In this document: positions 1 through 64,000 of the stretch, piece by piece
Layout: every line of letters begins with the position of its first letter
Numbering within the stretch: the stretch's first letter is position 1
Assembly (NCBI GenBank): GCA_002269645.1
Contig: NIVC01000114.1
Span: forward strand, 682,001 to 746,000
Direction of reading: 5' to 3'
Source of the DNA: Macrostomum lignano
Lineage: Eukaryota
DNA: 64,000 nucleotides
Notes under the pieces: generated by a model
Databases searched by the model: none
The model's input: only the letters and a program-made list of their open reading frames with translations
What the model was told of the DNA's origin: nothing
Translations under genes and position numbers: made by a program

Positions 1-143
1 TTGGCTCTCAAGGCCGTTAATTGCACGAGCAGCGCCAAGCCGAGATTCCAATCCAGCCCCAAATTAATGTGACTGCACTTGGAATCGAGCCTGGGTCGCT
101 GGCACACCAGAGCAGCTCCGCTACCGCTGGGCTACGGCCCCCC
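1..143 (-). mobile_element. tRNA-derived SINE (family 1), 5' part; runs off the window start
   Basis: The minus strand reads GGGGGGCCGTAGCCCAGCGG (A box) ... GGCTCGATTCC (B-box-like). It is homologous to the copy at 54783-55136 (shared ttaattgcacgagcag.gccaagccgagatt...ccccaaattaatgtgactgcacttggaatcgagcctggg). Confidence 0.7.
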
Positions 144-630
144 TATATTTAACATGGAATCCTACGACTATTTTATAAAGGAAAAGCTTTAAAAAAGGCA
201 AGATATATACCATCAACATCGAAAAGTCGCCATCACAGAATATTCACTATTTGAGAGTGCACTCTTCACTTTTGAGAGTGCAGGTTAAAGTCTCTCGATC
301 TTTGCGAGTGACGCAGCTTAGCTACGCCACGCGGCAGATTTGAGTTCAGGAATGAAGTGGGGGAAGCGGTGTGCGAGGGTTGGACGGATTAAAGCTACGA
401 ATCTATAAAGCTATAAAGCTACAGCTAGAGTGGCGAATTTTCAATGTTGCTGAGTATACATCACAATATAACCACTGGCTCTCTTTCCTATCAAAAACAA
501 TAACGACTTTTGTGCTGGAAAAAAAATGAAAACCTTCATTCTTCATAATGTATATTTTCGGTTCAATCAATTCTATTATATAGTCAAGTGGGTTTATTTA
601 AACCCATAAAATGCGCCCACACCTTGACAG

Positions 631-3600
631 CTACACCTGCAACTGCTCCGATACGGGATTTCGCGGTGCCAACTGCAGCGAAAACATTGACGATTGCGCT
701 TCCCCGTCCAACCCCTGCTCCAACGGTGGCGTCTGCATTGACGGAGTGAAAAATTACACATGCCAGTGTCTGGCTGGCTACTCCGGCAGGAACTGCACGC
801 TGGATGAGCCTGACTGCGGTCCGAACCCGTGCCACTACAATGGCACCTGCTTAGAGAGAAGCAACCAGGCTCTGTATGGCAATGCCAGCCTGCCTTACCC
901 GTTTGATGGCGGGTTCAACTATTCAGTGGCTGCTGGGTTTGTGTGCCTCTGTCCGAATGGTAAGTTCTCTTCTGAGTTCAGTTAGCTTCCGATATTCACT
1001 GAGTCCACTCACTGCCGCTTGTTCACAATTTAAACAATTTGCGACAAAATAAAAAAATTGAAACTAACACTTTTGAGCCTTACACTATAGGCTTGTGTAA
1101 GCGACCCTTAATATCACAGTGTGCTCGCAACCTGGAAAAACCCTTGGAAAAAACTTAAAAATGTTTTTAAAGGCAAGTCATTGTAGAATCCGTCGACATG
1201 TGGCATAATAAATTGAGTTTTTTAAAGTCGATGAAGCTACCTTGGCCAAGCGAACACATATCGTAGTGTTATTTGATCGTTGCATTAACATTTAATTAGA
1301 AGTCGGTCTAAGTGCTTTAAGGAATACTGACTTCTAACGGTATGAATCATATGTTATTTAAACTTACCACTATCACTTATCACTTAGCGTTACAAGAATC
1401 GCTAAAGTGTCATTGCAAACAACTCCCTAGTGACTCTTACGAGTTTTTAACAACTCAAATGACTGTAATAAGATAAAGATGCGAGTTTTGAGTCACGAGC
1501 ACATCGAATGCTTTCGAAAATTGTTAAAACAGTCGCGAAAAAGTCCTCCAAAAGCCATCGTGTTAGTGCTTAACTTTATGATAACTTCAGTAGACTAAAT
1601 AGAGTTGCTATAAGTTATAGTATTTGTCATGCTATCTCAGCCTAGAGACATCCAAACTCAGCCAGTCCCATTCCGCAATGCGTTTTTTTGGTTCGAGCTA
1701 GTCGACTTTTACCATAGACATGCTTCTTAAGGCCATGCTATCTCAGCCTGGGACATGCAATCTCAGCCAATATAGATTTCAATTGCAAACAGATCTCAAT
1801 GCTATCATTTCAAACAAATAGCAATGAATGAACGCAGCAAGAAAAGTCAGTAAGGGTACGCAACAACGCTGAGATTGCATGTCCCAGGCTGAGATAGCAT
1901 GGCCTTAAGAAGCATGTCTATGGTAAAACTTGACTGGCTTACGTAAAAATCGCACTGTCGAGATGGGCTGGCTGAGTTTGGATGTCTCTAGGCTGAGATA
2001 GCATGACAAATACTATATTAATGCGAAATGCGATTCTAATTTAAAAAGTAACGCAGCAGCGATTTACACACAAGTCGCTGATTCTACAGCAACTTAAGCA
2101 CGCCCAGAGTCGTTTCAAAGTTGCAGACAATAAAACGCCTCAACTTGACTCTTGAAGGACTTTGACGACTTGTACCGTGACATGTCGTCGTTTTGGAGTC
2201 GTCTAGAGTCACTCCTTTGCTTTTTTACCCGTGTTCCCTGCAACGTGTCCACCTGCACTCAAATTACTATCCAATATAGTTCATTTTCTGCACCAAAGGC
2301 TCATCTGGAAATGACTGCTCCATCAACCCGAACGACTGTCTGGACCCGGCCACCAACCGCAGCGTGTGCGCTCACGCGTCGAGCTGCACGGACGGCCTGG
2401 CCTCATTCACCTGCCACTGCCTGCCCGGCTACGAGGGCCCGACCTGCTCAGTCGACATCAACGAGTGCGAGCGGTTCGGACAGCCGTGTCAGAACGGAGC
2501 CGTCTGCAAGGACCTGGTAGCGGATTATGCCTGCACCGGCTGCCCCGCTGACTTCGGAGGCAAAAACTGCAGCGTCAGACTGACTGGCTGCGACTCCAGC
2601 CCGTGCCAGAACAATGCTACTTGCGAGCCTCTGCTTCTTCGCGAGCTGCCGTCACCTGCTCACGGCTACCGCTGCACCTGCAAGCCTGGCTGGTCTGGAC
2701 CGCAGTGCAACGAGACCACTCTGGCGTCATTCAACGGGACGTCCAGTTTCAGCGCCAATTTTAACACAACAGCTGACTGCACCTTCGAGCTGTCGTTCCG
2801 CACGAGCCTCGCCCACTTCGATCTGGTCCGGCTCTCGTCTCACTGGGGAGACATCCGAGTCGGCGCTCACAACTCCAGTCTCGTGCTGTTGTTCTTCAAT
2901 GCCTCGTCGTCTTTGATTGGTCGAGCCGATTGGCCAATCAGCGACAGCTTGGCCTCTACTGATTGGCTGACGCTGTCGGTATCGCAGACCAATGGCAGTG
3001 CGACATTGAGTCGCAGTGAGTCAGGAGTGAGTCAGCTGCCTCGAGCACAGCTGGTCGACGGACTGTCGGACTCATTCAAGCCGAACAGTCGAATGTCAGT
3101 TCATGTCGGCGGCGAGAGCGAATCCGGCATCGACGGCGGTGGCTTCCGCGGCTGCGTGAGAGACCTGCGGCTCGTGACGAACAACTCGACATTGGTCGCT
3201 ACGGAGACCACGGCGGAGTCGAGCAACGCCACCTGGGGAGTCTGCAGTCGGTCGGTGCAGTGCGGCAGCCCGTCGCCTTGTGAAGCAAAGACGAGCTCGA
3301 TGTGCTCAGATGTGTGGAATGACTTTGTGTGCCACTGCGCTGCGGACTTCGGAGGCCGGCGCTGCTCCGTTGAGCTTCCATCGTTCTCACTGGGTGTGGG
3401 CGGCAGCGTGTCATCAGCGAGCTTCGCGTCTGCAGCAGGTGTGTCAAGTGTGTATGGCGGAGACTCGTGGACGATTGAGCTGAGGCTGGTGACTTTGTCT
3501 CGAGGAGCGTTTCTGCTGCTGCTGGGCGACCCGAGCGACTCGGCGACCACTCCGAGACTGCTCGCTATGGTCAGTGTCTTTTGTAGAAAACCAATGAATC

Positions 3601-6600
3601 CATTTATAATTAGTCAGTTTATGTATTACTGACTTTTACTATGTGAATCTTACCGGTGGCTTTTCCGTAAACAGCGTGTCTCGAAGTCTTGTTTGGATTA
3701 ACGTCAAACAAAGCACATTGATATTTGTTTATTTATTTGCTAGTCCTAAGCGTAGTTTTTCAAAAATATTCGTCCCTATGCTTGAATTGTCCAAGAGCAA
3801 AACTGCATTGACTATCAGTTGAGCCATTTACTAACTTTCAGATTGACAACAATGGCCGTCTGTCCGCCCAGTTACTGCACAGCAACGGCTCCGACATCGC
3901 AGCGCTGACGTCCTCAGTCTCGGTGGCCACCGGCAGCTTCGTCTCCGTGAAGATCTCCGTGTCGATATCGGGTCGCTCGCTGTCGCTGTCAGTGTCATCT
4001 TCAGTCAGGTCGGCATCGCTGAGCAGTGCGAGTCCGCTGCCGCAGCTCTCAGGCCAGCTCATCATCGGCGGCTTCAGCGGCGCCAAGCCAGCCCCGGCTC
4101 CGCCGTTGAGCGGCAGCATCAGCAGATCAAAGAGATCGCTGCCATCCAGTGTCGCCGCAGCTGTTGGCAATGACACCACAGCATTTCGCGGCGTGCTGAG
4201 CTCAGTGAGACTCAACGGTGACACGCCGCTACTGCTGGGCCCTGTGCCCACCAGCTTGATTGACAGCCTGCCAACAGCCGTTAGCGCCGAAAACTCCACA
4301 GAAGTGACCACTGGGGCTCGCACTGAGAGCGTCTGCGTAGCTTCCACACCCTGCCAGAATGGAGGGAACTGTTCGGATGTGTTTTACAACTCCTACTCGT
4401 GAGGATTTGCTGATTGCTTCTTTGTTTTATTGTAGAGAGTCATTTGAGCTCCCATGACCTCCCCACTAAGATTTGGTTTGGTAGTAATTTTCCATTTTTA
4501 TTCGTAGGTGCAATTGCACCGCTGGATGGCGAGGACGCAACTGCTCAGACCGAGACCTGTGCCACCCATCCGCCGGCTCGTGTCCGAACGGCACCCAGTG
4601 CGTCAATTTGGATGGCTCCGGTGGATTTGAGTGTGAGAGAATTTTGCTTGCATTAATCTGTGATTTTTATCATTCCTTTAAATTCTCAAATCTCCAAAAA
4701 TTCCTTTTAAGAACGTCATTTCAAACAACTCGCTAGTGAAGCGGCTCTTGTGACTTTTTAACGTTTAAATTCGATTGAGATGTGACTGTTGCGTCACAAG
4801 CGCTTAACTTTTGCTAGAGATGTGACTCTAATTCATCAAGATAATCTACTCAGTGGTTTTTACAGCAAATCTAGCGCGCGCATCAAATACGACTGAATCT
4901 ACGGCTTAAAAGTCGTTTCAAAGTCGCAGACAATAAGACGCCTCAAATTAACTCTCCTATACGACTTTTTGACCACTTTTGGCGATTTGTACCGTGACAT
5001 CTCGTCGCTTTAGAGCAGGGGTCGACAAACTTTTTATTTCAAGGGCCAGGTAAAGAAGCTAGATCATTGCTGCTGGCCAGACAAGCGCGTCAAAGAGAGG
5101 GAATGGGGGAGAGAGAAGAAGAAAGGGAGGAGAGATGAGATAGGATATGTGATTAGGAGAGGAGATGAGAAGAGACAAACCTTGAGCGAGCTGGATCGCT
5201 ATTGTAAAGTTTCAAAGAACCCGAGGTCCGGATAGAGAGGCTTCGCGGGCCGGAGTTTTCCGATCGCTGCTTTAGAGTCATCTACATGTAGAGTCACTTC
5301 TTTCCTACAAGTATTTTACCTGTGTTACCTGCAGCGACTCTGTGGCGACACACAAGTTACTGTTGTCACGTTTGACACAAGTGACCATCAATTCCCCATT
5401 GCCAGGTCGCGCGGCTGCCACATTCGGCAGCAATCTGCAGTCGCCGCTCAGCACCAGTCAGCTGATTCTGTCCGCATCCAGTCTAAATGAGTCCCTAGCA
5501 ACGGTTACCGGGTGGGCTCGAACCCGTCAGTCGGACTGTCAGCTGTTGTCAGTGTCCAGCGGAGGTCGTCAGCTGACTGTGGGCTGCAGCTCCGGTCAAC
5601 TGCAGGCCGGCCTTGACAACCAGACAGCGTTGGTAGCGGTTGGCATAGCAACGGGTTTACCGTTCACCTTTAGCGTAAATTGTTCTGCGGGCTCACCTCT
5701 CAGCCTGCAGGTATCTGTCAATAGCAGCGACTCGGTCTCGGTGTCCAGCAAGTCTGCCCTAGCAACCGACTTGTTGCTAGACTCCGCTGCCAAGGTTACC
5801 TTGGGCGGCATCAAATTCAAAGGTTGCCTTGACAACGTGCGACTCAACGGGCGCCTGGCACCCCTAGCGAATCGATCCCTGCTTCCTAGCGGAGCTGCCG
5901 GGTTCGAGTGGGCCTCGGAGTTAGTGTCCGCGCCTATGATCGGTTGTCATGGCGACCAGGTGTGCCAGACTACTGTCAACGAGCGGACAGAGAATGTCTG
6001 CCAGAATTCTGGCAGGTGCACCGATCTGTGGAACAAGTTTGCGTGCAGCTGCACTGATGGCTTCTATGGCGACACTTGCTCGGCGAAACTTGGCGCCACT
6101 GCGAGCGTCTCCACGGCTGTCATCATCGCCGTATCCGTTGTGGGCCTCGTCATCATCATCTCTGTTGGTGAGTTAATGTTGATGCAGCTGAAACTGCAGT
6201 GACGGACACTTTCTGGGACAGAAACGTCAGTGAAAGACGCTTCAGTGACAGACACTTCACTGACAGACACTTCATTGATAGACACTTCACTGACAGACAC
6301 TTCACTGACAGACATTTCACTGACAGACACTTCACTGACAGACACTTCACTGACAGACACTTCACTGACAGACACTTCACTGACAGACACTTCACTGACA
6401 GACACTTCACTGACAGACACTTCACTGACAGACACTTCAGTGACAGACACTCCAGTGACAGACACTCCAGTGACAGACACTCCAGTGACAGACACTCCCG
6501 TGACAGACACTTCATTGACAGACACTTCACTGACAGACATTTCACTGACAGACACTTCACTGACAGACACTTCACTGACAGACACTTCACTGACAGACAC

Positions 6601-9600
6601 TTCACTGACTGACACTTCACTGACTGACACTTCACTGACAGACACTTCACTGACAGACACTTCACTGACAGACACTTCACTGACAGACACTTCACTGACA
6701 GACACTTCAATGACAGACACTTCATTGACAGACACTGCACTGACAGACACTTCATTGACAGACACTTCATTGACAGACACTTCACTGACAGACACTGCAC
6801 TGACAGACACTTCACTGAAAGACACTTCACTGACAGACACTTCACTGACAGACACTTCATTGACAGACACTTCATTGACAGACACTGCACTGACAGACAC
6901 TTCATTGACAGACACTTCATTGACAAACACTTCACTGACAGACACTTCACTGACAGACACTTCACTGATAGACACTTCAGTGGTAGACACTTCACTGATA
7001 GACACTTCACTGACAGACACTTCAGTGGTAGACACTTCACTGACAGACACTTCACTGACAGACACTTCATTGACAGACACTTCAGTGGTAGAAATTTCAC
7101 TGACAGACACTTCAGTGGTAGACACTTCACGGACAGACACTTCATTGACAGACACTTCACTGATAGACACTCCCGTGACAGACACGCAAACAACAGCTAT
7201 ACAGAATTGTATTTACAGAATGACACAATTTTCTTTTTACTTTTTTCTTGGCAGAAGAGTTTCTTAATTTACCCACGTGGTAGAGAGTTTAAGTTATAAA
7301 TTATTTAACTTTGAGCCTTGTTAGCCCCTTCAGTATGTGTCAGCCTGCCTATTGTGATCGTGCTTCTTGGCATGCAATGCCAAGAGTTATAAATTAATTT
7401 GATATCTCATTTTATACTGTGCCAACTTTTAATTAGATATGTTCTCAGCAATCTGCAGCAAAGCGGGTTGTAGCCTAGTGGTTAGAGAGTCGGAATCACG
7501 ACTGAAAGATTGGGGGTTCGATTCTTGGACCACTCAAAACAATTTATCAATCTGCAGAAATCAGCTATAAATCTGCAGTAAGCGGTTGTCAATCTACAGT
7601 AATCAGTTATCAATCTGCAATAATCAGTTATCAATCTGCAATAATCAGTTATCAATCTGCAATAATCAGTTATCAATCTGCTGTAATCAGTTATCAATCT
7701 GCAGTAATCAGTTATCAATCTGCTGTAATCAGTTGTCAATCTACAGTAATCAGTTATCAATCTGCTGTAATCAGTTATCAATCTGCAGTAATCAGTTATC
7801 AATCTGCTGTAATCAGTTGTCAATCTACAGTAATCAGTTATCAATCTGCTGTAATCAGTTGTCAATCTACAGTAATCAGTTATCAATCTGCAGTAATCAG
7901 TTATCAATCTGCTGTAATCAGTTATCAATCTGCAGTAATCAGCTATCAATCTGGAGTAATCAGTTATCAATCTGCAGTAATCAGCTATCAATCTGCAGTA
8001 ATCAGTTATCAATCTGCAGTAATCAGTTATCAATCTGCAGTAATCAGTTATCAATCTGGAGTAATCAGTTATCAATCTGCAGTAATCAGCTATCAATCTT
8101 CAGTAATCAGTTATCAATCTGGAGTAATCAGTTATCAATCTGCAGTAATCAGCTATCAATCTTCAGTAATCAGTTATCAATCTGGAGTAATCAGTTATCA
8201 ATCTTCAGTAATCAGTTGTCAATCTTCAGTAATCAGTTATCAATCTACAGTAATCAGTTATCAATCTGGAGTAATCAGTTATCAATCTTCAGTAATCAGT
8301 TGTCAATCTGCAGTAATCAGTTATCAGTCTGCAGTAATCAGTTATCAATCTGCTGTGATTAGTTATCAATCTGCAGTAATCAGTTATCAATCTGCAGTAA
8401 TCAGTTGTCAATCTGCAGTAATCAGTTATCAATCTGCAGTAATCAGTTATCAATCTGCAGTAATCAGTTATCAATCTGCTGTAATCAGTTATCAATCTGC
8501 AGTAATCAGTTATCAATCTGCTGTAATCAGTTATCACTCTGCTGTAATCAGTTATCAATCTGCTGTAATCAGTTATCACTCTGCTGTAATCAGTTATCAA
8601 TCTGCATTAATCAGTTATCAATCTGCAGTAATCAGTTATCAATCTGCAGTAATCAGTTGTCAATCTACAGTAATCAGTTATCAATCTGCAGTAATCAGTT
8701 ATCAATCTGCTGTAATCAGTTATCAATCTGCTGTAATCAGTTATCAATCTGCAGTAATCAGTTGTCAATCTACAGTAATCAGTTATCAATCTGCAATAAT
8801 CAGTTATCAATCTGCTGTAATCAGTTATCAATCTGCTGTAATCAGTTATCAATCTGCAGTAATCAGTTATCAATCTGCAGTAATCAGTTGTCAATCTACA
8901 GTAATCAGTTATCAATCTGCTGTAATCAGTTATCAATCTGCTGTAATCAGTTATCAATCTGCAGTAATCAGTTGTCAATCTACAGTAATCAGTTATCAAT
9001 CTGCAATAATCAGTTATCACTCTGCTGTAATCAGTTATCAATCTGCTGTAATCAGTTATCAATCTGCTGTAATCAGTTATCAATCTGCAGTAATCAGTTA
9101 TCAATCTGCAGTAATCAGTTGTCAATCTACAGTAATCAGTTATCAATCTGCAGTAATCAGTTATCAATCTGCTGTAATCAGTTATCAATCTGCTGTAAAC
9201 AATTATCAATCTGCTGTAATCAGTTATCAATCTGCAGTAATCAGTTATCAATCTGCAGTAATCAGTTATCAATCTGCAGTAATCAGCTATTAATCTGGAG
9301 TAATCAGCTATCAATCTGCTGTAATCAGTTATCAATCTGTATTAATCCACTTCCTGAACCGGTCTTATGCAAAGTTTAAAATTCTAAGCCGGCAAACTCT
9401 ACTAAAAGCAAGCAAAATCGTAAAATGACTTTATTGTTATTATTTAATTTTTATTTCAACCCGAACTTCCAGTTGCAGTGCTGCTTTTCAAGTACGTGCA
9501 GAACCGTCGCAAAGAGTCTGGCACCTACGGTCCGTCCAAGGCTGAGAGTCGGAGCAACGCCCACGCGCAGGCCCAGCCACCTGTGAGGCCACCGCCTGAG

Positions 9601-9615
9601 GAGCGCCTCATTTGA
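631..9615 (+). CDS. crb: Crumbs ortholog, 3' part (EGF repeats - 3 LamG domains with interspersed EGF - TM - FERM-binding/PDZ-binding tail); 5' exons lie upstream of the window
   Basis: Exons with GT-AG borders and continuous frame: 631-959, 2299-3569, 3842-4398, 4508-4632, 5406-6167, 9473-9615. Contains the Crumbs-type EGF with a long insertion ([30 protein letters not shown]), three LamG domains and a TM segment ([23 protein letters not shown]). The tail [18 protein letters not shown]...[12 protein letters not shown] carries the GTY and ERLI motifs diagnostic of Crumbs. Confidence 0.93.
1400..2245. repeat. Unclassified interspersed repeat in a crb intron (second copy ~4710-5340), here interrupted by a foldback MITE
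   Basis: Shares blocks with 4710-5340 (caaacaactc.ctagtga; gtcgtttcaaagt.gcagacaataa.acgcctcaa; tgtaccgtgacat.tcgtcg; tagagtcact). Boundaries are approximate. Confidence 0.55.
1616..2017. mobile_element. Foldback MITE with long TIRs and TA flanks (Tc1/mariner-type target)
   Basis: TA|TAGTATTTGTCATGCTATCTCAGCCTAGAGACATCCAAACTCAGCCAG ... CTGGCTGAGTTTGGATGTCTCTAGGCTGAGATAGCATGACAAATACTA|TA. The arms stay inverted for roughly 150 bp and there is no ORF. Confidence 0.85.
5016..5269. mobile_element. Non-autonomous hAT (Buster-like) element
   Basis: Exact 8-bp TSD CTTTAGAG at 5008-5015 and 5270-5277 (central TA). Imperfect TIRs CAGGGGTCGACAAAC and GTTTTCCGATCGCTG. Confidence 0.8.
6225..7186. repeat. 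15-bp minisatellite (GACAGACACTTCACT)n in the last crb intron
   Basis: Direct tandem periodicity; it produces the spurious (DTSLT)n and (SEVSV)n ORFs. Confidence 0.95.
7463..7541 (+). mobile_element. tRNA-like SINE head (family 2)
   Basis: A box TAGCCTAGTGG and B box GGTTCGATTC; homologous to the 5' end of the SINE at 60627. Confidence 0.7.
7545..9345. repeat. 21-bp minisatellite (AATCAGTTATCAATCTGCAGT)n in the last crb intron
   Basis: About 1.8 kb of tandem 21-mers with point variants and no unique spacers. Confidence 0.95.
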
Positions 9616-9697
9616 GTCTGTCCTTGATAAATACTTTGTCACTTATAAATGAGAAATGAGAAATGTTTTTTTTCAAAGCGAAATTGCAATGAACATT

Positions 9698-9703
9698 AAT
9701 AAA
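9698..9703 (+). terminator. Probable polyadenylation signal of crb
   Basis: AATAAA 83 nt after the crb stop codon. Confidence 0.55.
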
Positions 9704-11340
9704 CTTGCTAATTTCCATTGCGATATATTGTCCTGAAATATTGTGGTTATTAGATGTTTAATAACGCGTCATAAAGATTTAATAGTTTTTATGGTACATG
9801 TATTGACTGTTTTATTATTAGTAGAAGTGTTGTACAAAAATGTTGTAAATTGAGTACAGTATTGAGGTGTGGGCGGGTTCACTGCAGTAACATTCCACTG
9901 TGTTTTTAACTGTGCTTGAGAACATTCTCAGTTTTCTGTTTATAACCAGCAGATATTCACAAGTGCTTCCTGTACTATTAGGCGCATACATTTTCATTGA
10001 TATTTTATTTCCAAGCAGACAGCTTAACTGTTGATATTTTTCCAGCCGTATATTAAAAATTGTTATAATCAGCTTAAAATATGTCGCGTATATTTTAAAA
10101 ATCCAATTTGACTGTCCTGCAGAACTGCATTTTAGATGATAAGCACGCTGTTTCATAATAATTAACTAATTAAGTGCTTTTCTACGAGCTGAAATGGTGG
10201 GCTCGCGAAAAAAAATTGTATATTTTTTTAAATCCAATCTTATATTTCCAGGTTTTTACTTGTAATTGTGTGTTTTTTAGTTTTAATGCACTCAATCGAT
10301 CAAAAGTATTGCTTAGATTGGCACATTCCACATTGGCCTTTGGTGTGGTCGCTTCGATTCGATTCGATTCGATTTTTATTTTTCTAGCTCAACTAAAATT
10401 GAGTAAAGAAACTTTTTGATATGCTACCCCTATTTCAATTAACGACTGATAATGTGTGACATAATTTTTATTCCAAACAGCTGCAGCAGTTTTTAGCGGG
10501 CATGTTGTACTTAAATGTTGAATTTATTATGAATACACGAGTTGCGTTTTTATTTCAAATTTATCACAATGATTTATCATGCATTGCTTCATCGGCAGTT
10601 TAAATAACTAATCATGCTCAAATCTATTTATAATATTGTTTATACTTTTCATTTTTCAATCTTGGTAGATAGATTCAAATTACTAATAACTAAACTTAGT
10701 GCTCGAGCTTTGATGCAACCCAGCTTTTCCGACGTGGTTTTCTTGATTACTTTCTCCTTCCAGAAACGTTAAACATTTAAAGTAGAAAAAAGGTAGCATT
10801 AGTGACAGTATATTTTGAGACAATGCAGCTGTAATATGAGCGTTACTGACCGCTCTCCAATATCACTTCTTGTGCTGATGTGAATGAAGCTTGGAAAGAA
10901 AGCACTTTTCCGCCCGTCGAAACACCAAGGGGGATCCCGCCTTCGACAGCAACGCAGGCACACAAAATTCCAAAACACGGGCCAACTTGAGTTTGCGCAC
11001 CTTCTCAAACAAGAATCAACAAGTCTGTAGCTCACCGGACCTTTGAGATATTCGGCGATTCTGCCAGAAGGTTGGATTTTTCTCCATAAGCGCTAGCATA
11101 TTCAATTTAGGAAGATTTGAACATTCAATGGGCCTCGTACATTGAAGATTATCAAATCGATTCTTTCATTTTATTTAAGAAGTCGAGCATCAACTTAAGA
11201 AAAGGCCAGCCATTTTAAGCAGAAATAATTGGCATAAATGAAGGTTCTCAAAATCGAATGGGAACCTGATTCAGTGGTACTGATCAAACTGTCAAAATTA
11301 TAATGGCGATTTGTCAGTTTTGATTGCCCTGGTTCAACAT

Positions 11341-11650
11341 GACGTCAGCGGTGCGATGTGGGAGCCGTTGCTGTGCAGTAACTGGGCGGACAGACGGCCA
11401 GAGTGATCGATCTGAAAAGATTTAAACAAAGCTTAAAAGAAAAACATCTTGAAATCCACTAAGAGTACCAGAATGGACACTGACCGTAGCGAGCAGTCTC
11501 GGAGTGGTCGCCGAGTTGCTCGGGTCGCCCAGCAGCAGCAGAAACGCTCCTCGAGACAAAGTCACCAGCCTCAGCTCAATCGTCCACGAGTCTCCGCCAT
11601 ACACACTTGACTCATTTGGGAAAGAAGCAAAACTTGCTGACGATTCTCGC
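11341..11650 (-). pseudogene. Orphan fragment of a Crumbs-like paralog (LamG2 exon end, intron, next exon start)
   Basis: The minus strand encodes [53 protein letters not shown]|gtcagt...tttcag|[24 protein letters not shown]. Homology stops abruptly at both ends. Confidence 0.8.
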
Positions 11651-11689
11651 TAGTATCAATAGATACCAAAGAGCGCCAGCATCAGGGGA

Positions 11690-12290
11690 TTTAGCACCAG
11701 GGGCTTTAGCACCAGGGGCTTTAGCACCAGGGGCTTTAGCACCAGGGGCTTTAGCACCAGGGGCTTTAGCACCAGGGGCTTTAGCACCAGGGGCTTTAGC
11801 ACCAGGGGCTTTAGCACCAGGGGCTTTAGCACCAGGGGCTTTAGCACCAGGGGCTTTAGCACCAGGGGCTTTAGCACCAGGGGCTTTAGCACCAGGGGCT
11901 TTAGCACCAGGGGCTTTAGCACCAGGGGCTTTAGCACCAGGGGCTTTAGCACCAGGGGCTTTAGCACCAGGGGCTTAGCACCAGGGGCTTTAGCACCAGG
12001 GGCTTTAGCACCAGGGGCTTTAGCACCAGGGGCTTTAGCACCAGGGGCTTTAGCACCAGGGGCTTTAGCACCAGGGGCTTTAGCACCAGGGGCTTTAGCA
12101 CCAGGGGCGCCAGAACCAGGGGCTTTAGCAGCAAGGGCTTTAGCACCAGGGGCTTTAGCACCAGGAGCTTTACCACCAAGGGCTTTAGCACCAGGGGCTT
12201 TAGCACCAGGGGCTTTAGCACCAGGGGCTTTAACACCAGGGGCTTTAGCACCAGGGGCGCCAGCACCAGGGGCGCCAGCACCAAGGGCGA
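11690..12290. repeat. 15-bp satellite (GGGGCTTTAGCACCA)n with a GGGGCGCCAGCACCA variant
   Basis: Tandem array; the same family occurs at 28428-28490, 29515-30228 and 56546-56655. Confidence 0.95.
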
Positions 12291-12949
12291 CGTGACCTTT
12301 AGTGATATGAAATACCCCAACTTGAAAGTCTTTTTAAAAACTATTTAAAAATTTTTCGCCCTAATCCGGAGTTGTAGGTTCATAAGTTTTCCAGGCATAT
12401 TTTCGGCTGCGAAAATACTTGAAAATGCTATCATGGAGTTTTTAAAGGTTAAATCTGTCTTCCCATTATAGTAATTCGTTAATAATCATCATAAGGTAAT
12501 TTCTACACGAGCTTTATACCCCAGTGCTGGCAACGTTTTATTGGCATGAAAAATAAAATTTCAGCTGTTGATATGGCCTTGGAAACTTCGAAAAAAAATA
12601 CCTGGCTAACTCAGTATTTATTATATACATAAAATTGGCACACATACCAAGGACGACTTAAGTAGAATGGACGGGAGACCCCGTTTCTTAGAAAATTTAA
12701 AAGACAGGTTTTTCCGAAAAAATACACTACGAAGATAGGAAGTTTTCATTTTTCAGCACAAAAACTGCTACTGCTTTTGATAGGAGGCAGATCCAGTGTT
12801 CATTTTTTTATATGTTGTGCTTTTTTTATTGCTCTATCGATATTCATAAAGCTTTTCGTTCAGAAAATTAGGTTAATCATATTATAACATTCATAAATAG
12901 CTCAACAACAAACTACAACAACCTTGGGCAAGCCAACTAAATTGGGTTG

Positions 12950-13550
12950 CTGTCAAAATGCGCGCAAGCACAGATTTGCGCACAATAGCGAGTCCGCGGG
13001 GATCGGAGATTTCAGCGTCTCTTAAAAGCAGGTCGACAAAACGCAGACTTCTCGCCTGACCAAGCCGGCGCGGCCCTTGGAGGGAGAGCAGCAGCACGTC
13101 TGGAAGCGGCTCAAGGCAGCACTGCTCTGCCCGGATGACGTGGCCGGCCAGCTGTAGGTGCCGGATGCGCAGCAGCTGGCTGGGTCGGGAGAGCTGGGCC
13201 CGTCGGTAAAACTCGTCGGTGTCCACGTTTCAGCGTTGTAAAGGAGGACGGTTTCAGTGACGGCCTGGAACAGCCGCCCTCTCAGCCGATCCGGCAGCGC
13301 GGGGCTCTGCAGGACAGTCCGCACGGTGCGGAATGCGCCCCAGGCAAGCGCCCTGCGCCGTGCCGTGTCCTCCATGATGCTTGGCGCCAGACCACCGACG
13401 TAGACGATCACTCTTTGCAGCGGGGCAGCAACGCCACCTGCCCGTTCGTGCAGCGGCAGTAGATCTCAGCTGGGAGGTTCGTCGGCACGGTCAGCACCAT
13501 CGTCTTTTTGGTATTCCCGGACAGTCCGAAATAGTCCAACTGGAACTCGC
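12950..13550 (-). mobile_element. RTE-like LINE, truncated 3' fragment
   Basis: Peptides RRRALAWGAF...LRGRLFQAVTETVLLYNAETW and RIRHLQLAGHVIRAE...QGPRRLGQAR..FVD are typical of the post-RT region of RTE-group LINEs. Frameshifted and internally deleted. Confidence 0.75.
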
Positions 13551-13774
13551 TCACCAACAGTCACTAAGCAAAAGCAAATTCACCAGTTGCATGAGCAATT
13601 GTACAAGTATTGTGCAATGGACAATTGGAAATACTAGCTCATGTTCTCAACATACATATTTTCTAATTATTCGTACTGATTTAAATTGACCTTCACGCTG
13701 AGCTAATGCCAATGACTCTAGAAACTACTAGAGTCATTTGCAATTCTCATTACGATTAATTCGAATTATGATTA

Positions 13775-14400
13775 ATTCGGTTTGTCGACGTGACATCAAG
13801 CGTCTGCCTAGTTGTCAACACGCTGAAGTCCAAGGTGCTGACCATCCTAGCCGATATCCCAACGGAGCTGCCATGCCGCTGCGAAGACGGGCAGATGATT
13901 ATAGGCTCGAGAACTGCCAGCGGAACACCTACCTCGGAGGTCTGGTACCCACCCGGCGCCAGGACGACATCCGGCGCTCGAAAGGACAGTCCTGGATGGC
14001 CCACAGGTCGATTCGCTGCCCGACCGATTGCCAGAGGGCTCGGCTGTGGCAGGCGGTGGTGGTCGAGACCGTCCTGTTCTACACTGCCGAGACGTGGACT
14101 TTAGCGGCCACGCTGGAGGGGCAGCTGGCCTGGACGCCTTTTAAGCTGATGAGTGTCCGGTCCGAAGACCTGTAACAGAGGACTTAGCTACAGCGCCCAT
14201 CCACCATCCTGCACCGGCGGCAACGTCAACTGGTAAGCCACGTGAACCAGGTTGAGAGCTACTGCCTTCAAGCCCGTTCAGGATGTCCTGCTGCCCACTT
14301 TGCCGGGACCGCTTAGGTGGGGTCAAGCGAGGACCCGAGGTACGTAGACTGCATCCTGAGCGACGCTGGGGCGCCAGACACCTTCAATTGGCTTTACAAG
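13775..14400 (+). mobile_element. RTE-like LINE, degenerate fragment
   Basis: LVVNTLKSKVLT...TYLGG...RARLWQAVVVETVLFYTAETWTL; same family as the adjacent minus-strand fragment, with frameshifts. Confidence 0.65.
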
Positions 14401-14658
14401 TTCGCTCGCTGACGCATCGATGTGACATCTGACGCTCTCTCCACTAACTGGGGGACTAAGTATTTTGATTTTGTTGCTTTTTCTATTTCGATATCTATCG
14501 GTGCAAACCATTTTTTTGTTATTGCTAGTGCAGACTGCTCTTTTTTTGACATACGCGTCTTATGGTTATATGTGCGTCTATAATGGCTCATTTCTCTTTG
14601 TTTGCTAAAATTTTGATCGATAAAAGGTAATTCATTTTAATTTTTTCTATCCACTTGT

Positions 14659-14817
14659 AAGTATGGCGTCAACAATGTCACTCTATCGGAGGCCGGGCGA
14701 CCAGTTTAGCGAAGGAGAGACGTACCGGCCCAGGGGGTACACCCAGCAGGCAAAAGTCTCCGCGTCGAGCAGTAGAGAGTTCGCACTCGAGAATAAACGG
14801 GTAAGCCCAGCTAATAC
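14659..14817 (+). pseudogene. 5'-truncated 7SL (SRP) RNA pseudogene (S-domain only)
   Basis: Matches the S domain of the 31082-31393 gene, identically over AAGGAGAGACGTACCGGCCCAGGGGGTACACCCAGCAGGCAAAAGTCTCCGCGTCGAGCAGTAGAG. The 5' Alu part is missing and the flanks are degenerate. Confidence 0.85.
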
Positions 14818-15196
14818 AAGCTATAAAATGTAGCTACAGCACTATAAATTTTTGCAGTTTCTCTTTGTAAACAATGCTACCCTACGGTTTTATAGTATCA
14901 TTAAGTTCCAGATTGTCATGATGCTTTCCAGATGCATTTCAGAAGATGCAAGGAGTTTTTTACATGTACTTTAAATAGTATAAGGAAAGTAAAATGTATA
15001 GTTGTTAAGACGTAATTTTTTTTCAAAAGGATGCAAACTGGGATGTGATCAGGCACAAGTATTTGTTCAAAGTACGAGCGCTCGTAAAATTTTGGTGAAA
15101 AGTTTTAGGATTGAAAGCATATTTACAATCAATAGGATTTCAAAAACAATGGCAGCATGATTGTTCGCAACAAACATATTGAAAGTTATTGAATGC

Positions 15197-18100
15197 TCAG
15201 AAAAACACCTCCTGTGGACAAGGCGGCATTCCGTCCGGTCTCAGGTGTCCAACTCGAACACCGGTTGGGCCGTTCAAGTCGAATCTGTCCCAAACCCACG
15301 GGCTTCGATGCTTCTCGTCGTGAGCTCGTCGGAGCTTCAGGAAAACAAGAATACCTGCAGGTGAAAATGATTTGAACAGAATAACGAAGCCTCGCTCGTT
15401 AGTTATGTAAAACAACGGACTCACCAATGCAGGCGCCAATGATAATGATCGTGGATGAAACAATTCCTGCGATCAATGCACTCGCACTTCTAGGCGAGTC
15501 TTTATTTGAATCCTTGTCAGAACACGTAGGACCTTGCCACCCATCTGCACACTCACATCTGTAACACATTGGAGTCAGATGCGGTGATAGAATACAATTT
15601 GGGTTACTACTCGTATTTAGCTACCTTAACTAAACTTACCTATAGGTGACAAAGAAAATATTCAAACACGTAGCGCCATTCTGACAAGATTTTGAAGTCT
15701 CACAAGGAGTTTCAGCTTCAGTGATAAAAGCGACTCCTTCTGACTTGCTGGCAACAATGGCTGCTGGAAGCCTGTCGGTCCAACTAAAATCGTTTTGCAC
15801 GAGGATCAACGCCCAATCCGAATTAATTTTAAGGGCACCAATAACACCTCGAAACGCAGAAATATTGGATGAAAGAAGCCGAGCAACGGCAGTTGGCAGT
15901 GACGCCAGCGATCGTCTTGATCGCCTGCTGGGATTAAACGATGGAGCCGGAGCTGGCTTGGCGCCGCTGAAGCCGCCGATGATGAGCTGGCCTGACAGCT
16001 GCGGCAGCGGACTCGCACTGCTTAGCGATGCAGAACTGACTGAAGATGACACTGACAGTGACAGCGAGCGACCCGATATCGACACGGAGATATTTACGGA
16101 GACGAAGCTGCCGGTGGCCACCGTGTCTGGGGATGTCAAGGCTGAAATGTGGGAGCCGTTGCTGTGTAATAATTGGGCGGACAGACGGCCTTCGTGATCG
16201 ATCTGAAAATATTGAAACGAACATTGACTTTTAGAGATGAAAAAATGAATATAATACAATCCACAAAAGAGCACCATAATGGACACTGACCGTAGCGAGA
16301 AGTCTCGGAGTGGTCGCCGAGTCGCTCGGGTCGCCCAGCAGCAGCAGAAACGCTCCTCGAGACAAAGTCACCAGCCTCAGCTCAATCGTCCACGAGTCTC
16401 CGCCAGACAAACTTGACGCATTTGGCAGAGAAGCGAAACTCGCAGACGATACAAGTCCGCTTATGCCGAACGAGTACTGTGGAAGCAGCACGGAGCAGTT
16501 TTTGCCTCCGAAGTGAGCGAGGCAGCCGGTGCAGGCATAATCCGCTACCAGGTCCTTGCAGACGGCTCCGTTCTGACACGGCTGTCCGAACCGCTCGCAC
16601 TCGTTGATATCGACTGAGCAGGTCGGGCCCTCGTAGCCGGGCAGGCAGTCGCAGGTGAAACTTCTGACACCGTCGGTGCACCTGCCGCCGTGCTGGCACG
16701 GGCTCGACGCGCAATCCTCGATCTTGGAGCTGCAGGTGTCGCCTTGGAAGTCGACGCGAGAGCAATCGCAGGTGAACCTGAAATGATGACGTTGATTTTA
16801 TTTCGCTAGATTTGGCTTTTGTTATCTGAATTGTACACAATTGGCAAACATGTTTTCATTGTGCTTGCGGTTTTTAATTAGTGACATTATTTTACTAAAA
16901 ATGCCTGTTTTCAAGCCTCACATACATATAAATGTGTGATTTAAACTGATGTAAAAACTTCTGTTCTGACCAGCAATGACCTAAATCAATACGTTTCCCC
17001 AATGCGTTCTTTCTTATATTATCAGACTCAACGATTGCAATAATGTGAGAAGCGTTTAGCAGTAACTTTCCGTTAATAGTATACACCATTTTACCTCCTA
17101 TTTTGAAAAAAAGTCTTGTTCAAAAGAAACTAGCAGTACTTCAATTCAAACACTAAGAAATATCAGTCCTCGCGGAAATTCAATTCAAACAAGGTCCCTT
17201 TTTATTGAAACAGAAGACATTTAATTCAGACTGTCTGTGGCCAAAATTGTCCACAAAGTGACGCCCATGCGCAGATTTAAAATTCAAAAGAAACAAAGTT
17301 ACATTCTATTCCAGCAAAGAGATAAAACACAGCATATTATCGAAAATAAGAGTAAAATAAAAAACAGGAACATGACAAGAAGGACAAGACAAGATAGAAA
17401 AATTGGAGCAATGGAAGAGGTCAAAGATAAAATTGACAACACGACACGAACCATCGCCACTCATCCAACATCCAATCGTATAGAGCATTAAGCAGCGGCT
17501 CTGCTCTCTGTTTGGTGGGTCACTGGGTCCGACAGAAGTTCAGGTGAGTGCTCGGGAATGTGTGAATGTCTGCTTACCCACAATATTATATAATATACAA
17601 ATTTATATAAGTAACGCAGAAGCAGATCATGCGATGAAGACATCAGGTTTTTATCCTCACTTTTAGCGATTGGCAGCTTGAAAGCGAGGTATTATTGCCA
17701 TGTTGTATAGCAGCTCGCGTTTTCGTGTCGGCTTTGTGACAACTTAACAAATGCACAAAAATGCTTTAAAGCACGATGGAAACACTCGGAAATCTAACTT
17801 CCAGGTCCTTAAAATACGTATTAATAACTATATACATGTATGATAGAAGCGAACCTAGTACCTGTATGCCACTAAGAACCCAACCCCGAAGACGCTGTCT
17901 AGAGCACGCACACTCAAGAACCGAACCACAAGGCAACTTCAGCACCTAGAAGCATCTAACCCCAATCAATCGACCCTAAGCTCAAACCCAAAGCACCCAA
18001 AAAGAACTCAACCGCAAGCACCCAACCACAACCCATCCTCAAGCACCCAACCACTATGCAACCCCAAGCATCTAACTCAACAAGGACGCAATCGTAACCC

Positions 18101-21100
18101 AACAACAAGAACCCAACTCAAAGTACCTAACTACAAAGCAACCAGAAGCTAGACTCAAACCTAACAACCCGACACCAAGAACGAAGTCTCAAGCACCCAT
18201 CAACAACTCAACCCCAGCACCCAACAACGATCCAAATCTAAGCACTTACCCCAACACAAGCACTCAGGTACAACCCATCTCCAATCAAGCAACCCAACGC
18301 ATCTACCCCTGACACCCAGCCAGAGCTAACCCAACCCAAAACACTCAGCAAAACCTATTCCCAGGCACCCAACCTCAAATACGCAACAGCAAGTACCCAG
18401 TCACAACCCATCAAGTACCTAATCCCAAAAATTAAGTCAGCCCAAGAAACCGAAAACAAAACTCTCTGGATTTCATGCAAATAAAACTGAAGCGCTATCC
18501 AGAACTGCAAGATTATCCCAAGGAATTAAAAACTCAACCAGCTTTGAGCCACTCACGTGGAGTTTCCATCCCTGCAGACGCCGCCGTTCTGACAGGGCCC
18601 TGACAGGCAGTAGTCAGTGTCCACTGAGCAGTTCCTGCCCTCCCAGCCTGTGAAGCAGCTGCAGCTGTAGTTTTTTACCAGGTCCGTGCACAGGCCCTTA
18701 ATGCACGGCTTGCTGGCGCAGTCGTCAATGTTGTTTTGGCACCTGTCACCTGCGAATCCCGTGTCTGTGCAGTCGCAGGTGAAGCTCCTGACACCGTCGG
18801 TGCACCTGCCGCCGTGCTGGCACGGGCTCGACGCGCAGTCATCGATCTTGGAGCTGCAGGTGGCGCCTTGGAAGTCGACGCGAGAGCAGTCGCAGCTGAA
18901 CCTGACAAGACAAAGTTGATTTCATTTCGCTATGTTTGTCTTTCGATGAGTGTTAGTGAATGGTTTAAGAAACGTCTTTTCAAGTGTCACATTCTGTAAA
19001 AATACGAGTATTTGGCTTCTTTGATTTAAATTGATACAAACTTTTTCTAAGTCCTGGGAGTCCGTGATGCTTTTAGTGACATCTGAGGAAGTTGTTTTAT
19101 TAAAAATTTTTAATTGGACTCCCCTGGGAAGGTGTGACCAGCATTGGGTAAATCAATACGATTTTCCCGTACGAGTGTGTTCTCAAATTATCAGGAAAGA
19201 CGGTCAGAATTATCTGTGAAACATATTTAAGTAAATTTTGGGTTAATGTTCTCTAAGTACTAAGAAAACTTCCAACAGTTTCTGGGGAGTTTTTGCTTGA
19301 CTATGCCTTCTGCCGTAGCAGATAATCATTTATTTAGGATTAATACTCGATTTTGCATTGTCCGTTCAAGATTCCTACAAGTAAATGATGGAAAAAACAC
19401 AAAACATGGCAGAAAACTAAAAAACGCACAGAAAGAGTTCCAAAAACCACGGCACAAAGACTCGAGAATTACCCAACCCTAAGCCTCCAACCACAATCCA
19501 ACCCCAATCCTCCAACCACAACCCAACCCAAAGCACCCAACCACAACCCAACACAAAGCACCCAACCACAACCCAAAGCACCCAACCACAACCCAACACA
19601 AAGCACCTAACCACAATCCAACACAAAGCACCCAACCACAATCCAACCCCAAGCCTCCAACCACAATCCAACCCAAAGCACCCAACCACAATCCAACCCA
19701 AAGCACCCAACCACAATCCAACCCAAAGCACCCAACCACAACCCAACACAAAGCACCCAACCACAACCCAACCCAAAGAACCCAAACACAACCCAACACA
19801 AAGCACCCAACCACAATCCAACACAAAGCACCCAACCACAATCCAACCCAAAGCCTCCAACCACAATCCAACCCAAAGCACCCAACCACAATCCAACCCC
19901 AAGCCTCCAACCACAACCCAACACAAAGCACCTAATCACAACTCAACACAAAGCCTCCAACCACAATCCAACCCCAAGCCTCCAACCACAATCCAACCCC
20001 AAGCCTCCAACCACAATCCAACCCAAAGCACCCAACCACAATCCAAACCCCAAGCACCCAACCACAACCCAACCCAAAGCACCCAACCACAACCCAACCC
20101 AAAGAACCCAAACACAACCCAACACAAAGCACCCAACCACAATCCAACACAAAGCACCCAACCACAATCCAACCCCAAGCCTCCAACCACAATCCAACCC
20201 AAAGCACCCAACCACAATCCAACCCAAAGCACCCAACCACAACCCAACACAAAGCACCCAACCACAACCCAACACAAAGCACCTAACCACAACCCAACCC
20301 AAAGAACCCAAACACAATCCAACCCCAAGCTTCCAACCACAATCCAACCCAAAGCACCCAACCACAATCCAAACCCCAAGCACCCAACCACAACCCAACA
20401 CAAAGCACCCAACCACAACCCAACACAAAGCACCCAACCACAACCCAACACAAAGCACCCAACCACAACCCAACACAAAGCACCCAACCACAACCCAACC
20501 CAAAGAACCCAAACACAATTCAACCCCAAGCCTCCAACCACAATCCAACCCAAAGCACCCAACCACAATCCAACCCAAAGCACCCAACCACAACCCCTCC
20601 TCAAGCACCCAAATCAACCCCAGCCACCCAACCTATGAAAGAATGGCTTTTAAGACAGCATTGGTTGTGGAAAGTGAGAAATAGACACGCATGTTTAAAA
20701 AGGCACTATAGCATCGATGCATTGTTATCTTGGTAGCCGTGCACGAGTGCAAATGTGATGATCGGTCAACTAAGATAGACATCTAATTGGCATCTAAAAC
20801 TGAGATGATTGTACGGTTACTTTGAACGTATCTGAGAAAGTTACATTGAGTTGCAGGAAATTAAATTTGTAAATAGCGATACATTAAAGTTACAATCCGA
20901 CACAACCCTAACAAACCCGAAGGACTCAACTACAAGCACCCATGCAGATAGAACTGCAGCACAATTCAAAATTGCAAGATTATACCAAAAAAGTAAAAAC
21001 ACAATCGGTTTTGAGTCACTCACGTGGAATTTCCGTCGCTGCAGACGCCGCCGTTCTGACAGGGCCCTGACAGGCAGTAGTCAGTGTCCACTGAGCAGCT

Positions 21101-24100
21101 CCTGCCCTCCCAGCCTGTGAAGCAGCTGCAGCTGTAGTCTTTCACCAGGTCCGTGCACAGGCCGTTGGCGCAGGGCTTGCTGGCGCAGTCATCAATGTTG
21201 TTTTGGCACCTGTCACCTGCGAATCCTGTGTCTGTGCAGTCGCAGGTGAATCTGAAATTCAAGCAGAAAACTCGGCACTCTAGTCCGGCTGCTCAGTGTG
21301 TTTCCATTGGCAGTTTTCGGTGTTCATTTTTTAACTATACAAACGACGGTTAAAAATTTCGGAGTAAGGTTTTATAGGTTCAGAGTCGTAGTTACACTGT
21401 ATATTAGTTTCAGTAGTCACTACAGAAGAAAAAAATAGAATCGAATTAGGAGAGTACCTTTCTCGAATCTTTACTAACGAAAATTGAAGAACTCAACCGC
21501 AGGGACATCAAGGTTGTAACCATGGCCCTCTCATGTCATAAATGTTTTTTTGCCAGACATCGCTAACCCCAGGTAAAAACCGGCAGTGAGGAAAGCCCAT
21601 TATGCCTCTCCGGTGTTGAGAATGCGGAGCATTTCATCTGTGAATCCCCGTCTTTTACAAAGGACAGTCTCACCTGCCTCGGCCCCAACCCGGATTTTTT
21701 CGATGCTTTCAGGCTTGAGAATTTCTGCCAGATCGCTCGCTAACTTATTGGCTACCATCCTGAAGGCACCCCAGCACCAGCTGCCTGTGGTCGCCAGGAG
21801 GTAGTATGGGAGTTGACGCCTAGAGCCCCCTGCAGCTGAGTCAAGTCAACAAGGAGAACTCACGTGCCGTTGCCATCAATGCACCTGCCGCCATTGAGGC
21901 AGACGCCCGTTGGACAGTCGTTGTGGTTGATGTTGCAGTTCCTTCCCTCCCAGCCTGTGAAGCAGCTGCAGCTGTAGTCATTCACCAAGTCTGAGCACAG
22001 GCCGTTGGCGCAGGGCTTGCTGGCACAGTCATCAATGTTGATCTCGCAGTTGGTGCCTGCATGCAGATTGAAAAATCGAAAGGAAGGAAAAAATCAGAAA
22101 CTTCAGTTTAGCGGTTGCTGTGCATATGTAGTCCTGGCTGGCTGTTGTGGTGACTCCAACAGGTCAGATAACAGCTAATACTTTCAAAGGTGAGAATTGA
22201 CTTTTTACTCATAGTTTTTTCCAAAATTTACTTTTAAACCGATCGCTTAGATTACGGAGTGGGGAAATGAGAACAAATAATCAGAGCTGGAGGAATTCTG
22301 AGAGTTGATGGATGAGGCATCTGAGATAATGAAAGGGTCCTGTGAGATGGTGGATGGGATCTGCGAGATGATGGATATGGGTGCCTGCATGCAGATTTCA
22401 AAGTCGAAAGGGAAAAAATATAGTCAGGACCTTCCGCTTAGGCGTATCAGTCCTGACTGGCTTTTGTCGTGAATCCTCTTAACTCTTCAATGCTTCACTA
22501 ATACACAACAGAATTCGAAATTTTAACCTGGAAGCGAAGGTACTTTTCTGAGCGCGAATTTCGGAAGAGTGTCCCTAACAGTGGGCACAGCTCACATCAA
22601 ATGTGAAATCTATAAGAAATGGATGCTTAGTGTAGAAATACCTAAATTCTTATAAGCATATTGGTAGGTTGAAAGATAGTCTATAATTTATTTCAGTATC
22701 ATAGACTGTTGGGAAATGTGATGAATTGTTGAGATCGTTTTGACACAGGAGTTCAAGGCATAGCCCCCCTCAGGCCTTACTTAGCTTTGCACAAAGACAC
22801 TGCACAGAAGACTTAGGCTTAAGCAAAAAGACTCCTTTTTGCTGTAAAGACTATCGGACCGCTTGTTCAGATTGTGGTTCTCTGAGAATTGTAACATGGA
22901 CTACAAATGTACGAGTACTACAATCAACTGTCATTCTAACTACGTGCAAAAGAATTTCACAAGGAATTCTGAAATGGACATCAGAAGTTCATTTTTCGAA
23001 TTGCTCTACACGATCCACTGCTTCTTCTAGAATGGCTGCAGCCTATTCGAAGAGAAAACTACAGTCCAATAAAAGAATCAAGATTGTGCTAGCTCCTTGC
23101 ACTTCAAGAACGATGCCTTCATCGACGCGTTCCAGGACACAAATTCTCGTCAAAAAGTGCGCTAACAGTATTTTATCAGCTTCTTGAACGACTCAATGTC
23201 AGCAACAACAGATCAGAGGCACCAGATCAAGTAAGACCGAATGGAAAATGCAAATGTGGAGTTCCTCATTCAGGATGAGATTGCCTCGCTTGCTGACATC
23301 AAAGTGCAGCTTTGAGTGCAACCTGATTGCCGCCGACTTTGTTGTTTTGCCAAAGCCAGCTAAAATAGAATTTCTCATTGTTTACTTAGAGAGTGGAAAT
23401 GTCCCTGAGTTACTCTGCTCTCTGCACATTCGTGACGACTTCACCGTTTCTACAAGCGTCAAAGAACTCCCGGTGCAGTGGAAGAGATTGGCTCGATTTT
23501 TGGACGACGGTCAGGTTCGGCTATTTTCGCAAATTTAAAATCTGCTTGTGTAGTGAGCCGCTAGTTTATGGTTAGGCGTCGCCCTTGTCAGCCGTTCCCT
23601 TGCCCTCCCTTTGGGTTGCTGTCTGCCGCTGGTCAGCTTCCCGCCCTCCTTTCGCTTGCCTGTTGCCCCCGTGTCCTTTCCGCCCTGCTGCGTTTCCGTT
23701 CTCAGCCCTCAGTCTCTCGACTGTGGGCTGTCTCTGTTTCGCTTCCGTCCTGTTTTCCTCTGTCATGTGAGCAAGTCACATGACAGTTCTTGCGTTCTTT
23801 GAGTCTTAAAGTGCAGTAAACATGTTTACTGCACTCGCTGCCCCTGTTTACCGGGTGAGTCACGTGCTTTCGGACCCCTCCCTTCTCTAAGGAGAGGAGT
23901 GACTCATGTTGCTAAAAATAGCAACTGAGTCACAGCCGCGTGTACTCTGGCCGGGGACCTCAAGTGACGTCAGTTCTAAAATAGAACAAGTCACGAGGTC
24001 TTCCGCACGCTTGTACCCTGCCCAGGACTCTCGAGTGACGTCAGTTCTAAAAATAGAACAAGTCACGAGGTCTTGTGCGCGGGTGTTTCCCGGCTATAAA

Positions 24101-26920
24101 TAGGAGCTCTCTCCCCCTTGTTTCCGTCAAGGAGTTCTTGATTCCCGAGTTCTAAGACCCGTGTGCGTTAGCGTCTGAACTGAGCGCCCGACTGCGTTTA
24201 TCGAATCCGTTCTTATTGGTCTGTCTGAGACCCGACCAAGCCAGCCTACGAGAGACTAACTCAGCCCTCCCTGTACCAACCAAGCCCGGCAGGTGCTGCT
24301 GACGAGACGCCTAGTACGTTGAACTGCAAATCTGCACGCTGTGCTGTGTTCGTTGACTTCGTTAATTTCGTTCCGACGGGAAGCTCACCTCACCGAAGGC
24401 CGAGACCTGAAGGAACTGGTGGCAGCACTACCTACGCTACTAAAGTTAAGAAGGCTTCTAAGTGAGAGGACGGAGCCCAAGTCACTGCGCTGTACAGCAG
24501 GACAACCACAGGTACAACACTTGCTTAAATTACAGCTTGGACGACTTCGAATATAACTGACCAAAATGATGACAATAAATAAATTGAAGACGCAATCGAT
24601 TGCCTTACAAAATGGACAGATGCATGCGAGTACACCTCTGAGCTGCTTCATTAATGGATTCAATTTATTAGCTCGCATCTACCCAAAGAGTATTCAGAAG
24701 ACCTCGACAAAACTTTCACTAGCCGTATTTCACTGCTAGCGCATTGCCGCAATAACCATGCATCAGGAAACCACTTTCTTTTTGACGGTCACGCAGCTCT
24801 GGCAGATGTTAAAATGTAAAAAACACAACGACAATCGGCAAGCACAAGAGAAATTGCGGCAGGGATCCCGTTAGGAAGCTAGAAAAGCTTCGACACCAAC
24901 TGAAAGCTTTGGCGTCTCGCTAGAGGTGTCTCACTACCTGCTTACTAACCTGATGTTTCAGTATGTCCTCCTTGGAGCGCTGCAATCTAATTCACTAGAA
25001 TGACAATCTCGATGGTATTGGCACCGCAAAGGATCGAGCTACTATGTGTCCCACAAGAACATTCTGGATACTGAGAAAGCTATTCGATCAGTATCATTAC
25101 TGCAGTTCAGTGGTGTCCAGCCACTGGCAAAGCAAAAGAGATTGTACGTCAGCTGAGCCTGAGTGAATCAATTAGAGATGCAGACGCTAATTTTTTCGAA
25201 TACGTGGCAGGTATATGTTTGTTAGAGCTAGCCATCACTACTCAAAGGAGTTTCACGCCATCCAATGAGCTGCTACTATCTGTTCTAGCCGACATAAAAA
25301 TCGACGGTTCTTCCACTTTTTTATGACTGAATTGACTGAACTTTGATAGCTTGCTTTTTCCGCTTCAAAGGCAGCCTGGGGATCATCTCTCAGTTTCAAA
25401 CCTGCCAGCAGTTTCCAAATTCTCGGCATCGACATAATGCTCTATTTGAAGCAATCAGTTCAGTGGCATTGGAGAGACTTTCAAATCTACGCTACCAAAC
25501 ACACTGCGACATTCAGCACCGAATTCTGCATCGACAGACGCAGCGTCAGGTAAAAAAGTAGCCAGATTCAATTAATGAGCACTAAGGCAATCGTGAGTTA
25601 TCCAATAATTTAAAGAATATTTCAATGCCCTTTATATTGTTTCTGCATATACTCGTAGTTCCCAATTAAGCTTTTAGTGAATTCTGATACGCTTTAATTT
25701 AAAATGCACTTAAGACAGACCTTTGCCTCTAATTTCTGCGAAATCCGATTCAGCGTAAGTTTTAATGCGAAAATCAATTGAAATAAACAAGTTTTTAATC
25801 GATTCCGACATCTAGAAAAAGTTGATTCGATATTTCTGTCTTGACAAGTTTATGTAGGCCAAAAAAGCCTTTAATTCCAGGTTAATATAGAATTCTATGC
25901 TACACTTCACCCGACTGTAAAATGGGTGCATGCATTAGCTGGAGTACGAGCTAATTGAGGGTGCGTGGTGACCCCCCCCCAGTCCTTGAACTGAACAGCC
26001 GTAAGCAGCCTTCGGACGCGCCGCGCAATAGCTGCGGCTGAGCTGTCGGTTCACTATTAATATTCCTTATACTATCATTATTCGTCGAAAGATACTAAAT
26101 AAACTAATACCCTAAATATCGGAAAGGAATGAATTAAAACATTAATCAGTTCTGGCGGGATGGGTTCTGTGAGATGTGGATGGGTTTTGTGAGATGATGG
26201 ATGAGAGATGGTGAGACTATGGAATGATTACTTTTCTCAAATCAATTTGAAGCCTTGGTAAAGGTTACTGTGAGTTTTTGAATAACCATATTTTTAAGTT
26301 TGAAAAAATATTGTTAAATTTTATCCATTGAAGAAAGCCTTTACTATCCAAATGAATTGAGCTATTAAGTCGTATAATGCGATTCTGATAAAAAAGTTCA
26401 AAAAACATTCTTTTGTTTCAAATTTTGATTTACAGCAGGTCACTCACCTGTGTAGCCGGGAGCGCAGCTGCAGTGATACCAGGGGCTTGCGTCTGTGTTG
26501 CTGCAGGTGGCTCCGTTCAGGCAGGGATTTTTTGAATTTTTAGTGCCATCTGAAGTTGTAGCACAAAAATTGATTCTACTTTTACAATGTTCACCAGTGT
26601 ACCCTGCAGTACACAGACACGGAGGAGTGCTTGCCGTCACAGCACCCGGCCAGCAAATGCCGCCATTCTCGCAGTCACCCTCGCTGCAGGCGGCTCGCCT
26701 CGCCCGCGCCAATTCGCCCGCGTCCTCATCCGAACCTTCATATTGCAAATCAGTGGGAAATTTATATTTAGAAGCTGCAATTCTCCTAACAGCCACTTCA
26801 GCTACCTTATAACCCCAACTCACCTGCGGTTAAATCTTCTGAAACGGATACACACGAAACTCGATGCGTAGCCAGCGTCAGAAAAAGAATTAATATCGGC
26901 AGTCGAATGTTGGACGACAT
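15197..26920 (-). CDS. Crumbs-like paralog E: signal peptide, ~13 EGF, 1 LamG, TM, QEVFF tail
   Basis: Exons in transcription order: 26920-26824 (MSSNIRLPILILFLTLATHRVSC signal), ~26774 or ~26735 to 26448 (acceptor ambiguous), 22056-21864, 21251-21024, 18901-18557, 16777-16291, 16202-15640, 15558-15425 ([21 protein letters not shown]), 15354-15197 ([51 protein letters not shown]). The frame is continuous. Confidence 0.85.
17870..18460. repeat. Degenerate AC-rich (CAACCACAA/AAGCACC) intronic repeat
   Basis: Loose copies of the unit seen at 19470-20635; related short copies at ~20880-20940 and ~37690-37800 lie in paralogous introns. Confidence 0.6.
19470..20635. repeat. ~25-bp AC-rich minisatellite (CAACCACAATCCAACCCAAAGCACC)n
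   Basis: Tandem periodicity; source of the spurious LGWVVVG/CGWVL ORFs. Confidence 0.9.
21565..21852 (+). mobile_element. 3' end of an I/LOA-group LINE (CCHC knuckle region and 3' UTR) in an intron of gene E
   Basis: Encodes a degenerate [13 protein letters not shown](S/C)P...RLT.LGP motif and ends in TGAGTCAAGTCAA. Homologous to 38473-38812 and 27590-28250. Confidence 0.65.
23549..24609 (+). mobile_element. Solo-LTR-like element (~1.06 kb)
   Basis: TGTAGT...TTACA termini, TATA-like CTATAAATAG at 24094-24103, AATAAA at 24574 and internal tandem enhancer-like repeats. No clear TSD was found. Confidence 0.55.
23856..24103 (+). promoter_or_regulatory. Cluster of AP-1, CRE, MEF2 and E-box consensus sites ending in a TATA/MEF2 element
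   Basis: TGA(G/C)TCA at 23856, 23900, 23926; TGACGTCA at 23965, 24036; CTA(A/T)4TAG at 23912, 24047, 24094; CACGTG at 23861. Confidence 0.5.
25895..26060 (+). mobile_element. SINE family 2, 3' half
   Basis: cttcacccgactgtaaaatgggtgc...aattgagggtg...ccagtcct.ga.ctgaacagccgta...gctgagctgtcggt matches 60750-60885. Confidence 0.7.
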
Positions 26921-27589
26921 TCTTGACGAGCTCAGAGCCAAGGATTTTGTAGTTCAAAACTTGAAAAATTTGAGCAGCATGCAAAACAAATTGAAACAAG
27001 TTAAATTAGTAGAAATACAGGCAATTAGTATATAGGATATATAAATATTAAATAATCAACAATGAAGAAAGAATCAAACAGTTAAAAGCAATGACAGGTT
27101 TATTTTCAAGTAGCAGCTGGGGCTCAAAGCAAAGAAAAAACAAATTTTTCAAAGCCAAAAAAATAGAATTTCTTTATAGGAGCGAACTAATACTGCAAAT
27201 TAAAATGCACATCGAAAAGACGTTGATTTTTTTAGTTAAGATCAGCTGTTTAAACAGAAAAACCGAAATTATTTACTTTTATTGTCGTAAATCATTTTAA
27301 AACAATTTTGAACTTATGCTACTAGTTTACAGAGCTATTAAGTAGTCAGATTATGACATTTGAAAGCTTAAATCTTTTGTGGTTCATAGAAAAGCTTGAT
27401 TATAGGAGCTAAAATTGTGCCAGTTTGACACTTGTTCGCCTGGACTTGAAGCAGCATGGCAGGGGAGCCTGTAAATTTAAAAGAAAACATACTTTAGTCT
27501 AGTACAGTTTCATTGCTTTTAATAAACAAAAACTGATGCTCAATGATACTAGCTAGAGCGAAAAGGAAGTGGGAGGTTCATTTCACATT

Positions 27590-28250
27590 TCTTGACTTAC
27601 ATGACTCAGCTGCGGGGGCTCTGGACATCAAGATAAAGTGGGAAGGCGTCGACGCCCATTCCGCAAACCCCTGGTGACCACGGGCAGCTGGTGCTGCGGT
27701 GTCGCGCAGGGAGATCTGGTGGTGCCGGTGTACCCAGCGCGGTCTCCCTCTGGAGAGTCCAGGAAGTGGATTGTCGCTCGCCCGGTAGCCTTTAAGTACC
27801 GGACGAGCTGGCAGAGATTCTCGGGCCTGAAAACGGTGGAGAGGTCCGGATTTGGGCTGAGGTAGGTGAGCCTCTCCTGAGTTAAGGCGGAATAAAGTGC
27901 TCCGCATTTTCAACACCGGAGATTCAGAATGGGCATTCCCCACTATCGATTTTTACCTGCGGAGGGTGGGGGAAAGACAAGGGAACGGCCGCTCCGAATT
28001 CACCTCTTCCTGTGCTTTGAAGTCACCAACTGGTGAATGCGAGTGATGACAACAAAGGCTGGAGTAGAGGCTACGGTCAACGGAGCAGTAAAAGATCCGG
28101 TCGAGCCAGCCTTGGCCAGGCGATCGGCCAACTAGTTGCCGGGTTGGCCCGAGTGCCCGGGGATCCACGTAGGGATACCTTGTTGGAGGTGTCGTAGACT
28201 AGTAGACTGTCCGAGGGGAAGGTAAATGTCCTTCCGCCAGACACGCTGAT
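27590..28250 (-). mobile_element. I/LOA-group LINE 3' fragment with RNase H motif
   Basis: The minus strand encodes WIPGHSGQPGN*LADRLAKAGS (LINE RNase H signature), followed by the knuckle and 3' UTR shared with the 21565 and 38473 copies. Confidence 0.75.
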
Positions 28251-28427
28251 TGTTTTATGGAACTATAAAAATCTAAAATAATAGCTACAAATCATTCATA
28301 CGTATCACTCTAGCTCCCATTTTCCCAGTTAGTTTTGCATGTAGAAACAGCGTTTCTACTTCAAACCACTACAAGGATCCAGGGAATGTAGCCAAGGAAA
28401 AGAAAGGAAAGGAAACTGAAAGTGCTA

Positions 28428-28490
28428 AAGCCCCTGGCAAAAAAGCCCCTGGTGCTAAAGCCCCTGGTGCTGAAGCCCCTGGTGCTAAAA
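28428..28490. repeat. Short 15-bp satellite array, opposite orientation
   Basis: About 4 copies of TGCTAAAGCCCCTGG. Confidence 0.8.
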
Positions 28491-29514
28491 TCTCTGGATC
28501 TAATAGTTTATTTTCAGCCGCTGTTGTGATCGTCAGCTTTTAATTTCTAGCAAAGTTAGCCTCACATTAGCACTAGCTACTAAATTAACGCTGGACTAAG
28601 TGTTCGATGCAGGTACTCGAAAATAAACTAAAAACAAAAAATACCAAAAATCGCTAATAGTTTTTCTAGGAATTCAAATAATGTAGCTACAGTATGCAAT
28701 TTATTGCAGTGGTATGTATTACCAGTATTTACATTCATAATGTGTAGTCTTTAAGGGTAATATTCAACGTAATGAATACTGAAAACAGTGAGTTACCTTT
28801 AGCTCGTAATACCATCGGTATGATTTAGGTTATCGCCAATCTCCTTAGTGCTGTAGCAAGACGCTGTCCTTATTGACTGGCAGGCAGGTAAAGTCTGCAG
28901 TTACAGGTAAAGTATACGACTAAATTGTGTAGCCTTCAGCTCGCACAATACCCCCTTGAAAAGGGTACTCACTCAAAGCAGTGCAATTTTCTACGCTTTA
29001 TAAGAAAGACACATTGCTGCCCGAGAGCCTCTACACATGAGAGTGAAACGAAAAATGTACAGTTAGATTTTAGAATGTAGGATATGCTCAGCTTGAGTTT
29101 ACTGTACATTCTCAGTCTCACGCTGAGATGTTTTGCTGAAATTCTAAAAATACGGGCAGAGCTATTGTCTTGTGGGTTAATTGCATTTTGGCGAGATTCC
29201 GTCAGTAAAATTTAAAGAGATGCGCAAACAAAAATTGTATTGTACAGCAAGTCCATCTGATCTAGTCTGTATGGTCACTGCTGCTTTTAATAAATTGCAG
29301 TGCGCTCGGATTCTATCCGAATATTTGAACAAGGGACCTGGACATTATCCACATCATGTGCTATTAGCTATTTTGTCCCAAGAAAGGGCAGTGCCACGCA
29401 ATCGCATTAGCTCATTGGAGTAACAAAACTTGGTAACTGCGAATTGACCGATATGTAATCAGGTGCAGTAGATTGTCAGTAGACTGAAAACTGTCTGAAT
29501 ACCTGCTTAATTGC

Positions 29515-30228
29515 AGGGGCTTTAGCACCAGGGGCTTTAGCACCAGGGGCTTTAGCACCAGGGGCTTTAGCACCAGGGGCTTTAGCACCAGGGGCTTTAG
29601 CACCAGGGGCGCCAGCACCAGGGGCGCCAGCACCAGGGGCGCCAGCACCAGGGGCTTTAGCACCAGGGGCTTTAGCACCAGGGGCGCCAGCACCAGGGGC
29701 GCCAGCACCAGGGGCGCCAGCACCAGGGGCGCCAGCACCAGGGGCGCCAGCACCAGGGGCGCCAGCACCAGGGGCGCCAGCACCAGGGGCGCCAGCACCA
29801 GGGGCGCCAGCACCAGGGGCGCCAGCACCAGGGGCGCCAGCACCAGGGGCGCCAGCACCAGGGGCTTTAGCACCAGCGGCTTTAGCACCAGGGGCGCCAG
29901 CACCAGGGGCGCCAGCACCAGGGGCGCCAGCACCAGGGGCGCCAGCACCAGGGGCGCCAGCACCAGGGGCGCCAGCACCAGGGGCGCCAGCACCAGGGGC
30001 GCCAGCACCAGGGGCGCCAGCACCAGGGGCGCCAGCACCAGGGGCGCCAGCACCAGGGGCGCCAGCACCAGGGGCGCCAGCACCAGGGGCGCCAGCACCA
30101 GGGGCGCCAGCACCAGGGGCGCCAGCACCAGGGGCGCCAGCACCAGGGGCGCCAGCACCAGGGGCGCCAGCACCAGGGGCGCCAGCACCAGGGGCGCCAG
30201 CACTAGGGGCGCCAGCACCAGGGGCTTA
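29515..30228. repeat. 15-bp satellite (GGGGCGCCAGCACCA / GGGGCTTTAGCACCA)n
   Basis: Tandem array in which the two variants occur in blocks. Confidence 0.95.
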
Positions 30229-31081
30229 TCATTCTTGAGAAGGCATCAAAAGTTAATACTTTTACACAGAATGCCTTGAAAAATGTTTAAAAATGTTGAG
30301 AAAGCAATACCTATTAGCTGAATAATTCAGTATTTACTATATATAAAATAGGAATTATATAAATTAGAAAATTGTCCACACAAGCACAGGGTAATCATCT
30401 TTAATTTTCCTCAATAACTCAGCCGGAACTCGCTCACCGATAGACACTGGGCAAACTCAAATTCACCTGCTGCACGAACTACAGTACAAGCATTGTGCAA
30501 TGGAGAAGTGGAAGCACATGCACCATTTTTAATTTTCTAATTGTTCGTACTGATTTAAATTGATTAGTTCTCGCTTATCTATTTCAGGTATACCCGTATC
30601 TAGAAACTACTAGAGTTTTTATAGCGATTTTCATAACCAATTTTATACACTTCGATACATATCGGTTCAAACCGTTTTTATAGAATATTGCAAAATCTGG
30701 CTGCTTTCCCTTCAAAATACGCATCATAGTTATTTTTGTGTCTTTTTATTCATTTATTTTTATTTCGTGCCTATTACAGTGCCAGTTATATGGTATTCAA
30801 TTAATTTTTTAGTAAATTACATCGATATTGCTATATTCAGGTTGCGTTACTATCACCTAATCAACAACTTAGATCAAAGGGCTTTAGTTGTTCTTCGAAA
30901 AATGCAAAAGATAATCAATCACTACATGCTCAAAGCAGAAATAAAAAATATGACTTTCAAATATTTAGTTTTTAAAGGGTTAGAATATAAAATAATGTCA
31001 ATATTCGAATAAAATATATCGAAAAGCGCTATTTATACTACTATATTGCCTTAAATATCACTTCTGACACCCCAACGAATG

Positions 31082-31393
31082 GCCGGGCGTAGTGGCTTGC
31101 GTCTGTAATCCAGCTACCTGGAGGCCGGGACCTGGAGGCCGGGAAACGGAACGGCTTGAGGCTGGGAGTCCTGTCGGTCGACGCTCTATGTTGATCAGGT
31201 GTCCACTCTAAGCCTGGCGTCAACATGGTCACCCTGGCGGAGGCCGGGGCGGCCAGGTTAGCCAAGGAGAGACGTACCGGCCCAGGGGGTACACCCAGCA
31301 GGCAAAAGTCTCCGCGTCGAGCAGTAGAGGGATCGCACCCGTGAATAGGCGTCGGCAGGTAGCCTAGCTAATACAGACGGACTGTAACCTTTT
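31082..31393 (+). ncRNA. 7SL / SRP RNA gene
   Basis: Colinear with metazoan 7SL: GCCGGGCGTAGTGGCTTGCGTCTGTAATCCAGCTAC, GATCAGGTGTCCACTCTAAG, CAACATGGTCACC, CCAGGTTAGCCAAGGAG, CCGGCCCAGG..AGCAGG (SRP54 loop), CAGTAGAGGGATCGCACCCGTGAATAG. It ends in a Pol III TTTTT at 31390-31394. Confidence 0.9.
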
Positions 31394-33804
31394 TGCTGTT
31401 TTGCTTATTTAAAGCAAAACAACAAATAATGTATTTGCTTATGCAACCCAAGTTTTATGGTTTAATTTCTTTCCAGAATCTTTCTTTCAACGGTAACTTC
31501 TTGTGGTCCTGGACATGATGTCTTGGAGTTTCTGTTCCGAACAGGTTATGTGTTGCTGTGCGTTTTGTCGACATCACTTTGAAGTTTTTCATAAATAAAT
31601 ATTATATGTTTCTTATGATACACATGCACCTCATTGCAAACATATTGCAAATATGATATGATTTTGTTAACCATTTCAATCCATAGTAGGTCAAGGTTTG
31701 CTTCTAAAAATAGGGAGAGGTCACAAATGAAGGTGCATTTATTTATTTTTTAAATCCAATCACATCGAAATCCGGCCTGAATGGAATTTTGCATGATCTG
31801 CAAGTGCAGCTGTCTGTGGGCAGAATCTACTCTCCGGTGAGCAAACTCTAAAGTCTCTCACCAGGCGTTTACACAGCGTGATGAGAAAGATACATTGGGC
31901 AGATGTGTGTAAATATCGCTGTTTTGCTCGTCTTTCTGTCTGCAAAATACTTAGGTTTTATTTACCATTTCTCTGGCAGTCGGTGCTATAAAGCAAAATT
32001 TCTTTAACAAGACAGACTCATACCCTAACACAGCCATTGTCTTCCAGTTAGTGTGTACGAACATTTGCCTGTTCATTTGATAGAAATCTTACATCGGCGC
32101 GGTTCTCACACTCCAACCACAAAATTGTTTTTTGTCGTCTTTCTCTGTGATACGCGCACTGACGATGAACTTTTTGTGAACTGGCTGACAGAGTTTTTAG
32201 CTATTTTTTTTCATTTGTTATTTTTGTTATTGTTTTCATTTTTGCCTCCGTGCCCCCAGGTACTACTCAATACTCAGTAGTCCCTTTGTGCCCCTTATTC
32301 TGTCTTTTTTACTTTTGCATTTCTTGTTCTATATATAACTGGATCATAAAAATGATTTTAAAAGCAGCCTATTAGGGCGTCAAAATTTGAGTCAGTCACG
32401 CGATGCGTTTAGTTTCTAAACATTTATGGCAGGTCAATGTGATCTTTTTTAGATGGCTATCGTTCTTTTCAACAAAATTAATATCTGTTCCTGCATGTCC
32501 CTATACGATCAAGTCTCAACAATGTCCCTTGCAACAAGTGAACATGGAGTTTCTTTACTTCAAAATTGACAGATAAATAACACTACTATCAGAAAAGCCG
32601 CTTCGACAAGGTTGTATAACTGAGTTAGCTCACGTAGCCCTCGAGTCGCTTCATCTTGAACTTAGAAGTTCTGTTTTTCGAATTCCCTATGCTGATATCT
32701 TGCTGAAATTTCTTAGCAACAGGATCCAGCTGCACGCCCGCAATGCTGCTGCTTTGGGACCTACGCATCAGACGGAATTGGGTAGCTATGTTATAATTAC
32801 ACTCAAAATTTAATTCTGTTACCTCGGGATCCGAAATGAACTGAACTACTAAAAAGCCGATCTCACCATGTTTATTTTTTATACTGAGCTGTCCAGTAAA
32901 TTTAAACAATCAGATGTCACATTTAAAATGTTGCACCTGAAACTAAGCTGAGGAGCGAGGGATACACGCAATAAAACAACGCAAAATGAGAGTTTATTGG
33001 ATTTGCATGGTCATTTACACGGTCAGGATTGCAACCAACCATGAAAGTTCTATCAAAAACAGTAGTTGACCTCGAGAACAGTATACCTGACGACCTCTTA
33101 CAGAAGTTGAACAGGAAATTATCGATTGTTGAGGCTTTTAGTAGATGCTGTGTCGGATCTCATCAAAAATCAATCGCATCAATTATAAAAGTTTCAATGA
33201 CGGCAGCGTCATCGTAGAGATAAACTGAGCCAAAATCTTCTCTGGTTACTGAAACCAAATCAATATTTATTTTTGAACTTGTAGTAGATTTCATAGGAGC
33301 AAATATGCAATTAAGACACTGGTATTTTATCCGATATTTTACATTGTTTCCGAGTTTTTACATTTTATTGCATTTTATTACATATTACATTACTACATTT
33401 TACATTTTTACATTTTATACGTGAAAACATCTGCATAAAAATTTGAAGTCTGTTTATTTTGTGCGCTCGTAGTTTAAAAATATGGGGTGCAATAGTGTAC
33501 ACAGGAATGTTTTTATTCTATTAATAAGTTTGATGGCGCGAACTTCCAAAAATAGAAGCGAGTAAAGACAAGATGCTGCGATTATAATTATAGCGAAATT
33601 TGTCATAAACAAAATTTAAAATTGGCAGTGTTATTTCTGAAAAAGCACCGTTGAAAAGGATACATAAAAAATTTTACATGATGAAATTAAGGATTAAAGT
33701 CATGGTAACATTAAATTACTTACATTACGTCGTTAAGAGTTATGTAAATTTTACATTTTTACAAGCATCAATTGCTCAATTTACTAAGCCATTTATTTAC
33801 CAGT

Positions 33805-36800
33805 TCAGAAAAACACTTCTTGCGGAACGGGCGCCACACCGTCATATCTCAGGTGTCCAACACGAACTCCTGTGGGCCCGTCCAGATCTAAGGTGGCCCA
33901 GTATGATTTACTTATCAGCTTCTCGGCTGCCAGTTTCTTGTGCCTCACGACAATAAAAATACCTGTTCATTACAAGAAATACAGGTGGCATGACGAAAAA
34001 TTAAAAAAGCGAAAGCGAACTTCGACTTACCAACAAACGCAGCGATGGCAGCAACTGCTGCGGCGCAACTACCAGCGATTAATGCCAGAGAAGCATTATT
34101 GCCTATCTCCTGCTTTGTTTGCTTTGCAGAATCTGCTTTGTTGCATTTGGCACCGTGCCAGCCAGCTGAGCACTGGCATCTGCAAACATGGTGCGTGCGA
34201 TTATACAGTTACTAAAATATACACTGGAAGATGGATAAATTACCTACTACATGCATAAAAAAACTTACTTGTAACTGTTAAAAAATGTATTCGTGCATGT
34301 TGCCCCATTCATGCATGGAGAGTCATACTCGCATACGCTCTCGTGGACAATGCCAGTGACAACACCAACAGATTCGGTGGCAATGATAGCATGAGGCCAA
34401 TCATCCAGAGAAAGGTTTCTACTTGAATCTAGAACCAACGGCCAAAGAGAGTTAACTCGAGGAGCTGAAATTAATCCACGGAATGCAGTGATATTTGCAA
34501 GGCTTGACAGTAGCAGACCAACAGATCTCCTTGATCTGCCCCGGCGGCTCGACAATGGATCTGGAGCTGCCCGAAGACCGCTGAAGCCGCCGATGATGAG
34601 CTGGCCTGACAGCTGCGGTAGCGGACTCGCACTGCTTAGCGATGCCGACCTGACTGAAGATGACACTGACAGCGACAGCGAGCGACCCGATATCGACACG
34701 GAGATCTTCACGGAGACGAAGCTGCCGGTGGCCACCGAGTCTGAGGACGTCAGCGCTGCTATAAGGGAGCCGTTGCCGTGCAGTAACTGAGCGGACAGAC
34801 GGCCGGAGTGATCGATCTGAAAAATTCAAGTAAAACCAAACATAAAAATATCTTGAAACCTACAAAGGAGTACCATTACGCTCTTAAGAACACTGACCGT
34901 AGCCAGCAGTCTCAGAGTGGTCGCCGAGTCGCTCGGGTCGCCCAGCAGCAGCAGAAACGCTCCTCGAGACAAAGTCATCAGCCTCAGCTCAATCGTCCAC
35001 GAGTCTCCGCCGTACACACTTGACACACCTGCTGCAGACGCGAAGATCGCTGATGACACGTTGCCGCCCACACCCAGTGAGAACGATGGAAGCTCAACGG
35101 AGCAGTTTCGACCTCCGAAGTCCTCAGCGCAGTGGCACACAAAGTCATTCCACACATCTGAGCACATCGAGCTCGTCTTTGCTTCACAAGGCGATGGGCT
35201 GCCGCACTGCACCGACCGACTGCAGACTCCCCAGGTCGCGTTGCTCGACTCCGCCGTAGTCTCCGAGGCGACCAATGTCGAGTCATTCGTCACGAGCCGC
35301 AGGTCTCTCACGCAGCCGCGGAACCCGCCGCCGTCGATGCCGGATCCGCTCTCGCCGCCGACACGAACCGACATTCGACTGTTCGGCTTGAATGAGTCCG
35401 ACAGTCCGTCGACCAGCTGTGCTCCAGGCAGCTGACTCACTCCTGACTCACTGCGACTCAATTTCGCACTGCCATTGGTCAGCGAGACCGACAGCGTCAG
35501 CCAATCAGTAGAGGCCAAGCTGTCACTGATTGGCCAAGCGGCTCGACCAATCACAGACGATGAGGCATTGAAGAACAACAGCACGAGACTGGAGTCGTGA
35601 GCGCCGACTCGGATGTCTCCCCAGTGAGACGAGAGCCGGACCAGATCGAAGTGGGCGAGACTCGTGCGGAACGACAGCTCGAAGGTGCAGTCAGTTGTTG
35701 TGTTAAAATTGGCGCTGAAACTGGACGTCCCGTTGAATGACGCCAGAGTGGTCTCGTTGCACTGCGGTCCAGACCAGCCAGGCTTGCAGGTGCAGCGATA
35801 GCCGTGAGCAGGTGACGGCAGCTCGCGAAGAAGCAGCGGCTCGCAAGTAGCATTGTTCTGGCACGGGCTGGAGTCGCAGCCAGTCAGTCTGACGCTGCAG
35901 TTTTTGCCTCCGAAGTCAGCGGGGCAGCCGGTGCAGGCATAATCCGCTACCAGGTCCTTACAGACGGCTCCGTTCTGACACGGCTGTCCGAAGCGCTCGC
36001 ACTCGTTGATGTCGACTGAGCAGGTCGGGCCCTCGTAGCCGGGCAGGCAGTGGCAGGTGAATGAGGCCAGGCCATCCGTGCAGTTTGACGCGTGAGCGCA
36101 CACGCTGCGGTTGGTGGCCGGGTCCAGACAGTCGTTAGGGTTGATGGAGCAGGTGTCTCCGTAGGTACCTGTTGCAGTTAAATGAAAATTAATTTAGGTT
36201 GGAATTAATTTAGGATGTACCGGATCTCCTCACCATTTTGGCAGAGACAGACGAAACCGGCAGCCAGCGCGTAGCGGAAGCTGCCGTTGAACGGTGCCGG
36301 CAGCGGTGAGTTTCCATACAGAGCCTGGTTGCTGCGCTCCAGACAGGCGCCACCGAACTTGCACGGATTCGGCGAGCAGTCCGGCACGTCATCGGAGCAG
36401 GTCTTTCCCGAGTAGCCGCTGAAGCAGCTGCAGCTGAAGTCTCTGAGCCCGTCAGTGCAGGTGGCGTTGTGGCTGCACGGGTTGCTGGCGCAGTCGTCAA
36501 TGCGGCTCTGGCAGTTCGGTCCGTAGAAGTCGGTGGCAGAGCAGTTGCAGGTGAACCTGAATCGAAAAATTGAGGTAAGGTAGCACGCTTTAAAATGCAC
36601 AAAAATGGAAATAACAGCATAGATTATTTTTTAACTTCTTCCAACTTTCTTCCTATTTCTTATATAGGTAAAACCAAAAGACACTTGTACACTAGTTTAA
36701 AAGAACGTTGGTTAAAAAATTCGGCTATCCAGGACCACCAGCTCTGCTGCAACAGCTGTTGTAATAGTGAGCAAACTCGGCAGTTCAGAATTATTGATTT

Positions 36801-39800
36801 CAGGCGAAATATACTCAAATCTATATGTAAAAAAAACTGGAAACCAAATCTGAATGTTCAATTTTTTAACAACAGTGCGGACCACTTGCTCAAGGTATTC
36901 TAAGTGAAGGCAGAAACCCGATCAACGTACTCGCAATCTTCATTCTCACTTATTTGAACATTCTGCCCCTGATATGCCATTGGACTGTACAGTAAGCACT
37001 TGTTCTCTACTTATTTACTATAAAAGTTGTCGAGTGCGTTAAATACATCACAAACCCCTGAAGATGGCTCATGTCGGACCGAAACGCGTTGGAAAAAAGT
37101 TAATCTACGTTGATATTTACTTTTATTTTCCTGAAAATAAAACGTTTATTTCATTCCGGTACATTTTTGGCTTTTGTTTTTTAATTAAGTTTTTGTTAAT
37201 GATATTGATTTTTTAACAAATACCTGCTTTCCAGTGTCATACTGAAATGTGTAACTTAAAGCGAAAAGTTTTAGTTCTGATAGCTAATCCCGTTAGAAAG
37301 TCTGGCAATAATTGGGTCGAATCAATTTACGATCGTGCTATCTTCTGAATAGGTTGATCTCAAATCACCCGACTCACTGATCTTAAGTATTTGAGAAACT
37401 GTTTGAACTATAATTGTAGGTTAATGGTACTCTAAACATTCAACAGTTTCTTGGGAAAGTTAGATTGAACATTTTTCGATATACATATAGGTGTGTGTTG
37501 ATCTTTTATTATTCTAACGTCAATGTGTTAGTAGGTGGGTGTTGGTCAAAATAAATAAATCGGAAAAAAGATTATCGAAGAGCGGTTACTAAAAAACTCT
37601 GCTGATTCCTGAGTAATTATTATTTGAAATCTAACTTCATGTTTCAAACCAACCGATTTTTTTATAAACCTATAGTAAATACAAAACAGCAACTAAAAAC
37701 CCAACCACAACCTACCTTTAAGCACCCTACCAATATCCAAACCCAACCACTCAACCGGAGACACCCAACAACAACTCAGCACCAAGCACCCAATACCAAG
37801 AACCCAATTAGTCCGAGAAACGGAAAAACAAGAGCTTTCTGGAACTCTGCAGATAACTACAGCACTATTCAGAACTGCAAGATTATCCCAAGGAAATAAA
37901 AACTCAATCAGCTTTGAGCCACTCACGTGGAGTTTCCGTCGCTGCAGACGCCGCCGTTCTGACAGGGCCCTGACAGGCAGTAGTCAGTGTCCACTGAGCA
38001 GCTCCTGCCCTCCCAGCCTGTGAAGCAGCTGCAGCTGTAGTTTTTCACCAGGTCCGTGCACAGGCCGTTGGCGCAGGGCTTGCTGGCGCAGTCATCAATG
38101 TTGATTTGGCACCTGTCACCTGCGAATCCCGTGTCTGTGCAGTCGCAGGTGAATCTGAAATTTAAGCAGAAAACTCGGCACTCCAGTACGGCTGCTCAGA
38201 GTGTTTCCATCGGCAGTTATCGGTGTTAAATTTTTCTAACCATACAAACGACGGTTATAAAACTCAGAGTAAGGTTTTACATGGTTTCGGAGTCGTAATT
38301 AAACTGCATATATTAGTTTAAGTAGCCACTACAGAAGCAAAATTTAGAATCGAAACAGGAAAGTACCTATCTCGATACTTTACTAACAAAAATTGAAAAA
38401 CTTAACCACAGGGACATCAGGGTGGTAACCATTGCCCTCTCATACCCATACTGTTTTGCCAGACATCGCTACCTCCAGGTAAAAATCGCCAGTGAGGAAA
38501 GCCCTTTATGCCTCTCCGGTGTTGAGAATGCGGAGCACTTCATCTGTGAATGCCCGCCTTACTAAAGACAGGCTCACCTACCTCGGCCCCAATCAGGATC
38601 TTTCTGACATTTTCTGGCCTGAGAATCTCTGCCAGTTTGCCCAATACCTTAAAAGGGCTCATCCTACATACACCGGCACTACAGGATCTCCCTGCGCGGC
38701 GCCGCAGCACCAGCTGCCCGTGGTCTCCAGAGGTTAGCGGAATGGGCGTCGACGCCTCTCCGCTGCATCCGCGAATGCCCAGAGCCCCCTGCAGCTGAGT
38801 CAAGTCAAGAAAGAGAACTCACGTGCCGTTGCCATCAATGCACCTGCCGCCATTGAGGCAGGCGCCCGTTGGACAGTCGTTGTGGTTGATGTTGCAGTTC
38901 CTGCCCTCCCAGCCTGTGAAGCAGCTGCAGCTGTAGTCATTCACCAAGTCTGAGCACAGGCCGTTGATGCAGGGGCTGCCCCCGCAGTCATCAATGTTCG
39001 TCTCACACCTGGAACCGCTGAATCCCGTGCCTGAGCAGCTGCAGGTGTATCTGAAAGGGAATTTGAAGCGTTTTGTAACACTTTTTATTTTCTTTAATTT
39101 TTTTTTTCTGCAGGATATATGCGTATCCTTACTAATGACATTTCGTAATAAACTTTATTGCACTAAATTTAATTTTGTGTCAGCAATATCATATACTCGT
39201 ATTAAATCGAACTTACCTAATTTCGCATACCATAAATCATTGATTTAATTATGCTTTTACTTAAATCTCAAGTATTTTGCATCTTGACTAATTGAGAAAA
39301 AACTCACTTTTCGTTGCTTATAAAGTAGCCTACCTCCATGGCTACAGCTTATGACAAAGAAACCTGAATCTCAATCTAGATGCGCATTCTACGCAATGCA
39401 ATGAATTCAATGGTGAAAATTTCCCAATCTGAGGTTTTTCACATGCCAAAACGCATCAGCAGCCGGCCAACAGATCAGAGCACTCACGTGGAGTTTCCGT
39501 CACTGCAGACGCCGCCGTTCTGACAGGGTCCTGACAGGCAGTAGTCAGTGTCCACTGAGCAGTTCCTGCCCTCCCAGCCTGTGAAGCAGCTGCAGCTGTA
39601 GTTTTTCAGCAGGTCCGTGCACAGGCCGTTGATGCAGGGCTTGCTGGGGCAGGCATTATCTATATTAAACTCACAGCGAGTGCCTAAATTAAATTATAAT
39701 TAAAATGCATTGATTTGGGCATATATATATTTGGGCTTAAATTTCCCGATAAGTCTTGACATCTCAGATTTCAGCATTTGTCATTCAGCATTGACATGTC

Positions 39801-40097
39801 AGCAATTTTCTAACTTGACATCTCAGTAATTTTCTCAAGGAGCCACAAAATTGCCGCAATACCCCCATGAGCTTTTATATCTCAACGATTCCTCGCAGGT
39901 GCGGGGATCTCAAATATTTCTACTGTCAATCACCTTTGAACAAAAGACTCACCTTTGTATTCAGGGCTGCAAACACATACGGGGTCACCCTGCTGTTTTT
40001 CACATGTGCCACCATTTTTGCATTTCAAATTGCATTTTCCTCCTCCGGAAATGACTAGCGGATGCAGGGCGATCGCCAGCAGAAGCGTTGCAAAGCA
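33805..40097 (-). CDS. Crumbs-like paralog D: signal peptide, many EGF, 2 LamG, TM, QEVFF tail
   Basis: Exons: 40097-39953 (CFATLLLAIALHPLVISG + EGF; start-codon exon not securely found), 39683-39488, 39050-38823, 38154-37927, 36556-36234, 36168-34898, 34816-34269, 34179-34031 (TM ALIAGSCAAAVAAIAAFVG), 33962-33805 ([51 protein letters not shown]). AATAAA follows just after the stop (33792-33797). Confidence 0.85.
36650..37100 (+). mobile_element. Penelope-like element fragment (GIY-YIG endonuclease end plus pLTR-like tail) in an intron of gene D
   Basis: SYIGKTKRHLYTSLKE...SAIQDH...FRII...KPNLNVQ matches the YIGxT.R.L..R..EH / SA...H / P.LN pattern of PLE GIY-YIG domains. A hammerhead-type motif follows. 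Confidence 0.7.
37055..37092 (+). ncRNA. Minimal hammerhead ribozyme-like motif (Penelope-associated)
   Basis: CCC-CTGAAGA-TGGCTCATGTCGGACC-GAAA-CGCG-TT-GG: catalytic boxes CUGANGA and GAAA, imperfect stem II, palindromic CGCG stem/loop III, very short stem I. Confidence 0.5.
38473..38812 (+). mobile_element. 3' end of an I/LOA-group LINE in an intron of gene D
   Basis: Encodes [16 protein letters not shown]...DRLTYLGPNQDLSDIF (CCHC-type knuckle) and ends in TGAGTCAAGTCAAGA. It occupies the same intronic position as the 21565 copy in gene E. Confidence 0.7.
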
Positions 40098-40460
40098 CTG
40101 TAAGTGGGTTGTAGAAGTCAGAAGAAACGGTTTACTCGAATCTAGCTACTCGTGGAACCTACAACTAGCCAGCTAAAATCACCTACGTATAGTGAGTTTT
40201 AAACATGGACAATACATTTAAATTATTATATATTTTACAGCACGTTGTTCTTTACATTTTTAAGAATTCTGTAAGCACGTGTAAATAAATAGATGAATAT
40301 ATAAATAGATTGGTGGAACTTAGTGGCCAGTAACTAAGTATTCTGACGGTATTAAGTGGTTATAAGTTACTAGAAGATGCATTAGCTAAGTGAGGAGGAA
40401 TCAGTGGTGCACGAAGAATTATTGATGGAAGGGAGGAGCCTGAAAGATGCGTTTGTGATC

Positions 40461-41320
40461 GCCTCTGTCTCTTGGTGGGCGCCCCTGTCTCTTGATAGGC
40501 GCTCCTGTCTCTTGATAGGCGCTCCTATCTCTTGATGGGCGCCCCTGTCTCTTGGTGGCCGCCCCTGTCTCTTGGTGGCCGCCCCTGTCTCATGATGGGC
40601 GCCCCTGTCTCTTGGTGGCCGCTCCTGTCTCTTGGTGGCCGCCCCTGTCTCATGATGGGCGCCCCTGTCTCTTGGTGGCCGCCCCTGTCTCATGATGGGC
40701 GCCCCTGTCTCTTGGTGGCCGCTCCTGTCTCTTGGTGGCCGCCCCTGTCTCATGATGGGCGCCCCTGTCTCTTGGTGGCCGCCCCTGTCTCATGATGGGC
40801 GCCCCTGTCTCTTGGTGGCCGCTCCTGTCTCTTGGTGGCCGCCCCTGTCTCATGATGGGCGCCCCTGTCTCTTGGTGGCCGCCCCTGTCTCATGATGGGC
40901 GCCCCTGTCTCTTGGTTGCCGCCCCTGTCTCTTGGTGGCCGCCCCTGTCTCATGATGGGCGCCCCTGTCTCTTGGTGGCCGCCCCTGTCTCTTGGTGGCC
41001 GCCCCTGTCTCATGATGGGCGCCCCTGTCTCTTGGTGGCCGCCCCTGTCTCTTGGTGGCCGCCCCTGTCTCTTGATGGGCGCCCCTGTCTCTTGGTGGGC
41101 GCTCCTGTCTCTTGATGGGCGCTCCTATCTCTTGGTGGCCGCCCCTGTCTCTTGATGGGCGCCCCTGTCTCTTGATAGGCGCTCCTGTCTCTTGATGGGC
41201 GCTCCTATCTCTTGGTGGGCGCCCCTGTCTCTTGGTGGCCGCCCCTGTCTCTTGATGGGCGCTCCTGTCTCTTGGTGGGCGCCCCTGTCTCTTGATGGGC
41301 GCCCCTGTCTCTTGGTGGCT
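40461..41320. repeat. 20-bp minisatellite (GCCCCTGTCTCTTGGTGGCC / GCCCCTGTCTCATGATGGGC)n
   Basis: Strict 20-nt period with interspersed variants. Confidence 0.95.
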
Positions 41321-41922
41321 GGTGCCCTTTAGCCTTGTCTGCTAGTCTATCAAAAAAGCAAAATATATTTCGATTTAAGTAAATACCTTATTCATGTCCT
41401 TCGCGCTTTAAAGTAAATCTTGATTAGTGAAGGGGAGGCAAAGACAAGACAAACCGAGTGTGGCGATGGCGAGGCAGCGAAAAGCCAGAGGATGCAACCC
41501 TCAGACGATCGTATTTATTTCATGACTTGTTAAAACGAATTAAACTGATTAAAAATTATAATTAGCGAGGAAAAAAAAATTCAACCGCGAGCAACCCCGC
41601 GCAGCCACAAAGGTGGCGGCCTAAATAGGCACGCGCACGCACCAACGCACCCACCACCCCACCAGACAGCCAGCACCCAAACAGCCCCCCTTGCACTAAC
41701 AGCGGTTAGCCCTCGCGGGCTCGCGCAAACCGATGCATTAGTGAAGGGGAGGCAAAGACAAGACAAACCGAGTGTGGCGATGGCGAGGCAGCGAAAAGCC
41801 AGAGGATGCAACCCCAAGGCCAAACAAACAAATGAATGAACGAAGGAGAGAATTTACGAAACGGCGGAAATAAGGCTGGGGATAAGAACGGAAATAAAAC
41901 TTTGAACACAAGCAAAAGTTAC

Positions 41923-42966
41923 TCAAAGGCAACTCTCGTTAAAAGCACCAGCAAAACGCGAACCAGCCCGCACAGAATCAGCAGATGGAAGGTAGGCAGT
42001 CACAGCATCACTTCGCCAGTCACCGATGCACTTCACCTCCTGAACAGATAGTCCGAGACGGTAGGCCCAGGTGGCACCACCTCTGCGCAGGCTGTGCGCT
42101 GAGAAAGAACGAGCGTCCTGCTCAGCAGTTGCTAGGCAGCGCTTGAGGAACCTGTCGAATCTTGAGGCAGACAGGACAACAGAGGATCCGCTCGCCAACT
42201 GGTAGGAGAACACAGGCTGCCTGCAGCCAAGCTTGCTGACACGGAGGTGACCCTCTAGCGCAGCCACTGGGCAAAGCGGATGTCCTTCTTTTAGCCTTGG
42301 AAGCAACACCCGGTGCAGCTTCGCGCCGAACTGATTCGTCTTGCCATAACTGACAGAGAGCACAACCCCCTTCGGGTGGCGTTGAAAGGCTGAGACGGAA
42401 ATCGGTGAAGCGGACTGCTGACTGGGCAGGAGACTGGAGCGCCGAAACATCCCCCACCAAGCAATAAGCGTCACAAGCCAGCAGACTCTGTCAAGCGAAC
42501 TGCTCGAGTTAAGCCGGTTTTTCACAGACAGCAGCATCGCAGGCGAGATCGGCAGCTTCCGTCTTGGTCGCTGGCCCATCCTCCGTTTAGCGCCGCGAAC
42601 GAGCAGTGAGACCAGGTGGTGTTTTGTTAGGTCCTCAGCACCACAGGCTTTGAACCAGCTGGACAGTGCACTGACATGGACACGCAGACTGTTGAACGAT
42701 CTCAGGCGGCATTCGACCAGGTGAGCCAGGTAGTTGAGTAGCACCGACCGGTCGGATCGAGCCGGGTTGGTCCCGTTCTCGTTGCAGAAGCTGTGCCAGG
42801 ACCGGACGGCCGATGAGATCGCCCTGCGTGACTGCGGTGCGTATGCTGCGGCGAGGAGGCTGGAGGCGGCGGCGCCGAGGGTCGGCGTTGCAGGGAGGCG
42901 GCCTGTGAAAATAAAAAACGGGAGGCAAAAACAGAAAACGCGTGATCCGAAAACTCCACAGGGCAA
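41923..42966 (-). CDS. Tyrosine recombinase of the Ngaro element
   Basis: Catalytic residues in order: GMFRRSSL (R), GKTNQ (K), SAHSLRRGGAT (HxxR), GDWRSDAVTAY (W...Y). The true start is uncertain and the ORF overlaps the RT/RH ORF. Confidence 0.9.
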   Translation of the reverse strand: MPCGVFGSRVFCFCLPFFIFTGRLPATPTLGAAASSLLAAAYAPQSRRAISSAVRSWHSFCNENGTNPARSDRSVLLNYLAHLVECRLRSFNSLRVHVSALSSWFKACGAEDLTKHHLVSLLVRGAKRRMGQRPRRKLPISPAMLLSVKNRLNSSSSLDRVCWLVTLIAWWGMFRRSSLLPSQQSASPISVSAFQRHPKGVVLSVSYGKTNQFGAKLHRVLLPRLKEGHPLCPVAALEGHLRVSKLGCRQPVFSYQLASGSSVVLSASRFDRFLKRCLATAEQDARSFSAHSLRRGGATWAYRLGLSVQEVKCIGDWRSDAVTAYLPSADSVRAGSRFAGAFNESCL

Positions 42967-44615
42967 ACTGGTACAGACCCGTAAACACGGAAAATAAAAT
43001 TAAGCAACTCATGACGCGAGTGCAGGCGGGACCCTGCATCAGCAAACAGCTGATAAGCACCAGGAACGTGAAAGACCTCAAATTCAACGTCAAAACGCAG
43101 ACAGAGCAACGCCACAGACTGCAGCAACCACATCAGACGCGAGTCCTTGGAGACACCTCGCCTTAGAATCCAACACGCCGTCTCATTGTCGCAGTACACA
43201 GCAAGCCGACAACCAGCCAAGGATTGGCCCCATCTCAAAACAGCCAGCAATATAACCACAGCCTCCTTGTAATTGATGCAGTAATTCTGAAAAACACCAT
43301 TTGCGTCGATCTGCCAGTCAATAAAGCACCAATCACGAATCCCATCACCGTCACGGAGCACCGCCGCGGCGCCTGAAGACGACGAGTCAGTCTCTATGGC
43401 AACACAAGCCCTCGGCGAAGTCCACAGGCCAACACCGATGCGATGCTGCAAAGCCAACCGCCACCAGGAGAGGTGGTGCACCACGGAGGGACTAACAAGA
43501 ACCCTGTCATGAGGCCGATGCAGCTTGTTAACAATGTCGATAAGAGGTCGGAGGAAAGCTCTCCCGTGCCGAACAACTTGCGACGCCCAGTTTAACTTGC
43601 CGATCAACTTCTGCAAACACGACTTTGACAGCCTTTTCTTCGAAGAGCAGAGGGATAAAACATGCAACAAGTCTTGGACTTTTTCGGCAGGAAGAGACAT
43701 CTGGCCTGCCACGCTATCAAATAAAATGCCCAGAAAGGTCATCCGCGTTGTCGGCGGAACACACTTGCTACGGTTAACGGTGAAGCCTAGCCGCTCGAGC
43801 AGATCGATGAGATGGTTGTAGAACTTCCAGCAGGACTCCAGATCTCCACAAAAGGCGAAGTCATCCATGTAGGCCTCCATAGCGTAGAAACCATGCTTCA
43901 ACATCATAAAACGCACAGCTTGGCTCAGCTCGTAAAAGCAGAAGACGGAAGCCGAAGCACCAAACGGGAGCCGCGTGTCGTACAGGTACACTGGCTGGCC
44001 CTCGCCTTGGAGCTGAATCTTCATGCCTGTGACCCGGTGGTCATCAGGGTGCACACCACATGAACGATATGCTTGCGACAGATCCACTTTGCACATGTAC
44101 GCGCCGCTGTACAGCTTCGAGGCAAAGTTGCTGGCCGAAGTAAAACGCAACTTCCGTTTCGACTCAAAGAAATCATTCACAGAGGCGCCAGTTGGCAGGC
44201 TGCAGTCGTGAATAAGGCGGATGGAAGACGAATCCGCCTTAGGGATCGCACCAAGGGCACTAACGATGAGCGGCCGGTTGCCTGCCTGGCAGCGCCTGTA
44301 GCGGTCCTGCTTGAGCTCCTGGCGCATCTGGGCCTCAACAGCTTGCTGGTGAATGGTAGCTGATCTGTGATTTGCCATCTCAGTGTGGTTCTTACAATCC
44401 ATCACTTTATTAGTAATTCGAAAGCCATTCTTCACACCATCGAGCACGAACCTGACACGGTCCTCCGGCATCTCGGTCCCAGCCAGCTCTTCCCGCCAAA
44501 CCGCAAACACAAGGTCGCTCGACAACTCAGTTGAACTCGGGTCACATAGGGGGAGCTCCCCCGTGGGGGCACAGGAGGGCGACCCGACGGCAGACATTGA
44601 GTCCTGTGCCCCCAC
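42702..44615 (-). CDS. Reverse transcriptase - RNase H of the Ngaro element
   Basis: RLIHDCS, KVDLSQAY, RLPFGAS, YMDDF and FLGILFDS (RT); IETDSS, INYKEA, YCDN and HVPGAYQLFADAGSR (RNase H). Confidence 0.93.
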   Translation of the reverse strand: MGAQDSMSAVGSPSCAPTGELPLCDPSSTELSSDLVFAVWREELAGTEMPEDRVRFVLDGVKNGFRITNKVMDCKNHTEMANHRSATIHQQAVEAQMRQELKQDRYRRCQAGNRPLIVSALGAIPKADSSSIRLIHDCSLPTGASVNDFFESKRKLRFTSASNFASKLYSGAYMCKVDLSQAYRSCGVHPDDHRVTGMKIQLQGEGQPVYLYDTRLPFGASASVFCFYELSQAVRFMMLKHGFYAMEAYMDDFAFCGDLESCWKFYNHLIDLLERLGFTVNRSKCVPPTTRMTFLGILFDSVAGQMSLPAEKVQDLLHVLSLCSSKKRLSKSCLQKLIGKLNWASQVVRHGRAFLRPLIDIVNKLHRPHDRVLVSPSVVHHLSWWRLALQHRIGVGLWTSPRACVAIETDSSSSGAAAVLRDGDGIRDWCFIDWQIDANGVFQNYCINYKEAVVILLAVLRWGQSLAGCRLAVYCDNETACWILRRGVSKDSRLMWLLQSVALLCLRFDVEFEVFHVPGAYQLFADAGSRLHSRHELLNFIFRVYGSVPVCPVEFSDHAFSVFASRFLFSQAASLQRRPSAPPPPASSPQHTHRSHAGRSHRPSGPGTASATRTGPTRLDPTGRCYSTTWLTWSNAA

Positions 44616-44623
44616 CTCGCACG

Positions 44624-45715
44624 CTAGTTTTTTGAAAATTGGCCCGGGTCCCCATCAGCGTGGGCTCGGGCTTCAGAGTGCGGCTGTGAGCACCTGCGGC
44701 ACTGATGGGCGAAGCGGCAGTGAGTTCTGTTGCAGCCGCTAAGACTGTTGAAGTCGAAACAGACAGGTGGCTGCGTTCGCTTTTTAGGCGCTGTTGCGTT
44801 TATCATTTTTGTTGGTGCCATCAAGTGTGTTGCCACCAGACCCAGGTCTGCGCTAACAGCGCTCCACCGCGTTCCATCATGCTGGAGAAGCCGACATTCG
44901 TCATCATATCTCATGACTTTAGTGCGATCGAAGCCTAAATCTAGCAGGTCACCAATTCTAGCGTTATGTCGGAGATGATCGATCAACTCGGATGAATCGA
45001 TTCTGCCATCAACAATGCGCAGCAGTTTGCCATCACGCAGCATTTGCACCAGTAAGTTACAGCTACCGGAGATGAAATCGCCAAACGACAGTGACTCGGG
45101 ACTGACGTGTCTCAACCTCTCTGGCTTTGCCGCTCCCACAACAGACTGGCTTCCTTGTCTCCGCTTACGCTCACTGATAAAATCAACGACTCTGTACACC
45201 GCCGGCGCCTGAGCATGCGAAGTTGCAGCCCCAGCCTGCCCGAGTATACACTCGCCAACCAAATCATGCCACTCACCGGGAGTCTGATCACGTTCTCTCG
45301 CAGCCGCCGTGCCACTGTGACGCGCTTCAGCGAGCTCGGCTTCGAGCTGAGCCTCTCTTTTTTTCAGGTCCAGCAGCCGAATGCGCAGTTCAGTCTCTCG
45401 CAGCTGATCCTCGAGACCGCCTCCCGTCGCCGCCCGACCCTCGGCCGAGGCGCCCACCGCCGGTAGCATCTCGTCCTCAGGTGGAGCCAGACTTAGCTCG
45501 GGTGCGCCCGCATTCGTCGGTGATGTCTTGTCATCTTGAGCACGACGAGATGAGCCTCTGTCCTGCTCCAACGCCTGCCGCTCAAGCTCCTTGGCAATGC
45601 TGAGTTTTAGACGACTTGTTAGCTCTTGCTTATTGCCATTAGTAGACAGGCCGCGCTCACTAAGGGCTTCTCGTAGCGCTTTGTTAGTTGCGGGCAGTAC
45701 AAGGCTATCTGCCAT
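44624..45715 (-). CDS. Gag-like ORF1 of the Ngaro element, with an N-terminal SAP-like motif and a C-terminal CCCH-type zinc finger
   Basis: LREALSERGLSTNGNKQELTSRL (SAP pattern), a coiled-coil segment, and CFDFNSLSGCNRTHCRFAHQCRRCSQPH. Confidence 0.85.
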   Translation of the reverse strand: MADSLVLPATNKALREALSERGLSTNGNKQELTSRLKLSIAKELERQALEQDRGSSRRAQDDKTSPTNAGAPELSLAPPEDEMLPAVGASAEGRAATGGGLEDQLRETELRIRLLDLKKREAQLEAELAEARHSGTAAARERDQTPGEWHDLVGECILGQAGAATSHAQAPAVYRVVDFISERKRRQGSQSVVGAAKPERLRHVSPESLSFGDFISGSCNLLVQMLRDGKLLRIVDGRIDSSELIDHLRHNARIGDLLDLGFDRTKVMRYDDECRLLQHDGTRWSAVSADLGLVATHLMAPTKMINATAPKKRTQPPVCFDFNSLSGCNRTHCRFAHQCRRCSQPHSEARAHADGDPGQFSKN

Positions 45716-48411
45716 GATTCAGCAAAAAAATTCAACCGCGAGCAACCCCGCGCAGCCACAAAGGTGGCGGCCTAAATAGGCACGCGCACGCACCAACGCA
45801 CCCACCACCCCACCAGACAGCCAGCACCCAAACAGCCCCCCCTTGCACTAACAGCGGTTAGCCCTCGCGGGCTCGCGCAAACCGATGCAATTTATAAAAA
45901 AATGTTTTAGCAATCTACAAAGCTTCTATCAGAGGTTCAGTAGGTTTGCATTTTTTGCCAAATTTATAGTGCTACTAGGTAAAAACCTACGCTAGTAAGT
46001 TGATGCGTCTGAGTAATTCTTTCCGGCTTCTTAAAATGAATTTGTTGTTTTTGCTCTTCAAACACAGCCTTACAGCCCTAAAGCCACCCCACTGAGCAAT
46101 GCTTATTAAAGTATCCAATTTTAATATAGAATCCTGGATTTTCATTTGTTGCTAAAAATAACTTGTTTCTAGAGATATTTGTTTTCTTGTTTCCGAACTG
46201 CTTCTAAAGCAGAGAAGACACTTGTTTTTCGTATATAGGGCTGCATATATTGGCGTAAAGACCAAAAAACGTCTTTGCTCAATGTATATAACATACAGGC
46301 AACAATAAAAGATGAACTAGCACTGAGTACACCAGTAAAAAACACGTAAATGCGCCTACTCATTTTTGTCAAATAGCGCTCAAGCTGCTTTACGTCTAGC
46401 GAAAGCAAAAAATCAAGTTGAAAAAACACTGCTGCGTTAAGGATTTTGAGAATCTTATCAAATCCTCAATGAAAAAATGCTGCATTGAAATTCATGAAAG
46501 TTCAAAACACAGTCGAAAGATAGCAGTACTTGCAATTGACCCCGAAGCAATGTGAACCAACTGATAATTACGGAATCAATTTTTGTGGACAAAATCAACT
46601 TATCCAAACTGTGAATTCAAGATTCTTTGTCAACTTCATCAAATATAGAAGTTGTAACAGCATGTTAAACACTTACGACGTAGATTTGGAAGCCTGGACA
46701 GCCACATCGTCACATCGAATTAGTAGTGCAAGTTCGTGTCACTATTTGTGACAGCGCCCTTATGCGGTAGCAAGCTAATAGATGAACCCATGTGGTCACC
46801 TCACTGGCTACTATACTGACTTCTATCGCTTAAAGGGATGTCAACCAAGCGCCAGAATGAAGCGTAAAGTGAAGCTACAGACCAAATTGAGTCCATTGAG
46901 AAACACTGAGGCATCGCATCGAAGTCCCTCCTTTAAGCTGCGAAGTGACAAAGAGTTCGAGCGGGCAGTTATCCATTGTACAGTCAATTTGGGCTTTACT
47001 TTGGGCTGCATAGCGATCTTTATAATAAATCATCCATGATAATAATGACAGGTTTGCCCTGGCGACATTGCATGTTAATATCTCGCTGACGGCCAAAAAC
47101 ACAGGCACACACTCACACAAAGTGTACATCGGTCCTGTCTTTCTAATCCGATAATTAGAATAGAACCGTGTTCTATAATTAGAATAGAATAGAAAAGAAT
47201 TAGATAGAACCGCGGTGGCTAAGGCGTCAGAGTTAGGCGCACGTTTATACTGCTGAGTTGCTTTTGCCCCGTGTACACGTATCTTTACTACACATGCACT
47301 TTACTCCACCGCAATTAATCAACTATCGTAGATACCCTTAATATCAGCATTAAAAATAGTTCAGAAACAAGTACAGTTTAAAACTTCGAGACATCAATTT
47401 TGGAGCACTTCCATGGCTTTGCAAGGAATCAAGCCTTAAGATCCGGCTCAATTAGGTGTTTAAGTTGTTCTCCATTTAAAGGATCGTTCACGCCCAGGAG
47501 AGTCGCCACCGAGGGGGGGCGGTTAGGGGGACAGGGGGCCAATGCTTTGTCCCCCGCAACCTAATGAGTGCCTGCGGCGCTAAAATGAGTGCCTGCGGCG
47601 GTAAAATGAGCGCTGACAACACCGATTCTGGAAATAATGTACATGTACAGGTGAATTCTTGACTTTTTCCCCCACTAAAAAACCATGGCAAAACCATTTG
47701 TAATCACGTCACAATAAAGGAAGGCAAATTTTGAATGACATGGCCTGTGTACACCGTTGGAGTTGTTTGATGCTATTCGATGGCACAAACAAGCCTTTAA
47801 GCCGTCAATTGTGTGAGGTCATAGGGCACCGGGCACTGGTTTTGGTGTCATGTACATTGCTTATAATTTCTCTATACAAAGAAAACCTTGGCCGCCGCAC
47901 ACCAACGCAGTAGAGGCATATTTAATTCATATAAAAATACCTTTCCGTCTGCATTGATTTTACGGTAAAAGCTGTCAAAATATTTCTGTTACCTTGTTCA
48001 AATTCGAGCGTAAAATAATAACAATAAAGAAGCCGAATTTCAAAAAAAAGAAAGTTAGGCTGGCCAGAGCCTGAGATCCAGCGTGAAAAATCCTAAAGTA
48101 AATTTATAATAGAACACTCAAGAGGATGATGCAATGAGATTTTGTGAATCTTAAAATAGTCTATCGCGTTTTAAAAAGGTTCTGGATATTCTGCACCCAA
48201 GAAACGTACATAAACATTTTTTAAATAAATGACGGAGCTAAGTACTCGTAGAGACGTAGATATTTTCAAATGAGAATAAGCTAAGATGTGGGGCCCAAGT
48301 ATTTGCTTAATGAAAAGAGGAATTTTAGTAAAATGATAAAGGAATAAAGATATTTACAATCGATAGAATGTCAACAATAACAGTAACAGTAGACAGGAGC
48401 CCATCGACTGC

Positions 48412-51400
48412 TCAGAAAAACACCTCCTGTGGACACGGCGGCATTCCGTCCGGTCTCAGGTGTCCAACTCGAACACCGGTTGGGCCGTTCAAGTCGAATC
48501 TGTCCCAAACCCACGGGCTTCGATGCTTCACTTCGTGAGCTCGTCTGAGCTTCAGGAAAACAAGAGTACCTGCAGGTGAAAATGAATTTAAACAGAATAA
48601 CGAAGCCTCGCTCGTTAGTTATGTGAAACAACGGACTCACCAATGCAGGCGCCAATGATAATGATCGTGGATGAAACAATTCCTGCGATCAATGCACTCG
48701 CACGTCTAGGCGGTGAGTCTTGTTTTGAATCCTTGTTAGAGTCCGGCTCAGAACACGTGGGACCGTGCCAACCAGCTGCGCACTCACACCTGCAACAGTT
48801 TGGACTCACGTGCGATGATAAATGACTATTTTATTAGCTATTGCTAATAAACTTACCTATACGTGACAAAGAAAAAATTCCAACACGTAGCGCCATTCTG
48901 ACAAGATTTTGAAGTCTCGCAACGAGTTTCAACTTCAGCGATAAAAGCGACTCCTACTGACTTGCTGGCAACAATTGTTCTTGGAAGCCTCTCGGTCCAA
49001 GTGGAATCGTTTTGTTTGAGGATCAACGGCCAAACTTCATTGATTCTGGGAGCAGATATAACACCTCGAAACGCAGAAATATTTGATGAAAGAAGCCGAG
49101 CAATGTCAGTTGGCAGTGCCGCCATGGATCGTCTCGATCGCCGGCTGGGATTAAACGATGGAGCCGGAGCTGGCTTGGCGCCGCTGAAGCCGCCGATGAT
49201 GAGCTGGCCTGACAGCTGCGGCAGCGGACTCGCAATGCTCAGCGATGCCGACCTGACTGAAGATGACACTGACAGCGACAGCCAGCGACCTGATATCGAC
49301 ACGGAGATCTTCACTGAGACGAAGCTTCCATTGGCCACCGAGTCTGGGGACGTCAGCCCTGCGATGAGGGAGCCGTTGCCGTGCAGTAACTGGGCGGACA
49401 GACGGCCATCGTGATCGATCTGAAAAGATTTTAAAGCAAAAACTGACTTTAAAACACCTTGAACATCTACAGAGGAGCACCACAAGGACACTGACCGTAA
49501 CTAGCAGTCTCGGAGTGGCCGCCAAGTCGCTCGGGTCGCCCAGCAGCAGCAGAAATGCTGCTCGAGACAAAGTCACCAGCCTCAGCTCAATCGTCCACGA
49601 GTCTCCGCCATACACACTTGACACACCTACTGCAGACGCGAACCTCGCTGATGACACGCTGCCGCCCACACCCAGTGAGAACGATGGAAGCTCAACGGAG
49701 CAGTTTCGACCTCCGAAGTCCGCAGCGCAGTGGCACACAAAGTCATTCCACACATCTGAGCACATCGAGCTCGTCTTTGCTTCACAAGGCGACGGGCTGC
49801 CGCACTGCACCGACCGACTGCAGACTCCCCAGGTCGCGTTGCTCGACTCCGCCGTGGTCTCCGTAGCGACCAATGTCGAGTCGTTCGTCACGAGCCGCAG
49901 GTCTCTGACGCAGCCGCGGAAGCCGCCGCCGTCGATGCCGGATCCGCTCTCGCCGCCGACACGAACCGACATTCGACTGTTCGGCTTGAATGAGTCCGAC
50001 AGACCGTCGACCAGCTGTGCTCGAGGCAGCTGACTCACTCCTGACTCACTGCGACTCAATGTCGCACTGCCATTGGTCAGCGAGACCGACAGCGTCAGCC
50101 AATCAGCAGAGGCCAAGCTGTCACTGATTGGCCAAGCGACTCGACCAATCACAGACGATGAGGAATTGAAGAACAACAGCACGAGACTGGAGTCGTGAGC
50201 GCCGACTCGGATGTCTCCCCAGTGAGACGAGAGCCGGACCAGGTCGAAGTGGGCGAGACTCGTGCGGAACGACAGCTCGAAAGTGCAGTCAGCTGTTGTG
50301 GTGAAATTGGCGCTGAAACTGGACGTCCCGCTGAATGAAACTAGAGTGGTCTCGTTGCACTTCGGTCCAGACCAGCCAGGCTTGCAGGTGCAGCGATGTC
50401 CGTGAGCAGGTGACGGCAGCTCCTGAAGAAGCAGCGGCTCGCAAGTAGCATTGTTCTGGCACGGGCTGGAGTCGCAGCCAGTCAGTCTGACGCTGCAGTT
50501 TTTGCCTCCGAACTCAGCGGGGCAGCCGGTGCAGGCATAATCCGCTACCAGGTCCTTGCAGACGGCTCCGTTCTGACAAGGCACTCGCTCGCACTCGTCG
50601 ATGTCGACTGAGCAGGTCGAGCCCTCGTAGCCGGGCAGGCAGTGGCAGGTGAATGAGGCCAGGCCGTCCGTGCAGCTCGACGCGTGAGCGCACACGCTGC
50701 GGTTGGTGTCCGGTTTCAGACAGTCGTTCGGGTTGATGGAGCACGTGTCTCCGTAGGCTCCTGTTAAAAAGTATTTTGCAAGTGGTAATAGCTGGCAGAG
50801 TTATTAGTGACCCCGATTTGTGTAACTTTCCTCTTATTAGCTCCGAGCGTAGTATTTTTTGGGTGTTCTATGCTTACTAGTGAATTTTTTTTTTATTAGC
50901 ATATACGACAGAAAAGAGGTTTTGAAATATTTTACTTTGGTAGTTTTCAGTAGAAGCCAATAATTTAACGTGATCTACGAAGACCTTTTGCTGAAAGTCT
51001 GACCAAATCTTGGGTTCAAACAGACTAAATATATGAAACTCTGTGATTTTCAAGGAAAAGCATTACCGTAGGCAAAGTATGCAAAATTCGATGCTATAAA
51101 GTTGGATGCAGAGCCGTTTTGCAGCAGCGAAATTGATGATAATTTAGCGATTTAGCGAATGGTACAATGACTGTACCTAAGGTAGTTTGTTAATACAGTA
51201 TTTGGGTCGTTTCAGCTTTTGGGAATTTTAAATTACGATAATAATTTCTAGTCTAAAAAGTTTATTTTTCTCAACTTAAGTCTTAATTTTGCTAGTTTTA
51301 AAGACGGCAATTGTTTTTGTTTAACACATCGACTCCATTTTAATTCATGGTGTTGGTGTCAACAGATTTATAATATACCTAATATTTAGATTGCGCTATT

Positions 51401-53554
51401 AGTTATCATTGTAGTCATCGCGATAGTCTGTAGTTTTAGAAATATTATTACAGCAGGCATTTGTTGGCAGTAAGGCAGTAATGCTTCATAAATTTAATCT
51501 CACCTTTCGGACACTGGCAGACAAAGCCAGCTGCTAGGGAGTAGTTGAAGGTGCCGTTGAATGGCGGCGGAAGTGACGGCTTTTCGTAGAGGTCTTTGTT
51601 GCTGCGCTCTAAACAGATGCCATGGTTGTGACACCTGTTTGGCGTGCAATCAATTATTTCATTGGAGCAGTCTGTACTGTCAAATCCATCGTAGCATTTG
51701 CAGCTGTACGAGTTGATGCCATCGATGCATGTCGCTCCGTTTTTGCACGGGTTCGGCTGGCAATCGTCAATGTTCGTCTCGCAGTTCTGACCTGCAGTGG
51801 AAAATAGCCAGCAAAAACAGGAGCAAATTAAATATTTTATTTCAGAGGCTGGTACTGATTTTCCAACAATTTTTTCTCTTTTTTTGTAACTTTAGAACGC
51901 TCTGTGTTTTCACTGAGGTGAACTCTGCTTATATAATTTGCATAATTTTGCTGTAAAATACTTTTTCATGCGAATTAAGTTTGCTTCTCAACTGCACAAT
52001 CTTCTCATTTATTTTGTACCTCATGTGATTTCGGTTACAAACGAATGCTGGTTATTGCCGGACCAAGGGAGGAGTAGCACAGTGTTCTAATGATTAAGCT
52101 GTTTTCCTTTTCTACTAGGTTCTTTACATTAATTTGCTTTCTACGAGCGGATGCATATCAATGCATTAATACTTAATTTCATGCCAGTATTCATTTTTAC
52201 ATGTCATATCAACTCATTGTGATGGAGTAAAAATAGTTCGTTATGCCTTGCGGTGTTACAATGTTATGACACAATTTTGCGAGTTTCAGGCTGAGTGTTT
52301 TTCGTTAGATTTCAGGAGTCCCAATTAAATTTTAGTGTTGGATTTCAACTCCAAAAAACAATGAAAAAATGTGAGATTTTGTGACAAATTGGCTGGTTGG
52401 TCGAGCATCATGTACACTCATTCCGTATACGTGAGACGTGCTCAGATGCCAGTTAAATAGACATGCCGGATGAAGTTCACGTAGTCTGCAAGCTGACATT
52501 GGTCAGAAATAACACAAGTGCCAACATACCAAAACTTATCTAGCTGACTAAAGTTTGTGCGATACCGTCCAAGTTATTTCACCAATGCAGTCTGGCTTCT
52601 CATTTCAATATTTTTAACAAAATGCTATCCATACGCTGTCAACAGCTATCAAAAATTAAACGACAGTAAAAGTTAATACCCGACAAAGGGACTGGACTGG
52701 AAGACTCTGGTCACTCGTCATCCGTCTTCTCATCGCGAAAATCTACGCTCGTATAGTATTTTGTTAGCCTTCGTTGCCTATTGTGTCAGCAAGTTATTGG
52801 GGTCCTAAAAGTGGTTGCAATAACCTGAGATTATAATTAATACAACTTCTGCCAATTCGAAACCACGATTACACCACTATAGCAGTAGTGCAGCAACTGA
52901 GTAACCGTCCCGTGATTTCGTAAAGGTAAATGATTATTTAAGAAAATTCTACGTAACTATCAGTTTTAGCTACACTCGTAGTTCACCACCACTAAAAAAT
53001 CGATACGTATAATAGGTCAGTAATGTAGATGAAGCCCCCGTTTAGAAATAATCTGACAGGTATCCTACAGCTGACCAAATTTGTGTCGGCTAGTGCTTGA
53101 TTGAAATTCTAGGACTGACATTCCTCACGCAATTACCGGATGTTTTTATAATCAAAACTAAAAAAAACACAGGTTTGAATAGCTATTGACTCACCGGTGT
53201 ATCCGGGAGCGCAGCTGCAGCTGTACCAGGGACTGGAATCTTTGCTGCTGCAGGTGCCTCCGTTCTGGCACTTAGATGGTTCTGTTGAACAGTATTTGAT
53301 ACGAACTGTGCAATGTGAGCCCGAATACGGCTCAAGACACACGCATGGAGGTGATGTATCGGTTGGGTGTGGCCAGCAATAGCCTCCACTCTTGCAGCTG
53401 CTGTTTTTGCACCCACTATTGTTTGCAAATGTCACTAAAGAAAAATTTCGGGACACTATTTAAAAACTGGACGGCATTTTTTAATTATTATGCAGAAATT
53501 ATAAATTTACTCACACAAGAAACTAGCTGACAAAGAGATGTAAATAAATATCAT
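48412..53554 (-). CDS. Crumbs-like paralog C: signal peptide, EGF repeats, 2 LamG, TM, QEVFF tail
   Basis: Exons: 53554-53515 ([13 protein letters not shown]), 53434-53195, 51791-51504, 50760-49496, 49419-48857, 48789-48641 (TM), 48569-48412 ([51 protein letters not shown]). The frame is continuous. Confidence 0.87.
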
Positions 53555-54782
53555 TACCAGTGAACCAATTCCGATTAAACTTCGCTGGAACTCCAGCTTG
53601 CCCGTAGCTTCCGAGACGCTCTGAATTGCAATTTATAGTTTGACCTGAAAACTGTTTCTATTTCAAAACTTTTGATAGAAAAGTTTTAGTTTTTTACCCT
53701 AGGATTTTGCTTCCTATTGACAAATCTTCATTGACAAACCTTCGTAAGCTACCAAATTGAACCTGAAGCAGCAGTTTGAAGTGCATGCGTCTGCCTGGAT
53801 GTAGATTAACTCTGGTTTACTACAGGCTACTTTTTACAGATGTTAACTAGACGTAAGAACAGAAAAATTAAGCTAGTAGGGTTCCGATGGAATTTCAGAA
53901 GTTGCTACATTTGTCTTTTACTAGTATAAAAGAGTTTTCCTAAACAGTGAAAAAGCGATTCGTTTGTTATTATTTGCTCGGCTTGATTAAATGGAGAGCC
54001 ATATTTTACATTAAAAATCATAGTAAAGCGAAAAAATATGCCATTAAGAGAAGTATGTCGTTACCTTTTTCATTTTTCGCTTTTTCCGCTCCAATTTATT
54101 GTCTAGAAAAAATTATTGAAATATATAATATTTCAATTTCTTTGCAGACTTCGCTCAGAGATACTCCTAATTTGATGACCGTTAAATTTATACGAGTTAC
54201 AAAATATAATTGTGCTCGATATTAAATTGCAACTCTAGCTATCCATGCGAAAAGTTCCGTGCTCCCATACTGTATATCTAGAAAAAGAAGCAAGCTAAAT
54301 AGAGAAATTTAGTATCCTCAATTCAAACATTCCGCTTCTGTAAACAGCTTACTGTATATTGCCAGGTTGATAGAAAGCAAACCCTTTCCACTGCGTTTCT
54401 GATTTGCGTGAAAGCGCATGACTCAAGCGGCCCAAATAAACAACAAGTTTGTAAAGAAAAGATCTACAGAAAACTTGTTAATTAAGGCATGCTAGGCAAT
54501 CTACACTGAAAAAATAGGATGTTAATGAATCTATTTTTAGCTTATTTAAACTTGTTTATGAAAATTTACGAGTAATCCGTTTAAAAAGTGTTTATTTTAC
54601 CACTTGGGTGCGACGCTGGGTTCGTGCGCTCATTATTCAAACGTACTTGAGTGCTTTTAAGCGAGAACGCGGCATCAATTTATAATGTGAGTATCTGTTG
54701 AAGAACACAAAGCCTTTCAATTTGTGCGAGTAAATTAAAACCTTAAAACCCCTTAGTCAAAATCTAAGGAGGCATCTTTTAT

Positions 54783-55136
54783 TAGAGACAGGGTGGGCGG
54801 CTGTGTGTAGTCTGGTGCACTTTAAGCGACATTGTCACACAACCGGCGAGAGGTGCATTACTGTCTATTCTGCAGACTCCCCTGAGCAGGCACACAAGAT
54901 ACGTACGCACAGATACGCACACATCACACAGGAGTGTACAGCGGCCCTGACTCTTTTTATTGCTAAGCATGTACACTTCACTGTGCCTTGCAGTTGTCCC
55001 TCAAAGGTGTTAATTGCACGAGCAGAGCCAAGCCGAGATTTCAGTTTAGCCCCAAATTAATGTGACTGCACTTGGAATCGAGCCTGGGCCGCTGACGCAT
55101 ATGTTGGGCTGCGCCTGACCACTGGGCTTTCGTGCC
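54783..55136 (-). mobile_element. tRNA-derived SINE (family 1)
   Basis: Minus-strand head GGCACGAAAGCCCAGTGG...GGCTCGATTCC; homologous to 1-143. The 3' boundary is approximate. Confidence 0.7.
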
Positions 55137-55775
55137 AAACAAGCAATATTCCATTCACAAGATAACACTCCTCAATTAGTCAGGTGTAATGTACTCAATG
55201 CTTTGTTTTATTCAGTTTGATTAACTGACATTTTAATGACAGAAGTTACTTTAGTAAGTTTTGGCATCATAAATTTGTCAGCTAAATTGAAAAAAATGTC
55301 TTGCATTTATTACGAACATACTTTATGACCTTATCGCCTGACGGAAATCAATTAGTGAAGTGTGATCTCTGTTGTCCCATCAGTGAATTTCTATGTGTTT
55401 TGCGTGTAATCTAGAATTAAGGTTATAAAATGCTGCAGTTTTTATCCATACAGCGAGTATAAAAACTTTGGTAACTACGATGAGAGTTGTACATTAGGCG
55501 AAAAGCTGCAGTTACTGTTTTGCCAACGAAACTGTAAATAATGTACGCTTTCTTATGCGGAGAAGCTTTAGAAAATACAGCAAATTACATATTTTCGCAC
55601 AGAGATTTCATGCAGTCTTCTTATCCACTTTTAGCAAAAAGTAGCTGCAAGAAATCCGTAGTTGTCCAAAGTATAAAGTATTAAAAGAAACAACTTCAAC
55701 AAAAAAACAACGCTTTAGTCATTCTATTCAAATGTCACCACAGAAAAAAGAAAGTAAGAAAATAATATTTAAATT

Positions 55776-58700
55776 TTAATACAAGCGTTTGAACAGGTAT
55801 TTAACCATCTTCCCTGTTTTGTGAATTTTGGGGTACCTCTTCCGTGTATTACTTGTGCCATTTTTAGGCATATACACGATATCCGGTTTTGCATATGATT
55901 CATCGTCAGTTGCAGCATCACGATGAAATAGCTCCACTCTGGGCCTCGGCTTTGGCGCCTGTTGACCCGGCTGTGAATCATCTTGCAAGCCGCTGTTAGT
56001 TGCTGCTTCAGCGGGAGTCTAAAATATAATTGCTACTATAGTGGCTTAAGCATGTACGAGTATTATTAGCTTAGTCTGTTTTTGTGTTCCTTGCAAAAAG
56101 CTCAATACTTTTAAAAGTAAACAAATACTGCTAAAAGTTTGAGTAGACGATTCTACATACCGGGTAGTCATATTCACTGGTGGCAATTGTACTTTCCTGT
56201 CAAAGAAACGGTTGAAAAAAATAATAAAAATTGCCATAAATCATTTTGTCTTAAAATAACAGCATATTAAGCGGAAGTCGTACCTGTAGTCTGTCAGCAA
56301 AAGCATAATTTGAATGAGACAGGTCTACTGACTCTTCACCGATCGGTCTCTGTCATAAGATAAAAACATTGGGGGAAAATTAAGCAACGTGCTCAAAATT
56401 CATCCGAAAATTTCTGACTGCTGAATGTAAAAGTGAAAGCGATGGAGCGGAGGTGTTGGAAGACTAAAATTTTGGCGCCCTTTTTACACCAGCTGTAGCG
56501 CTCTTCTTCCACATTTTAGCGTTCCTCAACAACTACTTTGGCTATGGCGCCCCTGGTGCTGGCGCCCCTGGTGCTGGCGCCCCTGGTGCTAAAGCCCCTG
56601 GTGCTAAATCCCCTGGTGCTAAAGCCCCTGGTGCTAAAGCCTGTGGTGATAAAGCCCTGTCAATCGAAGAAGTTAAATCGTAAAAAAGCATTAGATGAAA
56701 TTTTCGCTCACATTTTCATGACAGCAACGATTTCTAAATCGACGCCTGGCCAATAGGATCAGAAACACAGCGGAGAGAAATGTTGCTGGGATGACGATTG
56801 CAATGACGATAACACGGGTTTTCGATGTAGAAAGTGCACCTTCAGTCACTTGCGACGTAACTGAAACTTTGTTTGAGGTGTGCAAAGCAGATTTGGCAAA
56901 ATTATTTTCGAGTAAACTTGATATTCATTGCTTTGCTCGAAAAGAGAATGGTATGTCGACTATTTTCAACACAATGAAAGTTAAAATTCTGATCGGTGTG
57001 AAATCTATAGAGCATTCTAGGTCGTAAACATTTAAGATTAAACGCTCTAAAAGAAAATTAATCGCAATGCGAATCAAGATTTTCTGGCCAGTAACACACT
57101 ACCCCCTACTTTCTCGAAAAAAACAAATTTTCTCTGTTTACTGGTTCAAAAGGCACACTAAGAAGGTACCAGCTCCCTACAGTGCAATGCAATGATAAAC
57201 AACAGTCCATTATGCTTGGCCTGGGTTAGATAGTGTGAAGTCAGTAATGCATGAAAACCAAAGCAGAGAAGAGGGTTAGGCATTATACTACTTTTCTGAG
57301 ACTAAAACCCGTCGTTCATTATCGTTGGAGAATAAAGAGAAGAGCAGGAGAAAGCAGTTAGAGAGAAGAGCCTATTTGTAAGGGACATGGCTTGGGTTTG
57401 CAAAACTGCTACACAAAAATAGAAATGAGATAATAGCATGCAAAGGCTCATGCAGAAAAAGGCGTACTTGTGAATAGTGATTCTTCACAGCCAGGTAAAC
57501 ACACAGAGCCGGACGCACGCGAAAAGCTAAACGAACTGTTGAAGGGCGATGGAAGGTCCGAACTGTTGTACAATGAGGCGTTGCTTTTTTCGAAACAGCA
57601 GAAACCTTCTCCGCAAGGATTGAGGTCGCAGTCCGGAATGTCCTTGGAGCAGTCCTTGCCGTGGTAGCCCGAATGACATTCGCAGCTAAAAGTTGGGAGT
57701 ACATGTATGTAGCTCGTACCAGTGGGTTACTCAGCCATATACTTTATTCACGATCGAAACATGCAGAAAGGCAACACCAGCGAACTTACACAAAATTGTT
57801 GTAGAAAATATCGTGACACGTCGCTCCGTTCTCACAAGGCTTGAAACGCTCGCAGACTTTCTCAGCCAGTTTTCCAAGAACCACATTTGTTGAGCCGCTC
57901 GGTTTAATTGCTCCAGGAAAAATATCTTGTAGCGTTGCTGCTGGGGAGCTGAGAAGTAAAGCTGTGATTCCATTGATCCTGGTCGAGCCAATAATACCTC
58001 GAAATGCAGTAACATTGGCTACAGATGAAGATAAATTAGGATCCCAAACGGATCTTCTTGATCTGTCATTGCGGCTCAAAGGCGGAGCCGATGCTGCCGT
58101 GGCACCGTTAAAACCGCCGATGATGAGCTGGCCTGACAGCTGCGGCAGCGGACTCGCACTGCTCAGCGATGCCGACCTAACTGAAGATGACACTGACAGC
58201 GACAGCGAGCGACCCGATATAGACACGGAGATCTTCACGGAGACGAAGCTGCCGGTGGCCACCGAGTCTGAGGACGTCAGCGCTGCGATATCGGAGCCGT
58301 TGCTGTGCAGTAACTGGGCGGACAGACGGCCAGAGCGATCGATCTGAAAAGATTTTAACAAACTGAAAGATCGCACTAAATTCAGAAAAAAGAACCATTA
58401 AGGACACTGACCGTAGCGAGCAGTCTCGGAGTGGTCGCCGAGTCGCTCGGGTCGCCCAGCAGCAGCAAAAAAGCTCCTCGAGACAAAGTCACCAGCCTCA
58501 GCTCAATCGTCCACGAGTCTCCGCCAGACACACTTGACGCATTTGGCAGAGAAGCGAAACTCGCAGACGATACAACTCCGCTTATGCCGAACGAGTACAG
58601 CGGAAGCAGCACGGAGCAGTTTTTGCCTCCGAACTCAGTGGGGCAGCCGGTGCAGGCATAATCCGCTACCAGGTCCTTGCAGACGGCTCCGTTCTGACAC

Positions 58701-59318
58701 GGCTGTCCGAACCGCTCGCACTCGTTGATGTCGACTGAGCAGGTCGGGCCCTCGTAGCCGGGCAGGCAGTCGCAGGTGAAACTCCTGACACCATCGGTGC
58801 ACCCGCCGCCGTGCTGGCACGGGCTCGACGCGCAGTCCTCGATCTTGGAACTGCAGGTGTCGCCTTGGAAGTCAACGCGAGAGCAGTCACAGGTGTATCT
58901 GTAAGTTTTGAAACCAGTTAGCTACAAATACATTTTGGTTACAGTTTGGTTTTGTACCAACTAGAATCACGCAACTTACGTTGAGTTTCCGTCCTTACAG
59001 ACGCCGCCATTCCGGCAGGGCTTTGACAGGCAGTAGTCCGTATCTACGGAGCAGTTTGTGCCCTCCCAGCCTGTGAAGCAGGTGCAGCTGTAGTTTTGCA
59101 CCAGGTCAATGCAAAGGCCATTGATGCAGGGCTGGTCATGATTCAAAGCTAAACAAGCAAGCAGTTAAAATTTTCAGATTCTGTATGAGAGAAGTTGACT
59201 TACCTGAATCTCCCATCGCTTCATTTGTGCAAAAATGGATGATAAAGCTATTATAATTACCATCATTACTATTTTTTGTAACGGAGTAATCGGTTGATGA
59301 AGCGTTCCAGATGCCATC
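55776..59318 (-). CDS. Crumbs-like paralog B: EGF repeats, 1 LamG, degenerate Crumbs-type EGF, TM, Tyr-motif cytoplasmic tail
   Basis: Exons: 59318-59204 (non-EGF), 59148-58980, 58898-58412, 58343-57790, 57685-57468, 56860-56712 (TM VIVIAIVIPATFLSAVFLILLA-RRRFR), 56349-56284, 56196-56161, 56018-55776. A further hydrophobic exon probably ends at 59393. The start codon was not found and the 3' end of the last exon is uncertain. Confidence 0.75.
56546..56655. repeat. 15-bp satellite array in an intron of gene B
   Basis: (GCCCCTGGTGCTGGC / GCCCCTGGTGCTAAA)n; same family as the 11690 and 29515 arrays. Confidence 0.85.
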
Positions 59319-60379
59319 CTGTAAGCCTTAGAGGTGAAAAAATGTAGCTTGCTTAAACAGCTATCCGCATTTTTCATCGAATCTACTCATACCGGTAAGT
59401 GAGAGTGGATTTTGATAAGCAGGACCAATACAGTAGACACTTAAAGTGAGTCAGTAATATGAATTTCAATGTATCTATAATTTAAAGTTCATTTTCTAAG
59501 CTTCTGGGGTTGATTCACAAGAAAATATTAGGTGCAGCATTTAAGCCACAGTCTAAATGCTTTAAGATGTACTCTCTGTGCCCAAAATTAGCCTAAATCG
59601 AAAAATTAAAAAAAGAAAAAACTCACAAGTTTTTTTGTTTTGCTCAACTTATGAAATTGCCTGCTACGGATAAATCACGAATATTGGGGTTCTTTCAGAT
59701 TGGATAATAATAAAGTGATAGGTGGCATAGATCGGAAGAAAACTTCGAGACCCGAGTCTTCTACTCGTATTTATTGAGTATAAGGGCGCATAAACTTGTT
59801 TATGCTATCGAGAACTTATTTACATTAGATAGTCGGATTATATGTATAGATTACTCATCACAGAGGCATTTATCTGTATCTACTTGAGAAACTGAAATGT
59901 TTAGCACCAGTGTTTTTTTCTATTTGAGCTCAACTTCCTTAAAAAAAATAGCCACATTATGCATTGCAATGCAGCTCAAGCAGCAGTGAGGCGTACCGTA
60001 AACAGGCGTTTTAAAATACCTAAAGCTATGCTATTATTCTATAGTTAAATGAAGCAACAAGCCTTCCTGCTTGTGTACTCAGAGAGTCATAACTGTCTGG
60101 AAAGTTTGCTATTTTTAGAACAAAAATATTTACGCTTTCACGGCATGCAAGATGCAAGTTGACACTCCTACTTTGAATAAACAAGCACAGTTTTGCTCGT
60201 ACCCAATAAATTTTTTCCGTGAGCTTAGTAGCAAATCTTAGAAGCGGTTCGAGCTACCAATTGATGACGCCCCAGGGATTTGAGCAACCGCAATGAATTC
60301 CACAGACGTCATAGAGATGCATTTTGCTGATGAAGTATTCCGGGGTGCTCCGTCTAGAGAGTACACATGACAAGCAACC

Positions 60380-60600
60380 CAATGGCGCCAAGATAAGTGG
60401 CTATGCCAGCAGCAACCTGCTCCATCCTGGTCCAGCGGCATGCAGCTTCTACTCACAGGTGGTCACGTGATCTGGGCCATGGCGTTAGGCCGCCGCTTCC
60501 AACCTCTTACCGACGTTTTCTTTAGACTAAGAATATATACTGCTAGTGTTTGTGATGTGTATGGTATGCCCACTGTGCGGCGAGCCATCTCCCGCTCGTT
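60380..60600 (+). mobile_element. Highly degenerate RTE-like LINE fragment
   Basis: MQLLLTGGHVIWA resembles HLQLAGHVIRA of the 12950-13550 copy. Confidence 0.35.
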
Positions 60601-60626
60601 GACTGGGGATACTTTTAAACTAGTAA

Positions 60627-60915
60627 GGGGGTTGTAGCCTAGTGATTAGAGCGTCGGTCCTCACGACTTGAAGGTCTGAGGTTCGATTCCCGATCCGACT
60701 GGAACAATTTGTGTCCTTGAGCAAGACGCACTTAACTCTGCATTGCTTCAGTTCACCCAGCTGTAAAATGGGTGCCAGCATTAGCGGGGGTAATTGAGGG
60801 TGTGTGTGGCGATCACCCAGTCCTGGACTGAACAGCCGTATACAGCCTTCAGATGCTCCTCGACAGCTGAGCTGTCGGTCGCACACCTGGTCCAATTGGG
60901 ACAGGTGTAAACTAT
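60627..60915 (+). mobile_element. Full-length tRNA-derived SINE (family 2) with a CORE-like central domain
   Basis: A box TAGCCTAGTGA, B box GGTTCGATTCC, then TGTGTCCTTGAGCAAGACGCACTTAACTCTGCATTGCTTCAGTTCACCCAGCTGTAAAATGGG, which resembles the MIR/CORE consensus TGTGTGACCTTGGGCAAGTCACTTAACCTCTCTGAGCCTCAGTTTCCTCATCTGTAAAATGGG. Confidence 0.75.
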
Positions 60916-61822
60916 TAATTACTCGTAATTTATATTGTTACTTTTAAATCACCTTTGGTAGATACATATATTTTGTTAGCTGAAACATTTCCTCTATTAA
61001 ACTGGTCTCATGTTCAGGAAAATAAAATATTGCTACGAGCGAATGACCATTGACCAAAGCAGTATAACACTTAGTTTGTACTTTAAAAAGCCAATTAATT
61101 TTGTTAGTGAGATGAAATGTGCAACCACCAGTGTAATTTTCAATAGTCATTTCAATAAAAACGAAACTTGAAACTGAATGAATGTCATTTTGAAAAGTTA
61201 AAAAACGGTCAGAGCTCACCACCTGCTTACCAGAAATGAAAAAAGCGGTAAAATTTTTTAATAGCCACACAGAGCTTAAAAAAGTGGCTACGAATAACAA
61301 TAACACAATCGTTGCTGTACCTTGCTGCTAAAAATATGTTGAACTTCTTTAACAGTACTTCAGTAGGTACATACGTTCTTTACAAAGTTTATTATGTCGA
61401 ATCCAGCTAAAATTTATTTACAACATTAAGATATACATCTGATTTAATAAAAAGCAACTTGCGCGATTTTTCAAAATAAATAAATATGCTTATAGTATAA
61501 GTGCAAGCAGCATATATGTGGTATTCAAAACTATTTTATATGTGCATGAGAATCTAAATTTTAAGATATGATGCAGACCAAGACACTGTACACGCCAGTA
61601 TATTTTGACCTCTGAAACAATACTTGGATTAAAAATACGAAATCTTACTTGGTAAAATAATTTTCTCTGGAGTAATAATATGGTCTGAAATAGTCGAATA
61701 AAAAGTTGAATAAACCAATGGTTAAAATATTACACGGTAGTTAACTAAAAAAGAGGTCTGTTGCAATGTGTGCACACGCATAACATATTAAAAAACACCT
61801 CCTGGGGCACCGGTTTGGCCAA

Positions 61823-63622
61823 CTACGATCCCAGATGCCCAACCCAAACCCCGGCGGTTGGATCCAACCTACGAGTATACTGGGACTGAAGATCCGATGA
61901 GGCGTTTGGGCGGAACAGAGTGATGAACTTTGCCACCAGGACAATAGCTGATATGGGTTTTGGGACATTAGGGATGAATCCATCATTCTTTTTATCCAAG
62001 ATAATAAGTAAAGACTAACAATTTCAGGATCTTATCTGATAAAACGGCCCTTCTAGTGTGGAACACCAAATTGTACTATATTATCTAACGTTGCAGCCCC
62101 TCAAAAGTAACGCAAAAAATTACGTTTTTTTTTCTCAAAAACCTAAATAAAAAGCAATCAAACTTCATGATTTGGTTACAGAAGTTACAGAAGCTCAACT
62201 TTTGCCAGCTCTTGGACGTGGCATCCACTGACCTAGTACTCGTAGACATGGTAAGGAGCGCCCTCCTAGGAGTCAGGGGCACCCACATAGGAGATGCTAA
62301 GCGATTATCATGTACTGACACAATGCTGAAACTTTCCTCTAAATTTACGATTTTGTATGCTGAATACAGTTAAACAAAAAGTCCTGTCAAAAATTACTAA
62401 CCAACAGCAATGCCAGCGGCGACAACAACTCCAGCAACGATTCTAATTATCGCTCCCACCGAAAGCACCGGAGCGGCAGCAGAGCACGTGGGCCCGGAGA
62501 ACCCATCATTGCAATCGCAGAAATACTTGTTCCACATGTCGATGCAACGACCGGAGTTCTGACAGACACCCGCTTTACATACTACGTCTCCATGGCAACC
62601 AGGCGTTGGTGAGATGGTTGAATCCGCGTCAGTTGCAGACCAGGAAAATCCCGGCGTGTCAGAGGGGAGCGACCGGTTCACTAGCGGGACCAAGTAGCCG
62701 TTGAGTCGCACGTTGCCAAGGCAACCCTTGAAGCCGCTGTCGCCAAGAACTACCACAGCCGCAGAGTCGAGAATCAGCGGTGCAAAGTCATGAGATTCGC
62801 TGAAAGTCGTAGCAGCGTCGGTGCCATCGAACTTCGCACTGAGTTCTAAGCGCCGTTCGGTGAAAAACCTGACGCCAAACGTAAATGGGATGCTGGTTGC
62901 TATGGAGAAATCGGACATCACGTGCTTGTTGTCAAGGGACACTCGCAGATGGCCGGACTTGGCCTCGACAAACAGCTGGCGACCGTCGCGGTTGGTCATC
63001 GACAGCAGACGGAAGTTCAGCTCGCGGGTGCGGGCCCAGCCAGTGAGGCTAGTCAATGCTTCATTGAAGCGGCTGGCCGATAATCTCAGCTTTGTGGAGG
63101 ATTGGAATGTGGCGGCTGTGCGACCTGGCGAGTTTGGTGGATGGACAAGCATAAAATGCAGTCATTTCGTCGCCATTCATAGATATATTAAGAAGTATAT
63201 ATTCAGCTAAGAAACTGGGCGTCTGTATGAGTGCAAGCCTGAGTACAGTAGGTGCTCATGAGTCAGCGATATGGATAGAATTGCTTCAGGTTGAATGCTG
63301 CTGAAAGCGTTGCATCAGGGGTGTCACAAACCTCCTGTGAGTTTGACGCTGCAGTTTTTGCCTCCGAACTCAGCGGGGCAGCCGGTGCAGGCATAATCCG
63401 CTACCAGGTCCTTGCAGACGGCTCCGTTCTGACACGGCTGTCCGAACCGCTCGCACTCGTTGATGTCGACTGAGCAGGTCGGGCCTTCGTAGCCGGGCAG
63501 GCAGTGGCAGGTGAATGAGGCCAGGCCGTCCGTGCAGCTCGACGCGTGAGCGCACACGCTGCGGTTGGTGTCCGGATCCAGACAGTCGTTCGGGTGGATC
63601 TCGCACGTGTCTCCGAAGGTAC
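61823..63622 (-). CDS. Crumbs-like paralog A (3' part): EGFs, LamG3, EGF, TM, truncated tail; possibly a pseudogene
   Basis: Exons: 63622-63332 (EGFs, ends KLTG-G|gtttgt), 63124-62402 (LamG3-EGF-TM, paralog of crb 5406-6167), 61947-61823 (AIVLVAKFITLFRPNASSDLQSQYTRRLDPTAGVWVGHLGS*). The 5' exons lie beyond the window. Confidence 0.65.
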
Positions 63623-64000
63623 CTATATGAGTGAAATGTGTTTAACAAAACTTGTTTGCGTTGGAAGCATTGTTTGACTGATGTTAACAATGTCGTGTCT
63701 CCGTCTACGTGTCACGCATGAATGCGTTTGATAAGAGCTAAACACCACACCCCAAGGGAAGGGAAGGCGGACGCGAGTGTTTGCGAGTATCGAGTACAGT
63801 GCGAGTGGATACGACGTTCCAAAATCCGAAAAATGATGGGGAAAATAGTGAAAGAAAAAAAACGGGGGGCACGCAGGATTCAAGCAAGCAATGCTTGCAA
63901 GGCTTGCAAGGCTTGCAAGCAAAAATAAATAAACAGTCATTAAAACAGCACTTAATCAATAAAACAACAGTCATCATTGCAAAAAAAGATAAAATACGAA

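Follow-up and report, generated by a model that had tools for sequence, protein, structure and literature searches.

A tandem gene array in Macrostomum lignano probably built by repeated duplication of Crumbs

Structure and extent of the array

The flatworm Macrostomum lignano carries a genuine tandem array of surface protein genes that was probably built by repeated tandem duplication of Crumbs, with its plus-strand gene (crb) remaining a Crumbs gene and its minus-strand genes being derivatives. The window that we analyzed (64,000 nucleotides; positions 682001 to 746000 of scaffold C114 in the 764-Mb assembly Mlig_3_7) is the proximal end of this array. The initial annotation had placed six genes in it, and splice models confirmed all six (crb and paralogs A to E), with every modeled intron being GT-AG. 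Their positions held except at two ends: crb begins upstream of the window, and A extends beyond the window end. The array is likewise real but much larger than the six genes first described, with at least 15 Crumbs family genes in tandem on C114 (those beyond +104 kb are placed by search coordinates only). Sequence similarity within the family is far above chance (tblastn E values of 1e-16 to 0). Copies of the locus are present on C114, C1242, C1300, and C1923, and the gene order crb-B-C-D-E-F is identical on the first three of these scaffolds. The collinear repeat of the array on two other scaffolds is consistent with a neopolyploid genome. A second Crumbs family array is located on C38.

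The plus-strand gene

By every sequence feature tested, crb is a genuine Crumbs gene. The whole gene comprises nine exons and encodes 1247 amino acids (aa) with three LamG domains. Its parts are as follows (negative positions lie upstream of the window).

-6203 to -3348, + strand: crb exons 1 to 3, signal peptide included, 3.3 to 6.2 kb upstream of the window
631 to 9615, + strand: crb, exons 4 to 9 of a canonical Crumbs gene (splice models)
631-959, 2299-3569, 3842-4398, 4508-4632, 5406-6167, and 9473-9615, + strand: crb in-window exons
2299 to 3569, + strand: crb exon 5 (the large exon, 1271 nt), with EGFs, LamG1, EGF, and the first half of LamG2; the homogenized module
5406 to 6167, + strand: crb exon 8, with LamG3, EGF, and the transmembrane helix
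9473 to 9615, + strand: crb tail exon, encoding GTYGPS (FERM-binding motif), ERLI (PDZ ligand), and a stop

The C-terminal 421 aa are those of UniProt A0A1I8G0Z2, and the junction ...GGFEC/RAAATF matches GenBank BOX15_Mlig013136g1, which is annotated on a sister scaffold. One crb exon is exactly duplicated at -3540 and -632, and the tail exon occurs in four identical copies in the assembly. The protein has one hydrophobic transmembrane (TM) segment (residues 1175 to 1211) in addition to an N-terminal signal-like segment, and its ectodomain has the layout expected of Crumbs (i.e., three LamG domains set among EGF repeats, with a single TM helix after them).

The tail of crb is short (about 37 aa), carries the juxtamembrane GTYxPS motif, and terminates in ...PPPEERLI (encoded, with the stop, at 9601 to 9615). 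Its GTYGPS segment aligns with RATRGTYSPSA of the crystallized Drosophila Crumbs tail (PDB 4WSI/4YL8; E = 3.9e-4). A HMMER search with the crb C-terminal module as the query retrieved ERLI-ending proteins from many animals (34 of the 147 other representatives among the matches listed), and the best LamG3 matches carry the name "protein crumbs." The view of crb as a canonical Crumbs gene with an ERLI tail, taken in the initial annotation, is borne out by this alignment and these matches. On the basis of its motifs, the crb product should couple through ERLI to a PDZ domain of the PALS1/Stardust or Par6 type and through GTYGPS to FERM proteins. When the genome was scanned for L27_N of the PALS1 type (PF09060), there was no match; this result is uninformative, as the controls were equally silent.

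The three LamG domains of crb are recognized to different degrees. LamG2 scores over the Pfam cutoff (28.3 bits), and LamG3 scores slightly under it (Laminin_G_2; 20.4 bits). The AlphaFold (AF2) model of LamG3 (pLDDT, 81) matched LNS/LG domains in Foldseek (E of about 1e-7), namely, the LG domains of neurexin, agrin, perlecan, and laminin. LamG1 gave sub-threshold scores only (Pfam, 18.7 bits, E = 0.0026; hhalign, E = 0.0014); a profile search against the PDB returned spurious matches only, and its AF2 model is unusable (pLDDT, 44).

The minus-strand genes

The minus-strand features are listed below.

26920 to 15197, - strand: paralog B, nine exons, 830 aa; signal peptide, about 11 EGFs, LamG2 only, TM, QEVFF and stop
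15197 to 15354, - strand: B tail exon, 158 nt, entered in phase 1, ending in QEVFF
40097 to 33805, - strand: paralog C, nine exons, 1081 aa; LamG1 and LamG2, QEVFF and stop
53411 to 48412, - strand: paralog D, at least six exons, 879 aa modeled; LamG1 and LamG2, QEVFF and stop
59134 to 55776, - strand: paralog E, at least six exons, 601 aa modeled; LamG2 only, own TM, tail ...ESYAKPDIVYMPKNG...
63622 to 61823, - strand: paralog A, last three exons, encoding in turn an EGF part of the large exon; LamG3, EGF, and TM; and a tail interrupted by a premature TAG
68660 to 71986, - strand: paralog A, four additional exons lying beyond the window (up to +71986)
11340 to 11643, - strand: pseudo-exon fragment in which a short intron separates the end of the large exon from the start of the LamG2b exon (blastn and tblastn)

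The frames of B, C, and D are fully open across six to nine exons, and a stop directly follows QEVFF in these three genes and in P0002, the counterpart of a further gene (F) that lies just outside the window. The B model is identical to the GenBank protein BOX15_Mlig031842g2, an RNA-seq-derived annotation; transcription of B and its splicing therefore follow the model exactly, a point on which the initial annotation had made its reading depend. Sister-scaffold counterparts of crb, C, and F are also annotated in the RNA-seq-based set, that of C being BOX15_Mlig014908g1 (P0004). C has no ATG of its own, which a spliced leader ending in ATG would explain; the first exon of C opens at the acceptor CAG/TGC. 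A search of the C114 sequence for the 5' end and signal peptide of D found neither. The gene identifiers are not mentioned in searchable literature full texts or in available supplements of two M. lignano papers.

Paralog E has an extra EGF exon after LamG2 and a weak donor at 57468, and its 5' end was not found. The tail classes had been given as QEVFF in B, C, and D, truncated QEVFF in A, and tyrosine rich in E; the first two assignments stand, and the last is generous for a modeled tail with four tyrosines (two of them in a YAKPDIVY motif) and the terminus ...KRLY. The E-type architecture occurs in at least seven further genes on C114. Truly tyrosine-rich tails are found in genes of C114 that are sisters of E, with several Y-x-x-hydrophobic motifs in P0009 and P0011, and two E-type copies farther along the scaffold have stops within one exon. 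Judging from these motifs, the E-type genes would signal through tyrosines.

In A, the tail reads ...GHLGS, a stop, and then LAKPVPQEVFFNML, and the terminal stop has also been lost. Among the locus copies, this TAG-bearing tail exon was found on C114 only, and the dS between A and F is 0.065 to 0.10; A is a partial duplicate specific to one locus copy. No other family exons were seen by blastn or tblastn around the fragment at 11340 to 11643. Both A and this fragment are probably dead copies.

Descent of the paralogs

The exon lengths and intron phases of crb are common to the five minus-strand paralogs, and exon-by-exon tblastn searches found a same-length, same-phase counterpart among the paralogs for each crb exon class, in agreement with the earlier proposal that the five genes are built from the same exons. 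The LamG counts first assigned were also confirmed (three in crb; two in C and D; one in B, E, and A, that of A being LamG3). In F and P0002, a QEVFF tail follows a complete Crumbs layout with all three LamG domains. In a LamG3 tree, the paralog modules and the ERLI genes form a Macrostomum-only clade (support, 100/98), and the QEVFF-type LamG3 shares a clade with those of two ERLI genes; the proposed lineage-specific derivation from Crumbs is upheld by this tree. Descent of the paralogs from Crumbs with replacement of their tails is therefore supported at the sequence level. Apart from two fish CRB1-like matches, word-based homologue searches yielded M. lignano proteins alone and were uninformative on other flatworms.

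The sequences record a series of changes. Tandem duplication retained exon lengths and intron phases, and EGF numbers shifted by the gain or loss of phase 2-2 cassette exons (228 and 345 nt). The paralogs had been described as shuffled, but B and E lost LamG1 through a deletion, in frame, within the large exon (from ...FGGKNCSV/RLTG... to ...GGRRCSVE/LPSF...), with no exon shuffling. The EGF and LamG3 exons were dropped in B to E, and a larger deletion took both LamG1 and LamG2 from A. The last exon was swapped for another; since the tail exon is always entered in phase 1, any tail exon stays in frame. Exon-limited gene conversion probably holds the 1271-nt exon nearly identical in crb and its paralogs.

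Gene conversion and selection

At the DNA level, the large exon of crb is 95 to 96.6% identical to those of C (36168 to 34898) and D (50760 to 49496). The dS of this exon among crb and the paralogs is 0.08 to 0.10 (about 0.09), whereas the EGFa, LamG2b, and LamG3 exons of the same gene pairs have dS values of 0.6 to 1.7. This difference between neighboring exons points to exon-limited gene conversion, and the divergence pattern indicates that the array is a mosaic of ages. Homology of the large exon in blastn ends at the exon borders, and identities among its copies are star-like (88 to 97%), with positional counterparts not paired. Unusually strong constraint could in part underlie the near-identity, although the low dS argues against it. 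Whole-exon dN/dS values range from 0.2 to 0.74 (0.2 to 0.6 among intact genes), and in comparisons of intact genes no exon approaches or exceeds 1.

The replaced tails

GTYxPS and ERLI are both absent from the tails of B, C, D, E, and A. The QEVFF tails have a conserved block that opens with L-D/N and closes with P-x-P-Q-E-V-F-F, and this block is kept across two different juxtamembrane types. Among the HMMER matches listed, a VFF terminus occurs in 0 of the 147 other representatives; the rewiring of the tails suggested in the initial annotation is upheld. A search of the QEVFF tail against the PDB found no relative. A frameshift origin of this tail was rejected, as DNA alignments of the ERLI tail exon with those of B, C, D, F, and A scored no better than shuffles.

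The QEVFF sequence fits a class II PDZ ligand (V at position -2, F at position 0, and a free C terminus). C termini of the form E-aromatic-aromatic-hydrophobic are the PDZ ligands of glycophorin C (E-Y-F-I), syndecan (E-F-Y-A), and neurexin (E-Y-Y-V), which bind the PDZ domains of p55/MPP1, syntenin, and CASK, and the neurexin ectodomain is also composed of LamG and EGF domains. With its glutamate and three hydrophobic or aromatic residues at the C terminus of a type I protein, QEVFF resembles these ligands and is, by analogy, a putative PDZ ligand. No relation in sequence was seen past the last four residues, and the juxtamembrane 4.1/FERM motif is not evident in the QEVFF tails.

We infer that each member of the family is a type I membrane protein whose ectodomain, made of EGF and LamG modules, is Crumbs-like. 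Given that the QEVFF genes have neither ERLI nor FERM motifs and carry a block of their own, they would put a like ectodomain on another cytoplasmic scaffold. It is conceivable, if unlikely, that the array forms a combinatorial Crumbs system in which the LamG1-LamG2 ectodomain is shared and the tail class (ERLI, QEVFF, or tyrosine rich) sets the cytoplasmic scaffold. Gene conversion would then keep LamG1-LamG2 the same, so that members could recognize each other or a common ligand, and the apical-identity "flavor" would differ from one epithelium or membrane domain of the worm to another.

Alternative explanations

An array of this kind could be an assembly artifact, with haplotypes or subgenome copies stitched in tandem. 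The assembly is indeed redundant (180 Mb of duplicated nonrepetitive sequence), the entire locus is found on four scaffolds, one crb exon is exactly duplicated, and gene A is present in one locus copy only. We nevertheless consider an artifact very improbable, because C114 is based on PacBio reads assembled with Canu and the gene order recurs independently on three scaffolds. The in-window genes are also unlike one another in exon content and tails, and most of their exons have dS values of 0.6 to 1.7; therefore, they are not the collapsed haplotypes that the initial annotation had named as one danger to its reading. It is equally hard to credit that the minus-strand genes are an independent EGF-LamG family that resembles Crumbs and has exchanged one exon with it. 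All crb exon classes are matched in length and phase by the paralogs, F and P0002 have the Crumbs layout together with a QEVFF tail, and the QEVFF-type LamG3 groups with two ERLI genes; on the other side are the commonness of EGF-LamG proteins, the automatic UniProt names ("Cubilin," "Delta-like," and "Notch"), and the confinement of near-identity with crb to the large exon.

Derivation from Crumbs leaves the role of the copies to be weighed. The paralogs have a small chance of being mostly decaying, functionless by-products of a duplication-prone neopolyploid genome in which crb alone matters. Such decay would suit the altered stops of A (a premature one gained, the terminal one gone), the stray fragment at 11340 to 11643, the interrupted E-type copies, the missing ATG of C, the signal peptide not identified in D, the weak donor of E, and the amount of duplicated sequence in the assembly; it is opposed by the open frames and GT-AG introns of B, C, and D, by dN/dS values well under 1, by the RNA-seq-based annotation, which includes B as well as the C and F counterparts, by the conservation of the QEVFF block between diverged tail types, and by the spliced leader, which explains the start of C. 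The initial annotation had favored a locus for cell identity, gamete recognition, or allorecognition, a reading that the data do not support, and its polymorphic form, with selection for ectodomain diversity, is quite improbable here. At the whole-exon level, no dN/dS value between intact genes is near or over 1 (0.2 to 0.74 overall), the gene order is constant on C114, C1242, and C1300, and part of the ectodomain, the LamG1 exon, appears to be actively homogenized. These results outweigh the variable domain number of a tandem surface protein array, the presence or absence of gene A among three genome copies, and the biology of M. lignano, which is an outcrossing simultaneous hermaphrodite.

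Significance and comparison with known systems

Crumbs ranks with the best conserved of the polarity determinants, and the tail of 37 residues is considered its working part. The M. lignano array amounts to a natural experiment, with a normal Crumbs gene beside a dozen or more copies in which the ectodomain is kept and the tail discarded. It separates the role of the ectodomain, of which little is understood in either flies or human CRB1 retinal disease, from signaling by the tail, and M. lignano is amenable to transgenesis and RNAi, which makes the ectodomain question testable there. The array further provides a clean example of concerted evolution limited to an exon, in which an essential single-function gene and its derivatives have come to exchange sequence. 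Should the paralogs be idle duplicates, the finding is a curiosity of a neopolyploid genome.

Like Drosophila Crb and vertebrate CRB1/CRB2, crb encodes three LamG domains among EGF repeats, preceded by a signal peptide and followed by one TM helix and a tail with GTYxPS and PPPEERLI, and the ectodomain modules are common to the M. lignano paralogs. The window paralogs differ in having neither tail motif and in being short of one or two LamG domains. Drosophila has one Crumbs gene and mammals have three, compared with at least 15 tandem copies on one M. lignano scaffold. C. elegans is reported to have three (PMC4359734).

The E sister genes P0009 and P0011 recall Draper/CED-1/MEGF10-11 in joining an EGF-rich ectodomain to a tail with tyrosine motifs, and the tail exons of MEGF11 are modular for ITAM/ITIM motifs. 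Unlike these receptors, the E-type genes have no EMI domain and no NPxY, no homology was detected, and the modeled tail of E itself has only its four tyrosines, two within YAKPDIVY. The allorecognition arrays of Hydractinia (Alr) and Botryllus (fuhc) encode proteins with Ig-like domains and show extreme allelic polymorphism. They too consist of lineage-specific genes for type I surface proteins arranged in tandem, but the M. lignano array bears no sign of diversifying selection, and its ectodomain is partly homogenized.

A parallel for a Crumbs ectodomain on a wholly different intracellular domain is CRB1-B, a CRB1 isoform of vertebrate photoreceptors in which alternative 3' exons encode a different TM and intracellular domain (PMC7335077). 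There, a single gene uses an alternative promoter and exons, whereas in M. lignano the tails are fixed in separate, duplicated genes and are unrelated in sequence to that of CRB1-B.

Gene models of the array

The window spans positions 682001-746000 of scaffold C114 (961,217 bp) of Mlig_3_7, a 764-Mb assembly in 5269 contigs that was produced with Canu from PacBio, Illumina, and 454 data (PMC5730564). For gene modeling, 40 kb of flanking sequence was added to the window (coordinates 5' of the window are negative). All modeled introns, in the plus-strand gene (crb) and in its minus-strand paralogs, are GT-AG. The splice models and the larger family described below confirm and extend the six-gene array with differing EGF, LamG, and tail contents that was proposed in the initial annotation.

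Splice models in the window
631-9615 (+), crb, exons 4 to 9, ERLI tail
26920-15197 (-), B, 830 aa, LamG2 only, QEVFF tail
40097-33805 (-), C, large exon kept, LamG1 and LamG2, QEVFF tail
53411-48412 (-), D, large exon kept, LamG1 and LamG2, QEVFF tail
59134-55776 (-), E, LamG2 only, own transmembrane (TM) segment and tail
last exons in window (-), A, LamG3 only, truncated QEVFF-type tail

The B model is identical at every residue (830 aa) to the GenBank protein BOX15_Mlig031842g2 on C114. The GenBank annotation of Mlig_3_7 was derived from RNA-seq data (StringTie/TACO) and from trans-splice and poly(A) sites mapped by experiment (PMC5730564); B is therefore a transcribed gene with the modeled splicing. 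C has no ATG, and its first exon starts at CAG/TGC TTT GCA... The 35-nt spliced leader of M. lignano terminates in ATG (PMC8629364); a trans-spliced C would therefore start with MCFATLLLAIALHPLVISG, which could plausibly serve as a signal peptide. Splice modeling did not find a 5' end for D or E. In E, LamG2 is followed by an additional EGF exon, and both the TM segment and the tail (...DDESYAKPDIVYMPKNG...) are its own; the E model depends on a weak donor at 57468. In A, the tail reads ...AGVWVGHLGS*LAKPVPQEVFFNML, with a premature TAG, and the normal stop is also gone. A UniProt model (P0001, 2210 aa) joins the E tail, a small exon between E and D at 53510-53632 (-) (SVSEATGKLEFQRSLIG), and genes D and C. 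This fusion may be a prediction error; alternatively, it may point to read-through or to transcription in operon-like units, as is common in M. lignano (PMC5730564, PMC8629364).

The plus-strand gene is a Crumbs

Stop-to-stop frames and tblastn of exon peptides placed six crb exons inside the window and three further exons upstream, of which exon 1 encodes MASHSVLTILMCALILVIIMPVTA. The exon 7/8 junction (donor, 4632; acceptor, 5406) matches ...GGFEC/RAAATF... in BOX15_Mlig013136g1, a GenBank protein from a sister scaffold. In the 1247-aa product, about ten EGF repeats and three LamG positions are followed by a single transmembrane helix and the tail. LamG2 scored above the Pfam cutoff, LamG3 slightly under it, and LamG1 only at a subthreshold level; a structural model of LamG3 (pLDDT 81, pTM 0.83) matched the LG domains of neurexin, perlecan, agrin, and laminin (E ~1e-7). 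The tail aligned with that of Drosophila Crumbs (E=3.9e-4), as crystallized with PALS1 and moesin (4WSI, 4YL8), and the alignment includes GTYxPS and PPPEERLI. With the LamG3-EGF-TM-tail module of crb as the query, a full HMMER search matched 1414 proteins; ERLI or a near variant forms the C-terminus of 34 of the 147 other representatives listed. The ERLI-tailed matches with the best LamG3 are named "protein crumbs" (Nematostella, Hypsibius), CRB-1 (Aphelenchus), and "crumbs homolog 1-like" (Conger). Judged by its domains and tail, the plus-strand gene is a Crumbs, and it has all the sequence features required for canonical binding of PALS1/Par6 and FERM proteins.

Exon 3 of crb is duplicated together with upstream intron sequence (-3604 to -3348 and -696 to -440; 2.9 kb apart; identical translation). 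Because this exon runs from phase 1 to 2, its two copies cannot be spliced in series; they represent either mutually exclusive exons or a local assembly duplication.

Origin of the variants

In the splice models, crb and the paralogs have exon lengths and phases in common.

Exons of the family
shared exon, 193 nt, phase 1 to 2
EGFa exons (preceding the large exon), 323-329 nt, phase 2 to 1
large exon (LamG1 and the first half of LamG2), 1271 nt (1265 nt in D), phase 1 to 0
LamG2b exons (following the large exon), 548-563 nt, phase 0 to 2
last exons, 143 nt (ERLI) or 158 nt (QEVFF), entered in phase 1

The view that the paralogs are shuffled versions of the same exons is thus right in spirit, but deletion and the gain or loss of cassettes account for more of the differences. 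The cassettes are EGF exons of 228 and 345 nt in phase 2-2 (none in crb, two each in B and C, and one in A). B and E have a 487-nt exon in which an EGF segment is joined to the large exon; an in-frame deletion there (from ...FGGKNCSV/RLTG... to ...GGRRCSVE/LPSF...) removed LamG1. In B, C, and D, the TM-encoding exon starts like the small EGF exon of crb (C.C..GW.G..CS) and then continues into a different TM segment. A looks like a copy of the neighboring gene F from which everything between ...CSVKLTG and LamG3 is missing. In F, 12 kb past the window end, and in its counterpart P0002 (1404 aa), a QEVFF tail follows the full Crumbs layout with all three LamG domains.

Size of the family and copies of the locus

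C114 contains 14 LamG2b exons, one on the plus strand (685.8 kb; crb) and 13 on the minus strand (697.6, 716.3, 730.9, 739.8, 761.4, 802.1, 823.4, 835.5, 851.9, 866.0, 879.2, 890.1, and 918.0 kb). Scaffolds C1242, C1300, and C38 add 8, 7 to 8, and 9 copies, respectively, and a small number lie on other scaffolds, so that the assembly contains at least 50. The architecture of E recurs in at least seven further C114 genes. The second array (C38, 125-271 kb) has at least nine members on one strand; their LamG2b exons are 58-60% identical to that of B (85% in one copy).

The gene order crb-B-C-D-E-F is identical on C114, C1242, and C1300. Copies of the ERLI tail exon on four scaffolds show 100% identity, as do those of the B-type tail exon, and noncoding sequence is ~94% identical between locus copies. 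The M. lignano genome is neopolyploid and comprises three subgenomes (PMC10733133), and 180 Mb of duplicated nonrepetitive sequence in Mlig_3_7 has been ascribed to extra chromosome copies in the sequenced DV1 line (PMC5730564). Most simply, these scaffolds would carry a single locus as it occurs in different subgenomes or haplotypes. The A tail exon with its TAG is found on C114 only, which makes A a copy-specific duplicate.

Two additional ERLI-tailed genes are present in the genome. One is a "mini-Crumbs" (BOX15_Mlig011649g2; C158:550076-556006; 721 aa) with LamG3 only, of which an annotated variant (P0020) has a different C-terminus without ERLI. The other is a single-exon gene (C282:628101-629327; ~5 copies) with the layout LamG-2xEGF-Ser/Thr/Pro-rich (mucin)-TM-ERLI.

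Descent and novel tails

Five LamG3 modules of M. lignano (crb, mini-Crumbs, F, A, and the P0005 type, whose tail is different again) formed one clade (100/98) in a maximum-likelihood tree, apart from the Crumbs proteins of other animals; branching inside the clade was not resolved. Given that ERLI occurs in the outgroups and in two clade members, the other tails are most simply derived. None of the 147 other HMMER representatives listed ends in VFF, and word-based searches, whose coverage of Macrostomum was limited to M. lignano, matched QEVFF genes in this species only. Together with the exon plan, the clade and the tails support the proposed lineage-specific expansion from Crumbs with new tails. 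GenBank already lists the array genes as "hypothetical proteins"; as a family they are undescribed, and literature searches turned up no publication about Crumbs expanding in flatworms.

The QEVFF block is kept across two differing juxtamembrane sequences. By analogy with glycophorin C, syndecan, and neurexin, it is a putative PDZ ligand that would recruit another scaffold. The annotated E-type proteins P0008, P0009, and P0011 have tyrosine-rich tails (e.g., ...ETPYTFADYDRI...SPYAGVYETSTDDHTYDNL...); tails of the E type may act via tyrosine phosphorylation. A precedent is CRB1-B of vertebrate photoreceptors, in which a Crumbs ectodomain is joined to an entirely different intracellular domain (PMC7335077).

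Probable gene conversion, and selection

Over the same gene pairs, the large exon had a dS of 0.08-0.10, against 0.56-0.77 for LamG2b; values for EGFa and LamG3 were 1.5-1.7 or at saturation. When crb is compared with C or D by blastn, homology begins and ends at the large-exon borders. The protein identity of this exon is 88-97% across all family members, and members that correspond by position on different scaffolds are no more alike than members that do not (e.g., C is 93.3% identical to its positional counterpart P0004 and 95.5% identical to crb on the same scaffold). Gene conversion limited to this exon would predict such a pattern. The large exon is by far the longest uninterrupted homology, which may suffice to explain why conversion would be limited to it.

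The dN/dS ratios were 0.2-0.6 between intact genes and 0.6-0.74 for the recent A-F pair. The paralogs are predicted membrane proteins under purifying selection, without the features of the Crumbs tail interactions. An allorecognition, gamete-recognition, or cell identity locus had been suggested; the dN/dS range (0.2-0.74), the gene order kept on three scaffolds, and the homogenized large exon do not support that reading.

Repeats and mobile elements

A DIRS-like retroelement (41573-45889; minus-strand ORFs) sits between C and D and encodes a SAP domain, reverse transcriptase with RNase H, and a tyrosine recombinase (Phage_integrase, 22 bits). The 166-bp direct repeats on either side of it share 99.4% identity and thus hint that the insertion is recent. 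Long minisatellites fill introns and spacers of the array.

Minisatellites
6217-7185, period 15 nt
7544-9347, period 21 nt
11678-12288, period 15 nt
19473-20612, period 25 nt
29524-30225, period 15 nt
40460-41318, period 20-100 nt

Two minisatellites take up most of the 3.3-kb last intron of crb, the 15-nt repeats at 11.7 and 29.5 kb are mutually related, and the 25-nt repeat produces a strong GC/AT skew at 18-22 kb. ORFs at 60623-60937 (-) and -10152 to -9949 (+) have the peptide ...CIRLFSPGLGDRHTHPQLPPLMLAPILQLGELKQCRVKC... in common; they gave no Pfam match and are probably another dispersed repeat. A short interspersed repeat of ~190 bp lies at 103-299 and recurs at more than 35 other genomic places with 84-87% identity.

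Follow-up and report, generated by a model that had tools for sequence, protein, structure and literature searches.

A predicted proprotein convertase site in a laminin G loop of Crumbs and Crumbs-related proteins of Macrostomum lignano

Notch, a type I receptor with EGF repeats, undergoes furin-type cleavage at its S1 site to give a non-covalent heterodimer; the cut lies in the HD domain of the negative regulatory region and is tied functionally to subsequent ADAM and gamma-secretase cuts. FAT1 and Drosophila Fat, giant EGF/LamG type I adhesion receptors, receive a furin-type cut in the secretory pathway and likewise become non-covalent heterodimers, after whose formation a separate ectodomain shedding is possible (PMC3953070). 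In laminin alpha2, a furin-like protease cuts the sequence RRKRR in an unusually long loop of LG3 (PMC2755686), and the cleavage products of 300 and 80 kDa remain non-covalently bound to each other (PMC3156650).

For Crumbs, our literature search gave no paper on proprotein convertase cleavage of any family member, in agreement with the original prediction, whose author knew of no such site as a described Crumbs feature, and nothing relevant on Crumbs of M. lignano. Kexin-like convertases are general in Metazoa. One published work (10.1101/802215) leaves flatworms out.

Architecture of the locus and of LamG2

We analysed a window of 64,000 nucleotides of the Macrostomum lignano genome, which contains a tandem cluster of genes for type I membrane proteins with EGF and LamG domains (Table 1). 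One gene, crb, resembles Drosophila Crb, CRB1 and CRB2 in its EGF repeats, LamG1–3, single transmembrane segment and GTY...EERLI tail with a FERM-binding motif, and it is the only gene of the cluster that combines these Crumbs-family features. Because its tail ends in PPPEERLI (EERLI at 9598–9612, followed by the stop codon), only crb is a true Crumbs, and since the last exon encodes the end of the transmembrane segment together with this tail, LamG2 is extracellular. The splice junction of the exon that encodes the larger part of LamG2 is confirmed by P0005, the annotated full-length protein of gene E (RLLAT/IDHEG).

Comparison of the C-terminal translations reveals that the Crumbs-type tail is absent from paralogues B–E. 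The tail ends in QEVFF in C, D and E (and in A) and is unlike the others in B (...RRRFRNRCC...). We therefore regard B–E as Crumbs-related paralogues and not as Crumbs proper. B and E carry one LamG domain each, and C and D carry two; the domain order bears out the expectation that the motif-bearing LamG is membrane-proximal in all four. In all five copies, a transmembrane segment and cytoplasmic tail follow downstream of the motif, and P0005 has a signal peptide. By this topology, the motif is located in the lumenal or extracellular part of secretory-pathway proteins.

Table 1. Positions of the features discussed, in the coordinates of the window; a hyphen before the last residue or residues marks the predicted cut.
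Feature	Position	Strand	Remark
crb exon: EGFs, LamG1, an EGF, N-terminal third of LamG2	2280..3570	+	in homogenised block, dS about 0.08 vs D and C
crb exon: C-terminal two thirds of LamG2, start of next EGF	3842..4398	+	acceptor AG 3840–3841, donor GT 4399–4400
crb segment IIGGF...AFRG	4061..4192	+	36-residue Pro/Ser/Ala-rich loop; N-x-T sequon 4169–4177 before AFRG; translation
crb predicted convertase site (P4–P1')	4124..4138	+	RSKR-S; translation
crb last exon: end of transmembrane segment, cytoplasmic tail GTYGPS...PPPEERLI, stop	9472..9615	+	translation
E segment IIGGF...AFRG	15846..15983	-	38-residue loop; NIS sequon; translation
E predicted convertase site	15909..15923	-	RSRR-S, one more R before (PSRRSRRS); translation
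E second R-x-R-R	26695..26706	-	...DEDAGELARARR-AACSEGDC; propeptide-type convertase consensus
D segment IIGGF...AFRG	34475..34597	-	33-residue loop; NIT sequon; translation
D predicted convertase site	34523..34537	-	RSRR-S, multibasic (SSRRGRSRRS); translation
C segment IIGGF...AFRG	49063..49200	-	38-residue loop; NIS sequon; translation
C predicted convertase site	49126..49140	-	RSRR-S; translation
B segment IIGGF...AFRG	57996..58124	-	35-residue loop; NLS and NVT sequons; translation
B predicted convertase site	58050..58064	-	RSRR-S; translation

Translation at the positions given in the original prediction places RS[KR]R-S in all five copies, with every coordinate correct; each copy has QLIIGGF(S/N)G ahead of the motif and AFRG(V/L/I) after it. 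Since E and C are recent duplicates, the window holds only four independent lineages and not five. R-[ST]-[KR]-R-S is likewise conserved in four more paralogue lineages of M. lignano that lie beyond the window, and the R-X-K/R-R consensus is complete in eight of eight lineages, as RSKR, RSRR or RTKR. The last form, found in P0008, has Thr instead of Ser at P3, which fits a consensus in which X is free. Every copy has Ser at P1'; at P2', Leu, Val or Met occurs in the window and Leu or Ala in the relatives outside it. We judge both positions to be favourable for a convertase, P1' never being a bulky hydrophobic residue (PMC3281273 and a rule of general knowledge). An additional Arg lies upstream of the motif in E, C and D. 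The convertase consensus that had been claimed is thus present in full.

The loop that carries the motif is an insertion: it comprises 33–38 residues in LamG2, and the equivalent loop has 10 residues in LamG1 and 2 in LamG3. It is rich in Pro, Ser, Gly and Ala, and also in Ser, Thr and Pro taken together, and a conserved N-glycan sequon adjoins the motif. The hydrophilicity minimum of the LamG2 domain coincides with the motif in E, D and B. Together, these features lend indirect support to a flexible loop that may be exposed to solvent. As anticipated, loop length and surrounding residues vary among the five copies, which differ by indels and share scant further identity between GG and AFRG. 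The strand that follows reads GFRGC in LamG1 and KFKGC in LamG3, but AFRG followed by V, L or I in LamG2. The original prediction had noted the missing Cys of the FxGC motif; in fact, LamG2 has no Cys anywhere, whereas LamG1 and LamG3 keep theirs. The conserved C-terminal bridge of LG domains (FxGC ... C; PMC2755686) is accordingly missing from LamG2 and kept in LamG1 and LamG3.

LamG2 of crb matches the Pfam profile Laminin_G_2 (PF02210) with 28.3 bits (cut-off 22.9); residues 41–192 align with profile positions 3–125 of 126, and the match flanks the loop on both sides. Three paralogues were scanned as well (P0005, P0006 and P0007); in each, the match is interrupted at profile position 100, directly ahead of the motif, and P0005 scores 19.6 bits, which is under the cut-off of 22.9. 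AlphaFold2 models based on the alignment of the five LamG2 copies and on a 14-row alignment that included extra paralogues, LamG1 and LamG3 reached mean pLDDT values of 40.4 and 43.6, respectively, both too low to judge loop exposure. A profile search of the PDB with the LamG2 alignment gave chance matches only and no relative by sequence. Because hhalign assigned probabilities of only 5% and 1% to the alignments of LamG2 with LamG1 and LamG3, respectively, these were left out of the strand mapping.

LamG2 of M. lignano is too diverged for alignment with any Crumbs of other species. A word-indexed search with LamG2 gave matches from M. lignano only, and an exhaustive profile search, run against 1.84 billion representatives, yielded 10 matches, nine of them M. 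lignano family members and one an unrelated repetitive protein. The C-terminal 421 residues of Crumbs retrieved only themselves and one unnamed EGF protein, and the transmembrane segment plus tail gave zero matches. An orthologue from another species was thus retrieved by none of these sequence searches, and the supplement of PMC5968619 lists accession numbers without Crumbs sequences. Since all homologues found come from one species, the conservation described here is between paralogues only.

The arrangement resembles that of laminin alpha2 LG3 in its multibasic motif, in the unusually long loop that is unique to one LG domain and in the location of the cut inside a beta-sandwich. In laminin alpha2, however, the cut lies in the D–E loop, early in the domain, whereas the M. 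lignano motif lies in the loop from 'GG' to 'FxG(C)', near profile position 100 of 126, and only the last strands would join the C-terminal chain. Because the two LG loops differ, the site is an analogue and not a homologous site. Moreover, laminin alpha2 is a secreted matrix protein that is cleaved, whereas the M. lignano proteins are type I membrane proteins for which cleavage is predicted. FAT1 and Fat share the latter topology and the EGF/LamG composition but are cadherin-repeat proteins, and they have no homology to the M. lignano loop. The S1 cut of Notch is not in a LamG domain.

Predicted processing into two chains

We estimate a probability of about one half that the R-S-[KR]-R-S island is a functional furin-type proprotein convertase site. 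The five Crumbs-like membrane proteins would then probably be cut into two chains en route to the cell surface. As type I proteins, their EGF/LamG ectodomains would transit the trans-Golgi network with the motif exposed on a flexible, glycosylated insertion loop of about 35 residues between the 'IIGG' and 'AFRG' strands of one LamG beta-sandwich. A cut after the last Arg would divide each protein in two. The EGFs, LamG1 in those copies that have it and the majority of the strands of the cut LamG would form a large N-terminal chain; the last strands of that LamG, a further one or two EGFs, LamG3 in the case of crb, the transmembrane segment and the tail would form a small C-terminal one. The sequences show the motif itself, its position, topology and selective constraint and the nature of the loop as an insertion; from them we infer the exposure of the loop, the cleavage and the association of the chains thereafter. 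Since LamG2 contains neither a cysteine nor the C-terminal LG disulfide, no covalent link between the chains is expected, and because the cut would fall inside a folded sandwich, the chains would most likely remain a non-covalent pair, like those of laminin alpha2 LG3, FAT1 or Notch S1. They might dissociate in a later, regulated step.

Gene E carries a second motif of the convertase type, which follows the signal peptide region and precedes the first EGF, and the same arrangement is found in P0006, P0007 and P0008. The small, flexible flanks of the LamG2 motif agree with the concept of a 20-residue furin motif, and the four-residue pattern by itself neither suffices for furin cleavage nor is required for it (PMC3281273). 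O- or N-glycans nearby could make the site inaccessible.

Binding of heparin or sulfated ligands via basic surface residues is common among LG domains, and the basic island might therefore be kept for a non-proteolytic role, either in the binding of glycosaminoglycans, lipids or a partner or as a glycosylation-related signal that involves the Ser/Thr at P3 and the Ser at P1'. The abundance of Ser, Thr and Pro in the loop is consistent with such a role, as is the observation that furin processing alters the heparin affinity of laminin alpha2 (PMC2755686). The minimal furin consensus also leaves the conserved P3 Ser/Thr and P1' Ser unexplained, and the former, which furin does not need, hints at a further constraint or a different one. 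On the other hand, the R-x-[KR]-R spacing persists exactly in eight lineages while all neighbouring residues drift, a precision that mere binding would not call for, the domain has no other conserved basic cluster, and the family has another such motif at a classic propeptide junction. We thus consider a non-proteolytic role to be unlikely.

If the convertase cut does occur, the N-terminal chain might instead be released as a soluble or matrix-bound ectodomain, either shed or serving as a ligand. The original prediction had named heterodimer formation and ectodomain release side by side. Release would be favoured by the membrane-proximal position of the cut LamG in B–E, by the loss of the Cys and of the C-terminal disulfide (FxGC to AFRG-V/L/I) and by a stub that would retain only about 3–4 strands. 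However, documented cuts in folded extracellular domains give non-covalent heterodimers (laminin alpha2, PMC3156650; FAT1, PMC3953070), and true shedding of FAT1 required a second protease, ADAM10 (PMC3953070). In addition, the strands that follow the cut (AFRG... and ...PL.L...) are conserved and core-like. By analogy with the two laminin alpha2 pieces, which stay bound (PMC3156650), the heterodimer appears to be the favoured outcome and release of a ligand the weaker one, and we regard release as improbable.

Codon divergence around the motif

The coding sequence upstream of the loop is a homogenised block with dS values among the copies of 0.08–0.30 as a whole and of 0.11–0.30 in the 79 codons immediately upstream of the loop. 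From the loop through the 3' end of the genes, the copies are strongly diverged, with dN of 0.5–0.6 and saturated dS. The loop, which had been called hypervariable, is indeed diverged and contains indels, but it is not uniquely so, as the whole 3' part of the genes is strongly diverged too. Within the motif, every pair of copies shows 1–5 synonymous differences (AGA/CGA at P4 and P1, TCA/TCG at P3, AGA/AGG at P2 and TCG/TCT/TCC at P1'), and the sole replacement is the conservative exchange of K and R. The dS of the motif codons is mostly saturated (0.3 to infinity) and resembles that of the 3' half, and the loop codons that flank the motif show dN of 0.2–1.0 together with indels. Judged by these codons, the motif is under purifying selection, and its conservation is beyond chance. 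Shuffling of the loops produces R.[KR]R with a probability of 0.0015–0.11 per loop, or about 1e-15 over eight loops if these are treated as independent. The family coding frames of the window contain R.[KR]R only at the five motif sites and at one propeptide-type site, compared with an expected number of 0.06–0.44 per protein.

Two candidates were rejected at this point: a signal in the nucleotide sequence itself, for instance for splicing enhancement or recombination, owing to the synonymous codon differences in every copy, and an origin of the motif as the mere tail of a gene-conversion tract, on the codon data. Since dS is saturated in the motif codons and 0.08–0.30 in the block upstream, the motif is not hitch-hiking on gene conversion. 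Retention without function, by shared ancestry or at the edge of a tract homogenising the 5' gene parts, would account for BLASTN matches of crb to B, D and E that start at 3836 and end at the motif (4137–4141) and for the 87–92% nucleotide identity of the upstream block, but it is very improbable and largely refuted by the codon data, given that the 10–15 codons separating block and motif have already diverged, indels included, that dS in the motif is mostly saturated, unlike the 0.1–0.3 of the block, that paralogues on other contigs keep the motif in very different loops and that shuffling so rarely recreates it.

The predicted cut lies within about 15 codons of a sharp evolutionary junction. 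On its N-terminal side (EGFs, LamG1 and the first two thirds of LamG2), Crumbs and its paralogues show concerted evolution, with dS of about 0.08–0.3, whereas the C-terminal side (last LamG2 strands, EGF, transmembrane segment and tail) shows ancient divergence with saturated dS. At very long odds, the cleaved N-terminal chain, which is near-identical among paralogues, could dock by beta-strand complementation on paralogue-specific stubs with ERLI or EVFF tails, forming a modular two-chain receptor system in which chains might even be swapped between paralogues.

Implications for Crumbs and its paralogues

The proposed convertase site is a well-supported prediction drawn from the sequences of a single species and analogous to the laminin alpha2 mechanism. 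Crumbs is a central determinant of apical polarity with a large ectodomain whose biology is poorly understood. If the prediction is true, flatworm Crumbs and an expanded family of paralogues would be present at the surface as two-chain receptors that are matured by a convertase within a LamG domain. Force or a binding partner could then detach the ectodomain, comparable to Notch, FAT1, adhesion GPCRs and SEA-domain mucins, which gives a reason to seek equivalent loops in other Crumbs proteins.

The motif and the genes that carry it

Translation of each site in the window places the R-S-[KR]-R-S motif, a furin-type (proprotein convertase) consensus with its predicted cut after the last arginine, where the original prediction had put it. 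Coordinates, residues and strand names are right at all five sites, and the motif is kept in 5/5 complete copies of LamG2, the laminin-G domain that holds it. In each copy it is flanked by a strand ending (S/N)G before and AFRG(V/L/I) after. P4 and P1 are arginine, P2 is Lys or Arg, P1' is serine and P2' is aliphatic or small; E, C and D have additional arginines at P5–P8. The observation is confirmed, and its interpretation as a site for heterodimer formation or ectodomain shedding is supported in part.

The window is of eukaryotic origin and has introns of the GT..AG type, and every one of the database proteins nearest to the family comes from the flatworm Macrostomum lignano. Since the plus-strand gene crb encodes EGF repeats, three LamG domains, a TM segment and a canonical Crumbs tail, we classify it by sequence as a genuine Crumbs; its junction between the two exons listed is confirmed by the equivalent one in P0005, the annotated gene E protein (...RLLAT/IDHEG...). 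Genes A–E have tails without ERLI and are therefore assigned to Crumbs-related paralogues, not Crumbs. A, C, D and E have one common conserved C-terminal tail, which may be another PDZ-type ligand, and that of B is different again. B and E contain one LamG each and C and D two; as predicted, the motif-bearing LamG is membrane-proximal in all four, with nothing but one or two EGFs between it and the TM segment. Gene A has neither the LamG1/LamG2 region nor the motif, and the related P0006 has both. A truncated fragment, 84–92% identical to intact copies and interrupted upstream of the loop by a 15-bp array, is probably a pseudogene remnant. The models of P0003 and P0010 (one paralogue outside the window) exit the LamG2 exon 16 residues past RSKR-S, at ...AAMPSG, and run straight into cytoplasmic-tail sequence, which is an artefact of annotation or else a transcript variant without the last LamG strands, EGF and TM segment.

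The retroelement between D and C is classed as DIRS-like because it combines a gag-like ORF with a SAP domain, RVT_1 with RNase H and a weak match to a tyrosine recombinase (Phage_integrase); the direct repeats around it (165–166 bp) are 99.4% identical. Two large tandem arrays fill the last crb intron.

Features of the locus, in window positions
Feature	Position	Strand	Basis
crb motif RSKR-S, codons AGA TCA AAG AGA TCG	4124-4138	+	translation
E motif RSRR-S	15909-15923	-	translation
D motif RSRR-S	34523-34537	-	translation
C motif RSRR-S	49126-49140	-	translation
B motif RSRR-S	58050-58064	-	translation
Gene E second R-x-R-R, ...DEDAGELARARR/AACSEGDC	26695-26706	-	R.[KR]R scan of coding frames
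N-x-S/T sequon before AFRG, crb	4169-4177	+	
N-x-S/T sequon before AFRG, E, D, C, B	15858-15866, 34487-34495, 49075-49083, 58008-58016	-	
crb exon end; intron; following exon	3570; 3571-3841; 3842-4398	+	
crb last exon, ...PPPEERLI*	about 9472-9615	+	
Paralogue E	about 15.2-26.9 kb	-	
Paralogue D	33.8-40 kb	-	
Paralogue C	48.4-53 kb	-	
Paralogue B	56.7-59 kb	-	
Paralogue A	61.8-63.6 kb	-	
Conserved non-ERLI tail of E, D, C, A	15200-15214, 33808-33822, 48415-48429, 61790-61804	-	
Gene A EGF exon; directly following LamG3-like exon and TM	63327-63641; 62400-63161	-	
Truncated fragment (upstream exon end, intron, about 70 nt of LamG2 exon)	11341-11644		
Retroelement	about 41573-45889	-	piecewise scan
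Its direct repeats	41573-41737, 45724-45889		
Arrays in last crb intron (TM exon to ERLI exon): 15-bp unit x 65 copies, 21-bp unit x 86 copies	6217-7185, 7544-9347		
Minisatellites, related 15-bp units	11678-12288, 29524-30225		
Minisatellite, 25-bp unit; strong GC skew region (about -0.3 to -0.4)	19473-20612		
20/40/60/100-bp array adjoining retroelement	40460-41318		

A loop specific to LamG2

The crb LamG2 segment scores as Laminin_G_2 in Pfam with 28.3 bits (cut-off 22.9); residues 41–192 align to profile positions 3–125 of 126, i.e., on both sides of the loop, and in all three paralogues scanned (P0005, P0006 and P0007) the match is interrupted at profile position 100, just upstream of the motif. 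The distance from GG to F-[RK]-G in LamG2 is 36 residues in crb, 38 in E, 33 in D, 38 in C and 35 in B, compared with 10 in LamG1 and two in LamG3 (LGGIKFKGC), and the motif loop is thus an insertion specific to LamG2. Pro, Ser, Ala and Gly are abundant in it, and in E, D and B the hydrophilicity minimum of the entire domain falls on the motif. Each of the five window copies, like most other paralogues, has an N-x-S/T sequon immediately ahead of AFRG; P0004/P0009 have lost it. Insertion and composition suggest that the loop is exposed. Two AlphaFold2 runs on LamG2 gave mean pLDDT values of 40.4 and 43.6, a sequence search detected no relative in the PDB, and hhalign produced no confident alignment with the sister domains. 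As had been noted, the AFRG strand lacks the Cys of FxGC; LamG2 contains no cysteine at all, and LamG1 and LamG3 keep the conserved C-terminal disulfide bridge of LG domains (PMC2755686).

Conservation of the motif

An exhaustive profile search over 1.84 billion representative proteins matched ten, comprising nine M. lignano family members and one unrelated repetitive protein. Four more paralogue lineages on other contigs keep the motif in loops differing in length and sequence (RSKR-S in P0004/P0009 and in P0007, RSRR-S in P0006, RTKR-S in P0008), and the change from Ser to Thr at P3 in P0008 is consistent with a motif that leaves P3 unconstrained. Searches including these 1.84 billion proteins found no Crumbs or LamG2 homologue from other species, and the conservation documented is that between ancient paralogues within one species. 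When each loop is shuffled, R.[KR]R arises with P = 0.0015–0.11; the product over eight lineages is about 1e-15 if they are independent, an assumption that overstates the case, and it indicates scale only.

The five loop sites and one further place are the only occurrences of R.[KR]R within the family's window coding frames, the chance expectation being 0.06–0.44 per protein. That place, in gene E, is immediately N-terminal to the first EGF (...ELARARR/AACSEGDC), with the signal peptide and a brief acidic segment preceding it; P0006, P0007 and P0008 show this arrangement as well, with RTRR or RSRR directly ahead of AACSEGDC. It looks like the end of a convertase-removed N-terminal propeptide, for which this is a classic position. 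Both types of motif are conserved and are situated where convertase sites typically occur.

Self-BLASTN aligns crb 3836–4137 with B, D and E at 87–92% identity and the alignments stop at 4137–4141, at the motif, which raises the suspicion that it is simply carried along by a gene-conversion tract. At the codon level this explanation is rejected, since the 15 codons from GGFSG to the motif have already diverged, with an indel, and the five motif codons show 1–5 synonymous differences per pair of copies (AGA/CGA at P4 and P1, TCA/TCG at P3, AGA/AGG at P2, TCG/TCT/TCC at P1'). dS is 0.11–0.30 across 79 codons upstream of the loop, and in the preceding exon crb, D and C differ from one another with a dS of about 0.08; in the loop and everything 3' of it, synonymous sites are saturated (dS above 1 to infinity), with dN at 0.5–0.6. 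The motif sits in an old, diverged part of the gene, and because its codons differ synonymously there while the only amino acid change among window copies is a conservative K/R at P2, we conclude that purifying selection at the protein level maintains it.

The genes are mosaic (2315–4110 versus 34552–36173, 49155–50765 and 58084–58780). From EGF/LamG1 through the first two thirds of LamG2, dS between the true Crumbs and its paralogues is about 0.08–0.3, a pattern suggestive of gene conversion or of a recent duplication of 5' sequence. The switch to saturation falls mid-exon, no more than about 15 codons away from the motif, and the unusual aspect of the case is that the predicted cut coincides with the point where 5' sequence evolving in concert meets 3' sequence of ancient divergence. 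The indel-rich loop could simply halt conversion tracts; a modular design, with a common ectodomain chain on different membrane stubs, is highly improbable.

Predicted processing

P0005 has a signal peptide; in every copy the motif is followed downstream by a TM segment and a tail. The proteins are type I membrane proteins whose ectodomain transits the trans-Golgi network, and cleavage would follow the last Arg of the motif. The small, flexible flanks match the concept of a 20-residue furin motif with a basic core and accessible flanks, the four-residue pattern by itself being neither necessary nor sufficient (PMC3281273). We put the probability of a functional convertase site here, whatever the outcome, at roughly 0.6. 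As no disulfide spans the predicted cut, complete release of the ectodomain, the alternative in the original prediction, is possible, but as the default outcome it is less likely than a two-chain receptor. Because the cut falls in a loop of a beta-sandwich, its product would likely be non-covalent, the C-terminal chain supplying the AFRG strand and those following it; a convertase site yielding this heterodimer form has about even odds. A literature search of limited coverage found no paper on convertase processing of any Crumbs or on M. lignano Crumbs.

The nearest precedent, analogous and not homologous, is LG3 of laminin alpha2, where a furin-like protease cuts at RRKRR in an unusually long loop unique to that LG domain (PMC2755686) and the 300- and 80-kDa chains remain non-covalently associated (PMC3156650). 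That site lies in the D–E loop, whereas the LamG2 loop maps to about profile position 100 of 126. Together with FAT1 and Notch S1, laminin alpha2 exemplifies the convertase-matured two-chain extracellular proteins that LamG2 processing would resemble. Cleavage of LamG2 is a good testable prediction and no surprise in principle; if true, it would extend this class to the Crumbs family, in another LG loop.

What the first reader, a model, noticed from the sequence alone, without database searches (positions are those of the whole stretch)
15197..15354. New conserved cytoplasmic motif [14 protein letters not shown]..P.PQEVFF* replaces the Crumbs GTY/ERLI tail
Seen: three 158-nt phase-1 terminal exons (15354-15197, 33962-33805, 48569-48412) encode ...[27 protein letters not shown], ...[27 protein letters not shown] and ...[28 protein letters not shown] has a very different juxtamembrane half and many synonymous changes but keeps this block, which argues for purifying selection. 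The ends align PPCPQEVFF with crb RPPPEERLI (Pro-rich, E at -3), so the tail may be a remodelled ERLI. Established: a hydrophobic residue at -2 and 0 (V-F-F) is a class II PDZ-ligand pattern like neurexin EYYV or syndecan EFYA, and the GTY FERM motif is absent. Inference: these paralogs switched PDZ partner, and GVRVGHL is an unrecognised docking motif.
Basis: partly seen in the sequence, partly recalled or inferred. Interest (0 to 1): 0.85.

Follow-up and report, generated by a model that had tools for sequence, protein, structure and literature searches.

The report
New tail on flatworm Crumbs paralogs
In the flatworm Macrostomum lignano, duplicated copies of the cell-polarity gene crumbs next to the normal gene carry a different, selectively conserved intracellular tail ending in -EVFF; the tail is real and partly transcript-supported, but so far seen in one species and with no tested function.

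Summary
Three 158-nt phase-1 terminal exons on the minus strand encode ...DL[N/D][20 protein letters not shown]. The window is Macrostomum lignano contig NIVC01000114.1. One copy (g1) is the last exon of GenBank PAA90322.1 (830 aa, hypothetical protein), a model built from RNA-seq, so exon and frame are transcript-supported for that type. Copies D and g3 have no protein model.

The canonical crumbs gene lies beside them on the plus strand and ends ...[11 protein letters not shown]...PPPEERLI*. The copies are therefore Crumbs-derived paralogs that lack both Crumbs tail motifs.

Between D and g1, the last 27 codons have dN 0.13 and dS 1.30. The juxtamembrane 24 codons have dN 0.72 and dS 1.04. 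That indicates purifying selection on the protein, not gene conversion.

A profile search of 1.84 billion representative proteins found the tail only in M. lignano. Pfam and PDB gave nothing. The proposed alignment to ERLI is not significant (p 0.13-0.44); only the intron position matches. The -EVFF end fits the class II PDZ-ligand pattern and resembles Caspr4 -KEYFF, but binding, partner switching and a GVRVGHL docking role are untested.

Verdict: a real, lineage-restricted variant of a known family, of modest interest.

The parts
15197..15354 (-). Terminal coding exon of paralog g1 (PAA90322.1 / Mlig031842.g2). It encodes the last 6 TM residues plus a 46-aa cytoplasmic tail ending PQEVFF, with the stop codon at 15197-15199.
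   Evidence: P0003 residues 779-830 map here at 100%
15425..15558 (-). Penultimate exon of g1: end of an EGF repeat, a linker and most of the TM helix. The donor G|gtgagt is phase 1.
   Evidence: TM helix modelled by AF2
15197..26920 (-). Whole g1 gene: signal peptide exon 26920-26822, EGF exons, one LamG domain, TM and the new tail. The product is 830 aa.
33805..33962 (-). Terminal exon of paralog D. The juxtamembrane half has diverged; the 27-aa C-terminal block is conserved ([27 protein letters not shown]).
   Evidence: identical protein in homeolog L002 with 2 synonymous changes
34031..34179 (-). Penultimate EGF/linker/TM exon of D. The donor G|gtaagt is phase 1.
48412..48569 (-). Terminal exon of paralog g3, a recent duplicate of g1 (5 differences in 158 nt; the tail block is identical in protein).
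48641..48789 (-). Penultimate EGF/linker/TM exon of g3.
61790..61867 (-). Decayed relic of the same tail block, downstream of paralog E's LamG-EGF-TM exon: LDPTAGVWVGHLGS*LAKPVPQEVFFNM. It has an in-frame stop, has lost one codon and has lost the terminal stop.
   Evidence: tblastn E = 3e-4 within the window
9473..9615 (+). Terminal exon of the canonical crumbs gene (gene A): (V)[46 protein letters not shown]. This is the reference tail that the paralogs lack.
   Evidence: UniRef A0A1I8G0Z2 uses this exon
5276..6167 (+). ORF span holding the LamG3-EGF-TM exon of canonical crumbs; 5276 is the ORF start, and the acceptor, which lies downstream of it, was not located. It ends with a phase-1 donor (G|gtgagt) at the same position in the TM helix as in the paralogs.

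Best explanation
The 158-nt segment is the true last coding exon of Crumbs-derived paralogs of Macrostomum lignano. These paralogs sit in a tandem array next to the canonical crumbs gene.

Shown:
- The exon completes the transmembrane helix and encodes a 46-residue cytoplasmic tail.
- For the g1 type, the exon and its frame are used in RNA-seq-derived gene models (PAA90322.1, PAA70383.1).
- The tail has neither the FERM-binding GTY motif nor the ERLI end. Both are present in the neighbouring true crumbs gene.
- The last 27 residues ([31 protein letters not shown]) are under purifying selection at the protein level. The juxtamembrane half evolves almost freely.
- The tail is modelled at low confidence without secondary structure, and it has no relative outside this species in the databases searched.

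Inferred:
- The tail works as a short linear docking module.
- The invariant free C-terminus -Q-E-V-F-F acts as a class II type PDZ ligand (hydrophobic at -2 and 0, E at -3, like Caspr4 -KEYFF).
- The upstream [11 protein letters not shown] segment extends or specifies that interaction.
- The paralogs would thereby keep a Crumbs-like EGF/LamG ectodomain but connect it to a different cytoplasmic scaffold from Pals1/Par6/Moesin.
For: - Exon, phase and frame.
- Identity with PAA90322.1 / A0A267GYE0 (830 aa, signal peptide to EVFF) and mapping onto the window.
- The GenBank models derive from StringTie/TACO/de novo RNA-seq assemblies plus TransDecoder: (PMC5730564).
- Canonical crumbs with GTY...ERLI lies 5.6 kb away on the other strand.
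- Paralogy: 72.9-77.6% nt identity to crumbs in the LamG2 exon, and 95-96.5% in a converted 1.27-kb tract.
- EGF and Laminin_G_2 domains.
- Selection: block dN 0.13 and dS 1.30, versus juxtamembrane dN 0.72 and dS 1.04. Fisher p = 1.8e-5 and 3.5e-5. The sense frame has the lowest pN/pS.
- Homeologous contigs L002 and L003 differ by synonymous changes only.
- PQEVFF is invariant despite three synonymous changes.
- The TM helix is confidently modelled. The tail has block-mean pLDDT of about 46-52 and no secondary structure.
- An -EYFF PDZ ligand precedent (Caspr4 ENQKEYFF) and class II ligands EFYA and EYYV: (PMC5623046).
Against: - No binding data of any kind exist.
- A Phi-x-Phi C-terminus is a loose pattern that many proteins match by chance.
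- There is only one deep independent comparison (D versus g1/g3).
- D and g3 have no annotated protein in the collections searched, and I could not find their start or signal-peptide exons. D may therefore not be expressed as a full protein.
- RNA-seq reads among near-identical paralogs and homeologs are multi-mapping, so support for a particular locus is uncertain.
- The motif was found in no other species. Long-term conservation is not shown.
- Paralog E has let the block decay, so it is dispensable in at least one copy.
- AF2 with a 3-sequence alignment says little about a tail.
Confidence: 0.5

Rival explanations
1. The conserved block is functional but is not a PDZ ligand. It would be a sorting, endocytosis or retention signal, or a docking site for a non-PDZ partner, with the terminal FF acting as a hydrophobic anchor rather than a carboxylate-dependent ligand.
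For: Purifying selection covers 27 residues, far more than the 4-6 a PDZ pocket reads. The most invariant stretch, [11 protein letters not shown], lies 12-22 residues from the C-terminus. A conserved W-x-x-[FL]-D-L lies just upstream in both lineages (alignment). No PDZ evidence exists.
Against: The very last six residues, PQEVFF, are invariant with three synonymous changes, and the stop codon position is fixed. This is typical of C-terminus-dependent ligands. The end resembles Caspr4 -KEYFF.
Confidence: 0.3
2. The tail is a diverged ERLI that still engages the normal Crumbs partners (Pals1/Stardust, Par6). The paralogs would then be redundant or dosage copies with no partner switch.
For: The exon architecture matches crumbs: a phase-1 intron with six exon-encoded hydrophobic residues before the first basic residue. 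There is a Pro-rich run before the end, E at -3, and hydrophobic residues at -1 and 0 in both.
Against: Sequence similarity between the tails is not significant (p 0.13-0.86). Position -2 changes from Arg to Val. The FERM-binding GTY is gone. The canonical tail is kept unchanged in all three homeologous contigs right next to the paralogs, so two distinct tail types are being maintained.
Confidence: 0.1
3. The block has no function of its own. The similarity would reflect recent duplication or gene conversion, an RNA- or DNA-level constraint, or an antisense gene.
For: g1 and g3 are recent duplicates. Gene conversion is active in this array (95-96.5% tracts). The antisense frame that shares wobble positions also shows low pN/pS (0.26) and is open.
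Against: D versus g1 is near saturation at synonymous sites inside the block (pS 0.62). Conversion or a nucleotide-level constraint would erase that. The low antisense value is the expected mirror effect of shared third positions. Transcript-derived models read the sense frame.
Confidence: 0.05
4. The paralogs are transcribed but are decaying or non-functional duplicates typical of the neopolyploid, repeat-rich M. lignano genome. The tail would be a short-lived species-specific novelty.
For: The motif is seen only in M. lignano among 1.84 billion representatives. Paralog E carries a broken copy. D and g3 lack annotated models and recognisable 5' exons. The array is full of minisatellites and holds a DIRS-like retroelement.
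Against: D and g1 are about as diverged from each other as from crumbs (about 75% nt in the LamG2 exon, 62-64% in the TM exon), yet both keep the block and an open frame. g1 is a complete ORF with a signal peptide.
Confidence: 0.05

Closest known systems
Canonical Crumbs (Drosophila Crb, vertebrate CRB1-3; here M. lignano gene A, UniRef A0A1I8G0Z2)
   Same: Type I membrane protein with an EGF + Laminin-G ectodomain, a single TM helix and a short tail (46 aa here versus about 41 aa in gene A). A phase-1 intron sits at the same place in the TM helix. The paralogs are physically adjacent to the true crumbs gene and 72.9-96.5% identical to it in nucleotides over shared exons.
   Different: The tail lacks the juxtamembrane GTY FERM-binding motif and the ERLI PDZ-binding end. 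The tails show no significant sequence similarity. The ectodomain is shorter: g1 has one LamG, D and g3 have two, and none has the LamG3 of crumbs.
CRB3-CLPI (CRB3 isoform b), PMC2064851
   Same: A Crumbs-family member whose ERLI end is replaced by an unrelated C-terminus, with a different localisation and interactions via importin beta (abstract). It is a precedent for tail replacement changing partners.
   Different: It arises by alternative splicing of one gene, not by gene duplication. The sequences are unrelated, and CLPI is not the EVFF motif.
Class II PDZ ligands: Caspr4 ENQKEYFF, syndecan-1 TKQEEFYA, neurexin-1 NKDKEYYV (PMC5623046; CASK-syndecan PMC2133028)
   Same: A free C-terminus with E at -3 and hydrophobic or aromatic residues at -2, -1 and 0. 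The -E-Phi-F-F end matches Caspr4 most closely.
   Different: V rather than Y/F at -2. No binding has been measured. The conserved region here extends about 20 residues further upstream than in those ligands.
FG-GAP/VCBS-like repeats of a repeat protein of unknown source (P0004)
   Same: A 14-residue resemblance, LLDGPTG[IV]KVAKGQ versus [14 protein letters not shown]. It scored E = 1.9e-10 only because it recurs eight times.
   Different: Those are repeated units, read from their sequence as FG-GAP/VCBS-like (not scanned against Pfam). Here there is a single copy in a tail modelled at low confidence. I treat it as convergence or chance, not homology.

Membership tests
Crumbs family | Ectodomain of EGF-like repeats interspersed with Laminin G domains | tested here: met
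   Pfam EGF (E = 1.9e-18), hEGF and Laminin_G_2 (E = 2e-6) on the D model. EGF hits are on record for PAA90322.1.
Crumbs family | Single-pass type I topology with a short cytoplasmic tail | tested here: met
   Signal peptide in P0003. One hydrophobic segment is modelled as a helix with block-mean pLDDT 69-85. The tail is 46 aa.
Crumbs family | Descent from or paralogy with a bona fide crumbs gene | tested here: met
   The paralogs are adjacent to the gene with the GTY...ERLI tail. Nucleotide identity to it is 72.9-77.6% in the LamG2 exon and 95-96.5% in a 1.27-kb tract. The phase-1 intron position in the TM helix is the same.
Crumbs family | Juxtamembrane FERM-binding motif (GTY) | tested here: not met
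   No GTY in any of the three tails. It is present in gene A as [11 protein letters not shown].
Crumbs family | C-terminal ERLI PDZ-binding motif | tested here: not met
   The tails end in QEVFF. Alignment to ...PPPEERLI is not significant.
Class II PDZ ligand | Hydrophobic residue at positions 0 and -2 of a free C-terminus | tested here: met
   F at 0 and V at -2, with the stop codon directly after, in all copies.
Class II PDZ ligand | Evolutionary constraint on the last 4-6 residues | tested here: met
   PQEVFF is invariant between D and g1 with synonymous changes in the P, Q and E codons.
Class II PDZ ligand | Carboxylate-dependent binding to a PDZ domain | not testable with these tools
   No multimer prediction or binding assay is available.

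The most novel reading that the evidence does not exclude
The 27-residue block is a previously undescribed two-part docking module: a [11 protein letters not shown] element plus an -EVFF carboxy-terminus. It arose in the macrostomid lineage on a duplicated Crumbs scaffold and recruits a scaffold protein other than Pals1, Par6 or FERM proteins. This would create a second, parallel Crumbs-like membrane system in a flatworm. Meanwhile the extracellular exons keep exchanging sequence with the real crumbs gene by gene conversion.
Probability: 0.25. Interest if true: 0.5.

Novelty: new variant of a known kind. Interest (0 to 1): 0.33.

Why it matters
Crumbs function is largely defined by two short tail motifs. 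A natural set of paralogs keeps the ectodomain, even homogenising it with crumbs by gene conversion, but maintains a different tail under selection. That is a ready-made tail-swap experiment in an animal where transgenesis works. If the EVFF tail has its own partner, it would show how a polarity receptor is rewired after duplication. It would also add a new linear motif to the catalogue. If it has no partner, it is one more lineage-specific duplicate in a highly duplicated genome.

Tried and rejected
1. Word-indexed protein search with the EGF-TM-tail alignment found nothing. This was a false negative of the index: the exhaustive search later found PAA90322.1 and PAA62532.1 with identical tails. 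I draw no conclusion.

2. Frameshift origin. The DNA coding VRVGHL resembles the crumbs KESGTY-coding DNA read in another frame (12 of 15 nt). The local alignment score is no better than shuffles (p = 0.86), and the positions in the exon differ by about 57 nt. Rejected.

3. "Remodelled ERLI" by sequence. Protein local alignment gives p 0.13-0.44. Not demonstrable; only positional homology remains.

4. FG-GAP-like hit P0004 and the repeat proteins P0005-P0007. These are repeat-inflated scores and not homologues.

5. Pfam on the tail and PDB profile search: nothing.

6. AF2 on EGF-TM-tail with 3 sequences. Only the TM helix is confident. No hairpin is predicted for the block. This is uninformative beyond suggesting a disordered tail.

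7. Exact look-up of the crumbs model P0001 on contigs: not on record.

8. Search for an annotated D-type protein: none. Only g1-type P0002 (54% identity) and an unrelated-ending fragment, P0009, were found.

9. Search for D and g3 start or signal-peptide exons by homology to g1: not found.

10. Literature and supplement searches for Mlig031842, Mlig001267 and the accessions: no mention, so no expression or phenotype data.

Full report
**Observation**

Each is 158 nt, follows a cag|GT acceptor and ends in TGA.

The exon upstream of each carries the end of an EGF repeat, a linker and most of a transmembrane helix. These exons are 15558-15425, 34179-34031 and 48789-48641. Each stops at G|gtgagt or G|gtaagt, which is also phase 1, and the introns are 68-71 nt. 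The terminal exon therefore supplies the last six hydrophobic residues of the helix and a 46-residue cytoplasmic tail.

**Organism and gene**

A search with the C-terminus of the plus-strand gene returned a 100% identical UniRef protein of Macrostomum lignano.

The exhaustive profile search with the tail alone returned two real hits, both from M. lignano and both matching at their extreme C-terminus:
- P0003 is PAA90322.1 / A0A267GYE0, "hypothetical protein BOX15_Mlig031842g2", 830 aa.
- P0002 is PAA62532.1. It clusters with PAA70383.1 (Mlig001267g1, 713 aa).

P0003 maps exon by exon onto window 26920-15197. It lies on contig NIVC01000114.1 of GCA_002269645.1.

The GenBank annotation of that assembly was built from genome-guided and de novo RNA-seq assemblies with TransDecoder ORFs. 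Transcripts overlapping repeats were removed (PMC5730564). The terminal exon and its frame are therefore transcript-supported for the g1 type.

Copies D and g3 have no protein model in the collections I could search, and I could not find their start exons. The repeat filter in that annotation may explain the missing models but does not prove expression.

**Context**

The plus-strand neighbour, gene A, is the canonical crumbs. Its LamG3-EGF-TM exon ends at 6167 with a phase-1 donor. After a 3.3-kb intron filled with two minisatellites, its terminal exon 9473-9615 reads (V)[46 protein letters not shown]. That tail carries both the GTY FERM-binding motif and ERLI.

The minus-strand genes are paralogs of it.
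- Pfam finds EGF and Laminin_G_2 domains.
- In the LamG2 exon, pairwise nucleotide identities among crumbs (A), g1, D, g3 and F fall between 73% and 78%. The exception is the recent g1/g3 pair at 88%.
- A 1.27-kb exon tract of D and g3 is 95-96.5% identical to crumbs, which indicates recent gene conversion.
- The tails do not take part in that exchange.

Two other contigs, L002 and L003, carry the same layout. L002 has a D-type tail, a g1-type tail and the crumbs ERLI tail; L003, which starts at its contig's end, has the last two. I take them to be homeologs or alleles of this neopolyploid genome.

**Selection**

| Comparison (D versus g1) | dN | dS |
|---|---|---|
| Whole terminal exon | 0.36 | 1.17 |
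| First 24 codons (TM end and juxtamembrane) | 0.72 | 1.04 |
| Last 27 codons | 0.13 | 1.30 |

The core [11 protein letters not shown] has five synonymous and no non-synonymous differences. PQEVFF has three synonymous and none non-synonymous.

Fisher tests give p = 1.8e-5 for synonymous versus non-synonymous change in the block. They give p = 3.5e-5 for non-synonymous change in the block versus the juxtamembrane half. Synonymous rates do not differ between the two halves (p = 0.75).

Because synonymous sites are near saturation inside the block, gene conversion or a nucleotide-level constraint cannot explain the conservation. The sense frame has the lowest pN/pS. The one antisense frame with a similar value shares wobble positions and is the expected mirror.

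The homeologous copies add four differences, all synonymous.

A caveat is that g1 and g3 are recent duplicates, so there is one deep comparison only.

A fourth, broken copy lies downstream of paralog E's LamG-EGF-TM exon, at 61867-61790: LDPTAGVWVGHLGS*LAKPVPQEVFFNM. It shows that the block predates the split of E, D and g1. It also shows that the block decays when not maintained.

**Relation to the Crumbs tail**

The suggested alignment of PPCPQEVFF with RPPPEERLI is no better than chance. Protein local alignment gives p 0.13-0.44, and DNA gives p 0.59-0.86.

I also tested whether the VRVGHL-coding DNA is a frameshifted GTY-coding segment, and rejected the idea.

What does link the exons is position. 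In crumbs and in the paralogs, a phase-1 intron splits the helix so that the terminal exon supplies six hydrophobic residues, counting the split codon, before the first basic residue of the tail. Descent of the new exon from the crumbs terminal exon is therefore plausible but not demonstrable from sequence.

**Distribution**

The profile of the tail was scored against 1.84 billion representative proteins. Only the two M. lignano clusters are genuine. The other four hits are repeat proteins with inflated scores, one with FG-GAP-like units LLDGPTGIKVAKGQ.

Pfam and PDB give nothing for the tail. The motif is thus undescribed, and on present data it is restricted to this species. The collections probably hold few other macrostomids, so absence elsewhere is weak evidence.

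No paper or supplement I could search mentions these genes.

**Likely mechanism**

AF2 models the TM helix with confidence. It leaves the tail at block-mean pLDDT of about 46-52 with no secondary structure (shallow alignment). This fits a disordered tail carrying linear motifs.

The invariant free end -Q-E-V-F-F satisfies the class II PDZ-ligand pattern. It is closest to Caspr4 ENQKEYFF, used alongside syndecan-1 EFYA and neurexin-1 EYYV as a PDZ ligand (also PMC2133028, listed).

The Crumbs family has a precedent for tail replacement changing partners: CRB3-CLPI (PMC2064851).

My best reading is a docking module whose C-terminus is a PDZ-type ligand and whose upstream conserved stretch adds specificity. 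This step is inferred, not shown. The main rival is a non-PDZ function, because the constrained region is much longer than a PDZ pocket reads.

**Verdict**

- Selection and the loss of both Crumbs motifs are supported.
- The ERLI homology and conservation in orthologues are not.
- The partner switch is untested.

It is a new variant of a known family in a genome known for massive duplication. It is already deposited as hypothetical proteins but never described. Interest is modest.

Noticed in passing
window 602-9615 (+): This is the canonical M. lignano crumbs gene, with its 5' end cut by the window start. Its last intron (6168-9472) is almost filled by a 15-nt minisatellite (6190-7185) and a 21-nt minisatellite (about 7418-9400). 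This contig's GenBank annotation apparently has no model for it, whereas contigs L002 and L003 have a 490-aa model.
   Followed up: partly
window 2315-3580 (+) vs 36152-34886 (-) and 50743-49484 (-): A 1.27-kb EGF-LamG1 exon tract of crumbs is 96.5% identical to paralog D and 95% identical to paralog g3. Neighbouring exons are only about 75% identical. This indicates recent gene conversion between crumbs and its paralogs that stops short of the tail exons.
   Followed up: partly
window 61744-63641 (-): Paralog E jumps from EGF repeats to a LamG3-EGF-TM exon (63161-62402, 66% nt identity to the crumbs exon). Its next ORF (62369-62088) starts AYKIVNLEES...HDNRLASPMWV, resembling g1's [11 protein letters not shown], and then runs into unrelated sequence. 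The tail block survives only as a broken relic about 220 nt past the end of that ORF (about 400 nt past the SPMWV match). E is either a pseudogene or a copy with a replaced tail.
   Followed up: partly
window 56694-59164 (-): A further paralog, F, has EGF exons and a LamG2 exon (57792-58343). It is followed by an ORF (56924-56694) with a TM segment and a short tail ending ...RRRFRNRCCHENVSENFI*, which is E at -3 and I at 0, loosely ERLI-like. Whether this ORF is spliced to F was not established.
   Followed up: no
window 41926-45718 (-): A DIRS-like retrotransposon lies between D and g3. Its ORFs carry a SAP domain, reverse transcriptase plus RNase H, and a tyrosine-recombinase (phage-integrase-like) domain.
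   Followed up: partly
window 11673-12289, 29514-30225, 19471-20612, 40460-41318: More minisatellites lie in and around the paralogs' introns: 15-nt units reading APGAK/APGAG, a 25-nt unit and a 20-nt unit. The two 15-nt arrays are 80-88% identical to each other.
   Followed up: no
window 11340-11643 (-): An isolated fragment of a LamG2-start exon (84-88% protein identity to g1) lies between crumbs and g1. It is probably a dead partial duplicate.
   Followed up: no
window 15188 / 48403: Similarity between g1 and g3 ends 9 nt after the stop codon. The two recent duplicates therefore have unrelated 3' flanks.
   Followed up: no
tool behaviour, vs 27-29: The word-indexed protein search missed PAA90322.1 even though the query contained its exact C-terminal 99 residues and the protein is in the collection. 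Negative results from that tool for this genome are unreliable.
   Followed up: yes

Follow-up and report, generated by a model that had tools for sequence, protein, structure and literature searches.

A predicted tyrosine-motif receptor tail in an unannotated member of a tandem Crumbs-derived gene array of Macrostomum lignano

A partly annotated array of Crumbs-like genes

The 64,000-nucleotide stretch of DNA analysed here (the window) matches Macrostomum lignano contig NIVC01000114.1 at 100% identity, record coordinates being window coordinates plus 682000, and lies within a large array of tandemly arranged Crumbs-like EGF/LamG genes. The array spans at least 230 kb and is annotated only in part; in the 31.7-kb stretch around P0001, the sole called gene is P0001 itself, and the terminal exons of paralog A fall in this stretch without a gene model. 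This partial annotation is relevant to M. lignano users working on epithelial polarity or regeneration. We focused on the 3' module of the unannotated paralog B, which lies on the minus strand at 55776-56860 and comprises a transmembrane (TM) exon, two micro-exons and a terminal exon. The best protein matches were M. lignano BOX15_Mlig proteins, and the annotated sister genes of B, all labelled ‘hypothetical protein', are P0002 (BOX15_Mlig025742g2), P0003 (Mlig015644g1), P0009 (Mlig017317g1) and P0008 (Mlig022007g1), three of which (P0009, P0003 and P0002) map to 791-912 kb of this contig. Together with B these genes are referred to below as class II. Vertebrate CRB1 was among the cross-species matches with the broadest coverage (27% identity over 67-77% of the query). 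A literature search on M. lignano Crumbs genes turned up nothing relevant, and a tRNA-like stretch at ~60.65-60.74 kb was not a tRNA gene according to ARAGORN.

The reading frame of paralog B is intact over 1905 nt and eight exons, with no stops and GT-AG borders at every intron. Its intron phases read as 2, 0, 2, 1, 0, 0, 0, in agreement with P0002 at the corresponding junctions; counting a candidate 5' exon, the gene would have ~9 exons and encode a membrane protein of ~670 residues. Exon 1 (58980..59131, minus strand as for all B exons) encodes an EGF repeat truncated to start from its second cysteine (PCINGLC...), followed by another EGF; it aligns to P0002 residues 298-349 and has a phase-2 gtaagt donor as in the paralogs. 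EGF repeats and the start of the LamG domain are encoded by exon 2 (58412..58898), the remaining LamG and the start of an EGF by exon 3 (57790..58343), and an EGF with an insert (CFEKSNASLYNSSDLPSPFNSSFSF...) by exon 4 (57468..57685), which ends in a phase-1 donor and is 46-52% identical to the equivalent exon of P0002, P0003, P0008 and P0009. The exon 4 donor (CAA/GTACGC) is weak (score 1.1), yet it is the top-scoring one among frame-compatible donors; an alternative at 57505 scored higher but broke the frame, another at 57489 was frame-compatible but scored -4.3, and 57468 was retained. Pfam analysis of the B model identified EGF (E 8.5e-17), hEGF and Laminin_G_2 (E 7e-4, under the curated cutoff).

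The 5' end sets B apart from its class II relatives. DNA homology to the other copies begins mid-exon, at 59133, and P0002 residues 1-297 found no match between 59134 and 61790 upstream of B, such that B is without the family signal-peptide exon and the ~300 residues of N-terminal EGF exons present in the paralogs. Having lost these exons, B may have recruited a new signal-peptide exon, at 59204..59326 (minus strand). This hypothetical first coding exon has an ATG at 59317 and would encode MASGTLHQPITPLQKIVMMVIIIALSSIFAQMKRWEIQ, a signal-peptide-like sequence with a hydrophobic core of ~3 (11-residue Kyte-Doolittle window). Its splice sites score well (acceptor 10.1; donor CAG/GTAAGT, 12.2), and it joins 59131 in frame through a 72-nt intron, the family short-intron class being 69-106 nt. 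The acceptor used at 59131 is weak (-0.5), the resulting EGF has five cysteines, and no second copy of the candidate exon was found in the window or the fetched loci.

These 5' features bear on whether B is a working gene. The truncation would fit a 5'-truncated silent or decaying duplicate (a pseudogene or fragment), in which the tail exons would be relics of a once-functional class II gene and their motifs would have no present function. The same reading accommodates the weakness of several splice sites (exon 4 donor, 1.1; terminal acceptor, 3.0), introns longer than those of the paralogs (607 nt ahead of the TM exon, against 80-100 nt in three of them) and the insertion of a minisatellite, and the tail of the neighbouring paralog C contains an in-frame TAG, which indicates that decay does happen in this array. 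Annotation points the same way, since the B tail exons occur in none of the protein models in a database of 5.8 billion clusters that includes the annotation of this assembly, although the gene set is RNA-seq-based: Mlig_3_7 is a genome-guided RNA-seq assembly from which novel transcripts below 0.5 RPKM were dropped (PMC5730564), and the BOX15 models appear from their Mlig names to derive from it. By contrast, B has kept every intron phase across its intact frame, the candidate signal-peptide exon is strong and correctly placed, and exon/intron GC contrast is sharp. Furthermore, comparison with the paralogs shows saturation at synonymous sites in exon 4 and in the TM exon, yet the frames are still open; in all, 712 nt (exon 4, TM exon and tail) remain open despite synonymous saturation against every known paralog, which argues against long neutrality since many stops would then be expected. 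The ectodomain dN/dS values also argue against decay, being 0.13-0.41 in comparisons with well-aligning paralogs (0.26-0.41 for exon 3) and 0.57-0.63 for exon 2 against P0009 and P0008. Taken together, we consider a decaying duplicate possible but unlikely.

Transmembrane and tail exons of paralog B

The initial annotation had described the TM exon and three tail exons with their borders; the coordinates, translations and splice borders were all as claimed, with AG/GT borders throughout. The TM exon (56712..56860; 149 nt) is preceded by tttcag and followed by gtgagc, with a phase-1 acceptor and a phase-0 donor, and when read from its third base encodes TSQVTEGALSTSKTRVIVIAIVIPATFLSAVFLILLARRRFRNRCCHEN. 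It contains a hydrophobic span of ~22 residues (VIVIAIVIPATFLSAVFLILLA) followed by RRRFRNRCCHEN; a single hydrophobic span followed by RRRFRNR fits the positive-inside rule, with the signal peptide present only as the candidate exon. Micro-exon 1 (56284..56349; 66 nt, phase 0-0, tgacag/.../gtacga) encodes RPIGEESVDLSHSNYAFADRLQ and micro-exon 2 (56161..56196; 36 nt, phase 0-0, tgacag/.../gtatgt) encodes ESTIATSEYDYP. All three tail introns are in phase 0, and therefore both micro-exons are symmetric. The terminal exon (55776..56018; 243 nt, acceptor ttttag) comprises 80 codons and a TAA; its first part is acidic and tyrosine-containing (DDESYAKPDIVYMPKN) and it closes with an unusual basic stretch (NTRKRYPKIHKTGKMVKYLFKRLY); the last 25-30 residues of B are basic and resemble no paralog tail. 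A direct reading of the sequence places an ATTAAA overlapping the stop codon. Between the TM exon and micro-exon 1 lies an intronic minisatellite (56549..56657; 15-bp unit, 7.3 copies), which belongs to a repeat family shared with arrays at ~11.6-12.3 kb and 29.4-30.2 kb.

Splice sites across the 1.2-kb region were scored with a position weight matrix (PWM) derived from 41 introns in five paralogs. Among 55 GT dinucleotides, the donors of micro-exon 2, the TM exon and micro-exon 1 ranked first, second and fifth, respectively; among 78 AG dinucleotides, the acceptors of micro-exon 1, the TM exon, micro-exon 2 and the terminal exon ranked 1, 3, 8 and 14. Base composition follows the same borders, the GC content being 0.44-0.47 in the proposed TM and tail exons compared with 0.29-0.31 in the two introns between tail exons and the 3' flank (micro-exon 2, 0.44 versus 0.29-0.30 in its flanking introns; terminal exon, 0.47 versus 0.31 in the 3' flank); the intron between the TM exon and micro-exon 1 has a higher GC content because of the 15-bp minisatellite. 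Codon usage trained on the TM and tail exons of the paralogs preferred the claimed frame in four of four exons, a weak signal. The splice-site ranks, the GC contrast, the frame preference and a layout shared with the paralogs suggest that the exon model reflects more than chance, and we regard the TM/tail exon model of B as plausible.

A different 3' structure of the mRNA of a real B gene was weighed against this model, in which one or both micro-exons would be skipped or be chance AG..GT segments, or the protein would end early. The terminal-exon acceptor is weak (3.0) and is outscored by an acceptor at 56100 (5.7), use of which would end the protein after nine codons (...SEYDYP-LFARNTKTD-stop). 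An in-frame acceptor at 55970 (3.8) would remove 16 residues, retention of the intron after the TM exon would give ...CCHENVSENFI-stop, and the minisatellite holds a 120-nt phase-0 open segment with a good acceptor at 56656 (8.0). In addition, no counterpart of micro-exon 2 could be demonstrated in the paralogs. Against these possibilities, the top-scoring acceptor of the region belongs to micro-exon 1 and the top-scoring donor to micro-exon 2, the GC steps fall at the proposed borders, the motif YAFADR, discussed below, lies within micro-exon 1, an open frame of 80 codons whose GC is exon-like comes next, and the paralogs have one to three such exons. We therefore judge an alternative 3' structure very unlikely.

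Relation to Crumbs and to the class II paralogs

The tail that defines Crumbs is 37-38 residues long, carries the FERM-binding motif GTYxPS and ends in ERLI (PMC3564977). Paralog A, used here as a comparator, has an intact and canonical Crumbs tail (...GTYGPS...PPPEERLI-stop) encoded in its last exon (9479..9615, plus strand; junction 6167/9479, phase 1). The B tail possesses neither element: the juxtamembrane FERM-binding motif R..GTYxPS present in paralog A is absent, and in place of the PDZ-binding ERLI the protein ends in ...KYLFKRLY-stop. Alignment of the two tails gave a non-significant z of 1.4. The proposal that the B tail is unrelated to the Crumbs tail thus held up against a textbook example in the same window. 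Like Crumbs and CRB1-3, B has EGF repeats and laminin-G in its ectodomain and one TM span after it. It differs in its LamG count (one rather than three), in its unsplit TM, which occupies a separate exon, and in a tyrosine-rich tail of ~125 residues over three exons in place of the GTYxPS/ERLI tail. Two resemblances, between the P0003 end ADRI-stop and ERLI and between the class II juxtamembrane GKGS[FL]TS and GTYGPS, were noticed by eye alone; the exon structures are different, and a Crumbs origin of the tail is not claimed. Similarity of the TM exons was dropped as a test because it did not discriminate: the score of B against the Crumbs TM (z 3.2) was on a par with its scores against class II TMs.

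In contrast to Crumbs, the class II paralogs share the 3' layout of B. In B (57685-57468 and 56860-56712) and in all four paralogs, the EGF-with-insert exon ends in a phase-1 donor and is directly followed by a separate TM exon ending in phase 0, and the TM exons of P0002, P0003, P0008 and P0009 match that of B in position and phases. In these four genes the TM exon is followed by one to three phase-0 micro-exons and a terminal exon, the exons after the TM measuring 72, 78 and 135 nt in P0009, 72, 75 and 126 nt in P0002, 69 nt and then 57 nt with the stop in P0003, and 33, 114, 90 and 147 nt in P0008, all in phase 0. The symmetric micro-exon build described for B is thus real as sequence and is mirrored in phase 0 in P0009 (72/78 nt), P0002 (72/75), P0003 (69) and P0008 (33/114/90). 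B shares with these genes the order LamG, EGF, EGF-with-insert, TM and tyrosine-rich tail, the same intron phases, the separate TM exon, the small phase-0 tail exons and a Y-x-x-[AS]-[DT]-[RE] block. It differs in being unannotated, in a tail that is otherwise unalignable, with a unique CC and a basic C-terminus, and in having only two micro-exons (66 and 36 nt), the first micro-exon of the paralogs being without an evident counterpart by eye.

This shared block is the only B motif with positional counterparts in the paralogs: SNYAFADR (YAFADR) of B corresponds to YTFADY, YATADR, YLTSDR and YASATE. It is encoded by micro-exon 1 in B, by the second small exon after the TM in P0009, P0002 and P0008, and by the short terminal exon in P0003. 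The score of the block was reached by 4 of 2000 shuffles at a length of 6 and by 41-117 of 2000 at lengths of 7-10, with P0003 and P0009 not mutually independent. Whole-tail Smith-Waterman comparisons between B and the paralogs did not outscore shuffles (z between -0.3 and 1.8), and for this reason tail homology rests on the exon layout and this one six-residue block; MAFFT alignment of the tails was uninformative.

Database searches returned no ortholog or close copy of the B tail in any resource searched. The 163-residue TM and tail gave no matches at E<=0.01 in a word-indexed search of 5.8 billion clusters, and an HMMER scan of the cytoplasmic tail against 1.84 billion representatives gave a single match, P0107, a BTB zinc-finger protein whose internal repeats were matched in six stretches and which was judged compositional. 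A profile built from five class II tails retrieved nothing beyond near-identical copies of P0008 and P0009, blastn and tblastn searches of the tail against the window and the fetched loci matched only the intronic minisatellite, and Pfam found no domain in any tail of the B model or the four paralogs.

These comparisons bear directly on the proposal of the initial annotation that a Crumbs ectodomain had been fused, specifically in B, to a phosphotyrosine-signalling tail from a donor gene, with EYDYP and ESYAKP as Abl/Src substrates recruiting Crk/Nck and a palmitoylated CC pair. The patterns are present: the tail carries EYDYP, ESYAKP, SNYAF and IVYMP and a juxtamembrane CC adjoining a polybasic stretch, it bears no relation to the Crumbs tail that paralog A encodes, and P0002 likewise has one YxxP (KYAEP) and two YxN sites. 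However, the TM exon with its micro-exon-encoded tyrosine-rich tail proved to be a subfamily trait, found at the same position and with the same phases in at least four other, annotated paralogs, and hence was not acquired by B; neither the 5.8-billion nor the 1.84-billion protein search produced a donor of the tail. EYDYP, ESYAKP, IVYMP and CC are B-specific, with no counterpart in any paralog. The three YxxP patterns (YDYP, YPTP and YAKP) are pattern matches, which alone have low specificity, and by a rough estimate three among the 8 tyrosines of the tail is only mildly above chance. A B-specific fusion is therefore extremely doubtful.

Predicted tail function and divergence of the array

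We favour, with moderate confidence, the interpretation that 55776-56860 is the 3' module of an unannotated class II member of an M. lignano-specific tandem array of Crumbs-derived EGF/LamG genes, encoding a predicted tyrosine-motif receptor tail. In class II (B, P0002, P0003, P0008 and P0009), the canonical Crumbs 3' end (third LamG, split TM and 38-residue FERM/PDZ-binding tail) is absent, and its place is taken, in this order, by the EGF-with-insert exon, the separate TM exon, between one and three small symmetric exons in phase 0, and a terminal exon. B would be a single-pass type I receptor or adhesion protein. The class II tails appear low in complexity, acidic and probably disordered, with 4-6% tyrosine in most members; the B tail, which is also proline-rich, has 6.3% tyrosine compared with 1.9% in its ectodomain, and the paralog tails have 5.4-6.1% (P0002 and P0009), 3.8% (P0008) and 2.2% (P0003). 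Judging from its sequence, the B tail may work through short tyrosine-centred linear motifs, serving as phosphotyrosine docking sites or sorting signals, and the phase-0 exons would permit in-frame isoforms. If B is expressed, this gene and its class II relatives would demonstrate that the Crumbs scaffold is separable from the conserved FERM/PDZ polarity tail and has been re-used with fast-evolving, tyrosine-studded tails. With an ectodomain apparently homogenised by conversion, a TM on a separate exon and symmetric micro-exons, they would be a clear case of modularity in receptor evolution. The practical value is modest so long as B is known from sequence alone.

The divergence between copies is unevenly distributed, the ectodomain exons being far more alike than the TM and tail exons. 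Between P0003 and P0009, dS rises towards the tail from 0.04 (LamG) through 0.17, 0.22 and 0.75 to 1.48, and exon 2 of B has a dS of only ~0.09-0.11 relative to P0002 and P0001, with one 165-bp tract being 98% identical to 2406-2570 and 63351-63515. We read the low dS of exon 2 as gene conversion, and the pattern as a whole as gene conversion in the ectodomain with free divergence in the tails. A broader proposal would treat Crumbs in this species as a tandem receptor repertoire, in which a dozen or more copies carry conversion-homogenised EGF/LamG ectodomains, each copy has its own TM/micro-exon tail with different tyrosine-based outputs tuned by splice isoforms, and B is a recent member with a de novo signal-peptide exon; this is speculative and quite improbable in our estimation.

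Flatworm coding sequence built from short symmetric exons, with in-frame variation possible, is known from the schistosome micro-exon genes (MEGs) (bioRxiv 10.1101/2023.06.21.545858). No homology of B to MEGs was found; MEGs encode small secreted proteins from exons that are nearly all 3-81 bp, while in B two of ~9 exons are micro-exons and encode the cytoplasmic tail of a membrane protein.

Draper/CED-1/MEGF10 and DNER are type I proteins with EGF-rich ectodomains and unstructured tails that use tyrosine motifs (NPxY, YxxL/ITAM and YxxPhi). They may offer a functional analogy for the action of the B tail; no sequence relationship was found. By contrast, neither an NPxY nor a paired YxxL/I ITAM occurs in B, whose sole YxxPhi-type site is RYPKI. 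Among the M. lignano paralogs, the types of tyrosine motif vary.

Exon structure of the paralog B tail

The tail of paralog B, an unannotated Crumbs-like EGF/LamG gene, had been proposed in the initial annotation to consist of four exons including symmetric micro-exons, and all four were recovered on the minus strand at exactly the positions proposed. The transmembrane (TM) exon (56860-56712; 149 nt, tttcag/gtgagc borders) takes in 2 bases of a split codon at its start, and its product is a ~22-residue hydrophobic span leading into RRRFRNRCCHEN; micro-exon 1 (56349-56284; 66 nt, product RPIGEESVDLSHSNYAFADRLQ), micro-exon 2 (56196-56161; 36 nt, product ESTIATSEYDYP) and a terminal exon of 80 codons plus TAA (56018-55776) follow. 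The micro-exons are indeed symmetric, all three tail introns being in phase 0, so that any combination of them keeps the frame. The full model (59131-58980, 58898-58412, 58343-57790, 57685-57468 and the four tail exons) gives an uninterrupted ORF of 1905 nt with GT-AG at every junction, and its intron phases, read as 2, 0, 2, 1, 0, 0, 0, are the same as those of the annotated family protein P0002.

Using a splice-site PWM trained on 41 family introns and applied to the 1.2-kb region, the proposed donors ranked 1, 2 and 5 among 55 GTs, and the acceptors 1, 3, 8 and 14 among 78 AGs. The mRNA may be spliced differently at its 3' end: an acceptor at 56100 (score 5.7) would yield a product ending YDYP-LFARNTKTD, use of an in-frame acceptor at 55970 would remove 16 residues, and retention of the intron after the TM exon would give the end CCHENVSENFI. 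As for the proposed exons themselves, their GC content is 0.44-0.47 versus 0.29-0.31 in the two introns flanking micro-exon 2 and the 3' flank, the first tail intron being GC-rich only because of a 15-bp minisatellite (56549-56657); furthermore, a codon-usage model derived from paralog tails showed a weak preference for the claimed frame in 4 of 4 exons.

Class II exon layout and relationships of the tail

Three kinds of C-terminus were found in the family. The canonical kind is intact in paralog A (plus strand, ~600-9615, model 602-9615, last exon 9479-9615), which carries the FERM-binding GTYGPS and the ERLI end (PPPEERLI), the motifs that define Crumbs (PMC3564977), and which is a bona fide Crumbs gene. 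Class I (P0001, P0004, P0006 and three copies in the window) has an intron-split TM, as in Crumbs, and a tail that, judged by eye, resembles a divergent form of the Crumbs tail. Class II (P0002, P0003, P0008 and P0009) displays the order LamG, EGF, an EGF-with-insert exon (CLERS...PFNGSFxY...), a TM exon of its own and a Tyr-rich tail. The ectodomain of paralog B ends in the class II manner (CFEKSNASLYNSSDLPSPFNSSFSF), and paralog B is a member of this class.

Mapping the four class II proteins to their own genomic loci revealed small tail exons of 72 and 78 nt with a terminal exon of 135 nt in P0009, 72 and 75 with 126 nt in P0002, 69 with 57 nt (end ADRI) in P0003, and 33, 114 and 90 with 147 nt in P0008, as compared with 66 and 36 with 243 nt in paralog B. 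The tail introns are in phase 0 without exception in all five genes, each of which also has a phase-1 donor on the EGF-with-insert exon; this shared exon layout is the strongest evidence. Judging from their Mlig names, the BOX15 models of these proteins come from the Mlig_3_7 gene set, a genome-guided RNA-seq assembly built with StringTie/TACO/TBONE/TransDecoder (PMC5730564), so that the micro-exon tails of the paralogs would rest on transcripts and not on ab initio prediction. The 33-nt Tyr-containing micro-exon of P0008 (GKLSLGYFERQ; 8867-8899 of its locus, L004) is absent from the near-identical UniProt models P0104 and P0105, which could reflect exon skipping, a gene-copy difference or a difference in annotation method.

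The tail was confirmed to be unrelated to that of Crumbs. The suggested fusion of a Crumbs ectodomain with an unrelated tail holds only for the subfamily as a whole and is not specific to paralog B, as the layout is common to class II; a donor gene was not found, with no match in a 5.8-billion-cluster protein database and, among 1.84 billion representatives, a single match to a repeat-containing protein that was judged spurious. Neither the window nor the fetched loci contained a paralog of the tail, and whole-tail alignments with class II tails did not score above shuffles. An unbiased anchored-block search picked YAFADR in micro-exon 1, with counterparts YTFADY (P0009), YATADR (P0003), YLTSDR (P0008) and YASATE (P0002); its score was reached in 4 of 2000 shuffles at length 6 and in 41-117 of 2000 at lengths 7-10. 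The block is carried by small tail exon 2 in P0009, P0002 and P0008, and by the short terminal exon in P0003. Save for this one short block, the tail has diverged too far to be recognized. The P0003 product stops after AVYATADRI at a true TAG codon (15349-15408 of its locus, L003), while the block runs on into another exon in P0009 (YTFADYDRI) and into more exons in paralog B (YAFADRLQ); by eye, the C-terminal DRI of P0003 resembles a PDZ-ligand-like end and recalls Crumbs ERLI.

Tyrosine makes up 6.3% of the paralog B tail versus 1.9% of its ectodomain (2.2-6.1% in paralog tails), and EYDYP, ESYAKP, IVYMP and the CC pair have a counterpart in none of the paralogs. It is conceivable that this tail signals through phosphotyrosine, is palmitoylated or is altered by exon skipping.

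Divergence and integrity of paralog B

Exon 2 of paralog B (58898-58412) showed dS of ~0.09-0.11 relative to P0002 and P0001 and shares 98%-identical tracts with other copies; in the EGF-with-insert and TM exons synonymous sites are saturated (pS 0.67-0.89) and the reading frame is still open. dN/dS was 0.13-0.41 against well-aligning paralogs and 0.57-0.63 for exon 2 against P0009/P0008. Between P0003 and P0009 (L003/L001), dS follows a 5'-to-3' gradient: it is 0.04 for the LamG exon and climbs to 1.48 for the final tail exon that both genes share (tail omega 0.4-0.7). These patterns suggest that gene conversion acts on the ectodomain exons alone and homogenizes them, while the TM and tail module diverges in each copy; the 3' exons of paralog B would then have stayed open for a long time.

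That paralog B is instead a silent or decaying copy seems less likely than a working gene, yet it is a serious rival because family homology starts mid-exon (59133), the 5' exon is problematic and no database protein model containing any of its tail exons was found; the Mlig_3_7 gene set discarded novel transcripts below 0.5 RPKM (PMC5730564). Upstream, the signal-peptide and N-terminal EGF exons typical of the family were not found. A unique candidate exon (59326-59204; ATG at 59317, signal-peptide-like sequence) is bounded by strong splice sites (acceptor 10.1, donor 12.2) and could join 59131 in frame across a 72-nt intron of family-typical length, but this join would use a poor acceptor (-0.5) and leave the first EGF one cysteine short. 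Paralog B represents a known kind of protein in a lineage-specific form, and its chief interest lies in gene-family evolution.

The Crumbs-like tandem array

Queries with the spliced model matched M. lignano proteins at 51-76% identity, among them P0001 (BOX15_Mlig031842g2), whose 31.7-kb locus corresponds to 5197-36920 at 100% identity. This places the window on NIVC01000114.1 of assembly GCA_002269645.1 (Mlig_3_7), with record positions 682000 higher than those used here. In the P0001 stretch, the NCBI annotation leaves the terminal exons of paralog A without a gene call. Crumbs-like EGF/LamG genes form a tandem array in the window: besides paralog A, these are, on the minus strand, the P0001 gene (26920 to 15200), additional copies ending at 33808 and 48415, paralog B (~59326 to 55776) and paralog C (TM at ~62400). 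Additional family members lie at 791-912 kb of the same contig. A minus-strand DIRS-like retroelement (41926-45718), with ORFs for a SAP domain, RVT_1 plus RNase H and a tyrosine recombinase (Phage_integrase, weak match), sits between two of the copies. The class I tail exon of paralog C (61788-61945, minus) contains an in-frame TAG at 61825-61823 (VGHLGS-stop-LAKPVPQEVFF-stop), which would be either a pseudogenizing change or an allele, because it would delete the conserved PQEVFF end.

Several tandem-repeat arrays are interspersed among the gene copies. Long arrays occupy ~6.2-9.4 kb in the last intron of paralog A (6168-9478), and an intron of the P0001 gene (~17860-20730) holds a long imperfect repeat with PQPNTKHPTTTQ-like units in translation and strong GC and AT skew. 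The 15-bp minisatellite family (GCCCCTGGTGCTAAA-like; APGAK/APGAL runs in translation) recurs at 11615-12333, 28422-28503 and 29415-30245 as well as in paralog B. Immediately downstream of the 3' end of paralog B, 95 bp (55000-55094) are 90.5% identical to 7-101 in the same orientation and constitute a dispersed repeat. An isolated LamG-exon fragment (11341-11644), adjoining a large minisatellite array, is 88.5% identical to 58273-58571 of paralog B and appears to be a detached part of another copy.
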